Origin: an uncultured Planctomycetaceae bacterium
GTDB lineage: Bacteria; Planctomycetota; Planctomycetia; Pirellulales; Thermoguttaceae
Assembly (NCBI GenBank): GCA_964430315.1
Contig: CAYSGY010000002.1
Coordinates: 1-58,782, forward strand
Reading direction: 5' to 3'
Length of the DNA stretch: 58,782 nucleotides
In this document: one piece after another, positions 1-58,782 of the stretch
Layout: the number at the start of each line of letters is the position of its first letter
How positions within the stretch are numbered: position 1 is the first letter of the stretch
The notes under the pieces: model-generated
Told to the model about the DNA's origin: nothing
Databases searched by the model: none
Seen by the model: only the letters and a program-made list of their open reading frames with translations
Program-made: the position numbers and the translations under genes

Positions 1-1885
1 CGGCCGGCGGCGGGAAGATCGCTTCCCAGAATTCGTAGTCGAACCAATGCGAGAAGCCGGGAATCCCCGCCGACGAGCCCCAGCCGTAGCGGGAGTTCAT
101 CACGACGGCGAACGCGCCGTGATCGTCGTAGACGAAGTGCTCGGCCACGGAGTCGCTGCTCCCGCCCAGGTCGAACGCCCCGGAATAGCAGGCCTGGCTG
201 TACGCGAGAAACGGATAGGCGTTGGTCAGCCCGTCGACGATCGAGCCGGTCAGATACATCGCCCAGTCCGTATCGCCGTGGCCCAAGTGATTGACCACGT
301 GGGGCGAGGCGTTCAGCGAGGCAACCACCGATTGCCGGCTGAAGGTGCCGTTTTCCTCATACAGCGTGGTGAAGTTGTAGTCGACAGGCATCACCTCGTC
401 GCGGATCGGGTCCTTCGAGTGGCTGCCGTAGACCTCGCCGTTGGGCCCGTACCAGAGATACTCTCCCATCCACACCGCGGACTTCGGATTCAGTGGTGGG
501 GTCGTCTCGTACTGGATCGTCTTGTTGACGAAGTTCTGTGCCTGGGTCGGCGTGTCCACAGGCGCCCGTCCCACGTAGACCTCCGACAGAAGGTCTACCT
601 CGCCGCCGCCGATGCCGTCGGTGAATTCGCCCCAAATGCTGTCGCCGTCCTCGTTCCAGGAGCCGTCGAGGCAGGCGAAGTAGAGGTCGGTGGGCATGGT
701 GGGGTCGACGCCGCCGCAAGAGGCGTAAGCCGCCCGGTGGGGCACCGTCCCCGTATCGCCGCCCAGCAACACATATTGGGTGTTCCAGGTCGAATACGCG
801 TCGCGAATGAAGTTCCGTACTTGCTCCGCACGGTCCCTTCCGGAGTATTGCGCGTAGATGTCCTCCACCGTATAGATGATCGCACTGACGCCGCGGGCCA
901 GTTTCTGCGCGATCAGCGGGGTGAACGACGACACAAGCGAAGAGCTTGTGATAAGAACGTAAGAGTACGTGCCGGGAGCGAGCAGCGTCTCAGGGGCACC
1001 GGTTCGAGAAACACTCCCGTAGGACGACAAGTCCTGCGGATTGGCCACCATGCCGGCGACCACCGCCATGTCGCTCTCCAGCCCGCGAGGCAGCATGACC
1101 GACGAGTCGGCTTCGTCGGCGACGGCCTGGACGGTCACATCGATCGACGAATAGAATCGCAGTCCTTGTGCGGTGGCTTGGAGGGGGTAGACGTTCACGA
1201 CCGCGACCGTGTAGCCCCGCACGTGCTGCACGCCCACCAACTCCGCGAGGTGGCCCGAGGCGGCCGGATTGGCCTGCCCGGCGGACGACGCAACCGGCCC
1301 GTCTCCCCCGGAGGTGGCAGCCGCCTGTGCGGCGAGGGTGATCGAGTATTGCTGGTCGAGCAGGCTCCCGTCGGCAACCGACACCTGCACGCTGCCGACG
1401 GCGGTCTCCGGAGGCAGCAGCACGCTGAGTGGGACCACCGGGAGCATGGGAGTGCCCGCCACTTCCGTTTGGGCTGCCCCATCGAGAAGGAACACGCCGC
1501 CGCCGTCGACCGGCTGGTAGTAGAGCGAACCGACGCTCACCTGGATTTCCACGGCAGGGCCTGCGCCGCCGCGGGTGACCGTGTGGGCCGAGATTGCCGT
1601 CGGTTGTGCGGGAGCCACGGCGGTCAACGCCGCGAGTTCGGAGGCATCCGGTTGGTTGAGGTACTCGGAAACCTCCGTCCACGAACGCTGCCCCAAGAGG
1701 CAGGGAGTCACGGCTTCCGTTCCCACGCCAACCGCCAGAAGGGTCCGCTGTTCGAGCGACTCCAGGCGCGAGGCCCGGCCGACGATGGGGCGACGCCGTG
1801 CCCGCGGCGGCAGGAGACTCGATCGTCTTCGCCGGCTCCCGACGATTGCACCCAGCCGCTGAAACGTCCTGAACAAGCTGGCCAT
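1..1885 (-). CDS. Peptidase C25 (gingipain-like cysteine peptidase) family protein with the shared N-terminal leader; C-terminus lies beyond the left window edge
   Basis: Not in the ORF track because it has no in-window stop. The minus-strand ATG is at 1885..1883 (GAGGGTG a few nt upstream, in-frame stop at 1904..1906), and the frame stays open down to position 2 (628 codons). My translation starts MASLFRTFQRLGAIVGSRRRRSSLLPPRARRRPIVGRASRLESLEQRTLLAVG. C25 hallmarks follow: YSYVLITSSSLVSSFTPLIAQKLARGVSAIIYTVEDIY, QYVLLGGDTGTVPHR, PTDLYFACLDG and VYVGRAPVDTPTQAQNFVNKTIQYE. The candidate catalytic His is in VVNHLGHGD (codon 278..280) and the Cys in YSQACYSGAFD (codon 188..190), 30 residues apart, similar to the gingipain His/Cys spacing. 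The listed plus-strand ORF 47..1903 is its antisense shadow. Confidence 0.8.
   Translation of the reverse strand, partial: MASLFRTFQRLGAIVGSRRRRSSLLPPRARRRPIVGRASRLESLEQRTLLAVGVGTEAVTPCLLGQRSWTEVSEYLNQPDASELAALTAVAPAQPTAISAHTVTRGGAGPAVEIQVSVGSLYYQPVDGGGVFLLDGAAQTEVAGTPMLPVVPLSVLLPPETAVGSVQVSVADGSLLDQQYSITLAAQAAATSGGDGPVASSAGQANPAASGHLAELVGVQHVRGYTVAVVNVYPLQATAQGLRFYSSIDVTVQAVADEADSSVMLPRGLESDMAVVAGMVANPQDLSSYGSVSRTGAPETLLAPGTYSYVLITSSSLVSSFTPLIAQKLARGVSAIIYTVEDIYAQYSGRDRAEQVRNFIRDAYSTWNTQYVLLGGDTGTVPHRAAYASCGGVDPTMPTDLYFACLDGSWNEDGDSIWGEFTDGIGGGEVDLLSEVYVGRAPVDTPTQAQNFVNKTIQYETTPPLNPKSAVWMGEYLWYGPNGEVYGSHSKDPIRDEVMPVDYNFTTLYEENGTFSRQSVVASLNASPHVVNHLGHGDTDWAMYLTGSIVDGLTNAYPFLAYSQACYSGAFDLGGSSDSVAEHFVYDDHGAFAVVMNSRYGWGSSAGIPGFSHWFDYEFWEAIFPPPA
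1733..1777 (-). other. Leader motif RASRLESLEQRTLLA (residues 37-51 of the C25 protein)
   Basis: Same motif, at the same distance from the N-terminus, as in both giant proteins. It is preceded by an Arg-rich stretch and is not followed by a Sec-type hydrophobic core. Confidence 0.7.
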
Positions 1886-1942
1886 GACACGCACCCTCGA
1901 TAGTCAGGATGAAGGATTGCTGCCGGATAAGCTACCCAATTC

Positions 1943-1956
1943 GGCCGCGCGCGGCC
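1943..1956. repeat. Perfect 14-nt palindrome GGCCGCGCGCGGCC in the spacer between giant A and the C25 gene
   Basis: Read directly from the sequence. It is self-complementary over all 14 nt and lies about 60 nt upstream of the C25 ATG and about 110 nt downstream of the giant-A stop. Function unknown (operator, RNA hairpin or chance GC palindrome). Confidence 0.6.
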
Positions 1957-1986
1957 CACCTCCCGGGGCCGTACCCGCCCGTACAG

Positions 1987-2016
1987 AAGATAATCTCCCA
2001 CGAGGAGGCGTGTCAA
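1987..2016 (-). promoter_or_regulatory. Candidate sigma70-like promoter for the C25 gene (TTGACA - 18 nt - TATCTT)
   Basis: The minus strand reads GCGTTTGACACGCCTCCTCGTGGGAGATTATCTTCTGTAC. It has a perfect -35 hexamer (2016..2011) and a -10-like TATCTT (1992..1987). The resulting 5' UTR of about 95 nt is similar in length to those predicted for the giant genes. Motif match only. Confidence 0.3.
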
Positions 2017-2065
2017 ACGCTTTCCCCGTTTTCGGAGCCGGTTGCCGTCGGGGGCGATTTCGGCG

Positions 2066-5000
2066 TTACGAGGGCGGGAAGTCCTTCGTGCTGCGGTTCT
2101 TCAGGGTGTCGTCGGCGAAGAACAGGAACCAGTCGGATCCTGACCCACCGTAGAGCACGTCGGCCGACTCGTCGTCGATGACGCCGTCGCCCTGCCTCAG
2201 GTTGATCCGCTGATCGGGGGGAAGGCCTTGGGTCAGGTTGGCCACGTGCGACGCGGGCGTGCCCTTGGCGGTCCATTCGGCAAGGATCTGGACAAGGTCG
2301 TCCGGGCTGTCATCGAAGGCTGTTTCGCCGCCGATGAGGATGTCGCCCTTCGAGCCGGCCTTCACGTTGTCGACCCCGAGGCCACCGATCAGCACGCTCT
2401 TGCCCGAGCCGCCGTAGAGCCAGTCGTCCCCGGCTCCGCCCAAGAGCAAGTCGCTGCCGCCGTTGCCGTAGATCGTGTCGTTTCCGTCGCCGCCCCGAAT
2501 GAGGTTCTTCGCCGAGTTCCCGTGGATCAGGTCCGCGAACGCCGTGCCGATCACGTTCTCCAGAGTGCCCCGCAACGCGAGGGTGGCGCCCTCGCCGAAA
2601 ACCATCTGCTTCTGGCCCGTGCTCTTCCTGAGATCAATGGAGACTCCCACCGCCGCACCGGAGAAGTCGAGCGTGTCGGTGCCGCCCTTGTCGATGATGG
2701 TCAGCGGGACGTTGAGGGCCGCGATCGCGTAGGTGTCATTCCCGGCGAGCGACTCAAAGCGGACCTGCTCGACGCCGGCGAACGTGAACTCGGTCGTGGC
2801 ATCGCCCACGGTAATCGCCGCGCCGTCCGACGAGGACTGGAAGAGGTTGTCGCCTGTCGTGCCCTTGATCACGAGGGTGTCGGAGTTCTTCGCTCCCGCC
2901 CCGCCGGTGAAGGCGACGCCGCCGGGAATCGAGGCGATCCCGCCCGCGCTGAGGGCGTTGACATCGACGGTCAGCGTGTCGGTCTTGTTGTCCGCGCCGA
3001 TCACCTCCAGAGAGTTGAGCGGCGAGGAAAGCGGCTGGCTGAGCAGGAGGTTCTTGCCGCTGAGCAATTGGACGCAGCCGGCATCGAACGTCAGGAGGAG
3101 GCTGCCCCCTCCCGCCGGGGCGTTGAGTACAGGATCCGGGCCGTACTGGACGATCGTCGTCTCCGGCTTCGATCGGAGCGTGAGGGTGTTGCCCGTGCCG
3201 AAGACCCTCTGGGACGAGGTACTGGACGGATTGACGCTCACCTGCTGGCTCGCGCCGGTGAAGTCCAAGGTATCGACCCCGCCCGAGTCGCTGATCAGGA
3301 GCGGGACGGGCAGAGCCGTCACCACGAAGGTGTCGTTCTGCTTCAACCCCTCGAAGCGGACCTGTTCGAGGCCGACGCCCTCGATCGAGACTCCGTCGAG
3401 CTCGTAGTGGTCGTCGAGAGACCGAAAGACGCTGCCGGTCGTCTGGCCGTGGAGGACCAGGACATCGCTGCTGCGCCCGGCGCCGCCGTCGAACCGCAGC
3501 CCGCCGGGAATCTCAAACGCGCCGCCGTAGTCGAAGTCTACGGTGAGCAAGTCGACCTTGTTGTCGACCCCCGTCACCGTGAGCGAATTCAGCGTGTTGG
3601 CCGGCTGCTCGCGCAGGACTGCGTTGCTGGACCTGTTGAGCAACTGGACGAAGCCGCGCGCGGCATCGAGTCGCAGCCACAGGTTGTTGGTGCCGCTTCC
3701 CGCGGGGGCCTGGACCACCGGGTCGGGATTGTAGATGACCGTGATGTCCCTGGTCTGGAGGTTGCTGTTCGCCACGCCGTCGGTCACCTGGAAGGTGACC
3801 GTGCGGGTCGACTTGATCGGGGCGGCGCTGGTGTTCCGGTACGTGACGGAACGCAACGCGGCCTGGTAGTTGCCGACCGTGTCGGTGCCCGTCAGCGTCA
3901 GCGTCCCCGTCGTGGCGTTCCACGTCCCCGTAATGGTCGCCGTGTTCGCGAACCACAGCACGTCCTGCCCGTTCTGGTAGTTGGCCGCGATCCGAATCGT
4001 GGCGCCCGCTAGGTTGGCGTGATCGGCGTCGACGGCCGTGATCGACGCGGTGATCGCCGTCGCCGGATCGCCCTCCGTGTAGACCAGGGCCGCGGCCTCG
4101 ATTCCTCCGAGCACGGGCACCGCGTTGACCTCGCTCACGTGGAGCGTCACCGGCCGGTCGGTGTTGGTCACCCCGTCGCTCACCCGCACGGAGAACGCGA
4201 AGTCCCCGGGCCCTTGCGCCTCGGTCGGCGTCCAGGTGAAGACGCCGGTCACGGCGTCGATCGCCGCCCCTGCCGGCGCTCCCACCAAGGAGAACGTCAG
4301 CGTTTGGGCCGGAAGGTCGACGTCGGTTGCATCGGCGTCGAACGTGTAGGGCTGAAGCTCCGGGATCGTCGCGCTGGCGGGAACGTTGCTCAACACCGGG
4401 GCTACGTTGACTTCGTTCACGTGCAACGTCACCGCCTGGTCGGTGTTGACCACCCCGTCGCTCACCCGCACCGTGAAGGTGTAGTCGTTCGGCCCTTGGG
4501 CCTCGGTCGGAGTCCACGTGAAGACGCCCGTCGTCGGGTGGATCGTCGCCCCGGCCGGAGCCCCCACCAAGGAGAACGTGAGGGTCTGGGCCGGCAGATC
4601 GACGTCGGTCGCATTCGCGTCGAACGTGTAGGCCTGAACCTCCGGGATCGTGGCGCTGGCTGGAACCCCGCTCAGCACCGGGGCTACGTTGACTTCGGTC
4701 ACGTGCAGCGTCACCGACTGGTCAACGTTCGCCGTGCCGTCGCTCACGCGGACCGAGAACGTATAGTCGTTCGGCCCTTGCCCTTCGGTCGGAGTCCACG
4801 TGAAGACGCCCGTCGTGGGATGGATCGTCGCCCCGGTCGGCGCTCCCACCAGGGAGAACGTCAGCGTCTGGGCCGGGAGGTCGGCGTCCGTCGCGTCGGC
4901 GTCGAACGTGTAGGCCGCTTGCTCCGGAATCGTCGCGCTGGCCGGAACCCCGCTGAGCACCGGCGCCGTGTTCACCTCGGTCACGTGCAGCGTCACCGAT

Positions 5001-8000
5001 CGGTCGGTGTTCGTGTAGCCGTCATTCACTCGCACCGTGAACGTGTGGTCGAACGCCCCTTGGGCCTCGGTCGGTGTCCAGGTGAAGACCCCGGACGCCG
5101 GGTCGATCGTCGCCCCCGCGGGCGCTCCGACCAGCGAGAAGGTCAGGGTTTGGGCCGGCAGGTCGGAGTCGGTCGCATCGGCGTCGAACGTGTAGGGCTG
5201 CAATTCGGGGATGGTCGCGTTGGCGGGAACACCGGTCAGCACCGGCGCCGTGTTGACCTCGGTCACGTGGAGCGTCACCTGCTGGTCGGTGTTCACCAGG
5301 CCGTCGGTGACCCGAACCGTGAACACGTGGTCGCCCGGCCCCTGGGCCTCCGTCGGCGTCCACTGGAAGACCCCCGACGTGGGATGGATGGTCGCCCCGG
5401 CGGGCGCTCCCACCAGGGAGAACGTCAGGGTCACGCCGGCTCCATCGGAGTCGGTGGCGTCGGCGTCGAAGGTGTAGGGCTGAAGCTCCGGAATCGTCGC
5501 CTCGGACGGCACGTTGATCAGCACCGGGGCCGCGTTGACTTCGAGGACGTGCAGGGTTAGCGTCTGGTCCGCCGTCAACACGCCGTCGCTGACCCGCACC
5601 GCGAACGTGTAGTCGCCCGGCCCCTGGGCCTCCGTCGGAGTCCAGCGGAAGACGCCGGACGCCGGATCGATGGTCGCCCCGGCGGGCGCTCCCACCAAGG
5701 AGAATGTCAAGGTCTGGGCCGGCAGGTCGGCGTCCGTCGCATCCGCGTCGAACGTATACTCCGCCTGTTCGTCGATCGTCGCTTCGGACGGCACGTTGCT
5801 CAGCACCGGCGCCACGTGAACCTCGTTGACGTGGAGGGTCACCGACTGATCGGTGTTCGCCACGCCGTCGCTCACCCGGACCGTGAAGGTGTAGTCCGCT
5901 GCCCCCTGGGGCTCGGTCGGCGTCCAGGTGAAGACCCCGGACGCCGAGTCGATCGTCGCCCCTGCCGGCGCTCCCACCAGGGAGAACGTCAGCGTCTGGG
6001 CCGGGAGGTCGGCGTCCGTCGCGTCGGCATCGAACGTATACTCCGCCAACTCGTCGATGGTCGCCTCGGCCGGAACCCCGCTCAGCACCGGGGCCGCGTT
6101 GACCTCGGTCACGTGGAGCGTGACCGGCTGATCGACGTTCGCCGTGCCGTCGCTCACGCGGACCGAGAACGTGTAGTCGTTCGGCCCTTGCGCTTCGGTC
6201 GGCGTCCACGTGAAGACGCCCGTCGTCGGGTCGATCGTCGCCCCTGCCGGCGCTCCCACCAGGGAGAACGTCAGCGTCTGGGCCGGGAGGTCGGCATCCG
6301 TCGCGTCGGCGTCGAATGTGTATTCGGCCAACTCGGCGATGGTCGCCTCATCGGGGACCCCGCTGAGCACCGGCGGCGCGTTGACCTCGCTCACGTGGAG
6401 CGTCACCGACTGATCGGTATCCACCTCGCCGTCGCTCACCCGCACGGTGAACGTGTAATCGTTCGGCCCTTGGGCCTCGGTCGGCGTCCAGGTGAAGACC
6501 CCGGACGCCGAGTCGATCCTCGCCCCTGCCGGCGCTCCCACCAGGGAGAACGTCAACGTCTGGGAGGGCTGGTCCGCATCGGTCGCGTCGGCGTCGAACG
6601 TGTACTCCGCCAACTCGTTGATGGTCGCTTCGGCCGGAACCCCGCTCAGCACCGGGGCCACGTTGACCTCGGTCACGTACAGCGTCACCGGCAGGTCCGC
6701 ATCGACGAAGCCGTCGTTCACCCGCACCGAGAACGTGAATTCCCCGGGCCCTTGCCCTTCGGTCGGAGTCCACGTGAAGACGCCCGTCGTCGGGTCGATC
6801 GCCGCCCCGGTCGGCGCTCCCACCAGGGAGAACGTCAGCGTCTGCGACGGGAGGTCGGCGTCCGTCGCGTCGGCGTCGAACGTGTAGGCCGCCTCTTCCG
6901 GAATCGTCGCGCTGGCCGGAACCCCGCTCAGCACCGGCGCCGTGTTCACCTCGGTCACATGCAACGTCACCGATTGGTCGGTGTTCGTGTAGCCGTCATT
7001 CACACGCACCGTGAACGTATGGTCGAACGGCCCTTGGGCCTCGGTCGGCGTCCAGTTGAAGACCCCGGACACCGGGTCGATCGTCGCCCCTGCGGGCGCC
7101 CCGATCAACGAGAAGGTCAGGGTTTGGGCCGGCAGGTCGGAGTCCGTCGCATCGGCGTCGAACGTGTAGGGCTGCAATTCGGGGATGGTCGCGCTGGCGG
7201 GAACACCGGTCAGCACCGGAGGCACGCTGACCTCGGTCACGTGGAGCGTTACCTGCCGGTCGGTGTTCACCAGGCCGTCGGTGACCCGGACCGTAAAGGT
7301 GTAGTCCGCCGGCCCATCCGCCTCGCCTGGCGTCCAGGTGAAGACCCCCGACACGGCGTCAATCGCCGCCCCGGCGGGCGCCCCGACCAAGGAGAAGGTC
7401 AAGGTTTGGGCGGGCAGGTCGGCGTCGGTCGCGTCGGCATCGAACGTGTAGGCGGCCAGTTCCGGGATCGTCGCGGTGGCGGGAACGCCGGTCAGCACGG
7501 GGGCCACATTGGTGAAGTTGACCGTAATCGTGGCTGTCCCGGAAGCGGTGCTATAGGCCGTGGGATCGCCGTTGGTGGTCGTGTCGGCGGTGGTGCCGCT
7601 GATGCCGCGCATCCGGTCCCAGGCGCGGAACTGGATCGACGGCTTCGCGCTCACGCCGTCGTCGTAGTAGCCGATATCCGGAACGAAGCGGATGCGGTTG
7701 TTCGCCGTCGCGCCCAGGAGCCGCGACGCCGTCGGCGACGCGGCGCTGAGATCGAGCCACGTGGTTCCGCCGTCGGTCGAGTATTGCCACTGCCCGTGCC
7801 CGGCGGTGTCGACTCCGATCACGGCAATGCCCTCGGCCGAGGTCGGGTCGTCGCAGGTGATGGAGTCGATGCCGGAGCTGGCGATGATGTCGGCGACGGT
7901 GGTGCCGAGGTTGGTCTGGTCGTTCTTGTTGATGGCTGAGAGCTGGAACGGTTGGGTAGTGTTGAGCGTCGGGGCCGTGAGGCCGTGGACGATCGACACC

Positions 8001-11000
8001 TGGTAGTCTTCCACCTCGCCTCGCGGCGGCTGGATGCCGGTCCCTGCGCCCGAGTAGCCCGGATCGCCGGCCGCCAGCGGGGCGTCGGTGAGGCGGAACC
8101 GCACGAAGGTGGTCTTCGACACGGCGGAGTACGGCACGTAGAACGTGAACGTGATCTCTTGATCGCCGCCAAGCAGCGCGCCGTTGGCCTGCAAGGTGGC
8201 GATCGGGCTGCCCGTGGCCGAATTGATATTGTTGCGGATCAACTGCTCGCCGGCATCGGCCCAGTCGCCGTCGCCGTTGAAGTCGATCCACGCGCTCAAG
8301 TAAGCCGACCTGCCGAACTCAACCGGGTTGTGCACGGTCACGGTGATGGTGTTGTTGTAGCCGTTGGTCAGCGTGGCCAGGACGGTTCCGTCCAATTGCT
8401 TCACGCCGTCGTCGTCGACATAGCCTGCCGGAGCGGGCCCGTTGACCGTCCCTCCCAGGTTCTGGCCGTCGCCGGTGGCGGTTTGGTTGGTGTAGGCATA
8501 GGGGGCGCCGTTCTGTTCGTCGAAGTCGACGTTCTGCCCCAGGCAGAAGTTCGGATCGTACAGGTTCCGGGCACCGTTGCGTGCGAGGGTGGTCGGATAG
8601 GTGCTGTTGGGATACTGCGGCAGCTTCGTGACGCCGTCCGGCGCGTCGCCGAAATCGAGCGGCGCCGGCTGGAGGGAGACCTTGTAGTCCTCGATCTCGC
8701 CGAACCCGCGGTTCGCCATTCCGGCGGCCACCGCAGAGACTTCGCCCGCGTACCCCACGCCCGGCACGTCGCTGAGCCGGAACCGGAGGTAGGTGGTCTT
8801 GGCAACGTCCGTCACTCCCCACGGCACGGTGAAGGTGAAGGTGTTGACGCCATTCTGGAGGTTGATGTTGTTGCCGGTGGCCACGTCGATGTTGTCGCTG
8901 ATGAGTTGGCCGGTCGAAATATTGTCGGCGAAACGCTGGTCGCCCGCATTCGACCAGATCGAGGCGTCGTAGTAGTCGATCCAGGCCGAGAGGTAAGCCG
9001 GCTTGCCGGTCGGGTTGTAGAGGGTCACTTGGATCGTGTTTTCTACCCCGACGCGGAGAATCGGCAGGTTGTCTGCCGTCACGCCGTAGGTAAGGAATAG
9101 GACGCCGTCGTCGTCGTTCCCCGAGTTGGGAGAGAGCGCCTGAAGCACGTTCCCGCCGGCGTCGAAGTAGGTCTGGTTGCCGCCCGCCCCGTTATCGTCC
9201 CCCTTGGCGTCGCTGCTCGGCTGACCATCCGGCTCGAAGTCGACGTACTGGCCCAGGCAGAAATTCGGATTGTACCAAGCCGAGGCGCCGTTGCTGGCCG
9301 CCAGCGTCGGATAGTCGGTGGTGATCGACGCATTGTCGGGCGCATCGCCGTAGTCCTTCGGCGGCCCGGCGATGGTGATCTGGTAGTCCTCCACCTCGCC
9401 CTGAGGCAGGTACAGCCCCGTGGCGGAGTAGTTGCCGCCCGGGGAGGCCGCACCACCGCCTGTCGGCAGGAAGCCCATCCCGTCGCTCAACCGCACCCTC
9501 AGGAACGTATTGCCCAGGTTCACTCCGTTGCCAAGCTTGCTCCAGTCGGGGACCACGTGGAACAGGAACGTGCCGCCTGCGGTGACCTCAACGTTGGAAA
9601 TGATCTTCTCGATGCTGCCCGCCGAGTTGTCCCACGTCCCGTCGCCGTTGTAGTCGATCCATGCGCTGAGGTACGCAGGCTGCCCGCCGGGATTCACGAC
9701 CGTGGCCTGAAGGATGTTGTCGACGCCGACCAACAGCCTGAACTGATCGCCGTAGGTCACCAGACGGACCCCGTCGTCATCGGTCCCATCGCCGTTCGCC
9801 GTGGCGCTGGCGTTGCCGGGCCACTCGGAATCCACGTTTGTGCCCAGGTACAGATTCGGCCCGTTCGGATCGACGAAGTTCCGCGGCCCGTTGCTGGTGG
9901 CCAGCGTCTTGTGCGTGTCCGGAGCGTCCCCGAAGTCGGCAAACTGGACGATCGTGACCTGGTAGTCCTCCACCTCGCCGGGCAGCGGCGCCCCGGTCGT
10001 CCCGTCGGTCATCACCCCGGTGGGACCGGTCATCGCCTCGCTGCTCAGCCGTACCCGCATCGCCGTCGTTTGGTCGGCCACGTTCCACGGCATCACCAGC
10101 GTGACCGCCGTCGAGCCGTCCTGGGTCACGGAGATGGCCTGGTTCGAGCCGGTCGGACTGAATGCGGCCAGGAGCACGTTGTTCTGAATCACCTGCTCGC
10201 CGCTGTCCCACGTCCCGCTCCCGTTCAGGTCGATCCACACGCTCAGGTAGGGCGTCAACTGCGTCCGCGACGCGCCGGCCACGTCCTGGTCCGGGTTGTA
10301 AACCGTCAGCGTCAGGGTGTTGTTGACCCCGGCCACGAACGTCAGCTTGTTCGGATCGTTGGTGTAGACGTTGGTCACTTCCACCCCGTCCTCGTCGTCC
10401 GAACCCGTGTTCGGGACCCCGGTCGTCGTCTTCAGCCCATTGCGCAGCACCGTCTGGTCCCGGCCCGCCGTCAGGTCGTCGGTCGTCGCCGTGCCGTCCA
10501 ACGCCGCGATGGCGTCCTCGAAGTCCACGTACGCGCCCAGGTGGAAGTACGGATCGTAAAGCGCCCGCGCCCCGTTGCTCCCAGGCAGCGTGCCGTACGT
10601 GTCCAGCGCATCGCCGTAATCCATCGGCGGGGCCGCCACCGTGATCTGGTAGTCCTCCACCTCGCCCTGAGCCAGGTAGTGGCTGCCCGTCCCGGTGCCC
10701 GTCTCCACCGCTCCCATCCCGCTGGTGTCGCTTAGCCGCACCCGCAGGAACTTCGACCCGGTCGGCACGCTGTACAGCGGCGTGAACGCAAACAGGTTCA
10801 CCCCGTCGCTGACCGGCTGATCGTTCACGATACGCTCCGAGTCGTCCCACGTCCCGTCGCCGTTGTAGTCGATCCACGCACTGACGTACGCGTCGGCGGT
10901 GTGCTTGATTACATCCACTCGGAGGATGTTCTCCACCCCCGCACGCACCTCGAACTGATCGCCGTAGGTCACCAGACGGACCCCGTCGTCGTAGCTGTCG

Positions 11001-14000
11001 CCGCCGGCGTCGGCACTCGCGTTGCCGGGCCACTCGGAATCCACGCTTGTGCCCAGGTACAGATTCGGTCCGTTCGGATCGACGAAGTTCCGCGGCCCGT
11101 TGCTGGTGGCCAGCGTCTTGTGCGTGTCTGGAGCGTCCCCGAAGTCGGCAAACTGGACGATCGTGACCTGGTAGTCTTCCACCTCGCCGTGCGACGGATT
11201 GAGCGGATCGGGGTTGGCGTCCGCCGTCAGCCAGACCCGCATGGTCGTGGGCCCTTCGAGAGCATTCCACGGCACGACGACGTGGTCGATCTCGATATCG
11301 TCGTGGAGGGTTCCCGAAGGCACACCGGCGAGGGTGAGGAGGTTGTAGTTCTCATAGCCGCCGCTGCCGTCGTCGCGTTGGCCGATGACGTGTTCGGTGG
11401 ATTCAAAGGTGCCGTTGCCGTCGAAGTCGATCCACACGTTCAGGTAGGCGGTCGTGCGGACCCGCGGATCGCCGAACACATCGGTGAGCGGGTTGTGGAT
11501 GCTGACGGTCAGCTTGTTGTCGACGCCGGCCACGAAGGTCAGCTTGTTGGGATCGCTGGTATAGTCGTTGGCGACCGTGACCCCGTTGTCGTCCGAGAGG
11601 GTGGTCACGATTAGGGCGTCGAGGGCCTTCGCAACCGTTCCCGACGGATCGAACACCCGCACGCTCAGTTGTCCGTCGGTCACCGTGACCGTCCTCGTTT
11701 CCGTGGCCGTGGTCTCGGCGCCGGTGACGATGTCGAACGGCGCCAAGGACTCGATCTGGATGCGCACCGAATCGCCCGCTGCATTGCCCGCCGTCAAGGT
11801 GACGACGTAGGTGCCGTTGGGCACGTCGAGGACGAAGGTGCCGTCCCTGGTGGCGTTGTAGTCGTCGGTGAGGGCGTCTCCTCCGGCATCTCCCGAGGTG
11901 ACGGCTCCGAGCAGCCAGCCGTAGCCCAGGGCGGCGCTATAGGAAGTCTCCGCGACCGCCGTATAACCGGCGGCAAGCCTCTCCGGAGGCGCGCCCGGTG
12001 TGCCGAAGTCGAACTGCGCCGGGATCCTCGGGGGCGACGCGGGGATGTCGCGCTGGTAGGTGCCGCCGACGTGGGAGTCGTCGCCCGAGGCATCGTCGGA
12101 CGAGCGGGGGGCCGCCTCGAAATCGACGTACCCGCCGAGGTGGAAGTCGGGGTCGTAGATGCTGTTGGCCCCCGCGGCCTCGCCGGCGCCCGTGTCGTAG
12201 CTCGCCGCCGCGTCGCCGAAGTCGAGCGGCGCCGAGAGGATCGTCACGGGGTAGTCCTCGATCTCGCCGACGTCCGGCACGCCCGAGGTGGGCCCAGTGG
12301 GCAGCAGGCCCGAGGCATCGGCGCTGAACCTCGCGCGGAGGAACGTGATCGGCTGGGCCACGACGTCGTCCGGCACGGTGAAAGTGAAGGTCTTCTTCTC
12401 GCTGGCCGTTACTTCGATGTCGTTCTCAAAGAGCCTCTCGCTGGAGTCGAAGACCCCGTCGAAGTTGTAATCGATCCAGGCGTTGAAGTACCCTGTCACG
12501 CCTAACTCGTTGACGAAGTCCACCTGCATCTCGTTTGTCGCGCCGGGCCGGACGAGGAAGGTGTCGGCCGTGCTGCCGTAGGTGGTCAGGACCACGCCGT
12601 CGTCGCCGAAGTCGCCGCGGCCCGGATTGGCCGGGTCGCCCAGCCGGGCATCGGTCTCGTAGTCGACCGTCGGGCCGAGGTGGAACCGGTAATCGTACAG
12701 GTTCTTCGCGGCGTTGGTGCCGCTCACGGCCTTCGACGTGGGGTAGCCCATCGCCGGGTACGAGTTCCCGCCGAAGGTGAACGGCCGATCCGGCGCGTCG
12801 CCGTAATCGTAGGGCTCCGCGAGGACGGTGATCTGGTAGTCCTCGACCTCGCCGAAGGGGGCTTCGCCCGCGCGCGGGCCGGCGGTCAGCACGCCGTCGG
12901 GCCCGAGACCGGTCTCGCCCGGCGCGCTGAGGCGGAAGCGAACGAACGTCGGTCCGTCCGTCCTCGCGTCGGCCGGGACCGCGATGGCCGGCAGGCTGCT
13001 GCCGTCGAAGACGTTGTCGCCGATCTCGACGGCCAGATCGCTCATCACATGCTCGCCGGGATCGGTGAAGTCGCCGTCGCGGTTCCAATCGATCCACACA
13101 TTGAGGATCGGCTGCTGGCCCGCGTAGGCCCCGGAGGGCGAGCCCACCGTGACCTGGAGGCTGGCGTCCAGGCCGGGCGAGAAGGGGGAGAGGAAGGCCA
13201 CGCCGTCTTCGTCGTTGACGCCGCCGGCCGAGCTCGCATTGTCGCCCATCGCGTCGGACGAGGGCTGGCCGTCGCTCTCCGCGTCGACCAGGGCGCCGAG
13301 CGTCAGGTCCGGCACGCTTACGACCAGGGCCTGAATCGTCGCGCGCGGGTCGTCGGAGCCGCCGAGATCGTACAGGCGGACGTTCAACTGTCCGTCCTTG
13401 ACCGTGACCCAATAGGTGTGCGTCACCGGCGTCGCGGTTGCCGCGATCGCGTCGACCTGTTTTCCTTCCAGGGCGATCCCGGCGAGGTTGTGGTCCGTGC
13501 CGCTGGGATCTCCGATCGTCACCGAAACCTGGTACGTGCCGTTGGGCAGATCGACGGCAAACGTGCCGTTGTTGGTGGCGTTGTAGTCCCGTGCGAGGGC
13601 GTCAACTCCACCCGCGTCGTTCCACGAGCTGACGGTCCCGCTCTGCCAGCCGTAGGTCAGAGAGCCGGCGATGCCATAGCGGGTCGCCTCGGTGACCGGC
13701 GTGTAACCGCCCTCCACCGGGGAGCCGGCCGTGCCGAAATCGAAGCGGGTCGCGTCCGTGGGGCTGAAGCTCACGTCGTGACGGGCCCCATAATAACCCC
13801 CGCCGGCGTTGTAGACCGTCCGGTAGTTCGTGTTCGGCGCGTCGCCGAAGTCCTCGACCGACCTGGCGATTCGGATCGAATAGTCTTCCACCTCGCCGTC
13901 GGGCGCGGTCCCCACGGGCGAGAGATCGTCGGCGGTGGAGAGGCGGAAGCGGGCGAAGGTCACGCGCTCCTCAAGGCCGGCGGGCACGGTGAAGGAGACG

Positions 14001-17000
14001 TAGTTCGTGCCGACCTGCATCGGCGCCGCCGTCACCACTTGCTCGTTCGCGTCGTCCCAGTCGTGGTCGCCGTTGAAATCGATCCAGGCGCTGAGGTACC
14101 CGGCGTCGGCGCCCACGGGCAGTCCGTCCTTGGACACGCTGGCGGTGAAAGTGACGCTCTGGCCGATGACCAGCACATTGCTGAAGACGATCCCGTCGTC
14201 GTTCAGGTCGCCGCCGTCGCTGTTGGGCACTTGATAGGCGTCGTCTTCGCCCGTCACGCCGGCGCCCAGGTAGTATTGCCCCTTGACGGCGTGCGCCGCA
14301 CCGTTGTCGCGCTCGAGCGAGGGGTACTTGCCCGATTCATAGTAGGGGGCGTCGCCGAAATCGAGCGCGTAGGTGGCCACCGTGAAACTGGTGCTCTCGG
14401 GGACGCTCGGGCGGCTGAACTCCAGGGGGTTCCCGGCCAGGTCTCGGATCGTCCGGTCGGCGGGGTCGAGCGTGACCTCGTACAAAGGGTTGAGCGTGAT
14501 CTTGTAGATCCAGTTCCGGTCCCACACGCCCTGGCTCGGGTAGATCGTGATCTTGTCGTTCGTGACGTCGTACGAGTAGAGGTAATCGACGTCGCCCACG
14601 AGCGTCGTGGAGTCGGTATACGTCGTGTAGTCGACGTAGCCGACCGGGTTGACCTTCTCGATCTTGATGATGCTCGACAAGGCGGGTTGGGTCTTGTCCA
14701 ACGTGGCGTCGTCGATCCCCACGCCGTTGATGTCGTAGAGTTGAAGGGTGAAGGCATTGAGGTACGACTGGTGGACTTCCACGTCGAGCAACGCGCCGTT
14801 CACGTCCAGGGTGCCGTTGTCGGCGGGGTTGACGATGGCCACGGTCGGGCCGGTGGTGTCGATGCGGTCGATCGCCCCGCGGTCCTTGTAGACGTTCTGG
14901 CCCACGCCGCCGGAGGGCGCCACGTCGGCGTCGTCGGCCCGCTTCTGGCCATAGTAGTCGTAGTCCGGGGCCCAGATCGGCGAGTCGGGGATGCCCAGCG
15001 GCAGCCGAATGGCCGACATCTCGGGGCGTTCGGCCAGTTGGTCGAGCGAGCTGTCGATGGCCTGGCTGCCCGCCGCCGGGATGAAATTCCGCTGCGATTC
15101 GTTGACGAAGGGCGACTGGTTGACCCCGAGTTGGATCGCGTAGCTGCCGACTCCCACGTTGCTGTTCTGCACGGCGTTGCCCTGGTACAGGGTGGCCTCG
15201 ATCACGGTCGAGGTCGAGGTGCCGTCGACATAGATGCCGCGGCTCAGCCGGGCGACGATGTTGTTCATGAGCGTGGGGCTGGCGTTCTGGTCCACCAGGA
15301 TGCCGGTGCCGCGCTGGGCGGCGGCCGGCAGGGCGGGGTCGGTGGGGGCGAAGCCGTAGATCGTGTTGTTCACGATCCGTCCGAACGGCACCGCCGCCCG
15401 GGGCCCGGCCGCGTTGTCGCCGCTGAAATGGATCCCGCCGCCGTTCTGGTAGTCCTGGTTCCGCCCGTTGCCCACCAGCACGTTGTTGCTGATCATGATC
15501 CCCGGCACGTACCCTTCGACGTTCGGCCAGTTGAGCGAGACCTGCGGCAAGGGGAAGCCCGGATGCGCCGAGTTCGGCTGGGCGCTGTCGCCCGGCACCC
15601 AGTACTTCTGGCCGCTGTCCCGCGCGCTGGAGTCGACGTTGACCCCGAAGTACGCGCAGTCGCTGATTCGATTGGCGTCGATGACGATCTGGCCCTGGGA
15701 ACGCGGGTGGTTCGCGTCGCCGTAGCCGGTGTTGATCGCGTGGTACACGCCGTTGGAGGTCCCGGTCAACTGGTTCGCCAATCCCCCGCCGGAGCTCATC
15801 CAGTAGATGTCGTACTCGCCCGTGGCGTTGGAGGCGAAGACCACCTGGCTGCCGAAGATGTCGATGGCCGGCTCCACGTCCGACGAAGACTCGGTGGTCA
15901 GCCACGGATTCGCGCTGCCCGCGATGATCCAGACGTCGTTGTTGCCCCGGCGGTCCGTCTGGTAGACGATCACGTCGAGCCCGCCGTACGAAGGATAGGT
16001 GTCCCTCGCGGGGTTGTTCGTCATGTTCGTCGGGTTCGAGCCGTCGGAGTTCATCACGTAGATCTCTTCGTTGCCATCCACATCCGAAGAGTAGACGATC
16101 TTCGAGCCGTCCAGATTGAACGCCGGGTGGCGGTCGGCGAAGCCGGTGTTGTTGGTCAGCTTGGTCGGGTTGGGCGTGGGGTAGTTGAGCTCCAGCCGGT
16201 AGACTTCATAATCTCCGTCCTCGTCGCTGGAGTAGATCAAGTAGGCAGTCCCGGTCGCTTGCTCGACGCCGAACTTGGCGTCGACGACATTGCCGCCGCC
16301 GCCGTTCACCTTGTTGAGCAGGCTGTTGATCACGAGTCCATAGCCAATCCCCGTCGTGGAAGCCCCGGGAACCGGCAGCAACTTAAGCTGGTACTTGCCG
16401 GACCCCGTCTTGGACGAGTAGAGAACGCAGTCGCCCACGAGAACGTTCGAAGTCATGTCGATCGTGAGGTAGATGGGCTCGATATTGTCGACGTTCGTGG
16501 CGGTGTTCGTGAGCTTGACAACGTTCGACCCGTCGGCGTCCATGACGTAGATCTCGTTGTTCCCGTCCTCGTTGGAGACGTAGGCGATCTTCGTCCCGCT
16601 TTTGGCCGGAGTGATCGTATCGATGTTGAACGACGGGTAGTGCTTCTGCGAGATGGCACCGGCGTCGATGGGGTAGGCCTTGTACGAGGAGCCGTAGTTG
16701 TTGTTCTCGATGCCGCTCACCCAGGTCGCGCCGAACAGGTCCACGTGGTTGCTCGTGCCGGCCGGGAGCGAAGCGGTGACGTCGATCCAATCGGCGCTCG
16801 TCTTGTTGTTCGTGTAGTAGCTGTTGATCTGGCCGGCGATCTTCGCGGCCACGCTCGCGGCGGATTCGTTGGCGCCGATCGAGACCGTGAACGTGTGCTT
16901 GTTGACGCCGTCGCCGATGGTGAAGGTCTTGTTGCTGGCGCTTGCGCCGCCGGCCGGGGCGAGGATCGAGATCGCGTCGGTGAACCGGTCGTTGGTATCG

Positions 17001-20000
17001 TAGGCCGCCCAGAGGTTCAGGAGGTTCGGCGTGGTGCCTTGGGGGCCCGGGTCGTAGGTGCCGTAGGGGGCGGCGGCCCGAATCTCGACCTGGTACGCCC
17101 CGTCCGTAATCGCAAACTGGTAGGTGCCCGACATGTACTTCGTACTGTAGGGATACGCGACGTCGTATCGCGTTCTCGAGTCCGCGGCCTGGAAGACGTT
17201 CGTGGTCGTCTGGATCGCGGGCGACCCGGTGACCATTTCCCCCCGCTCCGTGCAGCCGATGATGATGTCGTCGACGTAGAACCCGTCGTAGTGATTGCTC
17301 TGCCCGGGGAGATTGTCCAGGGTGGGGGTGCTGTAGTTGTTGCCGGTATCGGTGTAGATCCGCGTGTCGAACGAGAATCGGAGGGTGAGGCTGGTTTCAC
17401 CGGCGTAGTTGCTCAGATCGATCTTAGCCTGACGCCACCCGGTGTTGGCGTGGAGCTTCGTGCCGCCGTTCTGGCGCACGGCCTGGTTGATCGAAGGATT
17501 GCTCACCGAGCCGCCTTCCATGTCGACGCTCGTCGCGATGACCGTCCAGGTGGAGCCGTTGTCTTTGGAGATGTAGACCTTAGCGCCGTCGTACTGATCG
17601 CCCCCCTGCGTGCTCAGGAAGTAGGTGAAGTAGAGCGCCGGCTTATCGGCAGCGCCGTACCCGTAGAGGCTGAAGGAATCGGTGGTCAGGGTGCCGTAGG
17701 CCCCGCCGGGCACGTCGTAGGTGCCGCGTCCGCCGGAGGCCGCGGACGCCGAGAGCCCGCTGGCGGTCAGCAGGGAAGTATCCGCGGTGAAGACCGAGGA
17801 ACTCCGGTCCGTGTAATTGATGGCCCCAGGCTGGTTGTTGTAGCCGGTCCAGTTCGTCCAGGTCATCGACCTCCCGTTGACGGTTGCGGCCCTCGGGTCC
17901 TCCAATCCGAAGTAGAAGCTCAAGTTGCCGGTGGAGCTGGCGGTGGCGCTGGGATATCCGCTCTGGGTCGGACCCCCGGAGGTGGGCGAGCGGCTGCTGT
18001 CGTAGGTGGCGCTCAGGCCGTGACCGGCGTCGGTGGCACGGGAGAGCGAGGCGTGCCAGAGGTTGTAATCGACGTTCGTGAACGCCAACCCGGTCGCCGA
18101 GGTGAGGCCGGTGCTGATGTTGTTGGCGTTGCCGCTGAAGACGTTTTGGAGAGTGCCGTTGGTATCGAACGCATAGACCCTCCCGTTCGACGTCGTCGCG
18201 AAGAGGAGGTCTTTGTATGCGCCTCCTTCGACGTTTTGAGGGCCGACCGTCAGTCCGCTGAATGCCACGCCCAGGTTCGCGACGAGCACCAGCCTCGGAC
18301 CGTTCGCGGCATCCTTGACTACGGAATTGGGGAAGTTCGGGTCGGTGCTGCCGTTGGTGTCGTCGGCGGCGCTGGCGCCCCACAACGAAGTCGACAAACT
18401 GCCCGCCGCCGCGTTTCCGATCGTGTAGGGGTTGCCGCTGGCATTGGTCATGCGGTAGAGATTTCCGGCGGCGTCGACCGCGTAGAAGTAGCCGTTCGCA
18501 AACGCCAGCCCCGTGATGTTCGCCGTAATCGTATCGAAGATCGCCAACGGGATGATGTCGCTGGTGAGACGCGTGGTGGTCGAGGTTCCCGGCTTCTGCA
18601 CCGCGGTCCCGTCGGGACCGAGCAGGTACAGCAGGTTGTGCTGGTAAACCTCGTACGCGTCGGACGGGTTGTTGGGGTGGGTGCCGCTGCTGGGCATGTT
18701 GCCGATGGCCAGCATGTAGCGCGGGTTGCTCCCGGACGAGGTCGAGCCGGTCACGACAGGCGTGCTGGTGGGGTCGTAGGCCATCGCGTTGAAGCTGATC
18801 CCGAGGTCGTAAGACACGGCCGCCGAAGTGGCCGGGTTGGTCGCAGCCTGTTCGCCCGTATTGATGCCGTTGTTGGCGCTCGGCGTCGGGTTCGCGGCGA
18901 CCGTGACGCCCGTGTTGAGCTCTTGCAGACGCCCGACGTTCGCCTTCCCTGTCCCCGAACCCGCGACGGCCTGGAGGTGCCCGTCGTTGCGCATCGCCAG
19001 GTCCTGATACACGTTTCCCAAGGGAAGGGTCGCCGACGTGCCGGTGACGTCGCTTGTCCGGGTGCCCGTGTACGGGTTGACCGTGAAAAGGTCGCTACCA
19101 CTGAGCACGTAGAGGCTCACGTCGCCGAAGGTGAGGTCGTCGGCGTAGGTGTTCAGTTCCGTGATCTTGGTCTGGAAACTGGCGCTGTTGTCGTACTGCG
19201 ACGCCCAATCGTCGCCGTTGGTAACATTGAACAACAGGCCCTGGGCCGAGTCCTTGGCGACGCCGGAGTAGTCGCTCACGCCGATGTGGTCCTCGATGAT
19301 CCGCTGGACCGAGTTGACCGGCTCGCGGCGCAGGAGGCGGCTGGCCACGCTGGTGGCGTCGGTCCGGTCCTGGGCGTATTCGTCCAGGATCGAGGGGACC
19401 TCGTAGCGGTTGGCCACGGCCACGTTGTACACGGTCGGCGAGACGCCGAAGGGGGTGTTGGCCGTCGGCAGGTAGACCGGGCCGATGAGCGGATCCAACG
19501 GGCCGAACGAGCCTGCGTCGAGGTTCGTCGAGTCGGTTCCCACGTTGGGCCGCTGCTGGTCGTCGGCCACGCTGGAATCCTGGCCGATGAGGATCAACTG
19601 GTTGTTGGCGTCGAAGACATAGACCGACGTGTCGGGCCGGTTCATGCCGCTGGCGTAGTCGAGGTCGATCGTGACCGGCCACTGCGTCCTGTTGGCGCCG
19701 ACCGCCTGGATCCCGTTGAGCCCCATCTGGAACTGGGTGAAATCGACGTCGCTCATCCCGGAGAGGCTGCCGCCCCAGGCGATCACTTCCTGGTCGGTGG
19801 CCAGGAGGTTGCCGAGCTGCTGGGTCGTGCTCACGGTGTTGTTGGACGCCCCGCCGGTCGCCTCGATCTCGATCGACTCGCCGAGGATCGGCGAGTGCAT
19901 GGGCTGGCCGATGATTTCGATGCCGTTGGTGGCGTAGCGGATGTCGGCGTGGGTCACCGTGCATCCGGCGAACTGCTGCTCCTCCTGGAGCCGGATCTGC

Positions 20001-23000
20001 AACTGGTAGGCGCCCGTCGGGTTGGCCTGCTTCACGGCGCTGGTGCCCGCGTTGAAGCGAATCGTCGAGCCGCTAAGCAGGGTGAGTTTCACGGCGCCGT
20101 CGACCGCCTCGGCGGTGACGCCCAGAAGCGTCGCGACGTTGGCGGCGTTGATCTTGTCACGCACCAACTGGGCGATCTGGGCCGGCGTCTCGTTGCCGAC
20201 ATATCCGATAATCGAGGGATCGGTCCCGGCATAGCCTAGCTGGAACTTGAACTTCACGAACTTCGCCGTCGAGGTCGTTGCGTCGGCTCCCGCGTCGAGC
20301 GAGAACTTCATGCTGTTCGGCACCGCGGCGCTGTTCGCCAGAATGCCGTCGCTGAGGAAGAAGTACTGGCCGTTCTGGATCTGGCTGCCGGAGGGCATGT
20401 CGAGCATGTTCACCGCGGCATGGACGCGCACGTAGTAGTCGGGCAGGCGCAGGGGGTCGAGCGCGTAGGGCAAGACGACGCGGAAGCCGGCGTCGCGCGG
20501 GTTGGTCGTATAGAAATCGCTGACCGTCCAGACCGAGTTGCGCAGGGTGCGGGCCAGGCCGTAGTCGCCTTCGAGGTAGCCCTGGGGATCGTCGTTCGCG
20601 TCGTCGGGGATCTCCGTGCCCGAGTCGTCGGACCAGGCCAACACGTTGCCGTTGAAATCGACCAGTTCGACCTGGGTGTCCAAGGAGAACTCGGTGCGGT
20701 CGATATCGATCCAAACCTCGCTTCCCGGCGTGCCTGTGAACCGATACATGTCGGCATCGGACGGCGCGTCGTGGCGGATCGTGCCCTGGACTTGGAAGCC
20801 GAGCCGCTGGACGTCGTCGCCCGACTTGGAATCGGGGGCCAGCGTGCCCAGATACTGCGATTTTGCCGGGGTGGAATTGGCGTCGGCGCTGCTGCCGACG
20901 GTGGCCTCCAACTCGTTGATCGCGGCGACATTGATGTCGTTGGCATAGGTGGCGATCTTGATGCTTCGCCAATTGCCGGGTTGCGGAGTTGTGAGGCTGC
21001 CGTTGCCGTTGGTGTCGTACTGCGGGGCCTGGTTGCCGCCCGGCTTGTAGCCGGCGGGAACCGTGTCGTCGGCGAGCGAGGTGAACACCACGGGATGGCT
21101 TCCGGTGCCGATCACGTGGATCGTGCCGCCGATGCGGTCATCGATCTCCGTGGGGGTCCCCTGGGCCGTGAAGCCGGCGCTGGCGCCGGAGAGCTTGATG
21201 ACCAGGCTTTCCGTGTCGCTGCTCTGGAGCCGAAGGCCGCCGTAGTGGTGGAAGTTGTCGATGACGATCTCGCTGAACAAGACGTGGGCGATGTCGGTAT
21301 CGTCCCAGACCGATTCGTTCTGAAGAACGCAGTTGCCGCGGACGAGCAATCCATTGAGCCTTTGTTCGTTCCCGGTGGGGCTCTGGTTGGGGCTCTGGTT
21401 CAGGAGGTTCAACCGGATCAGCGGGCCGTAGTTGGCGTCGAACCGGCCGAAAGCGCCCAGCGGCAGCGACTCGCCGGAGGCGCCGGCGGAAGCCTCCGGG
21501 TTGGGCGTGCTGCGCCCCCAGTCGGCGGTGACGTTGGCCGACATCGCGCCGGCGTCGATGCTCATCACCGCGCCCTGGTTGTTGAGGAAGGTGTTGCCCA
21601 CGATCACGGGCTGGGAGCCGCGAATGAAGATCGTCGAGTCGTCGGTCCACCCGCGCCCGTTGCGGTTCCCCGCCGCCTGCGCGGCGTTGTACTCGAAGAG
21701 GCTGTTGGTGATTCTCGCGTCGGCCTGGCGGATCTCGATCGGGTTGAAGGTGGCGGAACTCCCTTCGATGGACGACAGCCCGCCCGCATAGTAGACCCGG
21801 GCCCAGTCGAGGCTGGCTTTGGCCAGCGGGCCGAGACTCAAGCCGGACCAGTTCCCCGCAGCGGCGGAGGTCGACGACTTGTCGTTCGACGTGTCGAACG
21901 TGCCGCCGGCGCCGTACCGGTCGTCGAACAAGGAGGTGAAGATCACCGGGGCGTTCTGGGTCCCCTCGGCGATCAGGTGCCCGCCCATCTCCGTCTCGAT
22001 CCGGCTGCTGCTGAACTTCAGCACCACGCCCGGATCGACCTTCAAACGGGCGCTGATCCCGCCGTTGATCAATCCCCCGGGAGAACTCGAAATCTTCAGG
22101 ACTTCCTGAATCACGTGGACGATATCGCGATCGTCGAACGTGGCGGCGACGTCGAGCGTGTCGACCATGTTGCCGTAGCGGTCCCGGGAAATACGGACGA
22201 ACATCCCGTTGATGCTGTTGTCGGCGAGGTAGTTGCCGTGGATGTCCGGACCGACCCGGTCGTAGTCGGCGGCGAAGTTGTACGGGTCGCCGGTGAGAGT
22301 GCTCCACTCGAACCGCGATTCCTCGAAGCTGTTCGGATCGGCCGAGATGGCGGCGTCCTTGCTGCGGGAGATGACGTTGAAGGAGACCGTGGGCCGGGCC
22401 CGGACCAGATGGACCGCGTCGTAGGTGTCCGTCACCCCGAAAACGCTCACCTGGCCGCCGCCGTAGCGGATGTCGGCGTGGTTGACGTAGTTGAGGAAGA
22501 TCCCGTCCTGCTCGTAAACCTGCCGACTCGGATCGGTGCTCATCGCGTCGTAGTCGACGTTGTTCCGGAACACCAGCCCGCCCCAGTCGCCCTTGGCGGG
22601 GAGTGTGGTGTTGGTGAACGTGTCGTTCCCGACCGACTGATCGTTGTAAGAAGTGAAGTAGACGCTGTTGCAGGGCGTGCCGAGGACCTGGAGCACGCCC
22701 CGGCTGCGATCGCCGGCCAACCCCGGCATGGAACTCCCCACGTCGATGTTGGCCTGGCGAAGCTTGATGACGGCGCCGGCGTCGATCATCACGGTGACGC
22801 CCCTGGGGACGTCCATCGTGGCGCCGTCGCTGAGCGTTTCGCCGTAATTGTTGTAGCCGATCTCGTAGGCCAGGTTGTCCTGCAGGGTGTCGGTGATCGA
22901 GCTGTTGCCCGCGTCGAAGAAGACCGAGCGTCCGGACAACATCACCTGGGAGCCGGACCGAGTCGCCGTGATCTTCAATCGCCCGGCGGCGTTCTCCGCG

Positions 23001-25798
23001 TTGATGGCGTCGACCATTGCCTGGGCAACCCCGTCGGGCGTGTTGGCGTAGGTGGTCCCGATCGGGATGCGGACGTTCGCCGGCGTCCACGCGGAGTTCG
23101 TGTCGAACTCGAAGGTGAGCGTGCTGGATTCGTCGGCGAGGGTGAACCTCCTCCCATCCTGGATGGTCGCCGCGGTCAGGGTCCGGCCGTAGTTGTCGTT
23201 GTCGAAGTTGTTGCCGACGATCCGCACGATGTCGCCCTCGTTGGCTGCGGCAAGGGCTTCGGAGATTGTCGTGTAGGGGTTGGTCGCGCTGCCTAAGGTC
23301 CCCGTCCTCTGGGAAGCGATCTTGTCGACGAACAGGGTCTTGTTCCCCGTCCCGTCGACCGCGTTGAACCAGAAGTCGTAGTGGCCCCCGGCCGCCCCGT
23401 CACTGTCGCCGTCCAAGGCGTTGGGGGTCCCGGCGGATGGATTGTCGACAATGCTCTGGGCGGCGTCGGGCTGGATCGTCAGACGCAGGTCGTAGAGGCC
23501 CTGCGACCTGCCACCCATCCCGGTATCCGGCGACTCGGGATCGAAAGCGTCGTTGCCGCTCGCCGTGACTGCGACGTAGTAGGTGCCGCCGTCGAGGTGA
23601 AGCGAGAGGAAGGAGTCCTTGCCGAAGTAGTCGTCGTTGCGGGCGACCACCTCATGATTGCTGTTGTAGAGCGTCACCAGCGTATCCAGCGCGTTGGACG
23701 ACGACAGTCGCTGCGCGGTCGTCTCCACGCTGAACATGCCGGGGCCGGTCAGATCGAACCGATACAAATCGATGTCCCGGCTGTCGGGCCGGTGCATGTA
23801 CTCGCCGTGAATAATGTCCGCAGCGCCCGGATAGACCGGCTCCGTCGTATACCCGGTCGGCGGCGCGCCGCCGCCCATCGCCGTCCACGACGGCAGGTCG
23901 TAATCGTGCACGAAGCCCAAGTTGTGGCCGAGCTCGTGCATCGCCGTGGTGAACCAGTTGCCCCCGTAGGAATCGTCCCACGAGTTGCTGCTGTTCATGA
24001 TCACCATGCTGCCGTTGGAGATCCCGCCTGCGTTCCCCAACATCGGATCGACCACCCGCAGGTCGCCGGTCACGATCTGGTAGCTGCCCCCGCTTTCCAC
24101 TTCCTTGAACTGGACCCCGAGGTAGCGGCTGTAGAGTTCCAGGATCTCCCGGGTCCGCTGTTTCTGCTCCGCGTTGATCTGGTTGTGCAAAACCGTACCC
24201 GGCGGGTACTGCCCGTACACGTCGGGGAATGAATACGTGATTGCGTAGTCCCCCACTCCCGACGTCCCATCCGCCCCGCCGACGTGACTCTCATTGCCCT
24301 GGAGCGTCGAACCTGGAATCGTGATGTTCGGGGGAAGGCTGCGGGCGCCCGGGTCCCTCCGGCTGCCCGGCCACAAGAGCGGGTACTCGTCGCCCGTGGG
24401 AGGCGTAATCACCGCCGAAACCACGAGGCTCTGTGAGTTCGCCCCGGTAAACCCTGCCAACACGTCGGCGCCGGCGAAGGTGGAATTGCCAGCGGCGGTA
24501 TCGGTCCCGGCAGTCCACGTGCTGGTCGTGATGGTCTGGAATTCGTCCCCGACGCGCAGGCGGTAGCTGCCCGAGCCGAGCACGTCCGGAAAAGTCAACA
24601 CCGCTCGGTAAACGCCGGCGGGGGCGGTCGTGTCGGGGTAGACGACACTGACCGGAGGGATCCTGACGTCGTCCGTCGGGTTCGAGTTGTCGTTGAGGGC
24701 GAAGAGGCTGTAGAAGGCCGGGTTCTGCGCCGAAGAGCCCGTGGTGCCGGTATGGTAAACGTCCTCGCTGAAGTAGACCTCGATCGTCTTCCCCGACTGG
24801 ACGAGCTCACTATCGACAAACGTGAAACCGCTCGTGAGCGCGTCGACCTTGACGGCCGTCGTGCCGCCGTGGAACGTCAGTCGCGTGAGAAGGCCTGTCT
24901 CGGGATCGGCGGTGGGAGCATCCACCGTCACGCCAAACGTCGGGTGGGCGGTGTTGTAGGCATTGATGGCGTCGCGGGTCTTCGTGGCCACCGTTGCGGC
25001 ACTGTCGCCACTGGCCACCTTGATCTTGGTCTCCGAGGCCGCCCCCGTCGTATAGCTGAAGACGACGGTCTGCGTCCCGTTGGTGACCTGGAACTGCTTC
25101 GCCGTCGGACTGGTGAGCGACGCGCCGGTCCCGATCACGTCGAGCAACGAGTAGGGATTCAGCGAACCGTCGAGCAGCGGCTTGCGCGCGACCGGCTGTG
25201 GCACGACGGCCGTGACCTGCGGGCTCAAATCGACCGTGAACTGCAGGCTCGAAGTGTGCCCCGTATCGGCTAGGTTCTCTTGGCCGAACGCATAGCCCAG
25301 GTTGTTCCTGAGCTGGTTGGGGGCAGCATCCGGATCCCCGACGAACGTGATCCGGTAAAGGTCGTCGGGCAGCGTCTCGGCGAAGCGAACGATCACCTCG
25401 TTCCCCGCCAACTCGCTCAGGCCCTCCCAGCCGATGGCCACCGGCACGTCGGCCTTGGTGCTGGAGGCCCCGAAAGCGTTGTCGCCGCCGCTCCGCTCGA
25501 TGACGATGCCCTTGGCGATGGTGCTCGCATCGATGGTCTGCCCTTCCGTGAATCGGAGGGTCAACTCCGAGGGCATTTGGCGAAGCGTGCCGCCGGAGGC
25601 GAGGATCGTTCCTTGCTGAGGGATTACCGCAACGAGTTGCGGGCCGATGGCCAGGAGGGTCCGCTCTTCGCAGCGTTCCAGGCGCAACCCCCGCGGCTTG
25701 GAACGGCCGGCCTTGCGCGCGTCTTGCCCTCCGGCGCGCTGCCGCCGCGACCGCCCTGCCTTAGCCCTCGAATGACGCAGGAAATCCCAAATGCCCAT
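2066..25798 (-). CDS. Giant multidomain extracellular/cell-surface protein A (7,910 aa): leader motif, Ig-like, intact metzincin site, PPC domains, parallel beta-helix regions, TolB-like propeller, 9 GEVED modules, 12 cadherin-like/He_PIG repeats, C-terminal RTX repeats
   Basis: Uninterrupted 23,733-nt ORF ending in TAA at 2066..2068. The ATG at 25798 is preceded by GAGGAG (25805..25810) with a 6-nt spacer. The first residues MGIW and the leader are shared with the divergent paralog. Many recognisable domain signatures are listed as separate features. The alternative frames give Arg/Gly-rich nonsense typical of off-frame high-GC DNA. Confidence 0.95.
   Translation of the reverse strand: [7910 protein letters not shown]
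2330..2556 (-). other. RTX / hemolysin-type Ca-binding nonapeptide repeats near the C-terminus of giant A
   Basis: [74 protein letters not shown] contains several consecutive GGxGxDxUx units. About 90 further residues follow to the stop. Confidence 0.75.
2560..3725 (-). repeat. Two tandem ~193-aa units preceding the RTX block in giant A
   Basis: Unit 1 is [29 protein letters not shown]...[48 protein letters not shown]. Unit 2 is [25 protein letters not shown]...[48 protein letters not shown]. They are collinear at protein level with a period of about 580 nt. Confidence 0.7.
4124..7507 (-). repeat. 12 exact-length tandem repeats of 282 bp (94 aa), cadherin-like / He_PIG-type Ig repeats, inside giant A
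   Basis: Residues 6098-7225. The unit consensus is [87 protein letters not shown]. The phase was checked at both ends: Asn codon 7508..7510 precedes unit 1 and Ala codon 4121..4123 follows unit 12, so there are no indels in 3,384 nt. Identical runs of over 60 nt occur between neighbouring units, for example around 5950..6015 versus 6232..6297. Confidence 0.9.
11600..12020 (-). other. Lectin-like (malectin/CBM-like) beta-sandwich module nested in GEVED module 4 of giant A
   Basis: [37 protein letters not shown]...[29 protein letters not shown]...[13 protein letters not shown]...LDALIVT. It lies between the acidic D-x-S-G-D-D loop and the D-D-N-G-V strand of the host GEVED module. The family assignment is tentative. 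Confidence 0.5.
13305..13750 (-). other. Lectin-like (malectin/CBM-like) beta-sandwich module nested in GEVED module 2 of giant A
   Basis: [37 protein letters not shown]...[29 protein letters not shown]...[29 protein letters not shown]. It is inserted between ...YYGARHDV and [19 protein letters not shown] of the host module. Confidence 0.5.
15150..15700 (-). other. Parallel beta-helix (PbH1-like) repeats in giant A
   Basis: [15 protein letters not shown]...[13 protein letters not shown]...[10 protein letters not shown]...[10 protein letters not shown]...[30 protein letters not shown] shows the periodic N-N-x-[IV] / G-I-x-[VI] turns typical of right-handed beta-helices. Confidence 0.6.
15770..16600 (-). 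other. TolB-like (PD40) beta-propeller region in giant A
   Basis: Repeated blades: [121 protein letters not shown]. Confidence 0.7.
23474..23776 (-). other. Pre-peptidase C-terminal (PPC)-like domain following the metzincin domain of giant A
   Basis: Residues 675-775: [21 protein letters not shown]...[46 protein letters not shown]...GLYDLRLTI. Two further PPC-like segments occur later, for example [24 protein letters not shown].... Confidence 0.65.
23777..24241 (-). other. Metzincin-type Zn-metallopeptidase domain of giant A with an intact HExxHxxGxxH motif
   Basis: Residues 520-674: [13 protein letters not shown]...[20 protein letters not shown]. The motif [12 protein letters not shown] is encoded at 23903..23938 (His621, Glu622, His625, His631). 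Confidence 0.8.
25649..25693 (-). other. Leader motif [15 protein letters not shown] (residues 36-50 of giant A)
   Basis: Preceded by [35 protein letters not shown] (13 R/K in the first 40 residues) and followed by [13 protein letters not shown], which starts the Ig-like region. There is no classical hydrophobic signal core. Confidence 0.7.
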
Positions 25799-25804
25799 GG
25801 TTCA

Positions 25805-25810
25805 CTCCTC
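25805..25810 (-). promoter_or_regulatory. Shine-Dalgarno GAGGAG of giant A
   Basis: The minus strand reads GCGAGGAGTGAACCATG, with a 6-nt spacer to the ATG. Confidence 0.7.
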
Positions 25811-25882
25811 GCTGGGGCCCTGGCCTAGTAGCCAAGCGCGATGTGAAAAGAATCCCTGTCCCGAAGAAATACGCATGCTTGC

Positions 25883-25911
25883 CTGATAGGATAAATCCGC
25901 AAATCCGTCAA
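25883..25911 (-). promoter_or_regulatory. Sigma70-like promoter of giant A: TTGACG - 17 nt - TATCAG
   Basis: The minus strand of 25920..25878 reads GCAATTTCC TTGACG GATTTGCGGATTTATCC TATCAG GCAAG. It matches the element upstream of giant B at 34 of 43 positions, including 15 consecutive nt. The -10 ends 85 nt from the ATG. Confidence 0.6.
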
Positions 25912-25920
25912 GGAAATTGC

Positions 25921-26399
25921 GCGCGCTCCAATCGGTACTGATTAAAGCTCAGAAACCCAAGAAAATCAAGCACCAACCATCGCAAGCACTACATTTTGCT
26001 TAATCAAGCTAGTTGTTCCATCTGGTGCAACCATTCCATCTTCTCATCTCAAATGCCCCGCAAGGCCGACGAATCACTGTTCGTTTGTATCGTTTCCGGC
26101 CTGACAGGCATTGCTTTCATGCGCGATGAATGCCACTTCGGGAACCACCAGTCCGAATGGCCACGGGCCACCCTTGAGGGCAGTTCCTGCCGATGCGATT
26201 TGTGATGGGGGGGACGTACTCCATCGCCCATGAAGGTCGGCGTGGTGCCGGCGTCACGGTGCGGTGATTCGCCCGATGGAAAACACGAAGAGTGGAGAAT
26301 GTCAGGGCCATGGGTCGGATGTGGAAAATATGTGATCTGAGGGGTATGGGGTTGATTTTCCTGACATTTCGAGTTTTAATCGAACCGTCTGGGTTCTCT
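25921..26399. other. AT-rich (about 43-50% GC) non-coding core between the two mirrored promoters
   Basis: I hand-counted 47% GC for 25921..25980 and 43% for 25981..26040, against roughly 65% in the flanking coding DNA. It contains only short ORFs with atypical composition and several short inverted and direct repeats (TTCCATCT twice around 26016..26040; GGCATT..AATGCC at 26106..26133). Confidence 0.6.
26298..26368. promoter_or_regulatory. Split 14-nt inverted repeat upstream of the giant-B promoter
   Basis: The right arm ATTTTCCTGACATT (26355..26368) is the exact reverse complement of AATGTCAGG (26298..26306) plus GGAAAAT (26323..26329). The left arm is interrupted by 16 nt. It sits 41-111 nt upstream of the -35 hexamer of giant B, and no counterpart is seen on the giant-A side. 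Confidence 0.4.
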
Positions 26400-26408
26400 G
26401 CAAATTGT

Positions 26409-26437
26409 TTGACGGATTTGCGGCTTTCTTCTATCAA
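26409..26437 (+). promoter_or_regulatory. Sigma70-like promoter of giant B: TTGACG - 17 nt - TATCAA
   Basis: Plus strand 26400..26442 reads GCAAATTGT TTGACG GATTTGCGGCTTTCTTC TATCAA GACAG, the mirror copy of the giant-A element. The -10 ends 90 nt from the ATG. Confidence 0.6.
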
Positions 26438-26513
26438 GACAGGAACGGACAGAGAGTACGCGCCCAGGCCGTCTTTGGCTGTTTTCGCCGGGGGCTGGCC
26501 TGCCGGTTTCTCC

Positions 26514-26519
26514 AAGGAG
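26514..26519 (+). promoter_or_regulatory. Shine-Dalgarno AAGGAG of giant B
   Basis: CCAAGGAGTCACTCGATG, with a 7-nt spacer to the ATG at 26527. Confidence 0.7.
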
Positions 26520-26526
26520 TCACTCG

Positions 26527-29500
26527 ATGGGGATCTGGAAGAATTTGTTCCGTCGTATTGCCACACAGAGCGGCACGCGGGGACAGTCCTTTGGGAAGCG
26601 GGGGTGGCACGCCAAGCGCGATTATGCCAAGCCTCGCGGGCTTCGTATGGAGCAATTTGAGGCGAGGATGCTTCTTAGCATCGAGCCGCCAGCCCTGGTG
26701 GGCATCATCCCGAAGGAAGGGCAGATCCTTCAGGACGGCGACAAACTCACCGAGGCCCCCACGGAGCTTCTGCTCCGGTTCAACGTCGGCCAGACGATCG
26801 ACACGCAGTCGCTGGCCAGCGGGATCCAGTTGGTGCGAAGCGGCGGCGACGGCAAGTTTGCCGGCGAGTCGGGCAACACGTCGCCCGACGTGGTCGTCCC
26901 GATCGGTTGGATGGGCGTGGAGCGGACCGACGTTCCCAACGAAATCACGGTCCGGTTCGCCGAGACGCTTCCCGACGATTCCTATCGCCTGAACCTCTAC
27001 GGCACGGCGCGGACCGACCTGTTTGGCACCACGGGCCGCGCGATTCCGCTGCAAAACACGGACTCTCCTCCGAAGCAGCTCAACGGCGGGCGCGACGAGG
27101 TCCACCCATTCTCGATCAACGTCGGCGCGCTGGTGACCTCGGTGGTTCCCGAGCCGGTGACCCATGTCGCCCTGAGCGATTCCACGTCCGCCTATTCCCT
27201 CCTCGACGTCGCCGGGAACGGCACGTCGGTCAACGGCAAGCAGTTCACGGTTTCCAGGGGCACGACGAGCGTCACGTTCACCTACACGACGGGAACGGCC
27301 TCGGAAACCAACATCAAGATCGCCAGCGGCGATAGTGCCGCCGCCGTGGCCACGAAGACCCGCGATGCCATCAACGCCTACACGGTGAGCCACCCGGCGT
27401 TTGGCGTTTCGGTCGACAGCACCGTGGCCGTCAACCCGGCCACGGGCCTGCTCAGTCGCTTGACGCTTCGCGGCGGGGCCGTGGTTCCGAAGGTCGACGT
27501 GAAGTCGACCGGCTTCACGTTCGTCGAGAGTCAGTTGGCACAAGCCAAGGACACCATCGACGTATATTTCAACGACGACCAGTTGATGCAGAGTTCGGCC
27601 GAGACGGTCTCGCACTACTCCTTGTTTGCCTTGAAGGACGTCGGCAACCCGGACGACGATCTCGTGGCGATCCTCAGCGTGGCGTTCGCGAACCCGGCCA
27701 GCCTCGACGGGAAAGCGTTCACGGTTACCAACGGCGACCCGTCGAACACCGACACGTTTACGTTCACGACCACCTTGCCGCTGACCGATACGGTCCACCA
27801 GATCTACGTCGACACGGCCCTTCCCGACACGCCGGCGACCATCGCCGCCAAGATTGCCTCGAAGATTTCCGACCACCCGTCGCTCGGCGTGATTGCCACG
27901 TCGTCGACGGAACCATCGTCGGCGTACAAGGTCGCGTTGAACGGCGGGGTGACGGTGCCGGAATTCGCCAACGTCACCACCGCGTTCACGTTCACCAAGG
28001 GCCCCGTCCAACCCGCGGACGTCGACTACGACCCCGTGCGAAACGTGGCCCGCCTGAAGTTCGCCTTCCCCTTGGACGCCTATTCGACCGGCACGTTCCG
28101 CCTTCGCATCGGCGACGATTACCAGACGATCACGACCACCACGTACACGGTCCCGGGAAGCGACAACCCCGATACCGATCAGAATTATTCCAGTTTTTGG
28201 ACGGCCTACGACCTTGCCCCCACGATCCAGGTATCCGGCACGGGGAGTTCGCTGGTTGGAAAGACCTTCACGGTCAACGGCACGACGTTCACATTCACAG
28301 CCACGGCTGTGAATCCGACGGACATTGCCGTGAATTCCGGCGACGACGCCGCCAAAGTGGCCGCCAAGGTGGCTGCTTCGCTCAACAGCAACATTGCGGC
28401 GTTTCAAGGCAAGACGGTGTCGAAGGACGCGAGGGTGGTTCTCCTGGGCGCCACCGGGTCTCCGACGGTGGGCGTGGGCGCCACGGGATTCCTCTACACC
28501 CCGCAAACCTGGTTCGACGGGACCAGCAGCCAGAGCGTCGTGATCACCGCGTCCATCCAGCCGAAGGCGTCCACGTCGTCGCTGTCGTCCAATTCGAGCA
28601 CCGCGCCGGGCACCCGCGATCTTGTCGACAGCACTCCCTTGAGCGGGGAGACGGCCGAAGACCACTATGCCGACGACGCCGACTACGACGGCAACCTGGC
28701 GGGCAGCGCCGACGTGACCCCGGGCGTGGTCACCAAGACCTACTATTTTCCCACGTACTACGGCCAGTATCCGTCGGGCAACCAGCTTCGCAACGAGATC
28801 CTCGACCACCCGGACCAGATGCAGCGGGCCCGGGAAATCATGGAACTCTACGGCAAGGAGCTGGGCATCCAGTTTGTCGAGGTCGAGAGCGGCGTGTTGG
28901 GAGCGGGGGACATCGGCATTGTAACCGGCGACCCGCGCGTCATCGACCCCAACGTACCCACCAACGGCGCGAACGCGATCGGGGGAATCGCCGGCTACGG
29001 GCTGGCGATCATGAACAACGGCGTGAACTGGGGGACCAGCGAATTCGGCGGGACGTGGTTTGTCACGGCCATGCACGAGGTCGGCCAGTTGCTCGGGCTG
29101 GGTCATTCGTACGACCTGGCGGGCTTCAGCGTGATGGGCTCCGACGAGCAGGGCTTGCAGACTTCGGACATCAGCTTGGACGCGGTCTTCCCCGGCGACT
29201 CCGACGTCGTCGCCGGACAGTATCTCTATCAGCCCGACAGCAACGACATCGATCTCTACACGTTCCAGTTGAGCCAGGCCGGTACGTTCAGCGCCGAGGT
29301 GATTGCCGAGCGGCTTGCCCAGGCCAGCACGCTCAACAGCCTGCTGACGCTGTACGACAGCAGCCACCAGGTGATCGCCCGGAACGACGACTTCTACAGC
29401 CGCGACGCCGCCCTGGAACTCCACTTGCAGCCGGGCAGGTACTACATCGCCGTCACGGCCAGCGGCAACGACGACTTCAATCCGAAGATCGCCGACAGCG

Positions 29501-32500
29501 GCACGGGTGGAACGACCCAGGGCGAATACGACTTGCGTCTCACCTTCCAACCCGACCGCACCACGATCAATAGCACCATCGTCGACAGCGACATGACGGC
29601 GTTGGACGGCGACGGGGACGGGCTGCCGGGCGGGTCGTACAACTTCTGGTTCAACGTCCAGAGCTACGATTACACCGACGGCGACTCGAGCAACGATCAC
29701 GTGCTGTTCGTCGACAAGACGCCTTCGCAGGGCCGGGGCGTCGCCAGCGCGACGTATCCTCTCGGCAGCCTGAACAACCCCTACCCCACGATCTTCGCCG
29801 CCCTCCAGGCCGCCAAGTCGGGCGACCTGTTCCACCCCGGCGACATCGTGCGGATCGTCGGCAACAACGACGCCGACGACAATCTCGGCCGCTCGATTCT
29901 GACGAAGAATGCTTCGGGCCAGGCGATCACCGGGGTCATGCTCAGCACCGGAGGAACGCACACGTTCACCCTGGCGGACGAATCCCAGACGATGACCTTC
30001 CAGTTCGTCAAGCAGGGCGACACCCTGGGGTCGGGCAACATTGCCGTTCCCTATTCCCCGACCGACAACAGCGCGGCGAACGTGCTCCAGGCCGTCGTCG
30101 ACGCCATCAACAACGAGGCCCACCTGAACCGGGGCCTGAACATCACGGCCGCGGCGGTGAGCGGCACGAGCGAGATCCGGTTGACCGGCCGCGCGGTCTT
30201 CTTCGACGCCAACACCAGCACGCTCACCGACACGATGCTGAACAACGTGGCCTACGAGGTCGGCACCAACCCCGACGGCGGTCACCTGGCCGACAGCGAT
30301 CCGGATCCCACGGCCGACGTCAGCCAACTGCGTGTCCCCAAGGGGGTCACGCTGATGATCGACGGCGGGGCGGTCTTCAAGATGGGCGGGGCGAACATTG
30401 TCGTCGGCACCTCGGAGTCCGACAACGATCGCAGCGGAGGGGCCCTCCAGGTGTTGGGCACCCCGGAGAGCCGGGTCATCTTCACGTCCTACAAGGACGA
30501 GTCGATTGCGGTCGACACCTTCACCGGGCCGGCCACCAAGCCCGTCAAGGGCGATTGGGGCGGCATCGTGTTCCGCAACGACCTCGACTACGAAGCGATG
30601 ACGAGCGATCCCACGCGCCGCGTCTACGAGACGGCGGGGGTCTTCTTGAACTACGTGAACCATGCCGACATCCGCTACGGCGGCGGCAAAGTGGGTGGGT
30701 CGTCCGGCGATCCCTACGACCCGATCCACATGGTCCGCGCCAGGCCCACGATCACCTACAACAGCATCACGCGAAGCGGCGACGCCGCCATGTCGGCCGA
30801 CCCGAATAGCTTCGAGGAGACGAGGTTCCAGAGCGCCTCCCAGGCTTCCTCGACGGCCTACACTTCGGACTACAACCGCGCCGGTCCGTACGTCCAGGGC
30901 AACTTCGTGGCCGACAACACCATGAATGCCCTCTACATTCGCATCCGCAAAGACCCCTTGTCCGGCACGGTGCTCGACACGCTCGACGTGTCGGCCCGCC
31001 TCGACGATCTCGACATCCCCTACGTGCTGATCCAGAAGCTGGTGATCAGCGGCAACCCGGGCGGCATCGTTGAGGAAGCGGGCACCTGCTCGTTGGAGGT
31101 CCAGAACCGGAACCAGATCGTTGCGAAAGCCGGCGACGCTTTCCTGGACCCGCGGGACTATGTGCAGGACCAGGACTACTTCACCATCAGCGACGGGTTC
31201 GTCACGGTGGTGTTCGAGTTCGACGCGCGGCCCGACCCTTCTTCGAGTCCCGGCTTCAACTACAACAACTCGCCGGAGTTGGACGCTTCCGGGCATCGCG
31301 TGCTGATCCCGTTCGGCGCCAGTTTCAATCGCACCCAGATCGCCGACAAGGTGCGGGACGCGATCCGCTTCGCCCGCGAGAACTTCCGGCTCAACGTGAC
31401 GCCCGACGCCGCCGGGACCGCGATCGTGACACTTGCCGGTCCGACCGTGATTCTCGACGGCTTCCAGGGGCTGGAAACGGCCCGGACCCACGGCCGCCTG
31501 ATGCTCGATCCCGGGGTCGTGTTGAAGCTCCGCAGCGGCATGATCGAGACGGAGATGGGAGGGCAGTTGATTGCCGAGGGGACGAAGAACTCGCCGGTCG
31601 TGTTCACGTCGCTCTATGACGATCGGTACGGGGCCGGCGGGACGTTCGACACCAACAACGACGGGATGTTCGACGCCTTCGCTCCGGCCCGCATCGGCGC
31701 CGCCCCCGCCAAGGGCGACTGGGCCGGCATCTACGTCTCGCCCACGTCGACGCTGAGCCTGGACTGGGCGCGGGTGTACTACGGCGGAGGTTTCGGGTCG
31801 ATCGAAGGCCGCACCGTCTACTTCAATCCGATCGAGATCCGCCAGGCCTCCGCCCGCATCACCAACAGCCTCTTCCAGGACAACGACGCCCACAGCACGG
31901 GCACCGACACCCGCAACGGGCGTGGAACGACCGACGCCGCCACGATCTTCATCCGCGGGGCTCAACCGGTCGTGGTCTACAACACCTTCTTGAACAACAC
32001 CGGCGCGGTGGCCAGCGTGGATCTCAACGCCATGAAGGCCGAGGTCACGCCCGACTGGGGTCGCAGCGTCCCCTACTTCCTCACGAACACCTCCGAGATC
32101 CCATCCGAGGAAATCCGCAACGAGCAGTTGCGCACGCCGCTGGCGCCGTTCTATCAGTTCGACGACAACGCCGGTCCGCTCGTGCGGCTGAACCAGTACA
32201 ACGAGAACGCGATCAACGGGATCGTTGTCCGCGGCGGCACGCTCACCACGGACAGCGTCTGGGACGACACCGACATCGTTCACGTGGTCACCAGCGAGAT
32301 CATCGTCGACAACCAGTACAGCGGAAACGCCCTGCGGCTCCAGAGCACCAGCGAAGAGAGCCTGGTCATCAAGCTCCAGCAGATTCCGGTCGCCACCCTG
32401 GCCTCCAGGACCGGCGACACGGCCGGCGTGCTCAGGTTTGACGCGGCGGACCACGGGCTGGCCGTGGGCCGCTCCGTCGACGTGGCCTGGACCGGTGGGG

Positions 32501-35500
32501 CCCGCTACAGCATGACCGTCACCGCGGTCAGCGGGTCCAATGTCACGGTCAGCGGCGGGAAGGGCGACGTTCTCCCCGAGGCCGCCGCGCGGATCTCGTT
32601 TGCCGCCGGGTTCGTCGTGCGCGGGACCCCCAACGACACGAGCGGCCGCATCGGCGGCACGCTCCAAGTGTTGGGCCAGGGCACGCACCCGGTCGTCTTC
32701 ACCTCGCTGGCCGACGACACGGTGGGGGCGGGCTTCATTCCCGGCGTCGCCAGGGTGCCGCAGACCGATACCAACGGCGACGGCAGCGCCACCACCCCGC
32801 AACCCGGCGACTGGCAGGCGATCCGCATCGAGGAATACAGCAACGACCGCAACGTGGCGATCGTCTCCGAATTGGAGCCTCCCGCCAGCGCCTCGGCGAG
32901 CCAGACGAACGACACCAAGAACACCCGGCAGCTTCTGGGGACCCTGGCCACCAGCGTCAGCTCCGGCGACGACCTCTTGCGCCTCGGCTTCCAGGTCAAC
33001 GGCCACATCCGCGACGACTATGCCGGCGACGTCGACGTCTACAGCTTCCTCGGCAAGCCGGGCACCGAGGTCTGGATCGACATCGACCGCACCCAGTTCG
33101 CCTTGGATACCGTGGTCGAGCTGTTGGACAGCCAGTTCAACATCGTGGCCTGGTCCGACGACGCCGGCGGCGCGACCACGACCGACAAGATCGCCGAGCA
33201 GGGCAAGCCCGGAGAGACGATCCCCAACCACGGCATCGCCCGGACCATGCAGCGCGGCTCGTCGGTGATTCCCGACTACTACAGTACGAATCCTCGCGAC
33301 GCCGGATTCCGCGTCGTCCTGCCGGGCAATCTCAACCTTTCCCAGGACACTTACTATGTCCGCGTGCGCGCCGCGCTGAAGGGGCTTGCCGCGCCCCAGG
33401 GCACTACCGTCAAGGACGGCGACTACTTCACTCTCGGCGACGGCGTGAGGACCGTCTTCTTCGAGTTCAACAACTCGACCCTCGTGGCCGGCGACCCCGG
33501 CTACAACCAGGTCACGGCCGGACGGGTCCGCATCGACTTCAACCCGAACGATTCCGCCGAGACCATCGCCAAGGCCATCACCAACGCGATCAACGGCGCC
33601 AACGCCGGGGCCTCCGGGAAACTGGGGATTACGGCCCAGACGGTCGACCAGTCGATCGTGCTCACCCGCGACGCCACCTTCTCGGCCCGAACCGGCCTCG
33701 CCGCGCCGACCACCATGCGGTTCGATCGGGGCACCAGCTCGGTGGCCAAGACCAACCCGACCGGCTCCTACCAGATCCAGATCCGCCTCCAGGAACTCCA
33801 GGAAGCCCCGGGCACGGTGATCAGCCACGGCGACATCCGCTATGCCGCGGTCGGCATCGAGGTCCTCGGCCAGCCCACCAGTTCCCCGTTGACGGGCGAT
33901 TCCAGCGACATCGAGGAGCGGAGCGCGACGTCGCACGGCAACAACCAGAACAACAACGTCCTGACCCAGAGCCAGCCGATCGGCGACGTGCTGGCCTCCG
34001 ACAACGCAGCCCTCACGGTCGGCGGCTACATCAACGGCGAAACGGACATCGACTGCTACCAGTTCACCATCGACTTGCAGGGGATCCAGTCGCTGACCCC
34101 GACCGGTCAGGTGAACGACGGCGGAACGCGGTGGCCGGTCACCTTCGACGTCGATTGGGCCGGCAGCACCCTGTCGCGGGCCGACACCTCGCTCTACATC
34201 TTCGACTCCCAGGGCCGGCTCCTCTTGATCGGTACCGATTCGAGCATTCTCGACGACCAGGCGGCCGGCGGGCAGGGCGGCGCCCAGGAGGAACTCAGCC
34301 GAGGCTCCTCCGACACCTTGGATCCCTGGATCGGCCCGGTCTACCTTCCGGAGAACTACAACACCGCCGACATGCCCACCCAGGGGCCCTACACCGTCGT
34401 GGTCGCCCCCAAGTACCGCATCCCCAGCGTGCTCTTGGAGAACACCTCCGACGCCGATGCCCGGCTGCTCCGCCGCGAGCCGGTCAACTCGATCCAGCGG
34501 ATCATCGACGACCACATCGGCTACTCGAACTACTCGGGCATTGCCCAGGACGCCGTCACCTCGGCCTTCCCGGTCGACAATTCCGACAACCAGTCGTACC
34601 AGGGCTACGACTCGTCGAAGGTCCTCCAACTCAACGCCTACGCCGACGACTTCACCCTCGGCGACGTGACCACCTACATCGTGCGTGGCAACAGCAGCAA
34701 TACCGACAATATCTACACGGTGAACCCCTTCACCGGCGCGGCCCAGGTCGATCTGACCAACTTGCAGTATTTCTCCGACGCGGGGACCCGCCTGTACAGC
34801 GACGTCGGAGTGCGGAACGACGGGCGTCTGTACACCTTGAGCTATGGCAGCCCGAGCGGCAACACGACCTCCGGCCTGCACTGGAACAACTCCGGCAACG
34901 CGCGCCAAACGGAGCCCGGCTACGAAGCGCCGACGACCGTGTCGGGGGTGAGCGACACCGGGGTGTTTCCCGGCGAGTACGACATGGGCGCCGCCGATCC
35001 TCGGAACGCCGCCAGGAACATCCCGAACGCGAGCATGCAGTTCCAGGCGTTTTCCCAGGACCCGTATACCTCGAGTGTGTACGTCGGCAACACGAGCCGT
35101 TACCAGGTGGCGGTGGGGAGCTCCGCCAGCACGCCGCAGAACCCGGGCGGCACGTACCGGATGCCCTATTATCAGAACCTCTTCTACGTGCTCAATTCGG
35201 GCGGGGTGGCGGTCGACGCGCCCAACAACTTCCGCTGGGCCCCCTATTCGGCCGGCGGGCCTCGCCTCTACAGCAACATCGTGCCGCTCGGCGTGCTGAC
35301 CTTTGCGGACGACAACATGCCGGGCGACCAGTCCGCCATCGGCGACCCGGGCGACGGCTATTACACCGACGGCGACACGTACATCGGGTCCCCGATCGTC
35401 GGAATGACGTACGTCAACGGACGTCTCTACGCCATCACTCAGGATCCCGTGACCTACACGCCCGACGCCGAGTTCACCATCCGCGGAGAGGACGGCACCG

Positions 35501-38500
35501 GCGACGAGGTGAAGGCGGGGAGCTACAACCTCTTCGAGGTGATCAACGTGACGGGCGCGGACGCCGACGGCGACATCCTCTATCGCCTGATGAACGATTT
35601 CACCGCGTCCAGCACGAGCTGGAACTGGGGCTTCTACGGCGTGGACAGCAACATCACGCCCAAGACGATCCAACGACGGAAGGTCAACGACGTGGGCGTG
35701 GGCCCGCGGCTGAAGCCCGTCGGCCTCATCTCCACCAACGCGGGCACGGGACTTACCGGCCTGACGACCGGGCCGCAGAACGTCGAGAACGGCAAGTACT
35801 CGGAGATGATGTTTGCGACGGACTCTTCCGGCAGAATCTACGCGATGGACATCCACGGAACGCTCCAAGGGGTGTTCCAGAACGGGGCCACCAGCGTCAG
35901 CACGGGGATCTCCGGCGCCACGGGCATCGCCTTTTCCAACATCGACTACAACCTCTGGCACGTCACCGAGCAGCGCTGGTACGACGAGGGCCACGGCGTC
36001 AATACGCTCTGGGACTCCAGCCGCACCTCCGAGGAATACTCGCAGGGTGGCGCCTACGGCGACTCTCGCGGCATGAGCTTCTACTTCGGGCTCGAGGACT
36101 CGAGGAACACCAACACGATCTCCAGCCAGCCCGGGTCGCAAAACTACCAGGACGTCAGTTCCTATATCTGGCAGGACCGAAGCGCGGGTCCGACGTCGCC
36201 GGTCGCCTACACCAGCGGCGGCACGCACGGCTCCTACGACATGCCGAGCGGGGCCAAGGGCTCGCTGACCACGGCCGAGTTCAGCCTCGGCGGCTACCAG
36301 GCGGCCGACAAGCCGGTCCTCTACTTCAACTACTACGCCAGCACGCAAGGCGGCCAGGACTACGACGCCTTCCGCGTCTACGTCTCCAGCGACGGGGCCA
36401 ACTGGGACCTGGTCGGCAGCACCACCGACATGGACAGCAACCGGCCGAATTCCACCGCCACGGCCGGCACCAACCAGGAGGTCCGCTGGAACGGCGGCCA
36501 GGAACTCTATGAGAACACCGGCTGGCGCCAGGCCCGCATCGACCTGAGCAACTACGCCGGCCAGGAACACCTCCAGATCCGATTCGACTTCAACACCTAC
36601 AGCGACTGGCAGATCGGCGACCTGAGCCAGGGGGGCGACTACCTCCGGGCCGTCGACGGCGACTACCTCCGCGACGGCAACTGGTTCGACGTCCAGACCG
36701 GCGGCACCAGCGGCGTGATCGACCGCTTCGAGTTCGACATGGGCCTGAGCCTGGTCATGCCCAACGTCGCCGGGAAGATGATCACCGACGAGGGGCCGAC
36801 CCTCCTGGAGTCGTTCCGCATCACCGACGACGGCCAGGCGCCCAATGCGGCGAAGACCTGGACCTTCCAGTTCTACAACATGAAGAGCGGGAGCCTCCCC
36901 ACGCCTCCGGCCAACACCACCTACATCCCGATCAGCGCGTCGGACAGCGCGTACGACGTGGCCGTCAAGGTCCGCGACGCCATCAACTCCCAGTTCGTTT
37001 CCGGCAACACCGGCTACACCATGGCCGTGCTCGACTCGGTCCATCCCGACCGGATCTACCTGAATCGGGCGGTGAGCGTGGTCCAGACCGCCGGACCCGA
37101 CGGCAACACCAGGGTGATCGTCCAGGGCGACGCCCCGGGCACCCTGACCAATACGGCCGGCGGGTCGGTCTCGACCGTGGTCCCCATCCGCGTGCGCGGC
37201 GACATGACCGAGGAGGAGATCGCGCAGGCCATCTGGCTGGCCATGGACCAGAAGTACACCAACCCCACGTTGGTGAACACGCTTCCCAATCCTTCGCAGA
37301 ACGGGCAGCATTACGGCACCGATCTCATCCAGGTCCTGCCGACACAACAGCCCGTGAACGGGTCGCTGCAGCGGAACTACACCGACGGCCAGACGTTTAC
37401 CGTGGGCGACCGGTATCGGACCATCACCTTCGAGTTCGACTCCAGTCCCCGGACCAGCGGACTCTGGAATCATGACAACGTCCGCATCGGGATCGAGCCC
37501 GACGCGACGAACAACTTCCTTGGCCCGGACGCCGAGACGCTCGCCGCGAGGATCGCCAAGGCCATCGAACTCGCCCACGTGACCGAGTCGACCTACGACG
37601 CGGGGACAGACTACTGGTACACGGGTGTGGGCGGGCCGAGTCTGCAACTCACGCCCACTGCTACCGGCCGGATCACCAGCAATGCGGATCCCGACACGCA
37701 GGATCCCTCCTACCAAAGCGGCTCGTCATGGGTCAAGGTGAAGACGCTCGGGTTTTACGTCCGTCTGACGGGGACGGCCGCGGAGAGCGCCACGAACTAC
37801 CCGGCCGCCTTTTTCAATCCCGGCACAACGCTCCTGAGCCAACCCTTCGCGAACGCCGCGTCGAAGCGGGAAGGGCTGACCACGGCCGGTTACAGCAACA
37901 CCCTGAGCACGGCCGCCAACGGCAGCCTGATCCGGATGATCGGGCACCGGGTGGTGACGACCTTGCCGGAGATCGAGGCCCTGCCTTCGACCAACCCGCC
38001 GGGCGGCGATCCGGCCGCCCTGGTCGGCGGTCCTGCGCCGCTGGGCTACTCCTCGCTCCTGTATAGCGACGATCCCCTCTATAAGGACTTCTGGCACAAC
38101 GGCGTCTCACCGCTCAACCAGCGTTTCACGAATTACCTGGGCGCCTCGCAGAACTACTACGAGGGGATCTACATCGACGACATCATCGTCGGCTTCGCCG
38201 AGCGCGGCGAAATGGTCTCCAGCGCCGAGTCCAGCGCCTCCTACATGGCCCCGGCCGACGCCTCGTTTGTCGCCCAGCCCACCCAGACCCGCTACGACAC
38301 CACCTACAACGCCGGCCGCGACCCGCAAACCGCGATCAACACCGGCTACTACCAGGTCGAGATCCGACGCGCGGAGGAGTTCGCCTCCTACGCCCCGTAT
38401 GCCTCGGTGAACCGGGAGCGGACCGCGATCCTCGGCTCAACCACCTCCTCGGGCGTGGTGGAAGGGCTCACGCGGACGTTCAACACCAACGACCGCTTCG

Positions 38501-41500
38501 TCGACGGGGCGTTCACCCTGGTGGCCCCCGCCGCCGGCGAGATCACCCACGGCGACACCTTCCAGATCAGCGACGGGGTCAACAAGCAGACCTTCCAGTT
38601 CCGCGACCCCACGCGCACCGGCGACGGCGCGATCGGCATCCCGATCTACTTCAACGGGCATGAGAACTCCGTGCAGATGGCGGAGAAGATCATCGAGGCC
38701 CTCAACAACCAGACGCTCAGCAAGATCAAGGGCCTGGGGATCATCACCGACACCACGCAGGGCCACGTGCTCGGCCTGGGAAGCAACCGGATCACCCTCC
38801 TCGGGGCGACCTGGGTCTCGGGCATCGAGTTCATCGCCTACGGCGATTCGGTCGAGCCCATGGCCACCGACGAGAACCCGACCGACGCCTCCAGCGCCAC
38901 CAACCTCTACAACACGTCGTCGAGCGAAGACCGCATGCCGGCGGTCAACCCGGACACCAACGCGGCCCACCAACTCATGGCCGTGGCCCGCGACACCGAC
39001 GGCGACGGCAACTACGACATCTACCTGGTCGACCTCTCCACCGGGACCGAGGGGCAGGACAAGCTCTTCACCGTCGACGGCACCAGCACGCAGCTCGGGC
39101 GATTGACCATGACCGGCAACGCGATCGGCGGGCAGTTGCCCGCCGGCGTCCTCCACGGGGGCGACAACCGCGACCCGGTCTTCAGCCGCGACGGCAAGTA
39201 CCTGATGTGGGTCTCCAACGCCTACGACCCGGTCAACAATCCCGAAGGGAAGTACCAGCTTTGGGAAGCGGCCTTGACCTGGGACACCAGCGTTCCCTCC
39301 CTGCTCACCCTCAGCGCCCCGGTCCAGTTGACCTTCGACGCGGCCAACCACCGCGAGCCGTCCTACCATTGGAAGGACAGCAACAAGATCGTCTACTCGT
39401 CGAACCTCTGGGACCCGACCAAGAACACGACCCGGGACTACGAGATCTTCCTGGCCGACATCGACCGCACCGGGACCCCGAAGCTGAAGGCGGGGACGGT
39501 CACGCAGCTCACCACGAATGAGTACGACGAACGGTCGCCGCAGTACAGCCCGGACGGCTCGCTCGTGGTCTACGTGGCCAACCGCTACGACGCCATCCAG
39601 AACCCGGAAAGCTTCTACCAGGTCTTCACGCTGCCAGTGGCCGGCGGTACGCCGACGCAGCGGACGTTCGACCGGGCGGACCACCGCTCGCCGTCGTTCA
39701 ACCAGTCGGTCTCCACGAACCTCCTGTACGATTTCGGCAAGAACGACCTCTCGACCATCGCTGAAGGCTACACGATGGTCACCGCCTCGACGGCCTACAC
39801 GACCGCCTCGGGCTACGGCTGGCAGACCCTGCCGGGCGATATGCAGTCGGTGGACCGCGGCACCGGCTCCACCAGCAGCAAGCTGGTCCGCGATTTCGTC
39901 CGGACGGCCGACGGCACCTTCGTCGCCGACATGCCCAACGGCTTCTACAGCGTCACGGTCACGCTGGGCGACATCGGCTCGACCGGGCTGCAAGACGCGG
40001 CGAACATCTACCTGGAGGGCACGCTGGTCGACACCACGTTCCAGCCCGGCGCCGGGACGACGCTCCTCCGGACCTACCAGGTCTACGTGGCCGACGGGCA
40101 GTTGACCTTGCAGATCACCGACGCCGGCGGATCGGTCGGCTACGTGGCGGTCGATTCCGTGATCGTCGCCGCCGCGCCCTTCTCCGTGGGATTTGTCGAC
40201 ATCAACGGCAACCCCGTGGCGGAGAACTACACCTACGACGCCGGCGGCACCTCGCTCACCTATGCCAAGACGCTGACCACGTGGAACTACTATCCCGGCA
40301 CGCCTTACAATGCCACGACCTATGGCCAGAACGGCGACAACTACGAGATCTTCTCGCAGTCGTTCACCGGCACCACCACCCTGATCCCCAACGGGCGCCG
40401 GACGAACGACGATGGCCGCGACGTGGAGCCCGTCGTGGTCGTGAGCCAACCGGTGGTCACGGGTCCGTTCCAGGACCCCGACAACCCCAATTGGCAGGAC
40501 TACCGGGTCACGATCGACACGAACTACTACTTCGCCTCGGACCGCGACGGCGACTACGACATCTATAAAGAGACCTACACCTACGTCTACCTGTACAAGG
40601 TCGACGCGGGCAACATCGTGCGCCAGGTTCGGGTGTCCCAGACGTCGTCGACCACGCAGATCACGACCGACGAGGATGTGACCGGCAACACGACCGCCCT
40701 GACGAGCGACTTCAACGCGACGGCGGACCACACCTTCCTGGTCGATCTGCCCAACGGCGCCTACAACGTGACGCTGACCTTGGGGGACCTGGGAGCGCAG
40801 GCCCGCGACCTGATGGCGGTCTCCCTCGAAGGGACGCAGGTCGACGTGGTCAACACGGCCGCCGGGACGCTGGCCACGAAGACCTACCCCGTGGTCGTGA
40901 CCGACGGCCAGTTGACGTTGCGCCTGGCGGACCTCGGTGGCCTCGATCCGAACGTGGCGATCGAATCGCTGGTGATCACCTCGGCCGAGTCGGCGGCGCA
41001 GCCGGCGATCCGGTTCGATTTCGGCCGCGACACCTCGTCGGTGGCGGCGGGTTATACCGGGGTCGCCGATACCACGATCTACAACGCGGCGCTGGGCCAC
41101 GGCTGGGAGGACGGGGTGGGGAGTCCCGTGACCAGCATCGAACGCAACGTCAGTAGCGGCCGCGACGACCTCACGCGCGATTTCAACGCCACCGACGACG
41201 GCACCTTCGCCGTCGAACTGGCCAACGGGACCTACGACGTGACCATCACCGTGGGCGACTCCGGAAGCCAGGCTCGCGACCAGATGGGAATCTACTTCGA
41301 GCAAGGCGAAGCGGGCCAGCAGGTGGACTGGTTCTCGACCGCCGCCGGCCAGGTGCTCACCAAGACCTACACGGTCTCCGTCTCCGGCGGCCGCCTGGAG
41401 GTGCGCCTGCTCGACATGGGCGGGAGCGATCCCTACGTCTCGATCCAGTCGCTGGTGGTGAGCGGCTCCCCCTCGACCGCCTATGACTTCGGGACCGCCA

Positions 41501-44500
41501 CCTCCGCGGTGGCCACCGGCTACACCCGAGTCACGGAGAACACGCTCTATACCGCCACCGCCGGCCAGGACTTCGGCTGGCTGACGAAGCCCGACGTTTC
41601 CCAGGGCGGGGCCGTCTTCAGCGCGGACCGGGGCGTGGCCAATACCCAGAAGCAGAAGTCCACGACCTGGATCCCGATGACCGAGGGCGACTCGAACACC
41701 CTGCGCGACCAGGGACAGATCATCATCGACGGCAACCAGGTGACCCATTCGCTGACCTGGGGCATCGTGGTCGATTCCCAGGATGCCCGCGTCGAGTCGC
41801 AGGCCGACAACGACGCGGCCAACTGGCCGCATCCCGGCTCGACGTTGCCGCTCCGCGTGCCCAACGACCTCCGCCTCGTGCCCGGAGTCACCGTGAGCAA
41901 CAACGTCGTCGCGTACACGCAGAACGCTAGCGGCGGCGCGATTCTCGTCAGCGGCGACACGAACGCGAACAACGCGCCTCTGGGCGCCGTCCCGTTCGCC
42001 CGCATCGTGAACAACACCCTTTACGGCCCGCAGTCCGGCGCGGCGGCCGGCACCGGTATCCGCGTCGAGCAGAACGCCAGCCCAACGCTCCTGGACAACA
42101 TCGTGTCCCATTTCACCACCGGCATTCAGGTGGAGAACTCGGCGATCTGCAATACGACCTACATTTCGGGCTCGCTCTACAAGGGGAACACGACGAATCT
42201 GTCGGCGCCGGGCCTCATCACGCCGCAGTACGACGCGATCTCGCTCGGGGCGTCCGATCCGTTGTTCGTCGATCCCGCCAACGGGAACTTCTACCTCCTG
42301 GAGGGGAGCAAGGCGATCGACAGCGCGCAGGCCCAGGTCGGGGAACGCTCGGCCATGTCGGCGGTCCGCTCGCCGCTGGGGATCCCCGATTCGGCGATCT
42401 ACTCGCCCGAATACGATCTCTTCGGCCAGAAGCGCGTCGACGACCCGTGGACCGACAACGCCGGCTCCGGGCGGAGCGCGTACAACGACCGCGGGGCGAT
42501 CGACCGGGTGGACTTCGTGCGTCCGACGTCGGCCTTGGCCGACCCGGCCGACGTCACCGACGCGTTGAACATCGACCGCAACAAGGGAGACCAGGACCCG
42601 ACGGCGGACGACGTGACGGTCATCGGCCAGAACCTCACCCAGTTTGTGATCCAGCTTTACGACCAGGGAGTGGGGATCGACGATCGCACGCTGGATCCGG
42701 CCGCCGGAGTGGATCCGAACGACGTCCTCACCGTGTCGAAGATCGATCCGCTCACCGGGCTGGCGACGCTCCTCACGTTGGCGACGGGCACCACCCAGGG
42801 CGACTTCTACTACTCCTACAACGCCACGAACGACGCGATCACGCTCTCGCCGGCCAAGGGGGTGTGGGACGCGAACACGCAGTATCGGATCGAGTTCGTC
42901 CTCGACCCGGCCACCGGGAAGAGCCGCGTCATGGACCTCGCCGCCAATCCGCTCATGCACAACCGCGTGAGCGGCCAGACCCTGTTCAACATCCTGATCT
43001 ACGGGCTGGACTACGGCGACGCGCCGGATTCTCCGATCACACCGCCGGGGGTTTCGCCGCCGTGGACCTACCCGACCCTCAAGAAGGACAACGGCGCCGC
43101 GCACGTCACGACCGGCGTGCTCTGGCTGGGCGATACGGTGAACGGAGAGACCGACGCGTTGCAGGACCCGCTCGCCCAAGGCGATCCGAGCGACGACGGT
43201 GTGACGTTCTCCTCGAACTTCCTCATCGGCGGCAGTCCGACGTTCACGGTCACGGCCACGATGCCGAGCGCTGCGGCGGGGGACTACGCCGGGCTGCTCA
43301 ACGTCTGGGTCGACTGGGACCGCAACGGCGATTTCAACGGCGCCAATGAGCACTGGATCGTCGATCAGGCGCTGAACGTCGGCGACACCGTGTTCAACGA
43401 CCCGAACGACGCGGCTTCGCCCAAGTTCCAGGTCCCCAACGGCCTGGAGGAAGGGGGCACCTTCGTCCGCTTCCGCTTCTCGACCGAGGCGATCGCGCTG
43501 CCCACCGACCGTGCCGACGACGGCGAGGTGGAAGATTACTACATCCGGCTCACCAAGTACGCCGAGGACTTCGGCGACGCGCCCGACGCGAATTACCACA
43601 CCAGCTTCAATCCCGCCGGCACCTGGACCGGACCCCGCCACGCCGTGGTCGCGGCGCCCACGTGGATGTTCGACTTCGGCGTCGGCGACCCCACGCCCTC
43701 GCCGTTGGCCACGGGCTACGCCCGCGTCACCAGCTCCACCGTGTACGGCGGGGTGGGCACCTACGGCTGGCGAAGCACCGGCAACCCGATCACCGGCGGC
43801 ACCAACGCGTCGGGTAACGAGGTGACCGGCGATTTCAACTCCACGACCGACCGCACCTTCCTGGTCGACGTGCCCGACGGCACCTACAGCGTCACGCTCA
43901 CCGTCGGCAACCTGGCGGCAACCTTGCAGGATACGGCGGACATCTTCCTCGAGGGGATCCTGTTCGACTCGATCACGCCGCCCGACAACGAGACCGTCAC
44001 GCGCACCTACCAGGTCAGCGTGACCGACGGGCAGTTGACCCTGCGTCTGCTCGACACGAGCGGAGTCACCGGCGTGGCGATCGATGGCCTGGTCGTCGCG
44101 GCGATGCCGGACGGCGCGATCGTCGCCAATCCGCTTTTGGCCCTCGGCTCCGTGGTCGATTCGGAGATGGATGGGCAGCCTTCGGCGGACGCCAAGGGTG
44201 ACGACGCCGTTGCCGCCGGCGCGGTCGACGACGAGGACGGCGTGAAGTTCTTCACGGCCTTCCAGCCCGGCATCGATGCCACGATCGAGGTGACGATCAA
44301 CTCCCAGTTCACCACCGCCGACAGCGACGGGAACCACGCGACCCTGAATGCTTGGATCGACTGGAACGGCGACGGCGACTTCCTCGACGACGGCGAGCAG
44401 GTGATCCGCGACAATCACAACCTGACGTTGGCCGGCAACCCGCTGATCCCGGCGACGATCATCCACGGGCTGACGACGACGCAGCTCACGATCCACGTGC

Positions 44501-47500
44501 CCGCCGGGGCCCAGGAGGGAGCGACGTTCGCCCGGTTCCGGCTGAGCGGGCCCGGCGAGACCGGCCTCGGCCCCGACGGCGTGCTCACCACCGGCCCCCG
44601 CGCCGGCGACGCCCCCTTCGGCGAAGTCGAGGACTACGCCCTCACGGTCCTTGCGGATCCCTACGATTACGGCGACGCCCCGGACGGGGCGGCCGTGCCC
44701 TTCAGTTTCGGCGGCGCGTCGTACGACGTGACCTATCCGACCTTGAAGGACAACAACGGCCCGCGCAACAGCTACGACTACCGCTTCCATCTCGGCCCCG
44801 ACGTCGATTACGAGAGGGACGCCAACGTCAGCGCGTCCAACCCGGGCTCCAGCGACCTCGCCGACGACGGCGTGCTCTTCACCACCTACGGCAGCACGCC
44901 GGACAGCATCATCCTCCGCGCGGGCGTGGAGAACCAGATGCAGGTGACCTTCGTCAATACGCTGGGCGTGACGGGGTACTTCAACGCGTGGATCGATTAC
45001 AACTTCGACGGGACCTTCGGCGACTACGCCTCCGGCGAGCAACTGTTCGCCAGTCCCGTCCAGGTCACGGCCAGCGGCTCGCAGGTCTTCACCTTCACCG
45101 TGCCCGAGGGCGTCCAGTCCCGTCCGATCACGTTCCTCCGCACGCGGTTCACCACGGACGCCGCCGGGGCGACGCCGACCGGTCCCGACACGGGCGTCCC
45201 GCCCAAGGGCGAAGTCGAGGATTACCGCGTCGCCATCGAGGCTTCTCCGATCGACTACGGCGACGCGCCGGCCAGCTACGACACGGTCTCGGCCGAGGGA
45301 GCCGGCGCCGGCAGCGTCTACGACCCGAACTTCTATCTCGGCAGTTACGTCGATTTCGAGTCGGCCCCGCTAAGCTCCTCCGACGCCCTGGGCGACGACA
45401 ATACCGTCGGCGGCACCTACCGGTGGCAGGAGTCGGCCGCGGCCAACGACCCGAACAAGGTGAAGAGCTTCGACTTCGGCACGGCCGCTTCGCCCGTGCT
45501 GTCGGGCTACGTGGGCGTCACCAACGTCTCGCTGTACAGCGGGCTGGTGGGGTACGGCTGGCAGGCGGCCAACGCCGGCCGCACCAGCGTCGACCGGGGC
45601 GTCGCCCCCGGGCGCACCGACATGACGCGGGACTTCAACAGGACCGTCGTCGATACGTTCCTCGTCGACGTGGTCAACGGCACGTACGACGTCACGGTGA
45701 CGGTGGGGGACGTGCTTTCGGGCTCGGACGTGGACACGCTTCTCGACTTCGAGGCCGGGCAGGTCACCTCGACCATCACGGTCGGCGCCGGCTCGACGCA
45801 GACGCAGACGTTCCGCGTCAACGTGTCCGATAACCAGCTCACGCTGCGGCTTGGCAGCTCCCTCGGTCCGATCGTCGCGATCGACGGCCTGGTCGTGACG
45901 CTGGTCTCTCCGCAGACCGACGACAACGGAGTCACGCTGAGCAACGCGTACCTCTCCGACCCGACCGTGACGCTCCTGGCGGGCGGCGTGACGAATACCC
46001 TCACGCTGGACATCCACAACCCCACCACCAACGCGTTGGACGGTTCGGCACGCACGCCGACGACCCCGTGGGTCACGGTGTGGATCGACTACGACCGCGA
46101 CGGCTCCTTCGGCAATTCCGATTCGCCGTACCAGGAGAAGATCGTCGGTCCGTACAACGACAATGGGACCTGGAAGAACTGGAACTACACCACCGGCGAG
46201 GAGATCACCGACCTCACGCAGCCGATCGAGTTCGTGGTGCCGTGGTACATTCCGTTCGACAACGTGGGCACGCCGCCGGCCGACGCGGCCTTCTTGCGGG
46301 CCTGGCTCGCCGATGCCCCGGACGCGGTGGCGGGCACGGACTTCCCCAAGGGCGAGGTGGAGGACTACCAAGTCGTCATCCGGCAGCCGGCGGTCGATTT
46401 CGGCGATGCCCCGGACGATGCCGCCACCCCGCAGTACCCGACTCTCGACATCCACGATCCGGCCGACGCCGGAACGACCAACAATCGCGGGGCCCGAAGC
46501 GTCGTCGATGCGACCTTCTGCCTGGGCGCCAGGGTCGACGCCGAGACCGACGGTCAGCCCGACGCCGCCGCCACCGGCGACGACCTTGTCCCGCTCGCCG
46601 GACCGAACGACGAAGACGGCGTGAAGTTCGCCCCCAACTACGGCAGCACCTGGGACTACGGCAGCACCACCGGGACCGCGATCCTGCGGGCCGGGGTCGA
46701 CAACACGATTGTCGTCGAGGTGACCGTCCCGGCGGGCCGGACCGGCTACCTGAGCGCGTGGATCAACTACAACGCCAACTCCGCCACCCCGGACAGCGAC
46801 TGGAGCGACGCTGGCGAGCAACTCTTCGCCGATCTCGCGAGCACCGTCGGCACGGGCGCGGACTACCGCGTGGAAGCAACGGCCACCGGCTACCGGTATA
46901 CCCTTACCGTGAAGCCCGCCTGGGACACCGCGGTCGGCGATACCTTCATGCGATTCCGCTTCAGCGACATCCAGGGGGTGGGCGCCGATGGCGGCGGTCC
47001 CGGCGATGCCCTGCCTGTCGGCGAAGTCGAGGATTACCGGGTCACGATCATGGCCCCGCCGTTGGACTGGGGCGATGCCCCGGACTACCAGGGTTTCCCG
47101 GGCGAGTCGCTCAACCCCGACTACAACGCCACCAACGGCCTGATTGTCTACGCGACCAACAACTACGATCCGGCAGGCAACCCGGGGCAGAACTGGCAGA
47201 TCTTCGTGGCCAACCCGGACGGCACGGGCAAGCGCCAGTTGACCTTCGGGACCGCCGACAGCCAAACGCCTCGCTTCAGCCGCGACGGCAAGAAGATTGT
47301 CTTCTCCTCCAACGGCAACTTCACCGGCCAGAACGCCGACGGCGATTTCGAGCTCTTCGTGATGAACATCGACGGCTCGGGATTGAAGCAGGTCACGCGC
47401 AACGCGGTTCCCGACGTCGATCCGGAGTTCATGGACGACCACCGCGTGGTGTACGCTTCGCAGAAGCTGAGCGGCACCCAGGACTTCGACCTGTGGATCG

Positions 47501-50500
47501 TCGACACCGCGGTCACCAATCCGACCCCGACGGCGATCAACACGAGCGATCTGTTCAACGGCGACGACCGGATGCCGTCCTACGATCCGATCAACAACCT
47601 CGTCGCGTTCGTCCACACCGACAGCGTCATTTCGGGCTCGCAGGGCTGGGAAATCGGCTACACCCGGCTCGACATGCCCGGCTTCTATCTCACGTACACC
47701 TCGGGCCTGGGCGCCACGGACCAGTTCTGGCCGCGCTACAGCGCCGACGGGAGCCAACTGCTGTTCGTGTCGAACCACGTGGGCGGCAATTTCGAGGTCT
47801 TCACGCGCGGTCTCGGGACGAACACCGCCGTGACCCAGTTGACGTTCACCACGACAGACGACGAAACCACGCCCGCCTGGATCGACTTCGGAACGATCCT
47901 CTACGCCTCGGACGCGATCGGCTACAACCAGATCTACTCGCAGCCGACGGCCAGCCAGACGCCCGTGCAACTCACCCTGCCCGCTGCGAATCCGATCTGG
48001 ACCTATCCGACGGTCGCAGCCAGCAACGGGCCTTCGGCGCTCTATAGCCCCGACTTCTGCCTCGGCGCCCGCTCCGACTACGAGCTGGACGGGAACCCGA
48101 ACGCCGACGCCACCGGCGACGACGTAACGCTCGGCGACACGGCGACCGGCCCCGCCACCGCCCCCTACGACGATGAGGACGGCGTGACGATCACCAGCTA
48201 CGGCGGGGCCCTGGAGGCGGGCGCCGACGACAACGTGATCGAAGTCATCGTGCGCAACGCCACCGGCGTCGATGCCTACCTCAACGCCTGGGTCGACTTC
48301 AACGGCAATGGAATGTTCGACGAGGATCCCGCGCTGGGCGAGAAGATCCTTGCCGACGAGTTGGTGGGCGGCAGCGCCGCTTGGACCCGGGTCGGCGACA
48401 CCTACACCGGGCGATTCACGATCACCGTGCCGTGGAATTACGGCGGACCGCAGGCCCGCGACACCTTCATGCGGTTCCGGCTCACCGAGGACAACGCTCG
48501 CGACAACGTGGCGACCGGTCCGGCCGCCGGCGATGAGCCGAAGCTCGGCGAAATCGAAGACTACAAGGTGACCATCCGGCAGACCGGGGTGGACTACGGC
48601 GACGCGCCGGACGACTATCCGTACCCCGGCGAGGCCGAGACGCCCGACTACAACAGCTCGGCCAACCTGGTCGTCTTCTCATCGACCCTCTACCATCCGA
48701 CGGACAACCCGACGCAGAACCGCGAGATCTTCGTTTCCCGCCCCGACGGCTCCGGGCGCGTCCAGTTGACCTTCTCCGACGCCGACTGCATCCACCCGCG
48801 ATTCAGCCGCGACGGCACGAAGATCGTCTTCTCCTCGAACGGCAACCTGACGGGCCAGAACGCCAACGGCGATTACGAGTTGTTCGTCATGGGCATCGAC
48901 GGCAGCGGCCTCAGGCAGGTTACGAACAACGCCGTCGACGACAAGTACCCCGACTTCATGGACAACCAGCGGATCGTGTACTCGTCGATGACCTTGAAGG
49001 CCACCGGCAGCAGCGACTACGACCTGTACATCATCGACAGCTCCGTGACCAACGCCGTGCCCACGGCGATCAACACCGGCGCCCTGTGGGACCGCGACGA
49101 CATCATGCCGTCGTACGACCCGGTGAAGAACGAGGTCGTGTGGGTCGCCAACTACGAGATCATCCCGGGCACCAGCGGCCTCAATGTGCTGATCACCCGG
49201 CTCGACACGCCCGGTTTCCGTCTCGACTTGACCGGGAGCCTGGGCGCTTCCAACGAACTCTGGCCGCGCTTCAGCCCCGACGGCAGTCTCGTCATGTTCA
49301 CCTCGAATACCAGCCTCACGAGCTACGAGGTGTACACGATGAACACGCTCGGATCGAGCGTGGTCCGAAGGACGACCAGTCCGGCCGACGAGATCTCCTC
49401 GGCCTGGATCAACGCGACGACCATGCTCTACGCCGCGGAGACTTCCGGCGTTTCGCAGGTCTACAGGCAAGTGTTCGGGAGCGCGACGCCGACCCAGGTC
49501 ACCTCCACCTACCGTGACCCGCAGCTCGTTTACCCGACCCTCGATCGGCTGGCCGCCGACACCACGTCGTACCCCTACGACGGTCGCGGGGCCCGGAACA
49601 CGGCCGATGCCGCTCTCACCCTGGGCCGCATCGTGGACGCGGAATCCAACGGACAGCCGACGGACGGTGCCAACGGCGACGACAATAACCCGGTGGCCGG
49701 CCCGGACGACGAAGACGGCGTCCAGAGCCTCAGCTATCTCGGGTCGGGGACCATCACCGTGCGCAACGGCGTGGCCAACACGATCCAAGTGCAGGTGACC
49801 AACACGACCGGCAACGACGCCTACCTGATGGCCTGGCTCGACCTGAACATGGACGGCGACTGGAACGACACGGTCGACGGCGTCAGCGAGACCGTCTTGC
49901 CGGAAACGGTCGTTACGTCGTCCGCAGGCCTTACGACGGTCGAGTTCACGATCACCCCGTGGTGGGACGGCGACACGGGCGATTCGTACTTGCGGGTCCG
50001 CTTGAGCGACCGCCCCTTCGATGCCGACCCCGCGGTCGCCACCTCCGGCTCCGGCATCGGGGACGCCGACGGCGGCCGGCTGCCGCACGGCGAGGTGGAG
50101 GACTACCGCGTATCCATTCTGCCGCCGGCGTACGACTACGGCGACGCCTTCGACGAAAGCAACCTGATCGGCGGCGCACTCAATCCCGACTACAACGCGA
50201 CGGCGGACCTGGTGGTCTTCTCGGCGAACCTCTACGACGCGGTCAACAACCCCGAGGGCGACTACGAGATCTTCACCATTCGGACCGATGGAACCGGACT
50301 GACCCAGTTGACGTTCAACTCCTACGACGACGTAACCCCGCGGTTCAACAGCGGCGGGACGCGCATCGTGTGGTCGGGCAACGTGCCCAGCGGCGCGTCG
50401 AGCCGCTACCAACTGTTCACGATGAACGCCGACGGCACCAACCCGGTCCAGTTGACCAGCACCGCGTTGTACAACAACGTGGATCCCGATTTCATGGACG

Positions 50501-53500
50501 CCAACCGGATCGTCTTCGCCTCGGACCGGGGTGGGTTCTCGACCTACGACATCTACATTTACGACAGCCGGACGCCCGCCGTCCCGACGCAGCTCACCAA
50601 CACGCCGGGCTACGATGAGCGCATGCCCTCCTACAGCGCCGTCAAGAACCAGCTCTTGTACGTCGCAGACGACGGGAAGGGGACGGGCAAGGACATCTGG
50701 CTCGATACGTTCAACTTCGCCGGCGGCGGCAGCAACTGGCTGCGCAATATCACCGCCGACTGGAACGACTCCATCGTCAGCGACGAGGTTTGGCCTCGCT
50801 TCAGCGACGACGGCAATACGATCCTGTTCAGCTCGGATCACAACAACGGGAACTTCGAGCTCTATACGACCGACTGGTTCGGCACCTGGTTCGGCTCGCA
50901 GCGTCAAACGGTCTCCGAAGCCAACGAGATCATGGGCGAGTTTGTGGGCACGACCGGCTACCTCTTCGCGTCGAACGAGAGCGGCAGCTACCAGATCTAC
51001 GCGATGCCCGCAGGCGGCTCGGCGACCCAAATCACGTTCCCCTACGCCCCGCCGCGGGGGAACTACCCGACGCTTTCGACCAACAACGGGGCCGTGGCCC
51101 TCTACGACCCCGGCTTCCACCTCGGCGAGTACGTCGACTTCGAGGACGAGGCGCTGCCCAACGACACCGCGACCGGCGACGACGAAAACGCCGGCGGCAC
51201 GACCAGCGGCGTGCCCGTGCCGGCCCCGGGCGACGAGGACGGCATTACCTTCGAGGTCTACGACAGCGGCACGGGCCTGCCCATCCTCCACTCCGGAATC
51301 GCCAACACGATCACCGTGAAGGTGGTCAACACCGGCGGCACGACCGGCTACCTGAACGCCTGGCTCGACTTCGACGGGAACGGCTCCTGGGGCGATACGC
51401 TCCATGCCGGGACCGCGTGGGAAGCCTCGGAACACGTGCTGGTCAACGAGTACTTGGGCACGACCTCGCAGGACGCGATCGAACTGACGATCACGGTGCC
51501 GTGGTACCTGACCGGCAAGGACACGTTCCTTCGCTTCCGCCTGACCGAGGCCGCGATTCCCGACACCATTCTCGACGGCTATGCGGGCACGGCGTCGACG
51601 CTCGACGGCGGCCGCCAGCCGATCCGCGGCGAGGTGGAGGACTATCTGGTCACCATCGCGGCGCCGACGGTGGACTTCGGCGACGCCCCGGACGGCGTCA
51701 CGCCGCTTCCCGATCGCCCGGTCAGCACCTACCCGACCCGCGACTACTCGACCGGCTCGTACACCGATTCGTACACCGGCCGCGGAGCGCGGAGCCTCGT
51801 TGACGCGACCTCGCCGTACCTCGGCGGAGGAGTGGATTTCGAGACCGACGGCAACACCAACGGCTACGCCGACGGCGACGACACGACCGACATCGACGAC
51901 GAAGACGGCGTCCGGATCGTCAGCCACGATGGCCTCCTGCGGATCTATCAACCGGACCGGCCCGTCGCGGAGAGCACCAACACGCTGGAGGTGATCGTCA
52001 ACGGGGACGGCTACCTGAACATTTGGATCGACTACGACTTCGACGGGAACTTCACCGGCGCCGGCGAGCAGCTTGTTCTCAACAACAGCATCTGGGACCC
52101 GATCGCCGGGGTCTACACGCCTCTCACGCTCGCCACCGACGGAACGGTGAACTCGATCGATTTCCTGACGCCGTCGGGGGTCGAGGCGCACTACAGCTTC
52201 ATGCGGGTCCGGTACACCGACCGGGCCGACGTGGGGCCCGACGGCGGCGGCGCCGCCGACAACCAGTTGCTCCTCACGCGCGGCGAGGTGGAAGACTACG
52301 CCGTGACGCTGGTCCGGCCCAGCGCGAGGATCAGCGGGTACAAGTTCGACGACAACAATGCCGACGGGATGTGGAACAGCAGCCCCACCGGCGCGATCCC
52401 GCCGATCCAACTGGCCACTTCCGGCTCCGTGCTGGCGATCTCCGGCGCCGACGAGGGGTCCTACGCCGTGGCCCTGCCCTTCTCCTTCGAGTTCTACGGG
52501 CAGAGCTACACCCAGATGTACGCGAACGCCAACGGGAACGTGACCTTCGGGCTGGCGCAGCGGGACAACGCCCCGATCGGATTCACCCAGGACCTGCCCA
52601 TGCTGGCCGCCTTCTGGGGCGACGTCGACATGACCGGTACCGGCGAGGTCCGCGTCACGACCGGGAACAGCGTGCGCAACCAGCCGTTCGTGCAGGTCGA
52701 TTGGATCGACGTGGGCTACTACGACGGCCACACCGATCTCGTGAACAACTTCAGCCTCTACATTGAAGACGATCCCGCCGGCGACATCGTGAGCTTCGTC
52801 TACCACGACATGCAGTGGACGACGGGCGATTCGGGCAAGACCGGCATGCCGGACGGCGTCGGTGGTTTTGGCGATACGGGCGCCCTGGTGGGCTTCGACG
52901 CCGGGGACGGCGCCGGCTTCCGGACCGTCGCCCGGCCCGCCAGTGCCGCCGAACTCGCCGCGATGGAGCGGACGTACTCCTGGCGGTTCGACTCGGTCAC
53001 CGGCCAGCCCGGCCCCGCCAATCCCGGTTCCGGCGTGTCCGACGTGGACCTTGTGGGGGCGGACACCGCGGCCTTCGCCGCGGCGAACGACGACAACTCG
53101 ACCTCGTTCCTCTCCCTGGGATTCATCTTCGAGTTCTACGGGGTCGGCTACCAGAGCGTGTCGATCAGCAACAACGGGTACGTCAGCTTCGGCAGTTCCG
53201 TCGGCTACAAGATGCCCGTCGGCTTCAGCGCGCTGAACGACCCGTCGCTCGCCATCGTGGCCCCGTTCTGGGCCGACGTGAACACCCAGCTCAACGCCGG
53301 CAACGTCAAGTACCAGCTCGGCACCACGCCCGACGGCCACCGTTACCTCGAGGTCGACTGGAACAACGTCGGGTACTACAACGGCGGCACCGGCGGCGCC
53401 AAGGACAAGACCGACACGTTCAGCCTCTACATCGAGGATAATCCGACGGGCGATATCGTCGTCTTCTCCTACTCCGCGATGAACTGGACCACGGGCAGCT

Positions 53501-56500
53501 ACGACGGCGGCACCGGCGGCCTCGGCGGCAATGGCGCCCAGATCGGCTTCTACTCGGGCGTGGCCGACGCGTACTTGAACGTCATGCGGCCCGACAGCCA
53601 GGCGGACCTCGACCTGCTCGTCTCGCAGCCCCAGGGGCAGTTGACCTGGCGGTTCGATCCGACCACCGGCCTGCCGGGACGCACGGAGACCGGTCTTGCG
53701 GGCGTCCAGGTGTACCTCGACATGAACGAGAACGGGCAGTGGGACACCGGCGAGCCGATCACCACCACCCAGAAAGACGATCCGACCACCGATGTCAACG
53801 AACTCGGGTACTACGAATTCGCGGACAACTGGCCCGGCCGGTACACCATCCGCGAGATGGTGCCCCTCGGGTACGAGCAGACGGCACCGATCGACGGCTA
53901 CTATTCGGTCTTCCTGAGCCAGCCGCACCAGCCGGGCAACCCGGAGGAAGGCCCGGTCCTGGCCGACGCGGTCTTCGGCAATCACAAACTGGCCCAGTTG
54001 ACGGTCTCCCCGGCCACCCGGAACGTCGGCGAAGGCGACACCGGCGAGCGGACCCCGGTCGTCGTGGACGTGACCATGACCGGCTCCTTCGGCGCGGATG
54101 TGACCTTCACCTACGAGGTGAACGACGGCACCGCCACCCGGGCCGACAACGATTACGAGGGCACCGGCGGTACGGTCACGATCGGCGCCGAATTGACGCC
54201 GGAGAACCAGTGGACCTACGACGATCTCGGCGCGGCGGTCGCGGGCAGCAGCTACACGTACGCCCTGTCGGGCAACGTGACCGCCTGGTACCGGTACGTC
54301 GACACCACGAACACGCAGGTGTTCGTCAACATCTGGTATCCGGAGACGCAGACCGACGACACCTTCCAGATCAGTTCGAGGGCCGGGGAAACCCAGACGA
54401 CGGCGAACGCCGATATCGCCGTCTACTCCTACACCGACGGCGCCGGCCAGTCTCAGTTCTACGTAACCTGGGCCGGCAAGGTGGTCGGATCGGGCGTCTA
54501 CACGGTCTTCCTGTACGATTCCGCCACCGACAAAGTCAGTTCCATCAACACCCTGGCCGGGAGGGTCAGCACCTACGATCAGAGAAGTCCGCAGGTCTCA
54601 GGGACCTACGTGACCTGGGCCGAGCAGACGTCGACCGGGCGTCGCGCGATCTACACCTACGATCTTGCGACGAAGGCGGTCACGAAGATCTCCAACGACC
54701 TGTTCGACAACACCATCCCGCAGATCGACGGCAGCACCATCGTATGGACCGGGAAGGCCACGTCGGCCTCCGAGGTCTTCGTCTACGTCACCGACCCCAG
54801 CTACGGGACCGTGGGCCGCAGGCGGCTGACCAATGACGGCCGCGAGGACAGCTCCCCGCAGGTCTCGGGCGGAAACGTGGTCTGGCAGGCCAACATCAAC
54901 GGCAAGTGGCAGCTCTACCTCTACAATCTCAATAGCGCCACGACGACGGCCGTCACCAGCGACGCCGACTACAGCAACATCACCCCGCAGATCTCCGGAA
55001 ACAACCTCGTCTGGACGAAGATCTACCAGCCCGCCAGTGGGACCTCCACCTCGGCGATCATGTACTACGACATCAGTTCGGGGAACGTCACGCGGGCGAA
55101 GGCGATCTCCACGGGGCCCTGGTCGCTCAACGAGAGTCCCAGCATCGAGGGCGACTCGATCGTCTGGACCATGTACGACGGGGCCAACTGGCAAGTGGTC
55201 TACTACGAGGCCGGCGCCGGGCAAATGGCCCACAACATCTCGTTCGACTTCTCCAACGCCAACTACCACACGAAGCCGCTGGTTTCGGCCGGCGACACGC
55301 CCGTCGTCGTCTGGCGCGAGCAGCAGGGGAGCAGCTCGAGCTATCGAGTGGTCCGTGCCACCCCCACCCCGTTCAAGATCACAAAGAACGTCACGACGAC
55401 GATCATCGGAGACGACAGGGGCGAGGACGACGAGAACTTCTTCGTCAAGATCACCGGCGCCACCCTGGCCACCGTCGACCAGCCCGCCGACGGCGCAAAG
55501 ATCGTCATCGTCAACGACGACACCTGGATCGTCACGGGCAGCACGGGCGACGATACGTTCACCTACAACATGGTGGACGGCACCATCACCCTCGAGAACG
55601 CCGGCGGCACCACCACGTTCCCGTTCGGCCGCAACTACACCTTCGACGGCAACGGCGGCAACGACAGGGTCGTGTTCATCGGTCCGGAAGGCGGTGTCCC
55701 CGTCATGGTCGAGCTGTGGCAGAGCCACGGCGACTACTACGACGCCAACGGGGCGCTGCTCACCACCAGCGACGTCGACATCCAACTCGCCATCAGCAAT
55801 GGCGACCACGATACGGCGATCCTCCACGACACCGCCGGGAGCGACACCTTGACGGCCTCCCCGACGGTTGTCGAGTTGAAAGAATACGTCCGCGGAGTGA
55901 CAACCGACTACTACGAGCGGGTCGAGGGCTTCCGCACCGTGACCGCGCATGCCAGCGGGGCGCTTCCGGACAGCGACGATCCGGCCGACACGGATTCCAA
56001 CGACCGGGGCGATTACGCCTTCCTCCAGGATTCCAGCGGCGCCGACCTCTTGGTCGCCAAACCTCGCAACACCATGCTCTCGGACGTCAACAACGAAATC
56101 TACTCGGTGCAGGCCCTCGGGTTCCCGACGGTCCAGGCGCGTGCCACGGCCGTCAGCGGCGTGGTCGACCGGGCGGAGTTCGAGGGATATGATTCCGCGA
56201 CGGGCACCAGCGCCGTGTTCTGGGGCCGCCCCGGGAGCGCGGCGTTCTCGCCGGAGGGCGTGCCGGGGGCCACCTGGTTCGCGAACATCGCCCAAGGCTT
56301 CGGCGATGTCGAAGCGTCGTCCAACCGGAGCGACGATATCGCCCGGCTCTTCGGCTCCACCGGCGACGACACCTTCACGTCCGACTCGTCCGCCGCCACC
56401 CTGGTGAGCACGGTTGGTGGGCTCTCGTACACGTCGAAGGCCAACGCCTTCCGCAAGGTCTACGCGACCGCAACGGCGGGCGGCACCGATACGGCCACCA

Positions 56501-57657
56501 TGATGGATTTGTCCACCGGCGTCGACATCTTCGTCGGCAAGCCGGCCAGCGGCACCTTCACCGGCGGGGGCTTCCTGGACCGGGCCACCGGCTTCGGCTC
56601 CGTCACTGCCGTCTCGGCGAAGGGCGGCAACGACATCGCCAAGCTCTTCGACTCGGCAGGTGCGGACACCTTCGTCGCCAACCCGACCTCGTCGAGCATG
56701 ACGGGAACCGGGTTCGCCAACACGGTAAACAACTTCGCCCAGGTCATTGCGGCGGCCACCGCCGGCGGCTTCGACACGGCCGATCTCCACGGCTCCGCGG
56801 GCACCGACCGGTTCTGGGCCTATCCCGACTACGCCTACCTGCAGGGCACCACGCTCGACGGCCACACCTACTACTACCGCGCCAATACCTTCGAGCAAGT
56901 CGTCGGGCACTCCAACGGAGGCGAAAACGACATTGCCCAGCTCTACGGACGCGAAGATGCCGCGGACAAGCCCGATACCTTCGTCGCCGGCGCCTACTGG
57001 CGGCCGGGCGGCAGCACGAACCCCGTGACCCGGGCGGTCATGTCCGACGGCGACTACGACGGCTCGGATATCCGCGTCGATACGGCGGATCCCTCCTCGG
57101 CCCTGGCCGCCTTCTCCGATTTCTCGTACCTCGCCCTGGCCGAGGGCTTCCACTCGGTGGTGGGTATGTCCCGGGATACCACCGAAGCGGCCAAGAACGA
57201 CATCGCGAGGATCTTCGACTACGCCGACGGGGCCGATACGTTCACCGGCAGCCTCTCGTCCGGCATCGGCCGGATGACCGGCGACGGCGCCTACTCGATC
57301 AACGTGAGGTACTTCCACGGAGTTGTGGCCACCGGCGACGGCGTCAACGACACGGCGATGCTCTACGACTCGTCGGCCAAGGACGCGGCCCTGGTCGACT
57401 GGCTCGAAGTCGACGGCGACAACCATCGCGCCCGGTTGTTCAACACGACCAACCCGGCTGTCCTCAATGAGATCTTCGAGGTCCACGACTTCGCCAACGT
57501 GCGGGCAAAACTGGCGGATGCGGCCGTCACGACGCGGGTCAACCGCCGGCACGTCGCCAGCACGCCTTCCGATTGGAGCATGGCGTACGATCCGAGCGAG
57601 GCGGCCTGGAAGGACTTCGACGAGACCGATCCCACTTGGGGCCTGGACTGGCTGTAA
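26527..57657 (+). CDS. Giant multidomain extracellular/cell-surface protein B (10,376 aa): leader motif, Ig-like, degenerate metzincin site, PPC domains, beta-helix regions, TolB-like propellers, lectin-like modules, 9 GEVED modules (3 with nested propellers), 2 NIDO-like domains, SdrD-B-like, split Calx-beta, degenerate C-terminal repeats
   Basis: Uninterrupted 31,131-nt ORF ending in TAA at 57655..57657. The start is supported by AAGGAG and by the MGIW N-terminus shared with giant A. It is collinear with A for most of its length. Domain signatures are listed separately. Confidence 0.95.
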   Translation: MGIWKNLFRRIATQSGTRGQSFGKRGWHAKRDYAKPRGLRMEQFEARMLLSIEPPALVGIIPKEGQILQDGDKLTEAPTELLLRFNVGQTIDTQSLASGIQLVRSGGDGKFAGESGNTSPDVVVPIGWMGVERTDVPNEITVRFAETLPDDSYRLNLYGTARTDLFGTTGRAIPLQNTDSPPKQLNGGRDEVHPFSINVGALVTSVVPEPVTHVALSDSTSAYSLLDVAGNGTSVNGKQFTVSRGTTSVTFTYTTGTASETNIKIASGDSAAAVATKTRDAINAYTVSHPAFGVSVDSTVAVNPATGLLSRLTLRGGAVVPKVDVKSTGFTFVESQLAQAKDTIDVYFNDDQLMQSSAETVSHYSLFALKDVGNPDDDLVAILSVAFANPASLDGKAFTVTNGDPSNTDTFTFTTTLPLTDTVHQIYVDTALPDTPATIAAKIASKISDHPSLGVIATSSTEPSSAYKVALNGGVTVPEFANVTTAFTFTKGPVQPADVDYDPVRNVARLKFAFPLDAYSTGTFRLRIGDDYQTITTTTYTVPGSDNPDTDQNYSSFWTAYDLAPTIQVSGTGSSLVGKTFTVNGTTFTFTATAVNPTDIAVNSGDDAAKVAAKVAASLNSNIAAFQGKTVSKDARVVLLGATGSPTVGVGATGFLYTPQTWFDGTSSQSVVITASIQPKASTSSLSSNSSTAPGTRDLVDSTPLSGETAEDHYADDADYDGNLAGSADVTPGVVTKTYYFPTYYGQYPSGNQLRNEILDHPDQMQRAREIMELYGKELGIQFVEVESGVLGAGDIGIVTGDPRVIDPNVPTNGANAIGGIAGYGLAIMNNGVNWGTSEFGGTWFVTAMHEVGQLLGLGHSYDLAGFSVMGSDEQGLQTSDISLDAVFPGDSDVVAGQYLYQPDSNDIDLYTFQLSQAGTFSAEVIAERLAQASTLNSLLTLYDSSHQVIARNDDFYSRDAALELHLQPGRYYIAVTASGNDDFNPKIADSGTGGTTQGEYDLRLTFQPDRTTINSTIVDSDMTALDGDGDGLPGGSYNFWFNVQSYDYTDGDSSNDHVLFVDKTPSQGRGVASATYPLGSLNNPYPTIFAALQAAKSGDLFHPGDIVRIVGNNDADDNLGRSILTKNASGQAITGVMLSTGGTHTFTLADESQTMTFQFVKQGDTLGSGNIAVPYSPTDNSAANVLQAVVDAINNEAHLNRGLNITAAAVSGTSEIRLTGRAVFFDANTSTLTDTMLNNVAYEVGTNPDGGHLADSDPDPTADVSQLRVPKGVTLMIDGGAVFKMGGANIVVGTSESDNDRSGGALQVLGTPESRVIFTSYKDESIAVDTFTGPATKPVKGDWGGIVFRNDLDYEAMTSDPTRRVYETAGVFLNYVNHADIRYGGGKVGGSSGDPYDPIHMVRARPTITYNSITRSGDAAMSADPNSFEETRFQSASQASSTAYTSDYNRAGPYVQGNFVADNTMNALYIRIRKDPLSGTVLDTLDVSARLDDLDIPYVLIQKLVISGNPGGIVEEAGTCSLEVQNRNQIVAKAGDAFLDPRDYVQDQDYFTISDGFVTVVFEFDARPDPSSSPGFNYNNSPELDASGHRVLIPFGASFNRTQIADKVRDAIRFARENFRLNVTPDAAGTAIVTLAGPTVILDGFQGLETARTHGRLMLDPGVVLKLRSGMIETEMGGQLIAEGTKNSPVVFTSLYDDRYGAGGTFDTNNDGMFDAFAPARIGAAPAKGDWAGIYVSPTSTLSLDWARVYYGGGFGSIEGRTVYFNPIEIRQASARITNSLFQDNDAHSTGTDTRNGRGTTDAATIFIRGAQPVVVYNTFLNNTGAVASVDLNAMKAEVTPDWGRSVPYFLTNTSEIPSEEIRNEQLRTPLAPFYQFDDNAGPLVRLNQYNENAINGIVVRGGTLTTDSVWDDTDIVHVVTSEIIVDNQYSGNALRLQSTSEESLVIKLQQIPVATLASRTGDTAGVLRFDAADHGLAVGRSVDVAWTGGARYSMTVTAVSGSNVTVSGGKGDVLPEAAARISFAAGFVVRGTPNDTSGRIGGTLQVLGQGTHPVVFTSLADDTVGAGFIPGVARVPQTDTNGDGSATTPQPGDWQAIRIEEYSNDRNVAIVSELEPPASASASQTNDTKNTRQLLGTLATSVSSGDDLLRLGFQVNGHIRDDYAGDVDVYSFLGKPGTEVWIDIDRTQFALDTVVELLDSQFNIVAWSDDAGGATTTDKIAEQGKPGETIPNHGIARTMQRGSSVIPDYYSTNPRDAGFRVVLPGNLNLSQDTYYVRVRAALKGLAAPQGTTVKDGDYFTLGDGVRTVFFEFNNSTLVAGDPGYNQVTAGRVRIDFNPNDSAETIAKAITNAINGANAGASGKLGITAQTVDQSIVLTRDATFSARTGLAAPTTMRFDRGTSSVAKTNPTGSYQIQIRLQELQEAPGTVISHGDIRYAAVGIEVLGQPTSSPLTGDSSDIEERSATSHGNNQNNNVLTQSQPIGDVLASDNAALTVGGYINGETDIDCYQFTIDLQGIQSLTPTGQVNDGGTRWPVTFDVDWAGSTLSRADTSLYIFDSQGRLLLIGTDSSILDDQAAGGQGGAQEELSRGSSDTLDPWIGPVYLPENYNTADMPTQGPYTVVVAPKYRIPSVLLENTSDADARLLRREPVNSIQRIIDDHIGYSNYSGIAQDAVTSAFPVDNSDNQSYQGYDSSKVLQLNAYADDFTLGDVTTYIVRGNSSNTDNIYTVNPFTGAAQVDLTNLQYFSDAGTRLYSDVGVRNDGRLYTLSYGSPSGNTTSGLHWNNSGNARQTEPGYEAPTTVSGVSDTGVFPGEYDMGAADPRNAARNIPNASMQFQAFSQDPYTSSVYVGNTSRYQVAVGSSASTPQNPGGTYRMPYYQNLFYVLNSGGVAVDAPNNFRWAPYSAGGPRLYSNIVPLGVLTFADDNMPGDQSAIGDPGDGYYTDGDTYIGSPIVGMTYVNGRLYAITQDPVTYTPDAEFTIRGEDGTGDEVKAGSYNLFEVINVTGADADGDILYRLMNDFTASSTSWNWGFYGVDSNITPKTIQRRKVNDVGVGPRLKPVGLISTNAGTGLTGLTTGPQNVENGKYSEMMFATDSSGRIYAMDIHGTLQGVFQNGATSVSTGISGATGIAFSNIDYNLWHVTEQRWYDEGHGVNTLWDSSRTSEEYSQGGAYGDSRGMSFYFGLEDSRNTNTISSQPGSQNYQDVSSYIWQDRSAGPTSPVAYTSGGTHGSYDMPSGAKGSLTTAEFSLGGYQAADKPVLYFNYYASTQGGQDYDAFRVYVSSDGANWDLVGSTTDMDSNRPNSTATAGTNQEVRWNGGQELYENTGWRQARIDLSNYAGQEHLQIRFDFNTYSDWQIGDLSQGGDYLRAVDGDYLRDGNWFDVQTGGTSGVIDRFEFDMGLSLVMPNVAGKMITDEGPTLLESFRITDDGQAPNAAKTWTFQFYNMKSGSLPTPPANTTYIPISASDSAYDVAVKVRDAINSQFVSGNTGYTMAVLDSVHPDRIYLNRAVSVVQTAGPDGNTRVIVQGDAPGTLTNTAGGSVSTVVPIRVRGDMTEEEIAQAIWLAMDQKYTNPTLVNTLPNPSQNGQHYGTDLIQVLPTQQPVNGSLQRNYTDGQTFTVGDRYRTITFEFDSSPRTSGLWNHDNVRIGIEPDATNNFLGPDAETLAARIAKAIELAHVTESTYDAGTDYWYTGVGGPSLQLTPTATGRITSNADPDTQDPSYQSGSSWVKVKTLGFYVRLTGTAAESATNYPAAFFNPGTTLLSQPFANAASKREGLTTAGYSNTLSTAANGSLIRMIGHRVVTTLPEIEALPSTNPPGGDPAALVGGPAPLGYSSLLYSDDPLYKDFWHNGVSPLNQRFTNYLGASQNYYEGIYIDDIIVGFAERGEMVSSAESSASYMAPADASFVAQPTQTRYDTTYNAGRDPQTAINTGYYQVEIRRAEEFASYAPYASVNRERTAILGSTTSSGVVEGLTRTFNTNDRFVDGAFTLVAPAAGEITHGDTFQISDGVNKQTFQFRDPTRTGDGAIGIPIYFNGHENSVQMAEKIIEALNNQTLSKIKGLGIITDTTQGHVLGLGSNRITLLGATWVSGIEFIAYGDSVEPMATDENPTDASSATNLYNTSSSEDRMPAVNPDTNAAHQLMAVARDTDGDGNYDIYLVDLSTGTEGQDKLFTVDGTSTQLGRLTMTGNAIGGQLPAGVLHGGDNRDPVFSRDGKYLMWVSNAYDPVNNPEGKYQLWEAALTWDTSVPSLLTLSAPVQLTFDAANHREPSYHWKDSNKIVYSSNLWDPTKNTTRDYEIFLADIDRTGTPKLKAGTVTQLTTNEYDERSPQYSPDGSLVVYVANRYDAIQNPESFYQVFTLPVAGGTPTQRTFDRADHRSPSFNQSVSTNLLYDFGKNDLSTIAEGYTMVTASTAYTTASGYGWQTLPGDMQSVDRGTGSTSSKLVRDFVRTADGTFVADMPNGFYSVTVTLGDIGSTGLQDAANIYLEGTLVDTTFQPGAGTTLLRTYQVYVADGQLTLQITDAGGSVGYVAVDSVIVAAAPFSVGFVDINGNPVAENYTYDAGGTSLTYAKTLTTWNYYPGTPYNATTYGQNGDNYEIFSQSFTGTTTLIPNGRRTNDDGRDVEPVVVVSQPVVTGPFQDPDNPNWQDYRVTIDTNYYFASDRDGDYDIYKETYTYVYLYKVDAGNIVRQVRVSQTSSTTQITTDEDVTGNTTALTSDFNATADHTFLVDLPNGAYNVTLTLGDLGAQARDLMAVSLEGTQVDVVNTAAGTLATKTYPVVVTDGQLTLRLADLGGLDPNVAIESLVITSAESAAQPAIRFDFGRDTSSVAAGYTGVADTTIYNAALGHGWEDGVGSPVTSIERNVSSGRDDLTRDFNATDDGTFAVELANGTYDVTITVGDSGSQARDQMGIYFEQGEAGQQVDWFSTAAGQVLTKTYTVSVSGGRLEVRLLDMGGSDPYVSIQSLVVSGSPSTAYDFGTATSAVATGYTRVTENTLYTATAGQDFGWLTKPDVSQGGAVFSADRGVANTQKQKSTTWIPMTEGDSNTLRDQGQIIIDGNQVTHSLTWGIVVDSQDARVESQADNDAANWPHPGSTLPLRVPNDLRLVPGVTVSNNVVAYTQNASGGAILVSGDTNANNAPLGAVPFARIVNNTLYGPQSGAAAGTGIRVEQNASPTLLDNIVSHFTTGIQVENSAICNTTYISGSLYKGNTTNLSAPGLITPQYDAISLGASDPLFVDPANGNFYLLEGSKAIDSAQAQVGERSAMSAVRSPLGIPDSAIYSPEYDLFGQKRVDDPWTDNAGSGRSAYNDRGAIDRVDFVRPTSALADPADVTDALNIDRNKGDQDPTADDVTVIGQNLTQFVIQLYDQGVGIDDRTLDPAAGVDPNDVLTVSKIDPLTGLATLLTLATGTTQGDFYYSYNATNDAITLSPAKGVWDANTQYRIEFVLDPATGKSRVMDLAANPLMHNRVSGQTLFNILIYGLDYGDAPDSPITPPGVSPPWTYPTLKKDNGAAHVTTGVLWLGDTVNGETDALQDPLAQGDPSDDGVTFSSNFLIGGSPTFTVTATMPSAAAGDYAGLLNVWVDWDRNGDFNGANEHWIVDQALNVGDTVFNDPNDAASPKFQVPNGLEEGGTFVRFRFSTEAIALPTDRADDGEVEDYYIRLTKYAEDFGDAPDANYHTSFNPAGTWTGPRHAVVAAPTWMFDFGVGDPTPSPLATGYARVTSSTVYGGVGTYGWRSTGNPITGGTNASGNEVTGDFNSTTDRTFLVDVPDGTYSVTLTVGNLAATLQDTADIFLEGILFDSITPPDNETVTRTYQVSVTDGQLTLRLLDTSGVTGVAIDGLVVAAMPDGAIVANPLLALGSVVDSEMDGQPSADAKGDDAVAAGAVDDEDGVKFFTAFQPGIDATIEVTINSQFTTADSDGNHATLNAWIDWNGDGDFLDDGEQVIRDNHNLTLAGNPLIPATIIHGLTTTQLTIHVPAGAQEGATFARFRLSGPGETGLGPDGVLTTGPRAGDAPFGEVEDYALTVLADPYDYGDAPDGAAVPFSFGGASYDVTYPTLKDNNGPRNSYDYRFHLGPDVDYERDANVSASNPGSSDLADDGVLFTTYGSTPDSIILRAGVENQMQVTFVNTLGVTGYFNAWIDYNFDGTFGDYASGEQLFASPVQVTASGSQVFTFTVPEGVQSRPITFLRTRFTTDAAGATPTGPDTGVPPKGEVEDYRVAIEASPIDYGDAPASYDTVSAEGAGAGSVYDPNFYLGSYVDFESAPLSSSDALGDDNTVGGTYRWQESAAANDPNKVKSFDFGTAASPVLSGYVGVTNVSLYSGLVGYGWQAANAGRTSVDRGVAPGRTDMTRDFNRTVVDTFLVDVVNGTYDVTVTVGDVLSGSDVDTLLDFEAGQVTSTITVGAGSTQTQTFRVNVSDNQLTLRLGSSLGPIVAIDGLVVTLVSPQTDDNGVTLSNAYLSDPTVTLLAGGVTNTLTLDIHNPTTNALDGSARTPTTPWVTVWIDYDRDGSFGNSDSPYQEKIVGPYNDNGTWKNWNYTTGEEITDLTQPIEFVVPWYIPFDNVGTPPADAAFLRAWLADAPDAVAGTDFPKGEVEDYQVVIRQPAVDFGDAPDDAATPQYPTLDIHDPADAGTTNNRGARSVVDATFCLGARVDAETDGQPDAAATGDDLVPLAGPNDEDGVKFAPNYGSTWDYGSTTGTAILRAGVDNTIVVEVTVPAGRTGYLSAWINYNANSATPDSDWSDAGEQLFADLASTVGTGADYRVEATATGYRYTLTVKPAWDTAVGDTFMRFRFSDIQGVGADGGGPGDALPVGEVEDYRVTIMAPPLDWGDAPDYQGFPGESLNPDYNATNGLIVYATNNYDPAGNPGQNWQIFVANPDGTGKRQLTFGTADSQTPRFSRDGKKIVFSSNGNFTGQNADGDFELFVMNIDGSGLKQVTRNAVPDVDPEFMDDHRVVYASQKLSGTQDFDLWIVDTAVTNPTPTAINTSDLFNGDDRMPSYDPINNLVAFVHTDSVISGSQGWEIGYTRLDMPGFYLTYTSGLGATDQFWPRYSADGSQLLFVSNHVGGNFEVFTRGLGTNTAVTQLTFTTTDDETTPAWIDFGTILYASDAIGYNQIYSQPTASQTPVQLTLPAANPIWTYPTVAASNGPSALYSPDFCLGARSDYELDGNPNADATGDDVTLGDTATGPATAPYDDEDGVTITSYGGALEAGADDNVIEVIVRNATGVDAYLNAWVDFNGNGMFDEDPALGEKILADELVGGSAAWTRVGDTYTGRFTITVPWNYGGPQARDTFMRFRLTEDNARDNVATGPAAGDEPKLGEIEDYKVTIRQTGVDYGDAPDDYPYPGEAETPDYNSSANLVVFSSTLYHPTDNPTQNREIFVSRPDGSGRVQLTFSDADCIHPRFSRDGTKIVFSSNGNLTGQNANGDYELFVMGIDGSGLRQVTNNAVDDKYPDFMDNQRIVYSSMTLKATGSSDYDLYIIDSSVTNAVPTAINTGALWDRDDIMPSYDPVKNEVVWVANYEIIPGTSGLNVLITRLDTPGFRLDLTGSLGASNELWPRFSPDGSLVMFTSNTSLTSYEVYTMNTLGSSVVRRTTSPADEISSAWINATTMLYAAETSGVSQVYRQVFGSATPTQVTSTYRDPQLVYPTLDRLAADTTSYPYDGRGARNTADAALTLGRIVDAESNGQPTDGANGDDNNPVAGPDDEDGVQSLSYLGSGTITVRNGVANTIQVQVTNTTGNDAYLMAWLDLNMDGDWNDTVDGVSETVLPETVVTSSAGLTTVEFTITPWWDGDTGDSYLRVRLSDRPFDADPAVATSGSGIGDADGGRLPHGEVEDYRVSILPPAYDYGDAFDESNLIGGALNPDYNATADLVVFSANLYDAVNNPEGDYEIFTIRTDGTGLTQLTFNSYDDVTPRFNSGGTRIVWSGNVPSGASSRYQLFTMNADGTNPVQLTSTALYNNVDPDFMDANRIVFASDRGGFSTYDIYIYDSRTPAVPTQLTNTPGYDERMPSYSAVKNQLLYVADDGKGTGKDIWLDTFNFAGGGSNWLRNITADWNDSIVSDEVWPRFSDDGNTILFSSDHNNGNFELYTTDWFGTWFGSQRQTVSEANEIMGEFVGTTGYLFASNESGSYQIYAMPAGGSATQITFPYAPPRGNYPTLSTNNGAVALYDPGFHLGEYVDFEDEALPNDTATGDDENAGGTTSGVPVPAPGDEDGITFEVYDSGTGLPILHSGIANTITVKVVNTGGTTGYLNAWLDFDGNGSWGDTLHAGTAWEASEHVLVNEYLGTTSQDAIELTITVPWYLTGKDTFLRFRLTEAAIPDTILDGYAGTASTLDGGRQPIRGEVEDYLVTIAAPTVDFGDAPDGVTPLPDRPVSTYPTRDYSTGSYTDSYTGRGARSLVDATSPYLGGGVDFETDGNTNGYADGDDTTDIDDEDGVRIVSHDGLLRIYQPDRPVAESTNTLEVIVNGDGYLNIWIDYDFDGNFTGAGEQLVLNNSIWDPIAGVYTPLTLATDGTVNSIDFLTPSGVEAHYSFMRVRYTDRADVGPDGGGAADNQLLLTRGEVEDYAVTLVRPSARISGYKFDDNNADGMWNSSPTGAIPPIQLATSGSVLAISGADEGSYAVALPFSFEFYGQSYTQMYANANGNVTFGLAQRDNAPIGFTQDLPMLAAFWGDVDMTGTGEVRVTTGNSVRNQPFVQVDWIDVGYYDGHTDLVNNFSLYIEDDPAGDIVSFVYHDMQWTTGDSGKTGMPDGVGGFGDTGALVGFDAGDGAGFRTVARPASAAELAAMERTYSWRFDSVTGQPGPANPGSGVSDVDLVGADTAAFAAANDDNSTSFLSLGFIFEFYGVGYQSVSISNNGYVSFGSSVGYKMPVGFSALNDPSLAIVAPFWADVNTQLNAGNVKYQLGTTPDGHRYLEVDWNNVGYYNGGTGGAKDKTDTFSLYIEDNPTGDIVVFSYSAMNWTTGSYDGGTGGLGGNGAQIGFYSGVADAYLNVMRPDSQADLDLLVSQPQGQLTWRFDPTTGLPGRTETGLAGVQVYLDMNENGQWDTGEPITTTQKDDPTTDVNELGYYEFADNWPGRYTIREMVPLGYEQTAPIDGYYSVFLSQPHQPGNPEEGPVLADAVFGNHKLAQLTVSPATRNVGEGDTGERTPVVVDVTMTGSFGADVTFTYEVNDGTATRADNDYEGTGGTVTIGAELTPENQWTYDDLGAAVAGSSYTYALSGNVTAWYRYVDTTNTQVFVNIWYPETQTDDTFQISSRAGETQTTANADIAVYSYTDGAGQSQFYVTWAGKVVGSGVYTVFLYDSATDKVSSINTLAGRVSTYDQRSPQVSGTYVTWAEQTSTGRRAIYTYDLATKAVTKISNDLFDNTIPQIDGSTIVWTGKATSASEVFVYVTDPSYGTVGRRRLTNDGREDSSPQVSGGNVVWQANINGKWQLYLYNLNSATTTAVTSDADYSNITPQISGNNLVWTKIYQPASGTSTSAIMYYDISSGNVTRAKAISTGPWSLNESPSIEGDSIVWTMYDGANWQVVYYEAGAGQMAHNISFDFSNANYHTKPLVSAGDTPVVVWREQQGSSSSYRVVRATPTPFKITKNVTTTIIGDDRGEDDENFFVKITGATLATVDQPADGAKIVIVNDDTWIVTGSTGDDTFTYNMVDGTITLENAGGTTTFPFGRNYTFDGNGGNDRVVFIGPEGGVPVMVELWQSHGDYYDANGALLTTSDVDIQLAISNGDHDTAILHDTAGSDTLTASPTVVELKEYVRGVTTDYYERVEGFRTVTAHASGALPDSDDPADTDSNDRGDYAFLQDSSGADLLVAKPRNTMLSDVNNEIYSVQALGFPTVQARATAVSGVVDRAEFEGYDSATGTSAVFWGRPGSAAFSPEGVPGATWFANIAQGFGDVEASSNRSDDIARLFGSTGDDTFTSDSSAATLVSTVGGLSYTSKANAFRKVYATATAGGTDTATMMDLSTGVDIFVGKPASGTFTGGGFLDRATGFGSVTAVSAKGGNDIAKLFDSAGADTFVANPTSSSMTGTGFANTVNNFAQVIAAATAGGFDTADLHGSAGTDRFWAYPDYAYLQGTTLDGHTYYYRANTFEQVVGHSNGGENDIAQLYGREDAADKPDTFVAGAYWRPGGSTNPVTRAVMSDGDYDGSDIRVDTADPSSALAAFSDFSYLALAEGFHSVVGMSRDTTEAAKNDIARIFDYADGADTFTGSLSSGIGRMTGDGAYSINVRYFHGVVATGDGVNDTAMLYDSSAKDAALVDWLEVDGDNHRARLFNTTNPAVLNEIFEVHDFANVRAKLADAAVTTRVNRRHVASTPSDWSMAYDPSEAAWKDFDETDPTWGLDWL
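26635..26679 (+). other. Leader motif RGLRMEQFEARMLLS (residues 37-51 of giant B)
   Basis: Preceded by MGIWKNLFRRIATQSGTRGQSFGKRGWHAKRDYAKP and followed by IEPPALVGIIPKEG, which starts the Ig-like region. Confidence 0.7.
28726..29244 (+). other. Metzincin-like domain of giant B with a degenerate zinc motif (HEVGQLLGLGH)
   Basis: Residues 734-906 align with the giant-A protease domain (YYFPTYYGQYPSG...WFVTAMHEVGQLLGLGHSYD). His850 is encoded at 29074..29076 and Glu851 at 29077..29079. The position of the second zinc-ligand His is Gln854 (CAG, 29086..29088). The third His, His860, is at 29104..29106. Confidence 0.75.
29245..29547 (+). other. PPC-like domain of giant B
   Basis: Residues 907-1007: DIDLYTFQLSQAGTFSAEVIAERL...LLTLYDSSHQVIARNDDFYSRDAALELHLQPGRYYIAVTASGN...GEYDLRLTF. 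This is the direct counterpart of 23474..23776 in A. Confidence 0.65.
38990..39710 (+). other. TolB-like (PD40) beta-propeller region of giant B (core copy)
   Basis: DTDGDGNYDIYLVDLSTG, DPVFSRDGKYLMWVSNAYDPVNNPEGKYQLWEA, EPSYHWKDSNKIVYSSNLWDPTKNTTRDYEIFLADID, SPQYSPDGSLVVYVANRYDAIQNPESFYQVFTLPVAGG. Confidence 0.65.
39720..41635 (+). repeat. Cluster of lectin-like (malectin/CBM-like) modules specific to giant B: two full copies, one N-truncated copy and one C-truncated copy
   Basis: Full copy 39720..40170: YDFGKNDLSTIAEGYTMV...GYGWQ...VRDFVRTADGTFVADMPNGFYSVTVTLGD...VADGQLTLQITD...VAVDSVIV. N-truncated copy about 40650..40985: SDFNATADHTFLVDLPNGAYNVTLTLGD.... Full copy 41005..41466: RFDFGRDTSSVAAGYTGV...GHGWE...TRDFNATDDGTFAVELANGTYDVTITVGD.... 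N-terminal half only at 41477..41635: YDFGTATSAVATGYTRV...FGWL.... Giant A has no counterpart at this position. Confidence 0.5.
41730..42210 (+). other. Parallel beta-helix repeats of giant B (counterpart of 15150..15700 in A)
   Basis: GNQVTHSLTWGIVVDS...GVTVSNNVVAYTQNASGGAILVSGD...ARIVNNTLYG...GTGIRVEQNASPTLLDNIVSHFTTGIQVEN. Confidence 0.6.
43660..44100 (+). other. Lectin-like module nested in GEVED module 2 of giant B
   Basis: MFDFGVGDPTPSPLATGYARVTSSTVYGGVGTYGWRS...GDFNSTTDRTFLVDVPDGTYSVTLTVGN...VTDGQLTLRLLDTSGVTGVAIDGLVV. It is at the same host position as 13305..13750 in A. Confidence 0.5.
45460..45900 (+). other. Lectin-like module nested in GEVED module 4 of giant B
   Basis: KSFDFGTAASPVLSGYVGVTNVSLYSGLVGYGWQA...TRDFNRTVVDTFLVDVVNGTYDVTVTVGD...VSDNQLTLRLGSSLGPIVAIDGLVV. 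It is at the same host position as 11600..12020 in A. Confidence 0.5.
47110..47990 (+). other. TolB-like propeller nested in GEVED module 6 of giant B
   Basis: The host reads DWGDAPDYQGFPGESLNPDYN [insert] LPAANPIWTYPTVAASNGPSALYSPDFCLG. The insert contains LIVYATNNYDPAGNPGQNWQIFVANPDGTGKRQLTFG, TPRFSRDGKKIVFSSNGNFTGQNADGDFELFVMNIDGSGLKQVT, WPRYSADGSQLLFVSNHVGGNFEVFT. Confidence 0.65.
48650..49525 (+). other. TolB-like propeller nested in GEVED module 7 of giant B
   Basis: The host reads DYGDAPDDYPYPGEAETPDYN [insert] TYRDPQLVYPTLDRLAADTTSYPYDGRGARN. The insert is roughly 80% identical at nt level, by eye over a sampled stretch, to the module-6 insert (48803..48990 versus 47275..47460). Confidence 0.65.
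50190..51060 (+). other. TolB-like propeller nested in GEVED module 8 of giant B
   Basis: The host reads DYGDAFDESNLIGGALNPDYN [insert] FPYAPPRGNYPTLSTNNGAVALYDPGFHLG. The insert contains LVVFSANLYDAVNNPEGDYEIFTIRTDGTGLTQLTFN, TPRFNSGGTRIVWSGN, WPRFSDDGNTILFSSDHNNGNFELYT. Confidence 0.65.
52459..52938 (+). other. NIDO-like domain 1 of giant B
   Basis: LPFSFEFYGQSYTQMYANANGNVTFG...LPMLAAFWGDVDMTGTGEVRV...VQVDWIDVGYY...NNFSLYIEDDPAGDIVSFVYHDMQWTTGD...GALVGFDAGDG matches the nidogen-type NIDO pattern as I remember it (F-x-F-Y-G, N-G-x-[VI]-[ST]-F, A-x-F-W-x-D-V-D, W-x-x-V-G-Y, F-S/Q-x-x-[IL], G-F-x-x-G-D-G). Confidence 0.65.
53086..53592 (+). other. NIDO-like domain 2 of giant B
   Basis: LSLGFIFEFYGVGYQSVSISNNGYVSFG...LAIVAPFWADVNTQLNAGNVKY...LEVDWNNVGYY...DTFSLYIEDNPTGDIVVFSYSAMNWTTGS...GAQIGFYSG. 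Confidence 0.65.
53692..53900 (+). other. SdrD B-like (Cna-B-type) domain of giant B
   Basis: GLAGVQVYLDMNENGQWDTGEPITTTQKDDPTTDVNELGYYEFADNWPGRYTIREMVPLGYEQTAP. A related start, RISGYKFDDNNADGMWNS, precedes NIDO 1 at about 52330. Confidence 0.6.
53988..55520 (+). other. Calx-beta domain of giant B interrupted by a ~390-aa beta-propeller (insert about 54200..55365)
   Basis: N-part: LAQLTVSPATRNVGEGDTGERTPVVVDVTMTGSFGADVTFTYEVNDGTATRADNDYEGTGGTVTIG. C-part: KNVTTTIIGDDRGEDDENFFVKITGATLATVDQPADGAKIVIVNDD. Between them are about seven blades with the signature P-Q-[VI]-[SD]-G-x-x-[VI]-V-W...[IV]-[YF]-x-Y-[DN] (SPQVSGTYVTWAEQ..AIYTYDL, IPQIDGSTIVWTGK..VFVYVTD, SPQVSGGNVVWQAN..LYLYNLN, TPQISGNNLVWTKI..IMYYDIS, SPSIEGDSIVWTMY..VVYYEAG). 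Confidence 0.6.
55800..57400 (+). repeat. Degenerate ~50-60-aa repeats at the C-terminus of giant B
   Basis: Recurring D-[IT]-A-x-[LM]-[FYH]-[DG]-S-x-G-x-D-[TR]-F ... G-F-x-x-V-x-A: DTAILHDTAGSDTL, DYAFLQDSSGADLL, DIARLFGSTGDDTF, DTATMMDLSTGVDIF, DIAKLFDSAGADTF, DTADLHGSAGTDRF, DIAQLYGREDAADKPDTF, DIARIFDYADGADTF, DTAMLYDSSAKD. There are no canonical GGxGxD nonapeptides. Confidence 0.6.
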
Positions 57658-57731
57658 GGACCCCGCTCGAAGAGGAATCCCGCCAGGACGGGTCCGGGCT
57701 AAGTGGAAACGTCCGGGAACCCAGGCCGCAG

Positions 57732-57809
57732 GTCAGGCTTCCCAGCCTGACACTCGGGCCGCCTGGCTGGAAAGCCTGGTATTTGGGCTGTCAGGCTGAA
57801 AAGCCTGAC
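57732..57809. repeat. Three REP-like hairpins in the convergent spacer; candidate bidirectional terminators or RNA-stability elements
   Basis: Hairpin 1 (57732..57751): GTCAGGCT tccc AGCCTGAC. Hairpin 2 (57762..57779): CCTGGCT ggaa AGCCTGG, with one mismatch. Hairpin 3 (57790..57809): GTCAGGCT gaaa AGCCTGAC. Hairpins 1 and 3 have identical perfect 8-bp stems and lie 58 nt apart. The loops are GNRA-type on one strand or the other. No U-tracts follow. Confidence 0.6.
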
Positions 57810-57831
57810 CTACGTGTCGGGACGCTTCCCC

Positions 57832-58782
57832 CTAACGGTTGATCTCGATCCCGATGCCAAGTCCCTGGAGGAAGCAGAGGTCGCGATTCATGCCCCGCAG
57901 GATGCCCATGGCGTGCGTCTGGTGGAGCGTGTAGTCGACCATCCGCGAGGGACGAGCCAGTTCGCCGATGTACATGCCGTTCCAGCCGGCCTTGAATGAC
58001 ACCTTGTTGGTCAGCATGTACTTCGCCTCGATGCGAAGTTCGACGACCGGGCTGAAGACCGACATGTGGGCCACGTCGTTGACATCCATCGTCGTCAAGG
58101 CCAAGGGCATCATGATCGACCTTGGGAACGTGGCGGCACCGAGATTCAGGTCCGAGGCCACCACCCCATTGAGTTGCACCGACTGGGCATTCCATGCCGC
58201 CATGAATTTGCCCAACAACGACAGTTCCCAGCGGTCGTTCGTCTTGAACCAGCGCAGTCCGAGTTGAGGGCCGAACAGCCGGTTGGCGGCGTAGTTGGTG
58301 AAGATGGTGTCGGCCAGCATCGAGTTGACGTTCCTATTGTCCGGCGGATCGCCGTTGGCGCGGACGTCGTACTGCTCGTCGAATTCGAGGTACCGGACCC
58401 CGAAGAACCATTCCCACATTCCGCCGCGCTCTCCAGGATGCGTCCGTACCAGGTAATTGAACTCCGTGCCCCAGGCCCTCGACGCGATGTCCATGGTGGC
58501 GTTGTCAAAAGCGACGCCGCCGAAGACGGGATCGCCTCCGAAGCTCGTCTGGATCGACAGGTGAGGCAGGTTGTTCACGCCCCAGTTTTCATCATGGAAG
58601 TAGGACTCCACTCCGCGGTCGACCTGGCCCTGGCCTGACCAATGGAGTTGGAAGTAGCTGAACAGCCACCCCTGGTGCCCGTTGATATGCCCCAGCTCAA
58701 TCCGTTGGCCCGGAGTGAACTGGTTTGTCATGAAGCTCGTGTCCATCGTGGTGCCCTGGGTCGAGGTCTGATTGGGATCATC
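57832..58782 (-). CDS. Outer-membrane beta-barrel protein, BBP7-like; N-terminus probably beyond the right window edge
   Basis: The track lists ORF 57832..58746 (TAG stop at 57832..57834). The frame stays open upstream of the listed Met to the window end (DDPNQTSTQGTT-MDTSF...), so the true start is probably outside the window. It has amphipathic strand patterns (WELSLLGKFMAAWNAQSVQLNG, VELRIEAKYMLTNKVSFKAGWNGMYIG), is rich in W/Y/G/N, and has a GVRYLEFDE motif reminiscent of planctomycetal BBP7 barrels. Family recalled from memory. Confidence 0.55.
   Translation of the reverse strand, partial: DDPNQTSTQGTTMDTSFMTNQFTPGQRIELGHINGHQGWLFSYFQLHWSGQGQVDRGVESYFHDENWGVNNLPHLSIQTSFGGDPVFGGVAFDNATMDIASRAWGTEFNYLVRTHPGERGGMWEWFFGVRYLEFDEQYDVRANGDPPDNRNVNSMLADTIFTNYAANRLFGPQLGLRWFKTNDRWELSLLGKFMAAWNAQSVQLNGVVASDLNLGAATFPRSIMMPLALTTMDVNDVAHMSVFSPVVELRIEAKYMLTNKVSFKAGWNGMYIGELARPSRMVDYTLHQTHAMGILRGMNRDLCFLQGLGIGIEINR

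Follow-up and report, generated by a model that had tools for sequence, protein, structure and literature searches.

Two head-to-head giant genes of a Planctomycetaceae bacterium as probable ancient paralogues within a widespread family of giant, putatively exported multidomain proteins

Two giant genes, here called A and B, dominate a stretch of 58,782 nucleotides from an uncultured Planctomycetaceae bacterium (the window). On balance, they are probably ancient paralogues rather than a purpose-built pair, both belonging to a widespread Planctomycetota family of giant multidomain proteins that are putatively exported. The two genes diverge from a 728-bp spacer and occupy 93.3% of the window, which confirms, with exact coordinates (Table 1), the head-to-head layout and the coverage of about 93% given in an earlier note on this DNA. 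Each gene has its own conserved promoter-like module and encodes a leader composed of MG[IVF]W, a basic run and LR.E..E.R.LL. The order common to both proteins then comprises a head of ~2,800 aa (metzincin, PPC-type sandwich, beta-rich region and propellers), followed by nine GEVED modules with galactose-binding-like modules, and each protein closes with a distal part that is lineage-specific and with a reusable C-terminal cassette. Both contain abundant D, T, G and N and hardly any Cys. A C25 peptidase gene and a BBP7-family gene are the sole other genes in the window.

Table 1. Features of the window, with nucleotide positions counted from its first letter
Feature	Position	Strand	Remarks
C25 (gingipain-type) cysteine peptidase, 5' part	2..1885	minus	628 codons; runs off window start
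Promoter-like site TTGACA-18-TATCTT	1987..2016	minus	in the 180-bp gap from A stop to C25 ATG; consensus match only
Gene A, giant, putatively exported multidomain protein, A-type paralogue	2066..25798	minus	7,910 codons
A C-terminal cassette	2069..3871	minus	aa 7310-7910
A stalk, ~12 tandem 94-aa cadherin/He_PIG/Big_9-type repeats	4022..7555	minus	aa 6082-7259
A nine-GEVED array	7997..14098	minus	aa 3901-5934; galactose-binding-like (AGA-YXIM_GBD) modules interleaved
A TolB/PD40-like beta-propeller	15749..16651	minus	aa ~3050-3350
A beta-rich head, beta-propeller included	17363..23341	minus	aa ~820-2812; alignments of relatives
A PPC/collagen-binding-type beta-sandwich	23429..23776	minus	behind the protease domain
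A MMP-like metzincin catalytic domain	23804..24256	minus	
A conserved N-domain	24479..25666	minus	aa 45-440; multiple alignment
A leader	25643..25798	minus	aa 1-52; MGIW, basic stretch, then RGLRLERCEERTLLAI
A upstream module	25884..25978	minus	~-86 to -180 from ATG; inverted repeats, orthologue alignments
B upstream module, mirror copy of A's	26343..26436	plus	~-91 to -184 from ATG
Gene B, B-type paralogue	26527..57657	plus	10,376 codons
B leader	26527..26688	plus	aa 1-54; MGIW ... RGLRMEQFEARMLLSI
B degenerate metzincin domain	28744..29226	plus	
B TolB-like propeller, then galactose-binding-like expansion	39118..41646	plus	aa 4198-4395, then aa 4400-5040
B nine-GEVED array	43294..52305	plus	aa 5590-8593
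B two NIDO domains, SdrD_B-like and Calx-beta	52513..54183	plus	aa 8663-9219
B Methanosarcina-type beta-propeller repeats	54274..55386	plus	aa 9250-9620; TIGR04275, E = 6e-24
B C-terminal cassette	55444..57654	plus	aa 9640-10376; ~11 D-rich repeats of ~48 aa, end ...WGLDWL
BBP7-family putative outer-membrane beta-barrel, 3' part	57835..58782	minus	runs off window end

BLASTP comparison of A and B yields six collinear blocks, namely A1-378/B1-379 (48%), A450-1254/B663-1525 (47%), A1242-1536/B1648-1950 (55%), A1540-2812/B2026-3357 (41%), A2811-3345/B3848-4380 (27%) and A3360-5075/B5054-6861 (44%). An iterated HMM search counts exactly nine GEVED modules in A and nine in B, the ninth ending at residue 5934 in A and 8593 in B. 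Past this module, the best A/B match has E = 0.013 over 58 aa, and the C-terminal parts are therefore unrelated. The MGIW start and leader common to both proteins, the same domain order through the ninth GEVED module and the unrelated C-terminal parts, all described in the earlier note, are thus recovered, and on sequence grounds A and B are true paralogues with equal domain order. Their divergence evidently touches function-relevant parts, i.e., the C-terminal halves, which differ, and the zinc site, which only A retains in intact form, that of B being degenerate.

According to the structural model, the catalytic-domain fold of A is of the metzincin (MMP-like) type. The zinc motif HELGHNLGFVHD at aa 621 (HELGHNLGFVH, aa 621-631, nt 23906-23938) satisfies HExxHxxGxxH, and a Met located 13-14 residues past the third His position, a candidate Met-turn, is kept in all aligned members (..T[AI]MG..). 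Foldseek aligns the head model of A, of moderate overall pLDDT (61; ~80 locally at the catalytic domain), with MMP-8, MMP-12, MMP-13 and karilysin at a TM to target of 0.62-0.68 (E ~1e-4), and the metzincin Pfam scores lie under the gathering thresholds (Reprolysin_5, 22.5 vs 27; Peptidase_M10, 16.7 vs 24). The B counterpart, HEVGQLLGLGHS at aa 850 (HEVGQLLGLGH, aa 850-860, nt 29074-29106), no longer contains the second His of the zinc-binding set, and the motif of the B orthologue at locus L008 (HEIGTLLGLGQ) is even more degenerate. The claim of an intact site in A and a degenerate one in B therefore holds. Across the family, the consensus of the zinc region is AMHEIGHxLGLGH; A, L007 and L011 preserve an intact site, B and L008 carry a degraded one, and the motif is missing in 26 of the 83 family ORFs. 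The beta-sandwich of A resembles the PPC domain of B. anthracis and the CBD of ColG (Foldseek TM 0.55-0.67), and PF04151 is matched on homologues. A is similar to bacterial MMP-like metzincins such as karilysin in its zinc motif, downstream conserved Met and catalytic fold, and to the PPC/collagen-binding domains of collagenases in its sandwich. In contrast with karilysin-type metzincins, the domain is embedded here in a protein of ~0.8-1.1 MDa, the Pfam scores are below threshold, and the site has been lost repeatedly, in B among others.

The N-domain of A (aa 45-440) has no match in Pfam, NCBIfam or PDB sequences. The beta-rich head (aa ~820-2812) is the family-defining region and is common to many metagenomic giants; one of its profiles (A3) matches designed propellers (E = 2e-6), and another (A2) has no PDB match. 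The 12-unit cadherin-like stalk and the RTX Ca-binding tail reported for A are both borne out, the former by a tandem repeat at 4120-7505 with a period of 282 bp (94 aa) and 12.0 copies, the latter by HemolysinCabind (E = 1.7e-11, 44.3 bits vs a cut-off of 23), together with Peptidase_M10_C and serralysin-type matches. The A cassette consists of two ~195-aa repeats, canonical RTX nonapeptides and a ~90-aa tail, in that order, and it recurs with 37% identity on an S8 subtilisin encoded at L008.

The galactose-binding-like expansion at aa 4400-5040 is specific to B, and three PD40 propellers are inserted in its GEVED array (aa 6859-7100, 7358-7640 and 7879-8140). NIDO is matched at E = 3e-32, Calx-beta lies exactly at the Pfam cut-off (E = 4.7e-6), and a blade motif is visible in the propeller repeats at aa 9250-9620. 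The lectin-like modules, extra propellers, NIDO and Calx-beta domains ascribed to B are therefore present; what B holds beyond A comprises PD40 inserts, two NIDO domains, SdrD_B, Calx-beta and more galactose-binding-like modules. The B tail is matched by no Pfam or NCBIfam model and shows no nonapeptide match. It recurs on S8, C25, CAP and M36 proteins, is C-terminal in 41 of 56 matches, and matches at least 4,100 protein cluster representatives. Its model (pLDDT 77.6) has the CyaA RTX blocks as best fold matches at a low TM of 0.15-0.30 (Foldseek), and the tail is predicted to form an RTX-like beta-solenoid. Judged by sequence, the tails of A and B are both reusable cassettes.

Relatives are encoded on 355 metagenomic stretches, and the nearest named ones are MAG proteins of Planctomycetota, Thermoguttaceae, Pirellulaceae and Planctomycetaceae. 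Of 83 family ORFs, 73 extend past the edge of the retrieved DNA, and 49 have an open frame of 4,000 aa or more; the family is evidently widespread and usually giant. The flanking BBP7 family is also typical of planctomycetes. In a bootstrapped tree, A groups with L006 and L007 (100%) and B with the minus-strand ORF of L006 and L008 (100%), with L011 placed in the B clade (100%). Because the A-type and B-type clades each reach 100%, the A/B split predates the divergence from other organisms. L007 carries the A orthologue and L008 the B orthologue, on separate contigs, with no A/B pairing at either locus. A recent inverted duplication in place finds no support, as there is a separate orthologue clade for A and for B (100% each). 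Of the proposal that an inverted duplication was followed by sub-functionalisation, true paralogy and divergence in function-relevant parts thus stand, while a recent local event is not supported by the tree.

A model along the lines of the earlier note, in which A and B would work as a dedicated two-member surface system under common regulation, with processing by the C25 peptidase and export or anchoring by the BBP7 barrel, appears unlikely. A divergent second family member occurs at a single locus among 59 informative loci (those with enough upstream DNA), and this locus, L006, belongs to the same lineage; the A orthologue of L007 has unrelated genes upstream, and the duplication is older than speciation. 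The conservation of the pair in the related strain L006 speaks for the model, as does L008, where the gene transcribed away from the B orthologue once more encodes a protease with the leader, in this case an S8 subtilisin with a C-terminus homologous to that of A. This L008 arrangement is one nuance in favour of the earlier note. Mirror copies of one conserved upstream module precede A and B, which makes co-regulation plausible; the A copy holds TTGATT-17-TTTAAT, the palindrome AATC-N-GATT and TTGACGGATTTGCGG. However, the module is kept before A, B, L007, L008, L011 and L050, and partly before L010, and evidently belongs to each clade member singly, not to the pair.

The C25 peptidase (Pfam Peptidase_C25, E = 5.2e-55), with its leader ...RLESLEQRTLLAV of the same class, and the outer-membrane barrel (Pfam BBP7, E = 1.9e-14) do flank the pair as first described. 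In addition, another planctomycete C25 (P0135) bears the tail cassette of B, and an anammox genome has a C25 gene at ~3.5 kb downstream from a >2,820-aa cadherin-rich protein. The notion that these neighbours process and anchor the giants nevertheless loses ground: neither C25 nor BBP7 was found in the related loci, which cover only the N-terminal gene ends and rarely the 3' ends, and identity to C25 homologues, which are scattered across many phyla, does not exceed 40%. Moreover, C25 has its own promoter-like site, a near-identical version of which (GTTTGACA-N17-GATTATCTTC) lies ahead of the subtilisin gene of L008, and BBP7 and B are transcribed towards each other.

Planctomycetal 'giant genes' were reportedly recognised by Reva and Tummler in 2008, and the PF07595 (Planc_extracel) signal is said to go back to Studholme in 2004. 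Planctomycete genes of >30 kb have been published, as have surface proteins with the leader that reach 10,566 aa (PMC5177795, PMC8567305); the earlier note, which knew of no described system with this organisation, is not supported on this point. A and B share with these giants the phylum, the size range, Ca-binding/Ig-like/Calx-beta-type repeats and predicted surface exposure, and by eye their leaders resemble the RRLxxExLExRxLLA type in the first ~60 residues. They differ from them in that the ~2,800-aa head with its MMP-like metzincin, a feature of the A/B family, is not mentioned in PMC8567305 and PMC5177795, in that their leader variant starts with MG[IVF]W and is not scored by the PF07595 model, and in that two paralogues lie head to head.

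By its motif, the MGIW/LE..E.R.LL-type leader corresponds to a published Planctomycetes-specific cell-surface signal, regarded as an N-terminal export signal; of the ten longest proteins of Tuwongella (4,016-10,566 aa), 8 carry it, and the leader-bearing proteins of this organism are enriched in the SDS-soluble envelope fraction (PMC8567305). Inspected by eye, the leader of A (RGLRLERCEERTLLAI) and that of B (RGLRMEQFEARMLLSI) agree with the published RRLxxExLExRxLLA consensus; neither has a classical hydrophobic core. PF07595 gives no match on A or B even at E = 10, and a weak one on the C25 leader (E = 0.014, 15.6 bits vs a cut-off of 25.5), so that motif and literature are the basis for assigning the leader. 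As a mark of the pair, the MGIW start and leader find no support, since MG[IVF]W with LE..E.R.LL occurs on other family members, a subtilisin and the C25 protein, unrelated proteases included. By composition and domain content, A and B look like exported or surface proteins. A search for anchors in both revealed no hydrophobic/transmembrane segment, LPXTG or PEP-CTERM; surface retention is accordingly putative, and the C-terminal cassettes are candidate anchors only. One could go further and propose that the leader and a C-terminal D-rich beta-roll cassette, either the canonical RTX of A or the ~48-aa-repeat solenoid of B ending in ...G.W, define an export or surface-display route specific to Planctomycetota, with users that would number in the hundreds to thousands and range from ordinary hydrolases to giants of 7,000-10,000 aa. 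Within this route, a B-type giant devoid of catalytic activity would cooperate with a divergently transcribed active protease bearing the A tail (the metzincin-headed A here, the S8 subtilisin in L008). We hold this extended scheme to be doubtful.

Giant RTX adhesins, such as LapA, SiiE and MpIBP, are type 1 secreted, multi-thousand-residue proteins that are repetitive, Ca-dependent and Cys-poor and carry a C-terminal RTX. Protein A is alike in length, repeats, predicted Ca dependence, low Cys and C-terminal RTX. A, and perhaps B, could accordingly be a type 1 secretion substrate of this kind, exported C-terminus first via an ABC/MFP/TolC-like system and held at the outer membrane by its N-terminal region, the N-terminus then being a retention module and not a signal peptide. 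This appears rather improbable, although several features are in its favour: the canonical C-terminal RTX repeats and serralysin-type beta-roll of A, the predicted RTX-like solenoid of B, leaders without a classical hydrophobic core, and a size, repetitive Ca-binding stalk and very low Cys content typical of such adhesins. On the other hand, no adjacent T1SS genes are present in the window, B is devoid of nonapeptide repeats, the head carries a protease domain, and no homology to a LapG-type protease or retention module was seen. The conserved N-terminal export-type leader, which is also found on ordinary-sized enzymes and is viewed as an N-terminal export signal (PMC8567305), further argues against membership.

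It is likewise improbable that A and B are released as giant soluble enzyme and binding complexes that scavenge polymers instead of being retained by the cell. Release would agree with the lack of an anchor motif or transmembrane segment, with the recurrence of leader and tail cassettes on many secreted hydrolases, and with a protease head and a middle part rich in carbohydrate-binding-like modules. Yet GEVED/cadherin-like stalk arrays are typical of cell-attached fibrillar adhesins, in which GEVED is a stalk or partner domain (PMC10952558), the Tuwongella leader proteins are recovered with the envelope (PMC8567305), and shedding ~1 MDa proteins would be very costly. Like CshA-type fibrillar adhesins (PMC10952558), A and B combine functional domains with GEVED, cadherin-like, He_PIG and Big_9 stalk arrays, and share evolution by domain shuffling. 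Unlike them, they have no detected CshA_NR2 and no LPXTG anchor, their nine GEVED modules are interleaved with lectin-like modules and propellers, their host is of Gram-negative type, and they are an order of magnitude larger. The giant genes of Omnitrophota and other uncultivated bacteria are, as far as the outline of that preprint goes, likewise very large, metagenome-derived and multidomain, but of a different phylum; in the same outline, they are proposed to act in cell-wall degradation by predatory bacteria, and their sizes are set against ~40,000-aa titin (bioRxiv 10.1101/2023.11.21.568195).

The integrity of both ORFs, asserted from the outset, is supported by several observations. GC3 is 0.84-0.95 in each 500-codon bin of ORF A and ORF B alike. 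Long antisense ORFs show a mirror signature (GC1 ~0.9, GC3 ~0.58) and are therefore artefacts. A different assembly supplies locus L006, whose nucleotide identity across window positions 12019-30997 is 97.3% and which has the same A/B junction; all indels are in frame, and the check spans A aa 1-4593 and B aa 1-1490 (frames open for 4,593 and 1,490 aa), with A aa 4594-7910 and B aa 1491-10376, i.e., the distal 40% of A, repeat stalk included, and 85% of B, lying outside it. With dN/dS values of 0.28 for A and 0.16 for B, purifying selection acts on both. That one or both ORFs are assembly artefacts or decaying pseudogenes is thus highly improbable, even though the window comes from a probably metagenomic assembly, A contains 3.4 kb of 282-bp repeats and the homologous region in L003 is broken into many same-strand ORFs, since these repeats are only ~79% identical to one another, which makes their collapse unlikely, and most family relatives are likewise open for >4,000 aa.

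Under the preferred reading, that of anciently diverged paralogues of a widespread family, A and B would be exported by way of the leader and would stay at the cell surface as long Ca2+-stiffened fibres. Head and lectin-like modules may capture polymeric substrates or surfaces, e.g., protein or glycan, which A would additionally cleave, B being a putative non-catalytic binding variant. The D-rich beta-roll tails might fold upon Ca2+ outside the cell and thereby aid retention or export. The head-to-head layout would be a property of the source lineage, with at most co-regulation via the shared upstream module.

The A/B locus thus adds members to a known kind of giant protein, and as a system it is not of a new kind. 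In Planctomycetota, giant surface proteins with such a leader are recognised yet functionally blank, and this locus is a well-resolved example of them, with two complete architectures, a datable duplication, the loss of a protease active site inherited under purifying selection, and evidence for exchangeable C-terminal cassettes. For annotation, its value lies in the family defined by the ~2,800-aa metzincin-headed head and in a C-terminal repeat family of at least 4,100 clusters, of which the copy in B has no Pfam/NCBIfam match. Finally, the conserved promoter/operator-like module could help to find the regulator.

Gene A and gene B, two giant paralogues, are divergently transcribed across a 728-bp spacer and together fill 93.3% of the window, whose GC content is ~65%. 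GC at third codon positions (GC3) lies between 0.84 and 0.95 for each 500-codon bin of both genes. Long antisense ORFs were considered as genes and dismissed, since their codon-position GC (GC1 ~0.9, GC3 ~0.58) mirrors the coding signature; they are composition artefacts of the GC3-rich coding strand, which could misdirect gene callers. A contig of the same lineage from another assembly (L006), found in the metagenome scan, matches window 12019-30997 at 97.3% identity, with the same divergent junction. Its frames remain open to the contig end, over the first 4,593 codons of A and the first 1,490 codons of B, which is the span of this comparison, and all indels are in frame. By the Nei-Gojobori method, dN/dS comes to 0.28 in A and 0.16 in B, a sign of purifying selection. 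A and B are functional genes. In a related locus on a 1.16-Mb contig (L003), the homologous region is spread over more than 15 consecutive same-strand ORFs that match PPC, GEVED, cadherin and dockerin, and resembles a giant gene interrupted by indel errors of a long-read assembly, or a pseudogene.

Coordinates of the features discussed (window positions unless a related locus is named)
Feature	Position	Strand	Remarks
Gene A	2066..25798	-	7,910-aa ORF
Gene B	26527..57657	+	10,376-aa ORF
Upstream module of A	25884-25978		-86 to -180 from ATG
Upstream module of B	26343-26436		-91 to -184 from ATG
Upstream module in related loci	L007 ~6880-6960; L008 ~7540-7620; L011 ~4000-4075; L050 ~6030-6100		partly present before L010
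C25 promoter-like site	1987-2016	-	GTTTGACA-N17-GATTATCTTC
Promoter-like site before L008 subtilisin	L008 ~7380-7410		nearly matches the C25 site
Antisense ORFs	26434-37716 (-); 12680-20239 (+); 38437-45042 (-); 48679-53985 (-); 47-1903 (+)		longest 3,760 aa
A C-terminus	last ~600 residues	-	two 195-aa repeats, RTX nonapeptides, tail
B C-terminal cassette	55444-57654	+	aa 9640-10376 (737 residues); ~11 D-rich ~48-aa repeats, ending ...WGLDWL
C25 peptidase gene	flank of pair		runs off window; leader resembling A/B leader
BBP7 barrel gene	flank of pair		convergent with B; runs off window
L008 subtilisin	L008 2264-7243	-	S8, 1,660 aa
L077 tandem members	L077 5676-6587; L077 15714-16661	same strand	~10 kb apart
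L003 split homologue	contig_19285, 1-24281		

The earlier note described two divergent giant ORFs, collinear through their ninth GEVED module and unrelated at their C-termini, and this description stands. BLASTP places A and B in collinear blocks, with 41-55% identity across most of A's first ~5,000 residues (one block, 27%) and additional inserts of 76-674 aa each in B. An iterated HMM finds nine GEVED modules in each protein, the last ending at residue 5934 in A and 8593 in B; past this point, A and B share no significant similarity (best match E = 0.013). Pfam and NCBIfam also bear out the domain list then proposed. In A, they give a weak metzincin match, a TolB/PD40 propeller, GEVED, galactose-binding-like modules and RTX repeats, alongside a stalk of ~12 tandem 94-aa cadherin/He_PIG units (DNA period 282 bp x 12.0). 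B has more lectin-like modules than A and three PD40 propeller inserts inside the GEVED array, as well as two NIDO domains, SdrD_B, Calx-beta and a Methanosarcina-type propeller. The zinc-site region reads HELGHNLGFVHD in A and HEVGQLLGLGHS in B.

A word-indexed protein search with A 1-1250 gave just 14 matches and made the family appear rare, an impression overturned by the metagenome scan. Across metagenome contigs, a pattern scan picked up 355 stretches coding for relatives of the protease region, from which 78 loci were retained; a separate scan of species-representative genomes found two distant loci only. Of the 83 family ORFs in these 78 loci, 73 extend beyond the retrieved DNA and 49 stay open over 4,000 aa or more, so that family members are usually giant. 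Common to them are A's first ~2,800 residues, the head. An AlphaFold model of A 438-1260 (mean pLDDT 61; domain cores 75-90) matches the catalytic domains of MMP-8, MMP-12, MMP-13 and karilysin (TM 0.62-0.68), followed by PPC/collagenase collagen-binding domains (TM 0.55-0.67), and A 2050-2812 includes a propeller. Profile searches of A 45-440 and A 1250-2050 against PDB sequences found no relatives among solved structures. The consensus zinc motif of the family is AMHEIGHxLGLGH. HExxHxxGxxH survives whole in 51 of the 83 ORFs, 6 keep just HExxH, and the other 26 have lost the motif, so pseudo-protease heads evolved repeatedly within this metzincin-headed family. The only other two-copy locus, L077, carries two members in tandem, which indicates local duplication of the family in more than one orientation.

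The duplication that separated A from B is old. Against A and B respectively, L007, an A orthologue, scores 3,382 and 2,197 bits, and L008, a B orthologue, scores 1,959 and 4,827 bits. In a neighbour-joining tree built from 563 columns with 100 bootstraps, A groups with L006 and L007, B with the minus-strand L006 member and L008, and L011 with the B clade, each at 100% support; the A and B clades are sisters at 77%. Because A and B group with their own orthologues, their split predates divergence from the other organisms. Within one metagenome, L007 and L008 lie on different contigs, and neither has the other paralogue type upstream. The earlier note's two-member system is not supported: among the 59 loci for which 3.5 kb or more of upstream sequence is available, only the same-lineage L006 shows a divergent second member, so that the head-to-head pair is specific to this lineage, having either arisen here or been lost elsewhere. 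Within the B lineage, all zinc-site histidines are kept in L011, one is missing in B and two in L008, while the A clade keeps three. This stepwise loss makes the dead head an inherited, selected trait of B-type orthologues.

At their N-termini, A, B, the C25 peptidase and the orthologues all have a run of basic residues and then LR.E..E.R.LL[AS], but so do unrelated proteins, including P0012, the subtilisin P0013, the L008 subtilisin and giants with B's tail. An MG[IVF]W start is found in most leader carriers of the A/B clade and is absent from C25 and the L008 subtilisin. This leader is the RRLxxExLExRxLLA motif, proposed to be a Planctomycetes-specific export signal of cell-surface proteins and found in eight of the ten longest proteins (4,016-10,566 aa) of Tuwongella immobilis (PMC8567305). 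The Pfam model PF07595 scores the C25 leader alone, and weakly. Since the leader occurs on unrelated proteins, the shared MGIW, earlier taken to mark the pair, is no evidence for pairing.

Between A and B lie nested inverted repeats (I1, 37 nt, 84%; I2, 39 nt, 72%), which are the two copies of one upstream module, one per gene. Each comprises TTGATT-17-TTTAAT, a palindrome AATCG-N3-CGATT overlapping the -10-like box, and then a TTGACGGATTTGCGG-type TTGACG-17-TATCA. In the clade of A, B, L011 and L050 (a related locus), conservation of the module far exceeds that of the coding sequence. A structured 5' leader RNA was considered and dropped: Rfam finds no RNA family anywhere in the window, and RNAalifold gives the conserved module just -9.2 kcal/mol with negligible covariation. 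DNA-level elements are preferred on these grounds, and the module is likely a promoter plus an operator at which a regulator would act. A sigma-70 scanner returned zero sites in the intergenic region because the conserved TTTAAT breaks its A-at-position-2 rule. We read the module as a set of elements inherited by every member of the A/B clade; that A and B are co-regulated is thus plausible, but would not be peculiar to the pair. The promoter-like site preceding C25 nearly matches that before the L008 subtilisin, and may represent a second promoter type, one that leader-bearing proteases have in common.

The tails of A and B are both reusable cassettes. In 1.44 Mb of loci scanned, A's C-terminus recurs only on the L008 subtilisin. 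B's tail repeat, GGxDxAxLYDSxGDDTFxAxP..., with a cassette end of ...G.W, has no Pfam or NCBIfam match and no PDB-sequence match in a profile search, but exhaustive HMMER at E <= 1e-3 retrieves 4,100 cluster representatives, leader-bearing giants of 4,613-7,237 aa among them; 2,108 still match at E <= 1e-30. The module also occurs on S8, C25, CAP, M36, trypsin-like and calpain-like proteins. It is C-terminal in 41 of 56 matches; a strict regular expression recovers the leader in 7 of these 56, and by eye the motif is present in most full-length ones. It thus sits mostly at the C-terminus of leader-bearing planctomycete enzymes and giants, and is a candidate new domain family. AlphaFold models it as an all-beta solenoid (pLDDT 77.6, pTM 0.75); in the PDB, the model best matches RTX blocks from adenylate cyclase toxin (E = 9.5e-6, probability 0.94; TM-scores low). 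The two tails are unrelated in sequence, yet are probably analogous Ca-binding beta-rolls.

The flanks named in the earlier note are confirmed as a C25 peptidase, whose leader resembles those of A and B, and a BBP7 barrel. That A, B, C25 and BBP7 form a dedicated system is unlikely. The L008 arrangement speaks for it: there, the B orthologue faces a divergent subtilisin of the same leader class, which has A's 5942-6102 module in triplicate and shares 37% identity with A's RTX tail at its C-terminus, so that a B-type giant faces an A-type-tailed protease in both genomes. So does P0135, a planctomycete C25 peptidase (1,207 aa) with B's tail cassette; the window's C25 is readable to residue 628. 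Against it, C25 is preceded by a promoter-like site of its own, and BBP7 and B are transcribed towards each other. Searches with tblastn matched neither flank in any locus, a weak test of linkage because the loci reach only the N-terminal ends of the giant genes, and C25 homologues are too distant and too scattered to define synteny. In a single anecdotal case, an anammox genome (L084, the context of P0027) has a C25 gene ~3.5 kb downstream of a cadherin-rich protein of >2,820 aa.

Taken as a whole, the locus is best explained, with reasonable probability, by exported and surface-retained paralogous giants, A cleaving and B binding. Of this, the architecture, paralogy and selection are established, as are the states of the zinc sites and the fact that leader and tails behave as cassettes. 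The leader would mediate export, and both proteins would be kept at the surface as Ca2+-stiffened fibres, which fits their composition (rich in D, T, G and N, 0.1% Cys, no transmembrane segment). Head and lectin-like modules would capture polymers or surfaces, which A would additionally cleave, B presumably acting as a non-catalytic binder. RTX adhesins of the type 1 secretion system (T1SS) type, to which A's RTX repeats might point, are quite unlikely, and release of A and B as soluble complexes is very unlikely. With frames open and under selection, an artefact or pseudogene is hardly credible.

Planctomycetal genes of >20 kb and >30 kb have been documented, with a predicted role in adhesion or carbohydrate binding (PMC5177795). 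Proteins of this kind are already known, and the locus is a well-resolved example. Its interest, which is modest, lies in a conserved family of metzincin-headed giants, a pseudo-protease state inherited in the B-type group, a large C-terminal beta-solenoid cassette that matches no family model, and an upstream module conserved in the A/B clade.

Follow-up and report, generated by a model that had tools for sequence, protein, structure and literature searches.

Two giant planctomycete proteins with arrays of GEVED-type modules that probably host nested galactose-binding-like and propeller domains

Two giant proteins and their module arrays

The window, i.e., the whole 58,782-nucleotide stretch of DNA analysed, contains two giant open reading frames, A (7910 aa, minus strand) and B (10376 aa, plus strand), both with the planctomycete-type N-terminal motif MGIW..PRGLRxE..R.LL. 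Protein A carries He_PIG, Big_9 and cadherin-like arrays C-terminally to its GEVED array and ends in RTX nonapeptide repeats (PF00353, E 5e-11; PF08548, E 4e-7), with four GGxGxD motifs in the last 150 aa; this C-terminal sequence suggests type I secretion of A. Pfam and GGxGxD motif searches did not reveal RTX repeats in B.

7985..14365, minus strand: array of nine GEVED-type modules of A (aa 3812-5938; motifs, PF20009, module HMM)
43006..52317, plus strand: array of nine GEVED-type modules of B (aa 5494-8597; motifs, PF20009, module HMM)
2069..2494, minus strand: RTX nonapeptide repeats at the C-terminus of A (aa 7769-7889; four GGxGxD; PF00353, PF08548)

A motif scan of each whole ORF found GE[VI]EDY nine times in A (aa 3968-5927, nt 13897..8003, minus strand) and nine times in B (aa 5666-8586, nt 43522..52299, plus strand), as the initial annotation had counted; the chance expectation from composition is 0.0003-0.0005 per protein. 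The spacings between successive motifs, 1044, 585, 1080, 522, 687, 579, 699 and 681 nt in A and 1098, 588, 1143, 669, 1527, 1542, 1539 and 654 nt in B, are within 1 nt of the earlier figures, and the array limits given there also hold: the starts at 14365 (A) and 43006 (B) correspond to the L of LDFGDAP (A) and LDYGDAP (B) in module 1, and the ends at 8003 (A) and 52299 (B) to the third base of the module 9 Y codon. The motif D[FYW]GDA likewise occurs nine times in each protein (0.05-0.08 expected), always 12-16 residues downstream of the preceding GEVEDY where there is one, so that start and end anchors alternate strictly. The modules of A were bounded from D[FY]GDA to GE[VI]EDY plus about six residues, and PF20009 matches nine stretches of this protein (E 2e-103).

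The arrays had been described as collinear. This is true of modules 1-4, each of which pairs with its counterpart in the other protein as reciprocal best match (47, 60, 60 and 51 % identity, respectively), but not of modules 5-9, which have no one-to-one partners; A5 is 66 % identical to A7, and B5-B8 all have A9 as best match. That both proteins have nine modules may be a coincidence.

The repeating unit and the Pfam GEVED model

The distance from DFGDA to GEVED in 166 uninterrupted modules of about 55 other proteins (135-215 aa, mostly about 150) defines the repeating unit, a module of about 160 aa with the pattern DFGDAP..YPT..NGARH..LG..VD.E.DGQP..GDD..DDEDGV followed by the GEVED core. 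Its N-terminal half is loop-rich and acidic, with two short strands and acidic loops that may bind calcium; the C-terminal half is a β-sandwich ending in GEVEDY. A module HMM of 162 positions, built solely from these 166 modules, matches 11 of the 18 modules of A and B whole, and the other seven are interrupted.

The Pfam model PF20009 (GEVED) has 78 positions and a gathering score of 24.4 bits. Every one of the 18 modules matches it whole at the C-terminal end, from model positions 1-2 to 77-78, with 25.8-65.4 bits in 17 modules and 23.0 bits, just below the cut-off, in B5. A search for split Pfam hits, proposed in the initial annotation, was thus negative in all modules of A and B. The guest domains described below are all located before the Pfam core, in the N-terminal half of the module, which the Pfam model leaves out.

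PF20009 was defined from CshA NR3, and GEVED was described as a stalk domain always paired with an upstream lectin-like adhesive domain, the next domain beginning 12-17 residues past the motif (Barringer et al. 2023, PMC10952558). The A and B modules resemble this type in that the C-terminal 80-100 aa or so of every module fit the model end to end, and the published spacing compares well with the 12-16 residues found here. They differ in that roughly half of the unit falls outside the Pfam model; moreover, CshA NR2 lies upstream of GEVED and is not nested, and module interruption does not appear in PMC10952558.

Galactose-binding-like guests in modules 2 and 4

The seven interrupted modules contain either a sandwich guest (A2, B2, A4 and B4) or a propeller guest (B6, B7 and B8). 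The pieces of A2 and A4, the guests of B2 and B4, and related copies in B are located as follows.

13751..13861, minus strand: A2 host N-terminal piece (aa 3980-4016, DFGDAP..GARH; HMM 4-31, E 1e-4)
13313..13750, minus strand: A2 guest, galactose-binding-like, site 1 (aa 4017-4162; PF21254 E 9e-11)
12818..13312, minus strand: A2 host C-terminal piece (aa 4163-4327, LG..VD.E.DGQP..GEVEDY; HMM 27-161, E 4e-39)
12029..12232, minus strand: A4 host N-terminal piece (aa 4523-4590, DFGDA..LG..VDFE..SGDD; HMM 2-54, E 3e-8)
11600..12028, minus strand: A4 guest, galactose-binding-like, site 2 (aa 4591-4733; PF21254 E 2e-10)
11153..11599, minus strand: A4 host C-terminal piece (aa 4734-4882, DDNGV..GEVEDY; HMM 56-161, E 4e-15)
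43663..44109, plus strand: B2 guest, galactose-binding-like, site 1 (aa 5713-5861; PF21254 E 2e-9)
45451..45909, plus strand: B4 guest, galactose-binding-like, site 2 (aa 6309-6461; PF21254 E 2e-10)
39724..41466, plus strand: three free-standing galactose-binding-like copies in B (aa 4400-4549, 4698-4819, 4829-4980)

The inserts of A2 and B2 lie between G(A/P)RH and LG..VD.E (site 1, HMM position ~29), and those of A4 and B4 between (S/L)GDD and DDNGV (site 2, HMM position ~55). Host-only MAFFT alignments contain a single clean gap at each insertion site, and the module HMM matches at positions 4-31 and 27-161 in A2, 4-29 and 27-161 in B2, 2-54 and 56-161 in A4, and 2-54 and 73-161 in B4, with 147-195 aa between the host pieces. 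Both the alignments and these complementary, non-overlapping split matches agree with the loops assigned in the initial annotation; the host sequence also resumes after each insert as proposed there, since the HMM pieces together make up one host copy with no duplication.

The inserts, about 145 aa long, had been called lectin-like, and HMM searches support this: all four contain PF21254 (AGA-YXIM_GBD), the galactose-binding-like domain of β-agarases and YxiM esterases, with E-values from 9e-11 to 2e-9 and scores (42.3 bits in A2, 41.2 in A4, 37.8 in B2 and 40.9 in B4) above the gathering score of 27. A guest HMM matches aa 4018-4162 of A2 (E 3e-64) and aa 4595-4733 of A4 (E 2e-59). The sandwich guest is found elsewhere in tandem arrays in 54 proteins, e.g., as three to six copies in proteases and β-helix proteins; identity to planctomycete tandem-array copies is 40-54 %, and the difference is that the domain is nested inside another domain in A2, A4, B2 and B4. 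The free copies in B are matched by the guest HMM (E 8e-37, 5e-31 and 8e-42) and by PF21254 in three stretches, all above the gathering score. Judged by the tandem arrays and these free copies, the sandwich guest is an autonomous domain.

Propeller guests in modules 6-8 of B

The long modules B6-B8 (1527-1542 nt) each contain a PD40 propeller of about 300 aa between D[WY]GDA(P/F)D and YPT. The initial annotation had not mentioned the content of these modules.

47089..48000, plus strand: B6 guest, TolB-like PD40 β-propeller (aa 6855-7158; after the first host strand LDWGDAPD)
48616..49560, plus strand: B7 guest, PD40 propeller at the same site as in B6 (aa 7364-7678; host C-terminal piece from HMM 19)
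50158..51054, plus strand: B8 guest, PD40 propeller at the same site as in B6 (aa 7878-8176; host C-terminal piece from HMM 10)

The match to the module HMM begins at positions 12, 19 and 10 in B6, B7 and B8, respectively, and is preceded by the DxGDAxD strand; the conserved aromatic residue and the GDAP motif are kept in B6-B8, and in the related locus L002, despite a gap of about 300 aa to the rest of the module. PD40 matches range from E 2e-12 to 5e-15 across B6-B8 (9e-14 for B6 separately). The likeness to the C-terminal six-bladed β-propeller of TolB (PDB 1c5k, 2ivz) includes the PD40 repeats and Foldseek matches with E of about 1e-14 and a TMt of 0.57; the B6 propeller aligns with 1c5k over 280 columns at an rmsd of 2.8 Å (E 2e-14). 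Unlike TolB, a periplasmic Tol-Pal component, the B propellers are embedded in a giant protein that is probably extracellular and have no TolB N-terminal domain, and sequence identity is about 18 %. The nearest relatives are free-standing TolB-like proteins of about 350 aa, by which the propeller guest, too, is an autonomous domain.

Predicted structures of interrupted modules

Structure prediction had been proposed as a check of a continuous host fold. AlphaFold 2 modelling of A2 (pTM 0.72) gave a pLDDT of 86-88 for the N-terminal piece, where DSSP assigns strands to residues 2-5 and 27-31, and of 82-98 for the host C-terminal part; the first half of the guest was poorly modelled (pLDDT <50) because the alignment held just two guest sequences. 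The B6 model (mean pLDDT 83.9, pTM 0.69) has a pLDDT of 91 for residues 1-10, with a strand at 3-5. As alignment depth was in the host parts only, packing between host parts is the most likely source of this confidence, and from pLDDT and DSSP we infer that the detached N-terminal piece would pack on the C-terminal one. The check thus placed the N-terminal piece of A2 with confidence, and the contact that would make the fold continuous is predicted from the same two measures.

It is improbable that there is no nesting at all, with DFGDAP...DDEDGV acting as a small calcium-binding linker, or a mini-domain in its own right, and the lectin-like and propeller domains being ordinary tandem domains. 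Such an arrangement would agree with the unsplit PF20009 matches in all 18 modules, with the predicted N-terminal half, which has just two strands of 3-5 residues and long loops, with the location of all insertion sites found upstream of the Pfam core, and with other GEVED proteins (P0078, P0093 and P0104) that have extra domains between complete modules. However, the two halves occur strictly 1:1, at a fixed distance and never apart, in the 166 modules of the protein search as well as in 115 whole modules of the genome loci; the breaks fall at five positions within the segment, including HMM position ~80, past two sandwich strands; and a linker would need no conservation on both flanks of each break. 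Besides, an 11-residue piece retains its motif 300 aa away and is modelled with a pLDDT of 91, and 78 residues are short for a complete sandwich.

Split modules in related loci and the origin of the guests

The survey of other GEVED proteins suggested earlier revealed interrupted modules, with other guests and additional insertion sites, in related giants of Planctomycetota (L001, L002 and L004), and none in the 31 other loci surveyed. A sandwich guest lies at HMM position ~80 in both L001 and L002; L002 also contains one module with two guests, another with two tandem guests, and a propeller at site 0, and L004 has a 190-aa guest at site 1. B1-B4, B8 and B9 have orthologues among the modules of L002 (54-72 % identity), with different guest occupancy, and no guest interrupts the B2 orthologues of L001 and L002.

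Given the size and repetitiveness of the genes, and relatives that are all MAG contigs, the long modules could in principle be assembly or frame artefacts of a repetitive metagenomic gene. This is hardly credible: the ORFs run through 7910 and 10376 codons without interruption, the window contains two versions of the nested architecture that are 40-60 % identical and hence not collapsed repeats, and the architecture recurs in independent MAGs.

The initial annotation placed the insertion before the A/B duplication. This is plausible, because insertion sites and junctions, e.g., GDDxxVGGTY...DDNGV, are common to A and B; the picture is complicated by the flat guest identity and the uninterrupted B2 orthologues. 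Guests are 40-48 % identical in every pair, with no orthology signal, and within-protein pairs (A2-A4 47 %, B2-B4 46 %) are slightly above positional ones (A2-B2 43 %, A4-B4 41 %). The guest-free B2 orthologues of L001 and L002 are nearer to B2 (63-66 %) than A2 is (60 %), and guest occupancy is clearly labile across orthologues. These features would suit independent entry of guests into A and B, or gene conversion after duplication, rather than a nested ancestor; we consider this unlikely, as the sites are identical in both proteins, the junction linkers GDDxx(V/I)GGTY(Q/R).. and ..DDNG(V/L)T are homologous in A4, B4 and m4 and m6 of L002, and host modules 2 and 4 are A/B reciprocal best matches. 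Low guest identity also speaks against recent conversion, and one loss in the lineage of L001 and L002 is more parsimonious than gaining a guest twice at the same residue.

Comparison with RTX adhesins and possible function

The split-domain principle, with pairs of a split domain and a ligand-binding domain, has been published for RTX adhesins (Graham et al. 2024, Proteins 92:933; Sherik et al. 2024, PMC10865825; AhLap, PMC12077191; bioRxiv 10.1101/2025.09.30.679566). The suggestion that GEVED modules may be scaffolds for the display of binding domains thus matches a known concept, and what is undescribed is the GEVED-type host. The likeness is considerable: A and B, too, would be giant fibrillar surface proteins, A with RTX repeats at its end; a β-sandwich stalk domain is interrupted, often after the first strand as in B6-B8, and the guest would bud out and the host fold be completed after it; carbohydrate-binding modules are the commonest guests; and guests diverge fast, even inside one protein.

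The sequence anatomy, the complementary split HMM hits, the autonomy of the guests, the confident AlphaFold 2 placement and the orthologue variation demonstrated here are likely to reflect a host module of about 160 residues with a guest nested in a loop of its N-terminal half in seven of 18 cases, forming a stalk with projecting heads. A complete, independently folding domain would be inserted into the loop, after which the host sequence continues; the host modules would contribute to the stalk of a secreted giant at the cell surface, from which the displayed guests would project sideways as putative ligand-binding heads, probably for glycans, by analogy with the RTX split-domain pairs. Over evolutionary time, guests may have been gained, lost, duplicated and moved between loops in Planctomycetota. 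More tentatively, and with the odds somewhat against it, the loop-rich half could serve specifically as a platform for insertions and offer five or more permissive sites, at which heads such as lectin-like sandwiches, propellers and further domains are swapped, duplicated and relocated between orthologous stalk modules; if so, it would provide cassette-like diversification of surface-giant specificity, beyond the fixed split-domain pairs of Proteobacteria.

The differences from RTX adhesins concern both partners. Hosts there are BIg extender, β-roll, vWFA or CBM domains, interrupted past the first strand or ahead of the last two strands, whereas the GEVED-type host family has at least five permissive sites; B is without RTX repeats. 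A TolB-like propeller and tandem double guests are among the inserted domains, the host modules are lined up in arrays of nine, and the phylum is Planctomycetota.

Organisation of the window

Genes A and B are transcribed divergently from either side of a 728-bp spacer, the G+C content of the window is ~65%, and a scan of genome contigs placed their closest relatives in Planctomycetota MAGs (Thermoguttaceae, Planctomycetaceae, Pirellulales and Pirellulaceae), which makes a planctomycete the most likely source. Both giant proteins start with MGIW...KPRGLR(L/M)E..E.R.LL (25441-25798, − strand, in A; 26527-26886, + strand, in B); A and B are paralogues with a common N-terminal signal, which is probably planctomycete-specific. 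The main features are as follows.

25798..2066, − strand: ORF A, 7910 aa
26527..57657, + strand: ORF B, 10376 aa
2069-2494, − strand: C-terminus of A, RTX nonapeptide repeats with four GGxGxD (PF00353, E 5e-11)
56875-57654, + strand: C-terminal region of B, NIDO, Calx-beta and SdrD_B matches (Pfam)
57832-58746, − strand: downstream ORF, BBP7 putative beta-barrel porin family (E 2e-14)

Neither Pfam nor a motif search of the protein found RTX repeats in B, and secretion or anchoring may differ between the paralogues. The ORF at 47-1903 (+ strand) has no Pfam match. Very long ORFs run antisense to the giant genes at 12680-20239 (+ strand, 2519 aa) and 26434-37716 (− strand, 3760 aa); these probably reflect high G+C and biased codon usage rather than genes.

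The extended GEVED module

A motif search of A and B recovered exactly nine GE[VI]EDY motifs per protein, as the initial annotation had reported, with matching coordinates and spacings differing by no more than 1 nt; the number expected by chance from composition is 0.0003-0.0005. D[FYW]GDA is likewise found nine times, no more and no fewer, per protein, 12-16 residues past the preceding GEVEDY, and this alternation means that the arrays are composed of strict head-to-tail DFGDAP...GEVEDY units. The 78-position Pfam model PF20009 (GEVED) gives a single whole match (model positions 1-2 to 77-78) in 18 of the 18 modules, occupying the last 80-100 residues of each; only slightly below the 24.4-bit cut-off is the fifth module of B, B5 (23.0 bits). 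The distance from DFGDA to GEVED is 135-215 aa, mostly ~150, in 166 modules from ~55 other GEVED proteins; their consensus reads DFGDAPD..YPTL...NGARH.....LG..VD.E.DGQP...A.GDD....DDEDGV, followed by the Pfam core. For a covariation analysis, the ~300 sequences would be too few, and DFGDAP is invariant. Judged by this conservation, the structural and evolutionary unit is about twice as long as the stretch that the Pfam GEVED model represents. A search of all PDB sequences with the simple-module profile found no solved structure at E ≤ 1.

Nested domains in the GEVED-type modules

The initial annotation had proposed that domains are inserted into the GEVED fold and that split Pfam matches would reveal them. 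No such matches were found: PF20009 is unsplit in all 18 modules, because it models only the C-terminal 78 positions, and the Pfam core itself, in the narrow sense, is uninterrupted. The nesting nevertheless stands for the ~160-aa module, as tested with a 162-position full-module HMM built from the 166 modules of other proteins, with none from the window.

Matches of the modules of A and B to the full-module HMM
A2: host pieces aa 3983-4014 and 4162-4325; HMM 4-31 and 27-161
A4: host pieces aa 4524-4576 and 4734-4880; HMM 2-54 and 56-161
B2: host pieces aa 5681-5710 and 5868-6041; HMM 4-29 and 27-161
B4: host pieces aa 6241-6293 and 6489-6618; HMM 2-54 and 73-161
B6, B7, B8: only the C-terminal piece matched; HMM from 12, 19 and 10, respectively
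Other 11 modules of A and B: whole match; HMM 2/3-161

The two pieces of each pair complement each other without overlap, as expected of one interrupted module and not of two complete domains; host-only MAFFT alignments contain one clean gap per insertion site.

The guests of A2, A4, B2 and B4 (143-153 aa) are sandwich domains of PF21254 (AGA-YXIM_GBD, galactose-binding-like), all scoring above the gathering threshold. The modules B6-B8, 1527-1542 nt long and left unexplained in the initial annotation, each contain one TolB-like PD40 propeller of 299-315 aa between D[WY]GDA(P/F)D and YPT; the three propellers share 37-51% identity, and no counterpart was found in the A array.

47056-51663, + strand: propeller-bearing modules B6-B8, guest directly past the first host strand

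The start of the sandwich guest, (R/Q)-F-D-F-G-T, resembles the host start D-F-G-D-A-P (e.g., 13730-13750 and 13840-13855, − strand), either by coincidence or through a common first-strand motif.

Structure prediction

When free guest sequences were added, MAFFT aligned DFGDAP onto the FDFGT start of the guest, or propellers onto hosts; because of this misalignment, the AlphaFold 2 alignments were composed of hosts only, leaving the guests shallow (59 rows for A2, with two guest sequences). In the A2 model (pTM 0.72), residues 1-30 have a pLDDT of 86-88 and form strands at 2-5 and 27-31, and the C-terminal part of the host has a pLDDT of 82-98; guest values range from below 50 to 78, since only two guest sequences were aligned. 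The B6 model has a mean pLDDT of 83.9 and a pTM of 0.69; its residues 1-10, which include the detached LDWGDAPD strand, have a pLDDT of 91, and DSSP assigns a strand to 3-5. As only the host had alignment depth, this model confidence indicates that the detached N-terminal pieces most likely dock onto the host sandwich. A Foldseek comparison of the B6 model with the TolB propeller 1c5k gave E 2e-14 and an rmsd of 2.8 Å over 280 columns. A Foldseek search of the PDB with the A2 model returned generic two-sandwich matches only (GH2 enzymes, CDTb; TMq ~0.2), which did not identify the host fold.

Nested modules in related loci

The scan of genome contigs, with one genome per species, yielded 35 loci, in which the HMM found 115 whole modules. 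Among the relatives, three Planctomycetota loci, L001, L002 and L004, are the only ones with split modules; the remaining 31 (Verrucomicrobiota, Bacteroidota and others) contained whole modules only. In L001 and L002, module 1, orthologous to B1 (68-72% identity), bears a sandwich guest that separates two sandwich strands (..TFTVTA and LLNVWVDW) at HMM position ~80, while B1 (42967-43557, + strand) is uninterrupted; conversely, the B2 orthologues of both loci lack the guest borne by B2 and A2. L002 also contains a module with two guests, one of which has the B4 junction GDDxxIGGTYRW...PQTDDNG, a further module with two tandem guests at the B4-type site, and a propeller at the B6-B8 site. The L004 guest has no Pfam match.

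Pirellulaceae MAG JAWKTM010000036.1, ORF residues 752-964 of the translated segment: L004 guest, ~190 aa, GFEDPSLAGWNVNGNAGHV...LLLDNVHV, at the A2 site, between GPRH and LRLG..D

The modules of L002 are orthologous to B1, B2, B3, B4, B8 and B9 at 54-72%, but their guest occupancy differs, which implies that guests have been gained, lost, duplicated and relocated; such variation between orthologous hosts amounts to a natural experiment in the gain and loss of nested domains.

Nested relatives were found solely through the genome-contig scan. The longest protein returned by a word-indexed protein search was 1577 aa, and only one protein in it, P0066, had both domains, its guest not being nested. 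When 1.84 billion representatives were searched with A4, there were 778 matches, in all of which the best stretch fell within the guest. Of these, 12 were inspected, among them the nine whose best stretches were longest, and no nested module was present.

Relationship of the A and B arrays

The arrays had been described as collinear over nine modules. With guests excised, this holds for modules 1-4, which are reciprocal best matches (A1-B1 47%, A2-B2 60%, A3-B3 60%, A4-B4 51%), but not for modules 5-9, which have no one-to-one partners, B5-B8 all being closest to A9. A5 and A7 share 66% protein identity and 80% DNA identity across the first 200 nt, and their first ~35 residues are nearly identical, FADFGDAPDTHKTLATSNGPRNFVDPNGPNLYLGT (A7, 9365-9943; A5, 10631-11152; − strand); this likeness suggests a recent internal duplication in the A array.

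The nesting was also thought to predate the A/B duplication. The common sites and junction residues favour this; against it, the guest sequences lack a positional signal (40-48% identity in every pair) and the B2 orthologues of L001 and L002 are uninterrupted, so that ancestral nesting would require guest loss in that lineage. An origin of the nesting before the duplication is plausible, though not settled.

Comparison with known adhesins

According to the available text of PMC10952558, the GEVED domain, whose definition is based on CshA NR3, belongs to the stalk and is invariably paired with a lectin-like adhesive domain upstream of it; among the literature matches listed, only this paper describes the domain, and that text does not mention module interruption. 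[quoted passage not shown] The GEVED-type nesting follows the same principle and reveals no new mechanism; compared with RTX adhesins, it adds a host family, several permissive sites per host, propeller and tandem guests, and another phylum, to which the split-domain principle is thereby extended. In practice, a split D[FYW]GDAP...GEVEDY module is a pointer to putative ligand-binding heads in otherwise opaque planctomycete proteins of 8,000-10,000 residues.

Guest families outside the hosts

The PF21254 guest family is autonomous; tandem arrays of 3-6 copies occur in planctomycete-type proteases and beta-helix proteins. Free copies are also present in B, adjoining PD40 repeats (aa 4119-4417), so that in this one protein each guest type occurs both nested and in tandem.

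39724-41466 (aa 4400-4980), + strand: three free-standing sandwich domains and one partial copy, upstream of the GEVED array

By sequence, the propeller is closest to free-standing TolB-like proteins of ~350 aa, none with GEVED. A giant toxin-like protein of 4721 aa, P0292, carries about ten diverged domains of the sandwich guest type among RHS/YD-type repeats, which implies that the domain has been shuffled into very different scaffolds.
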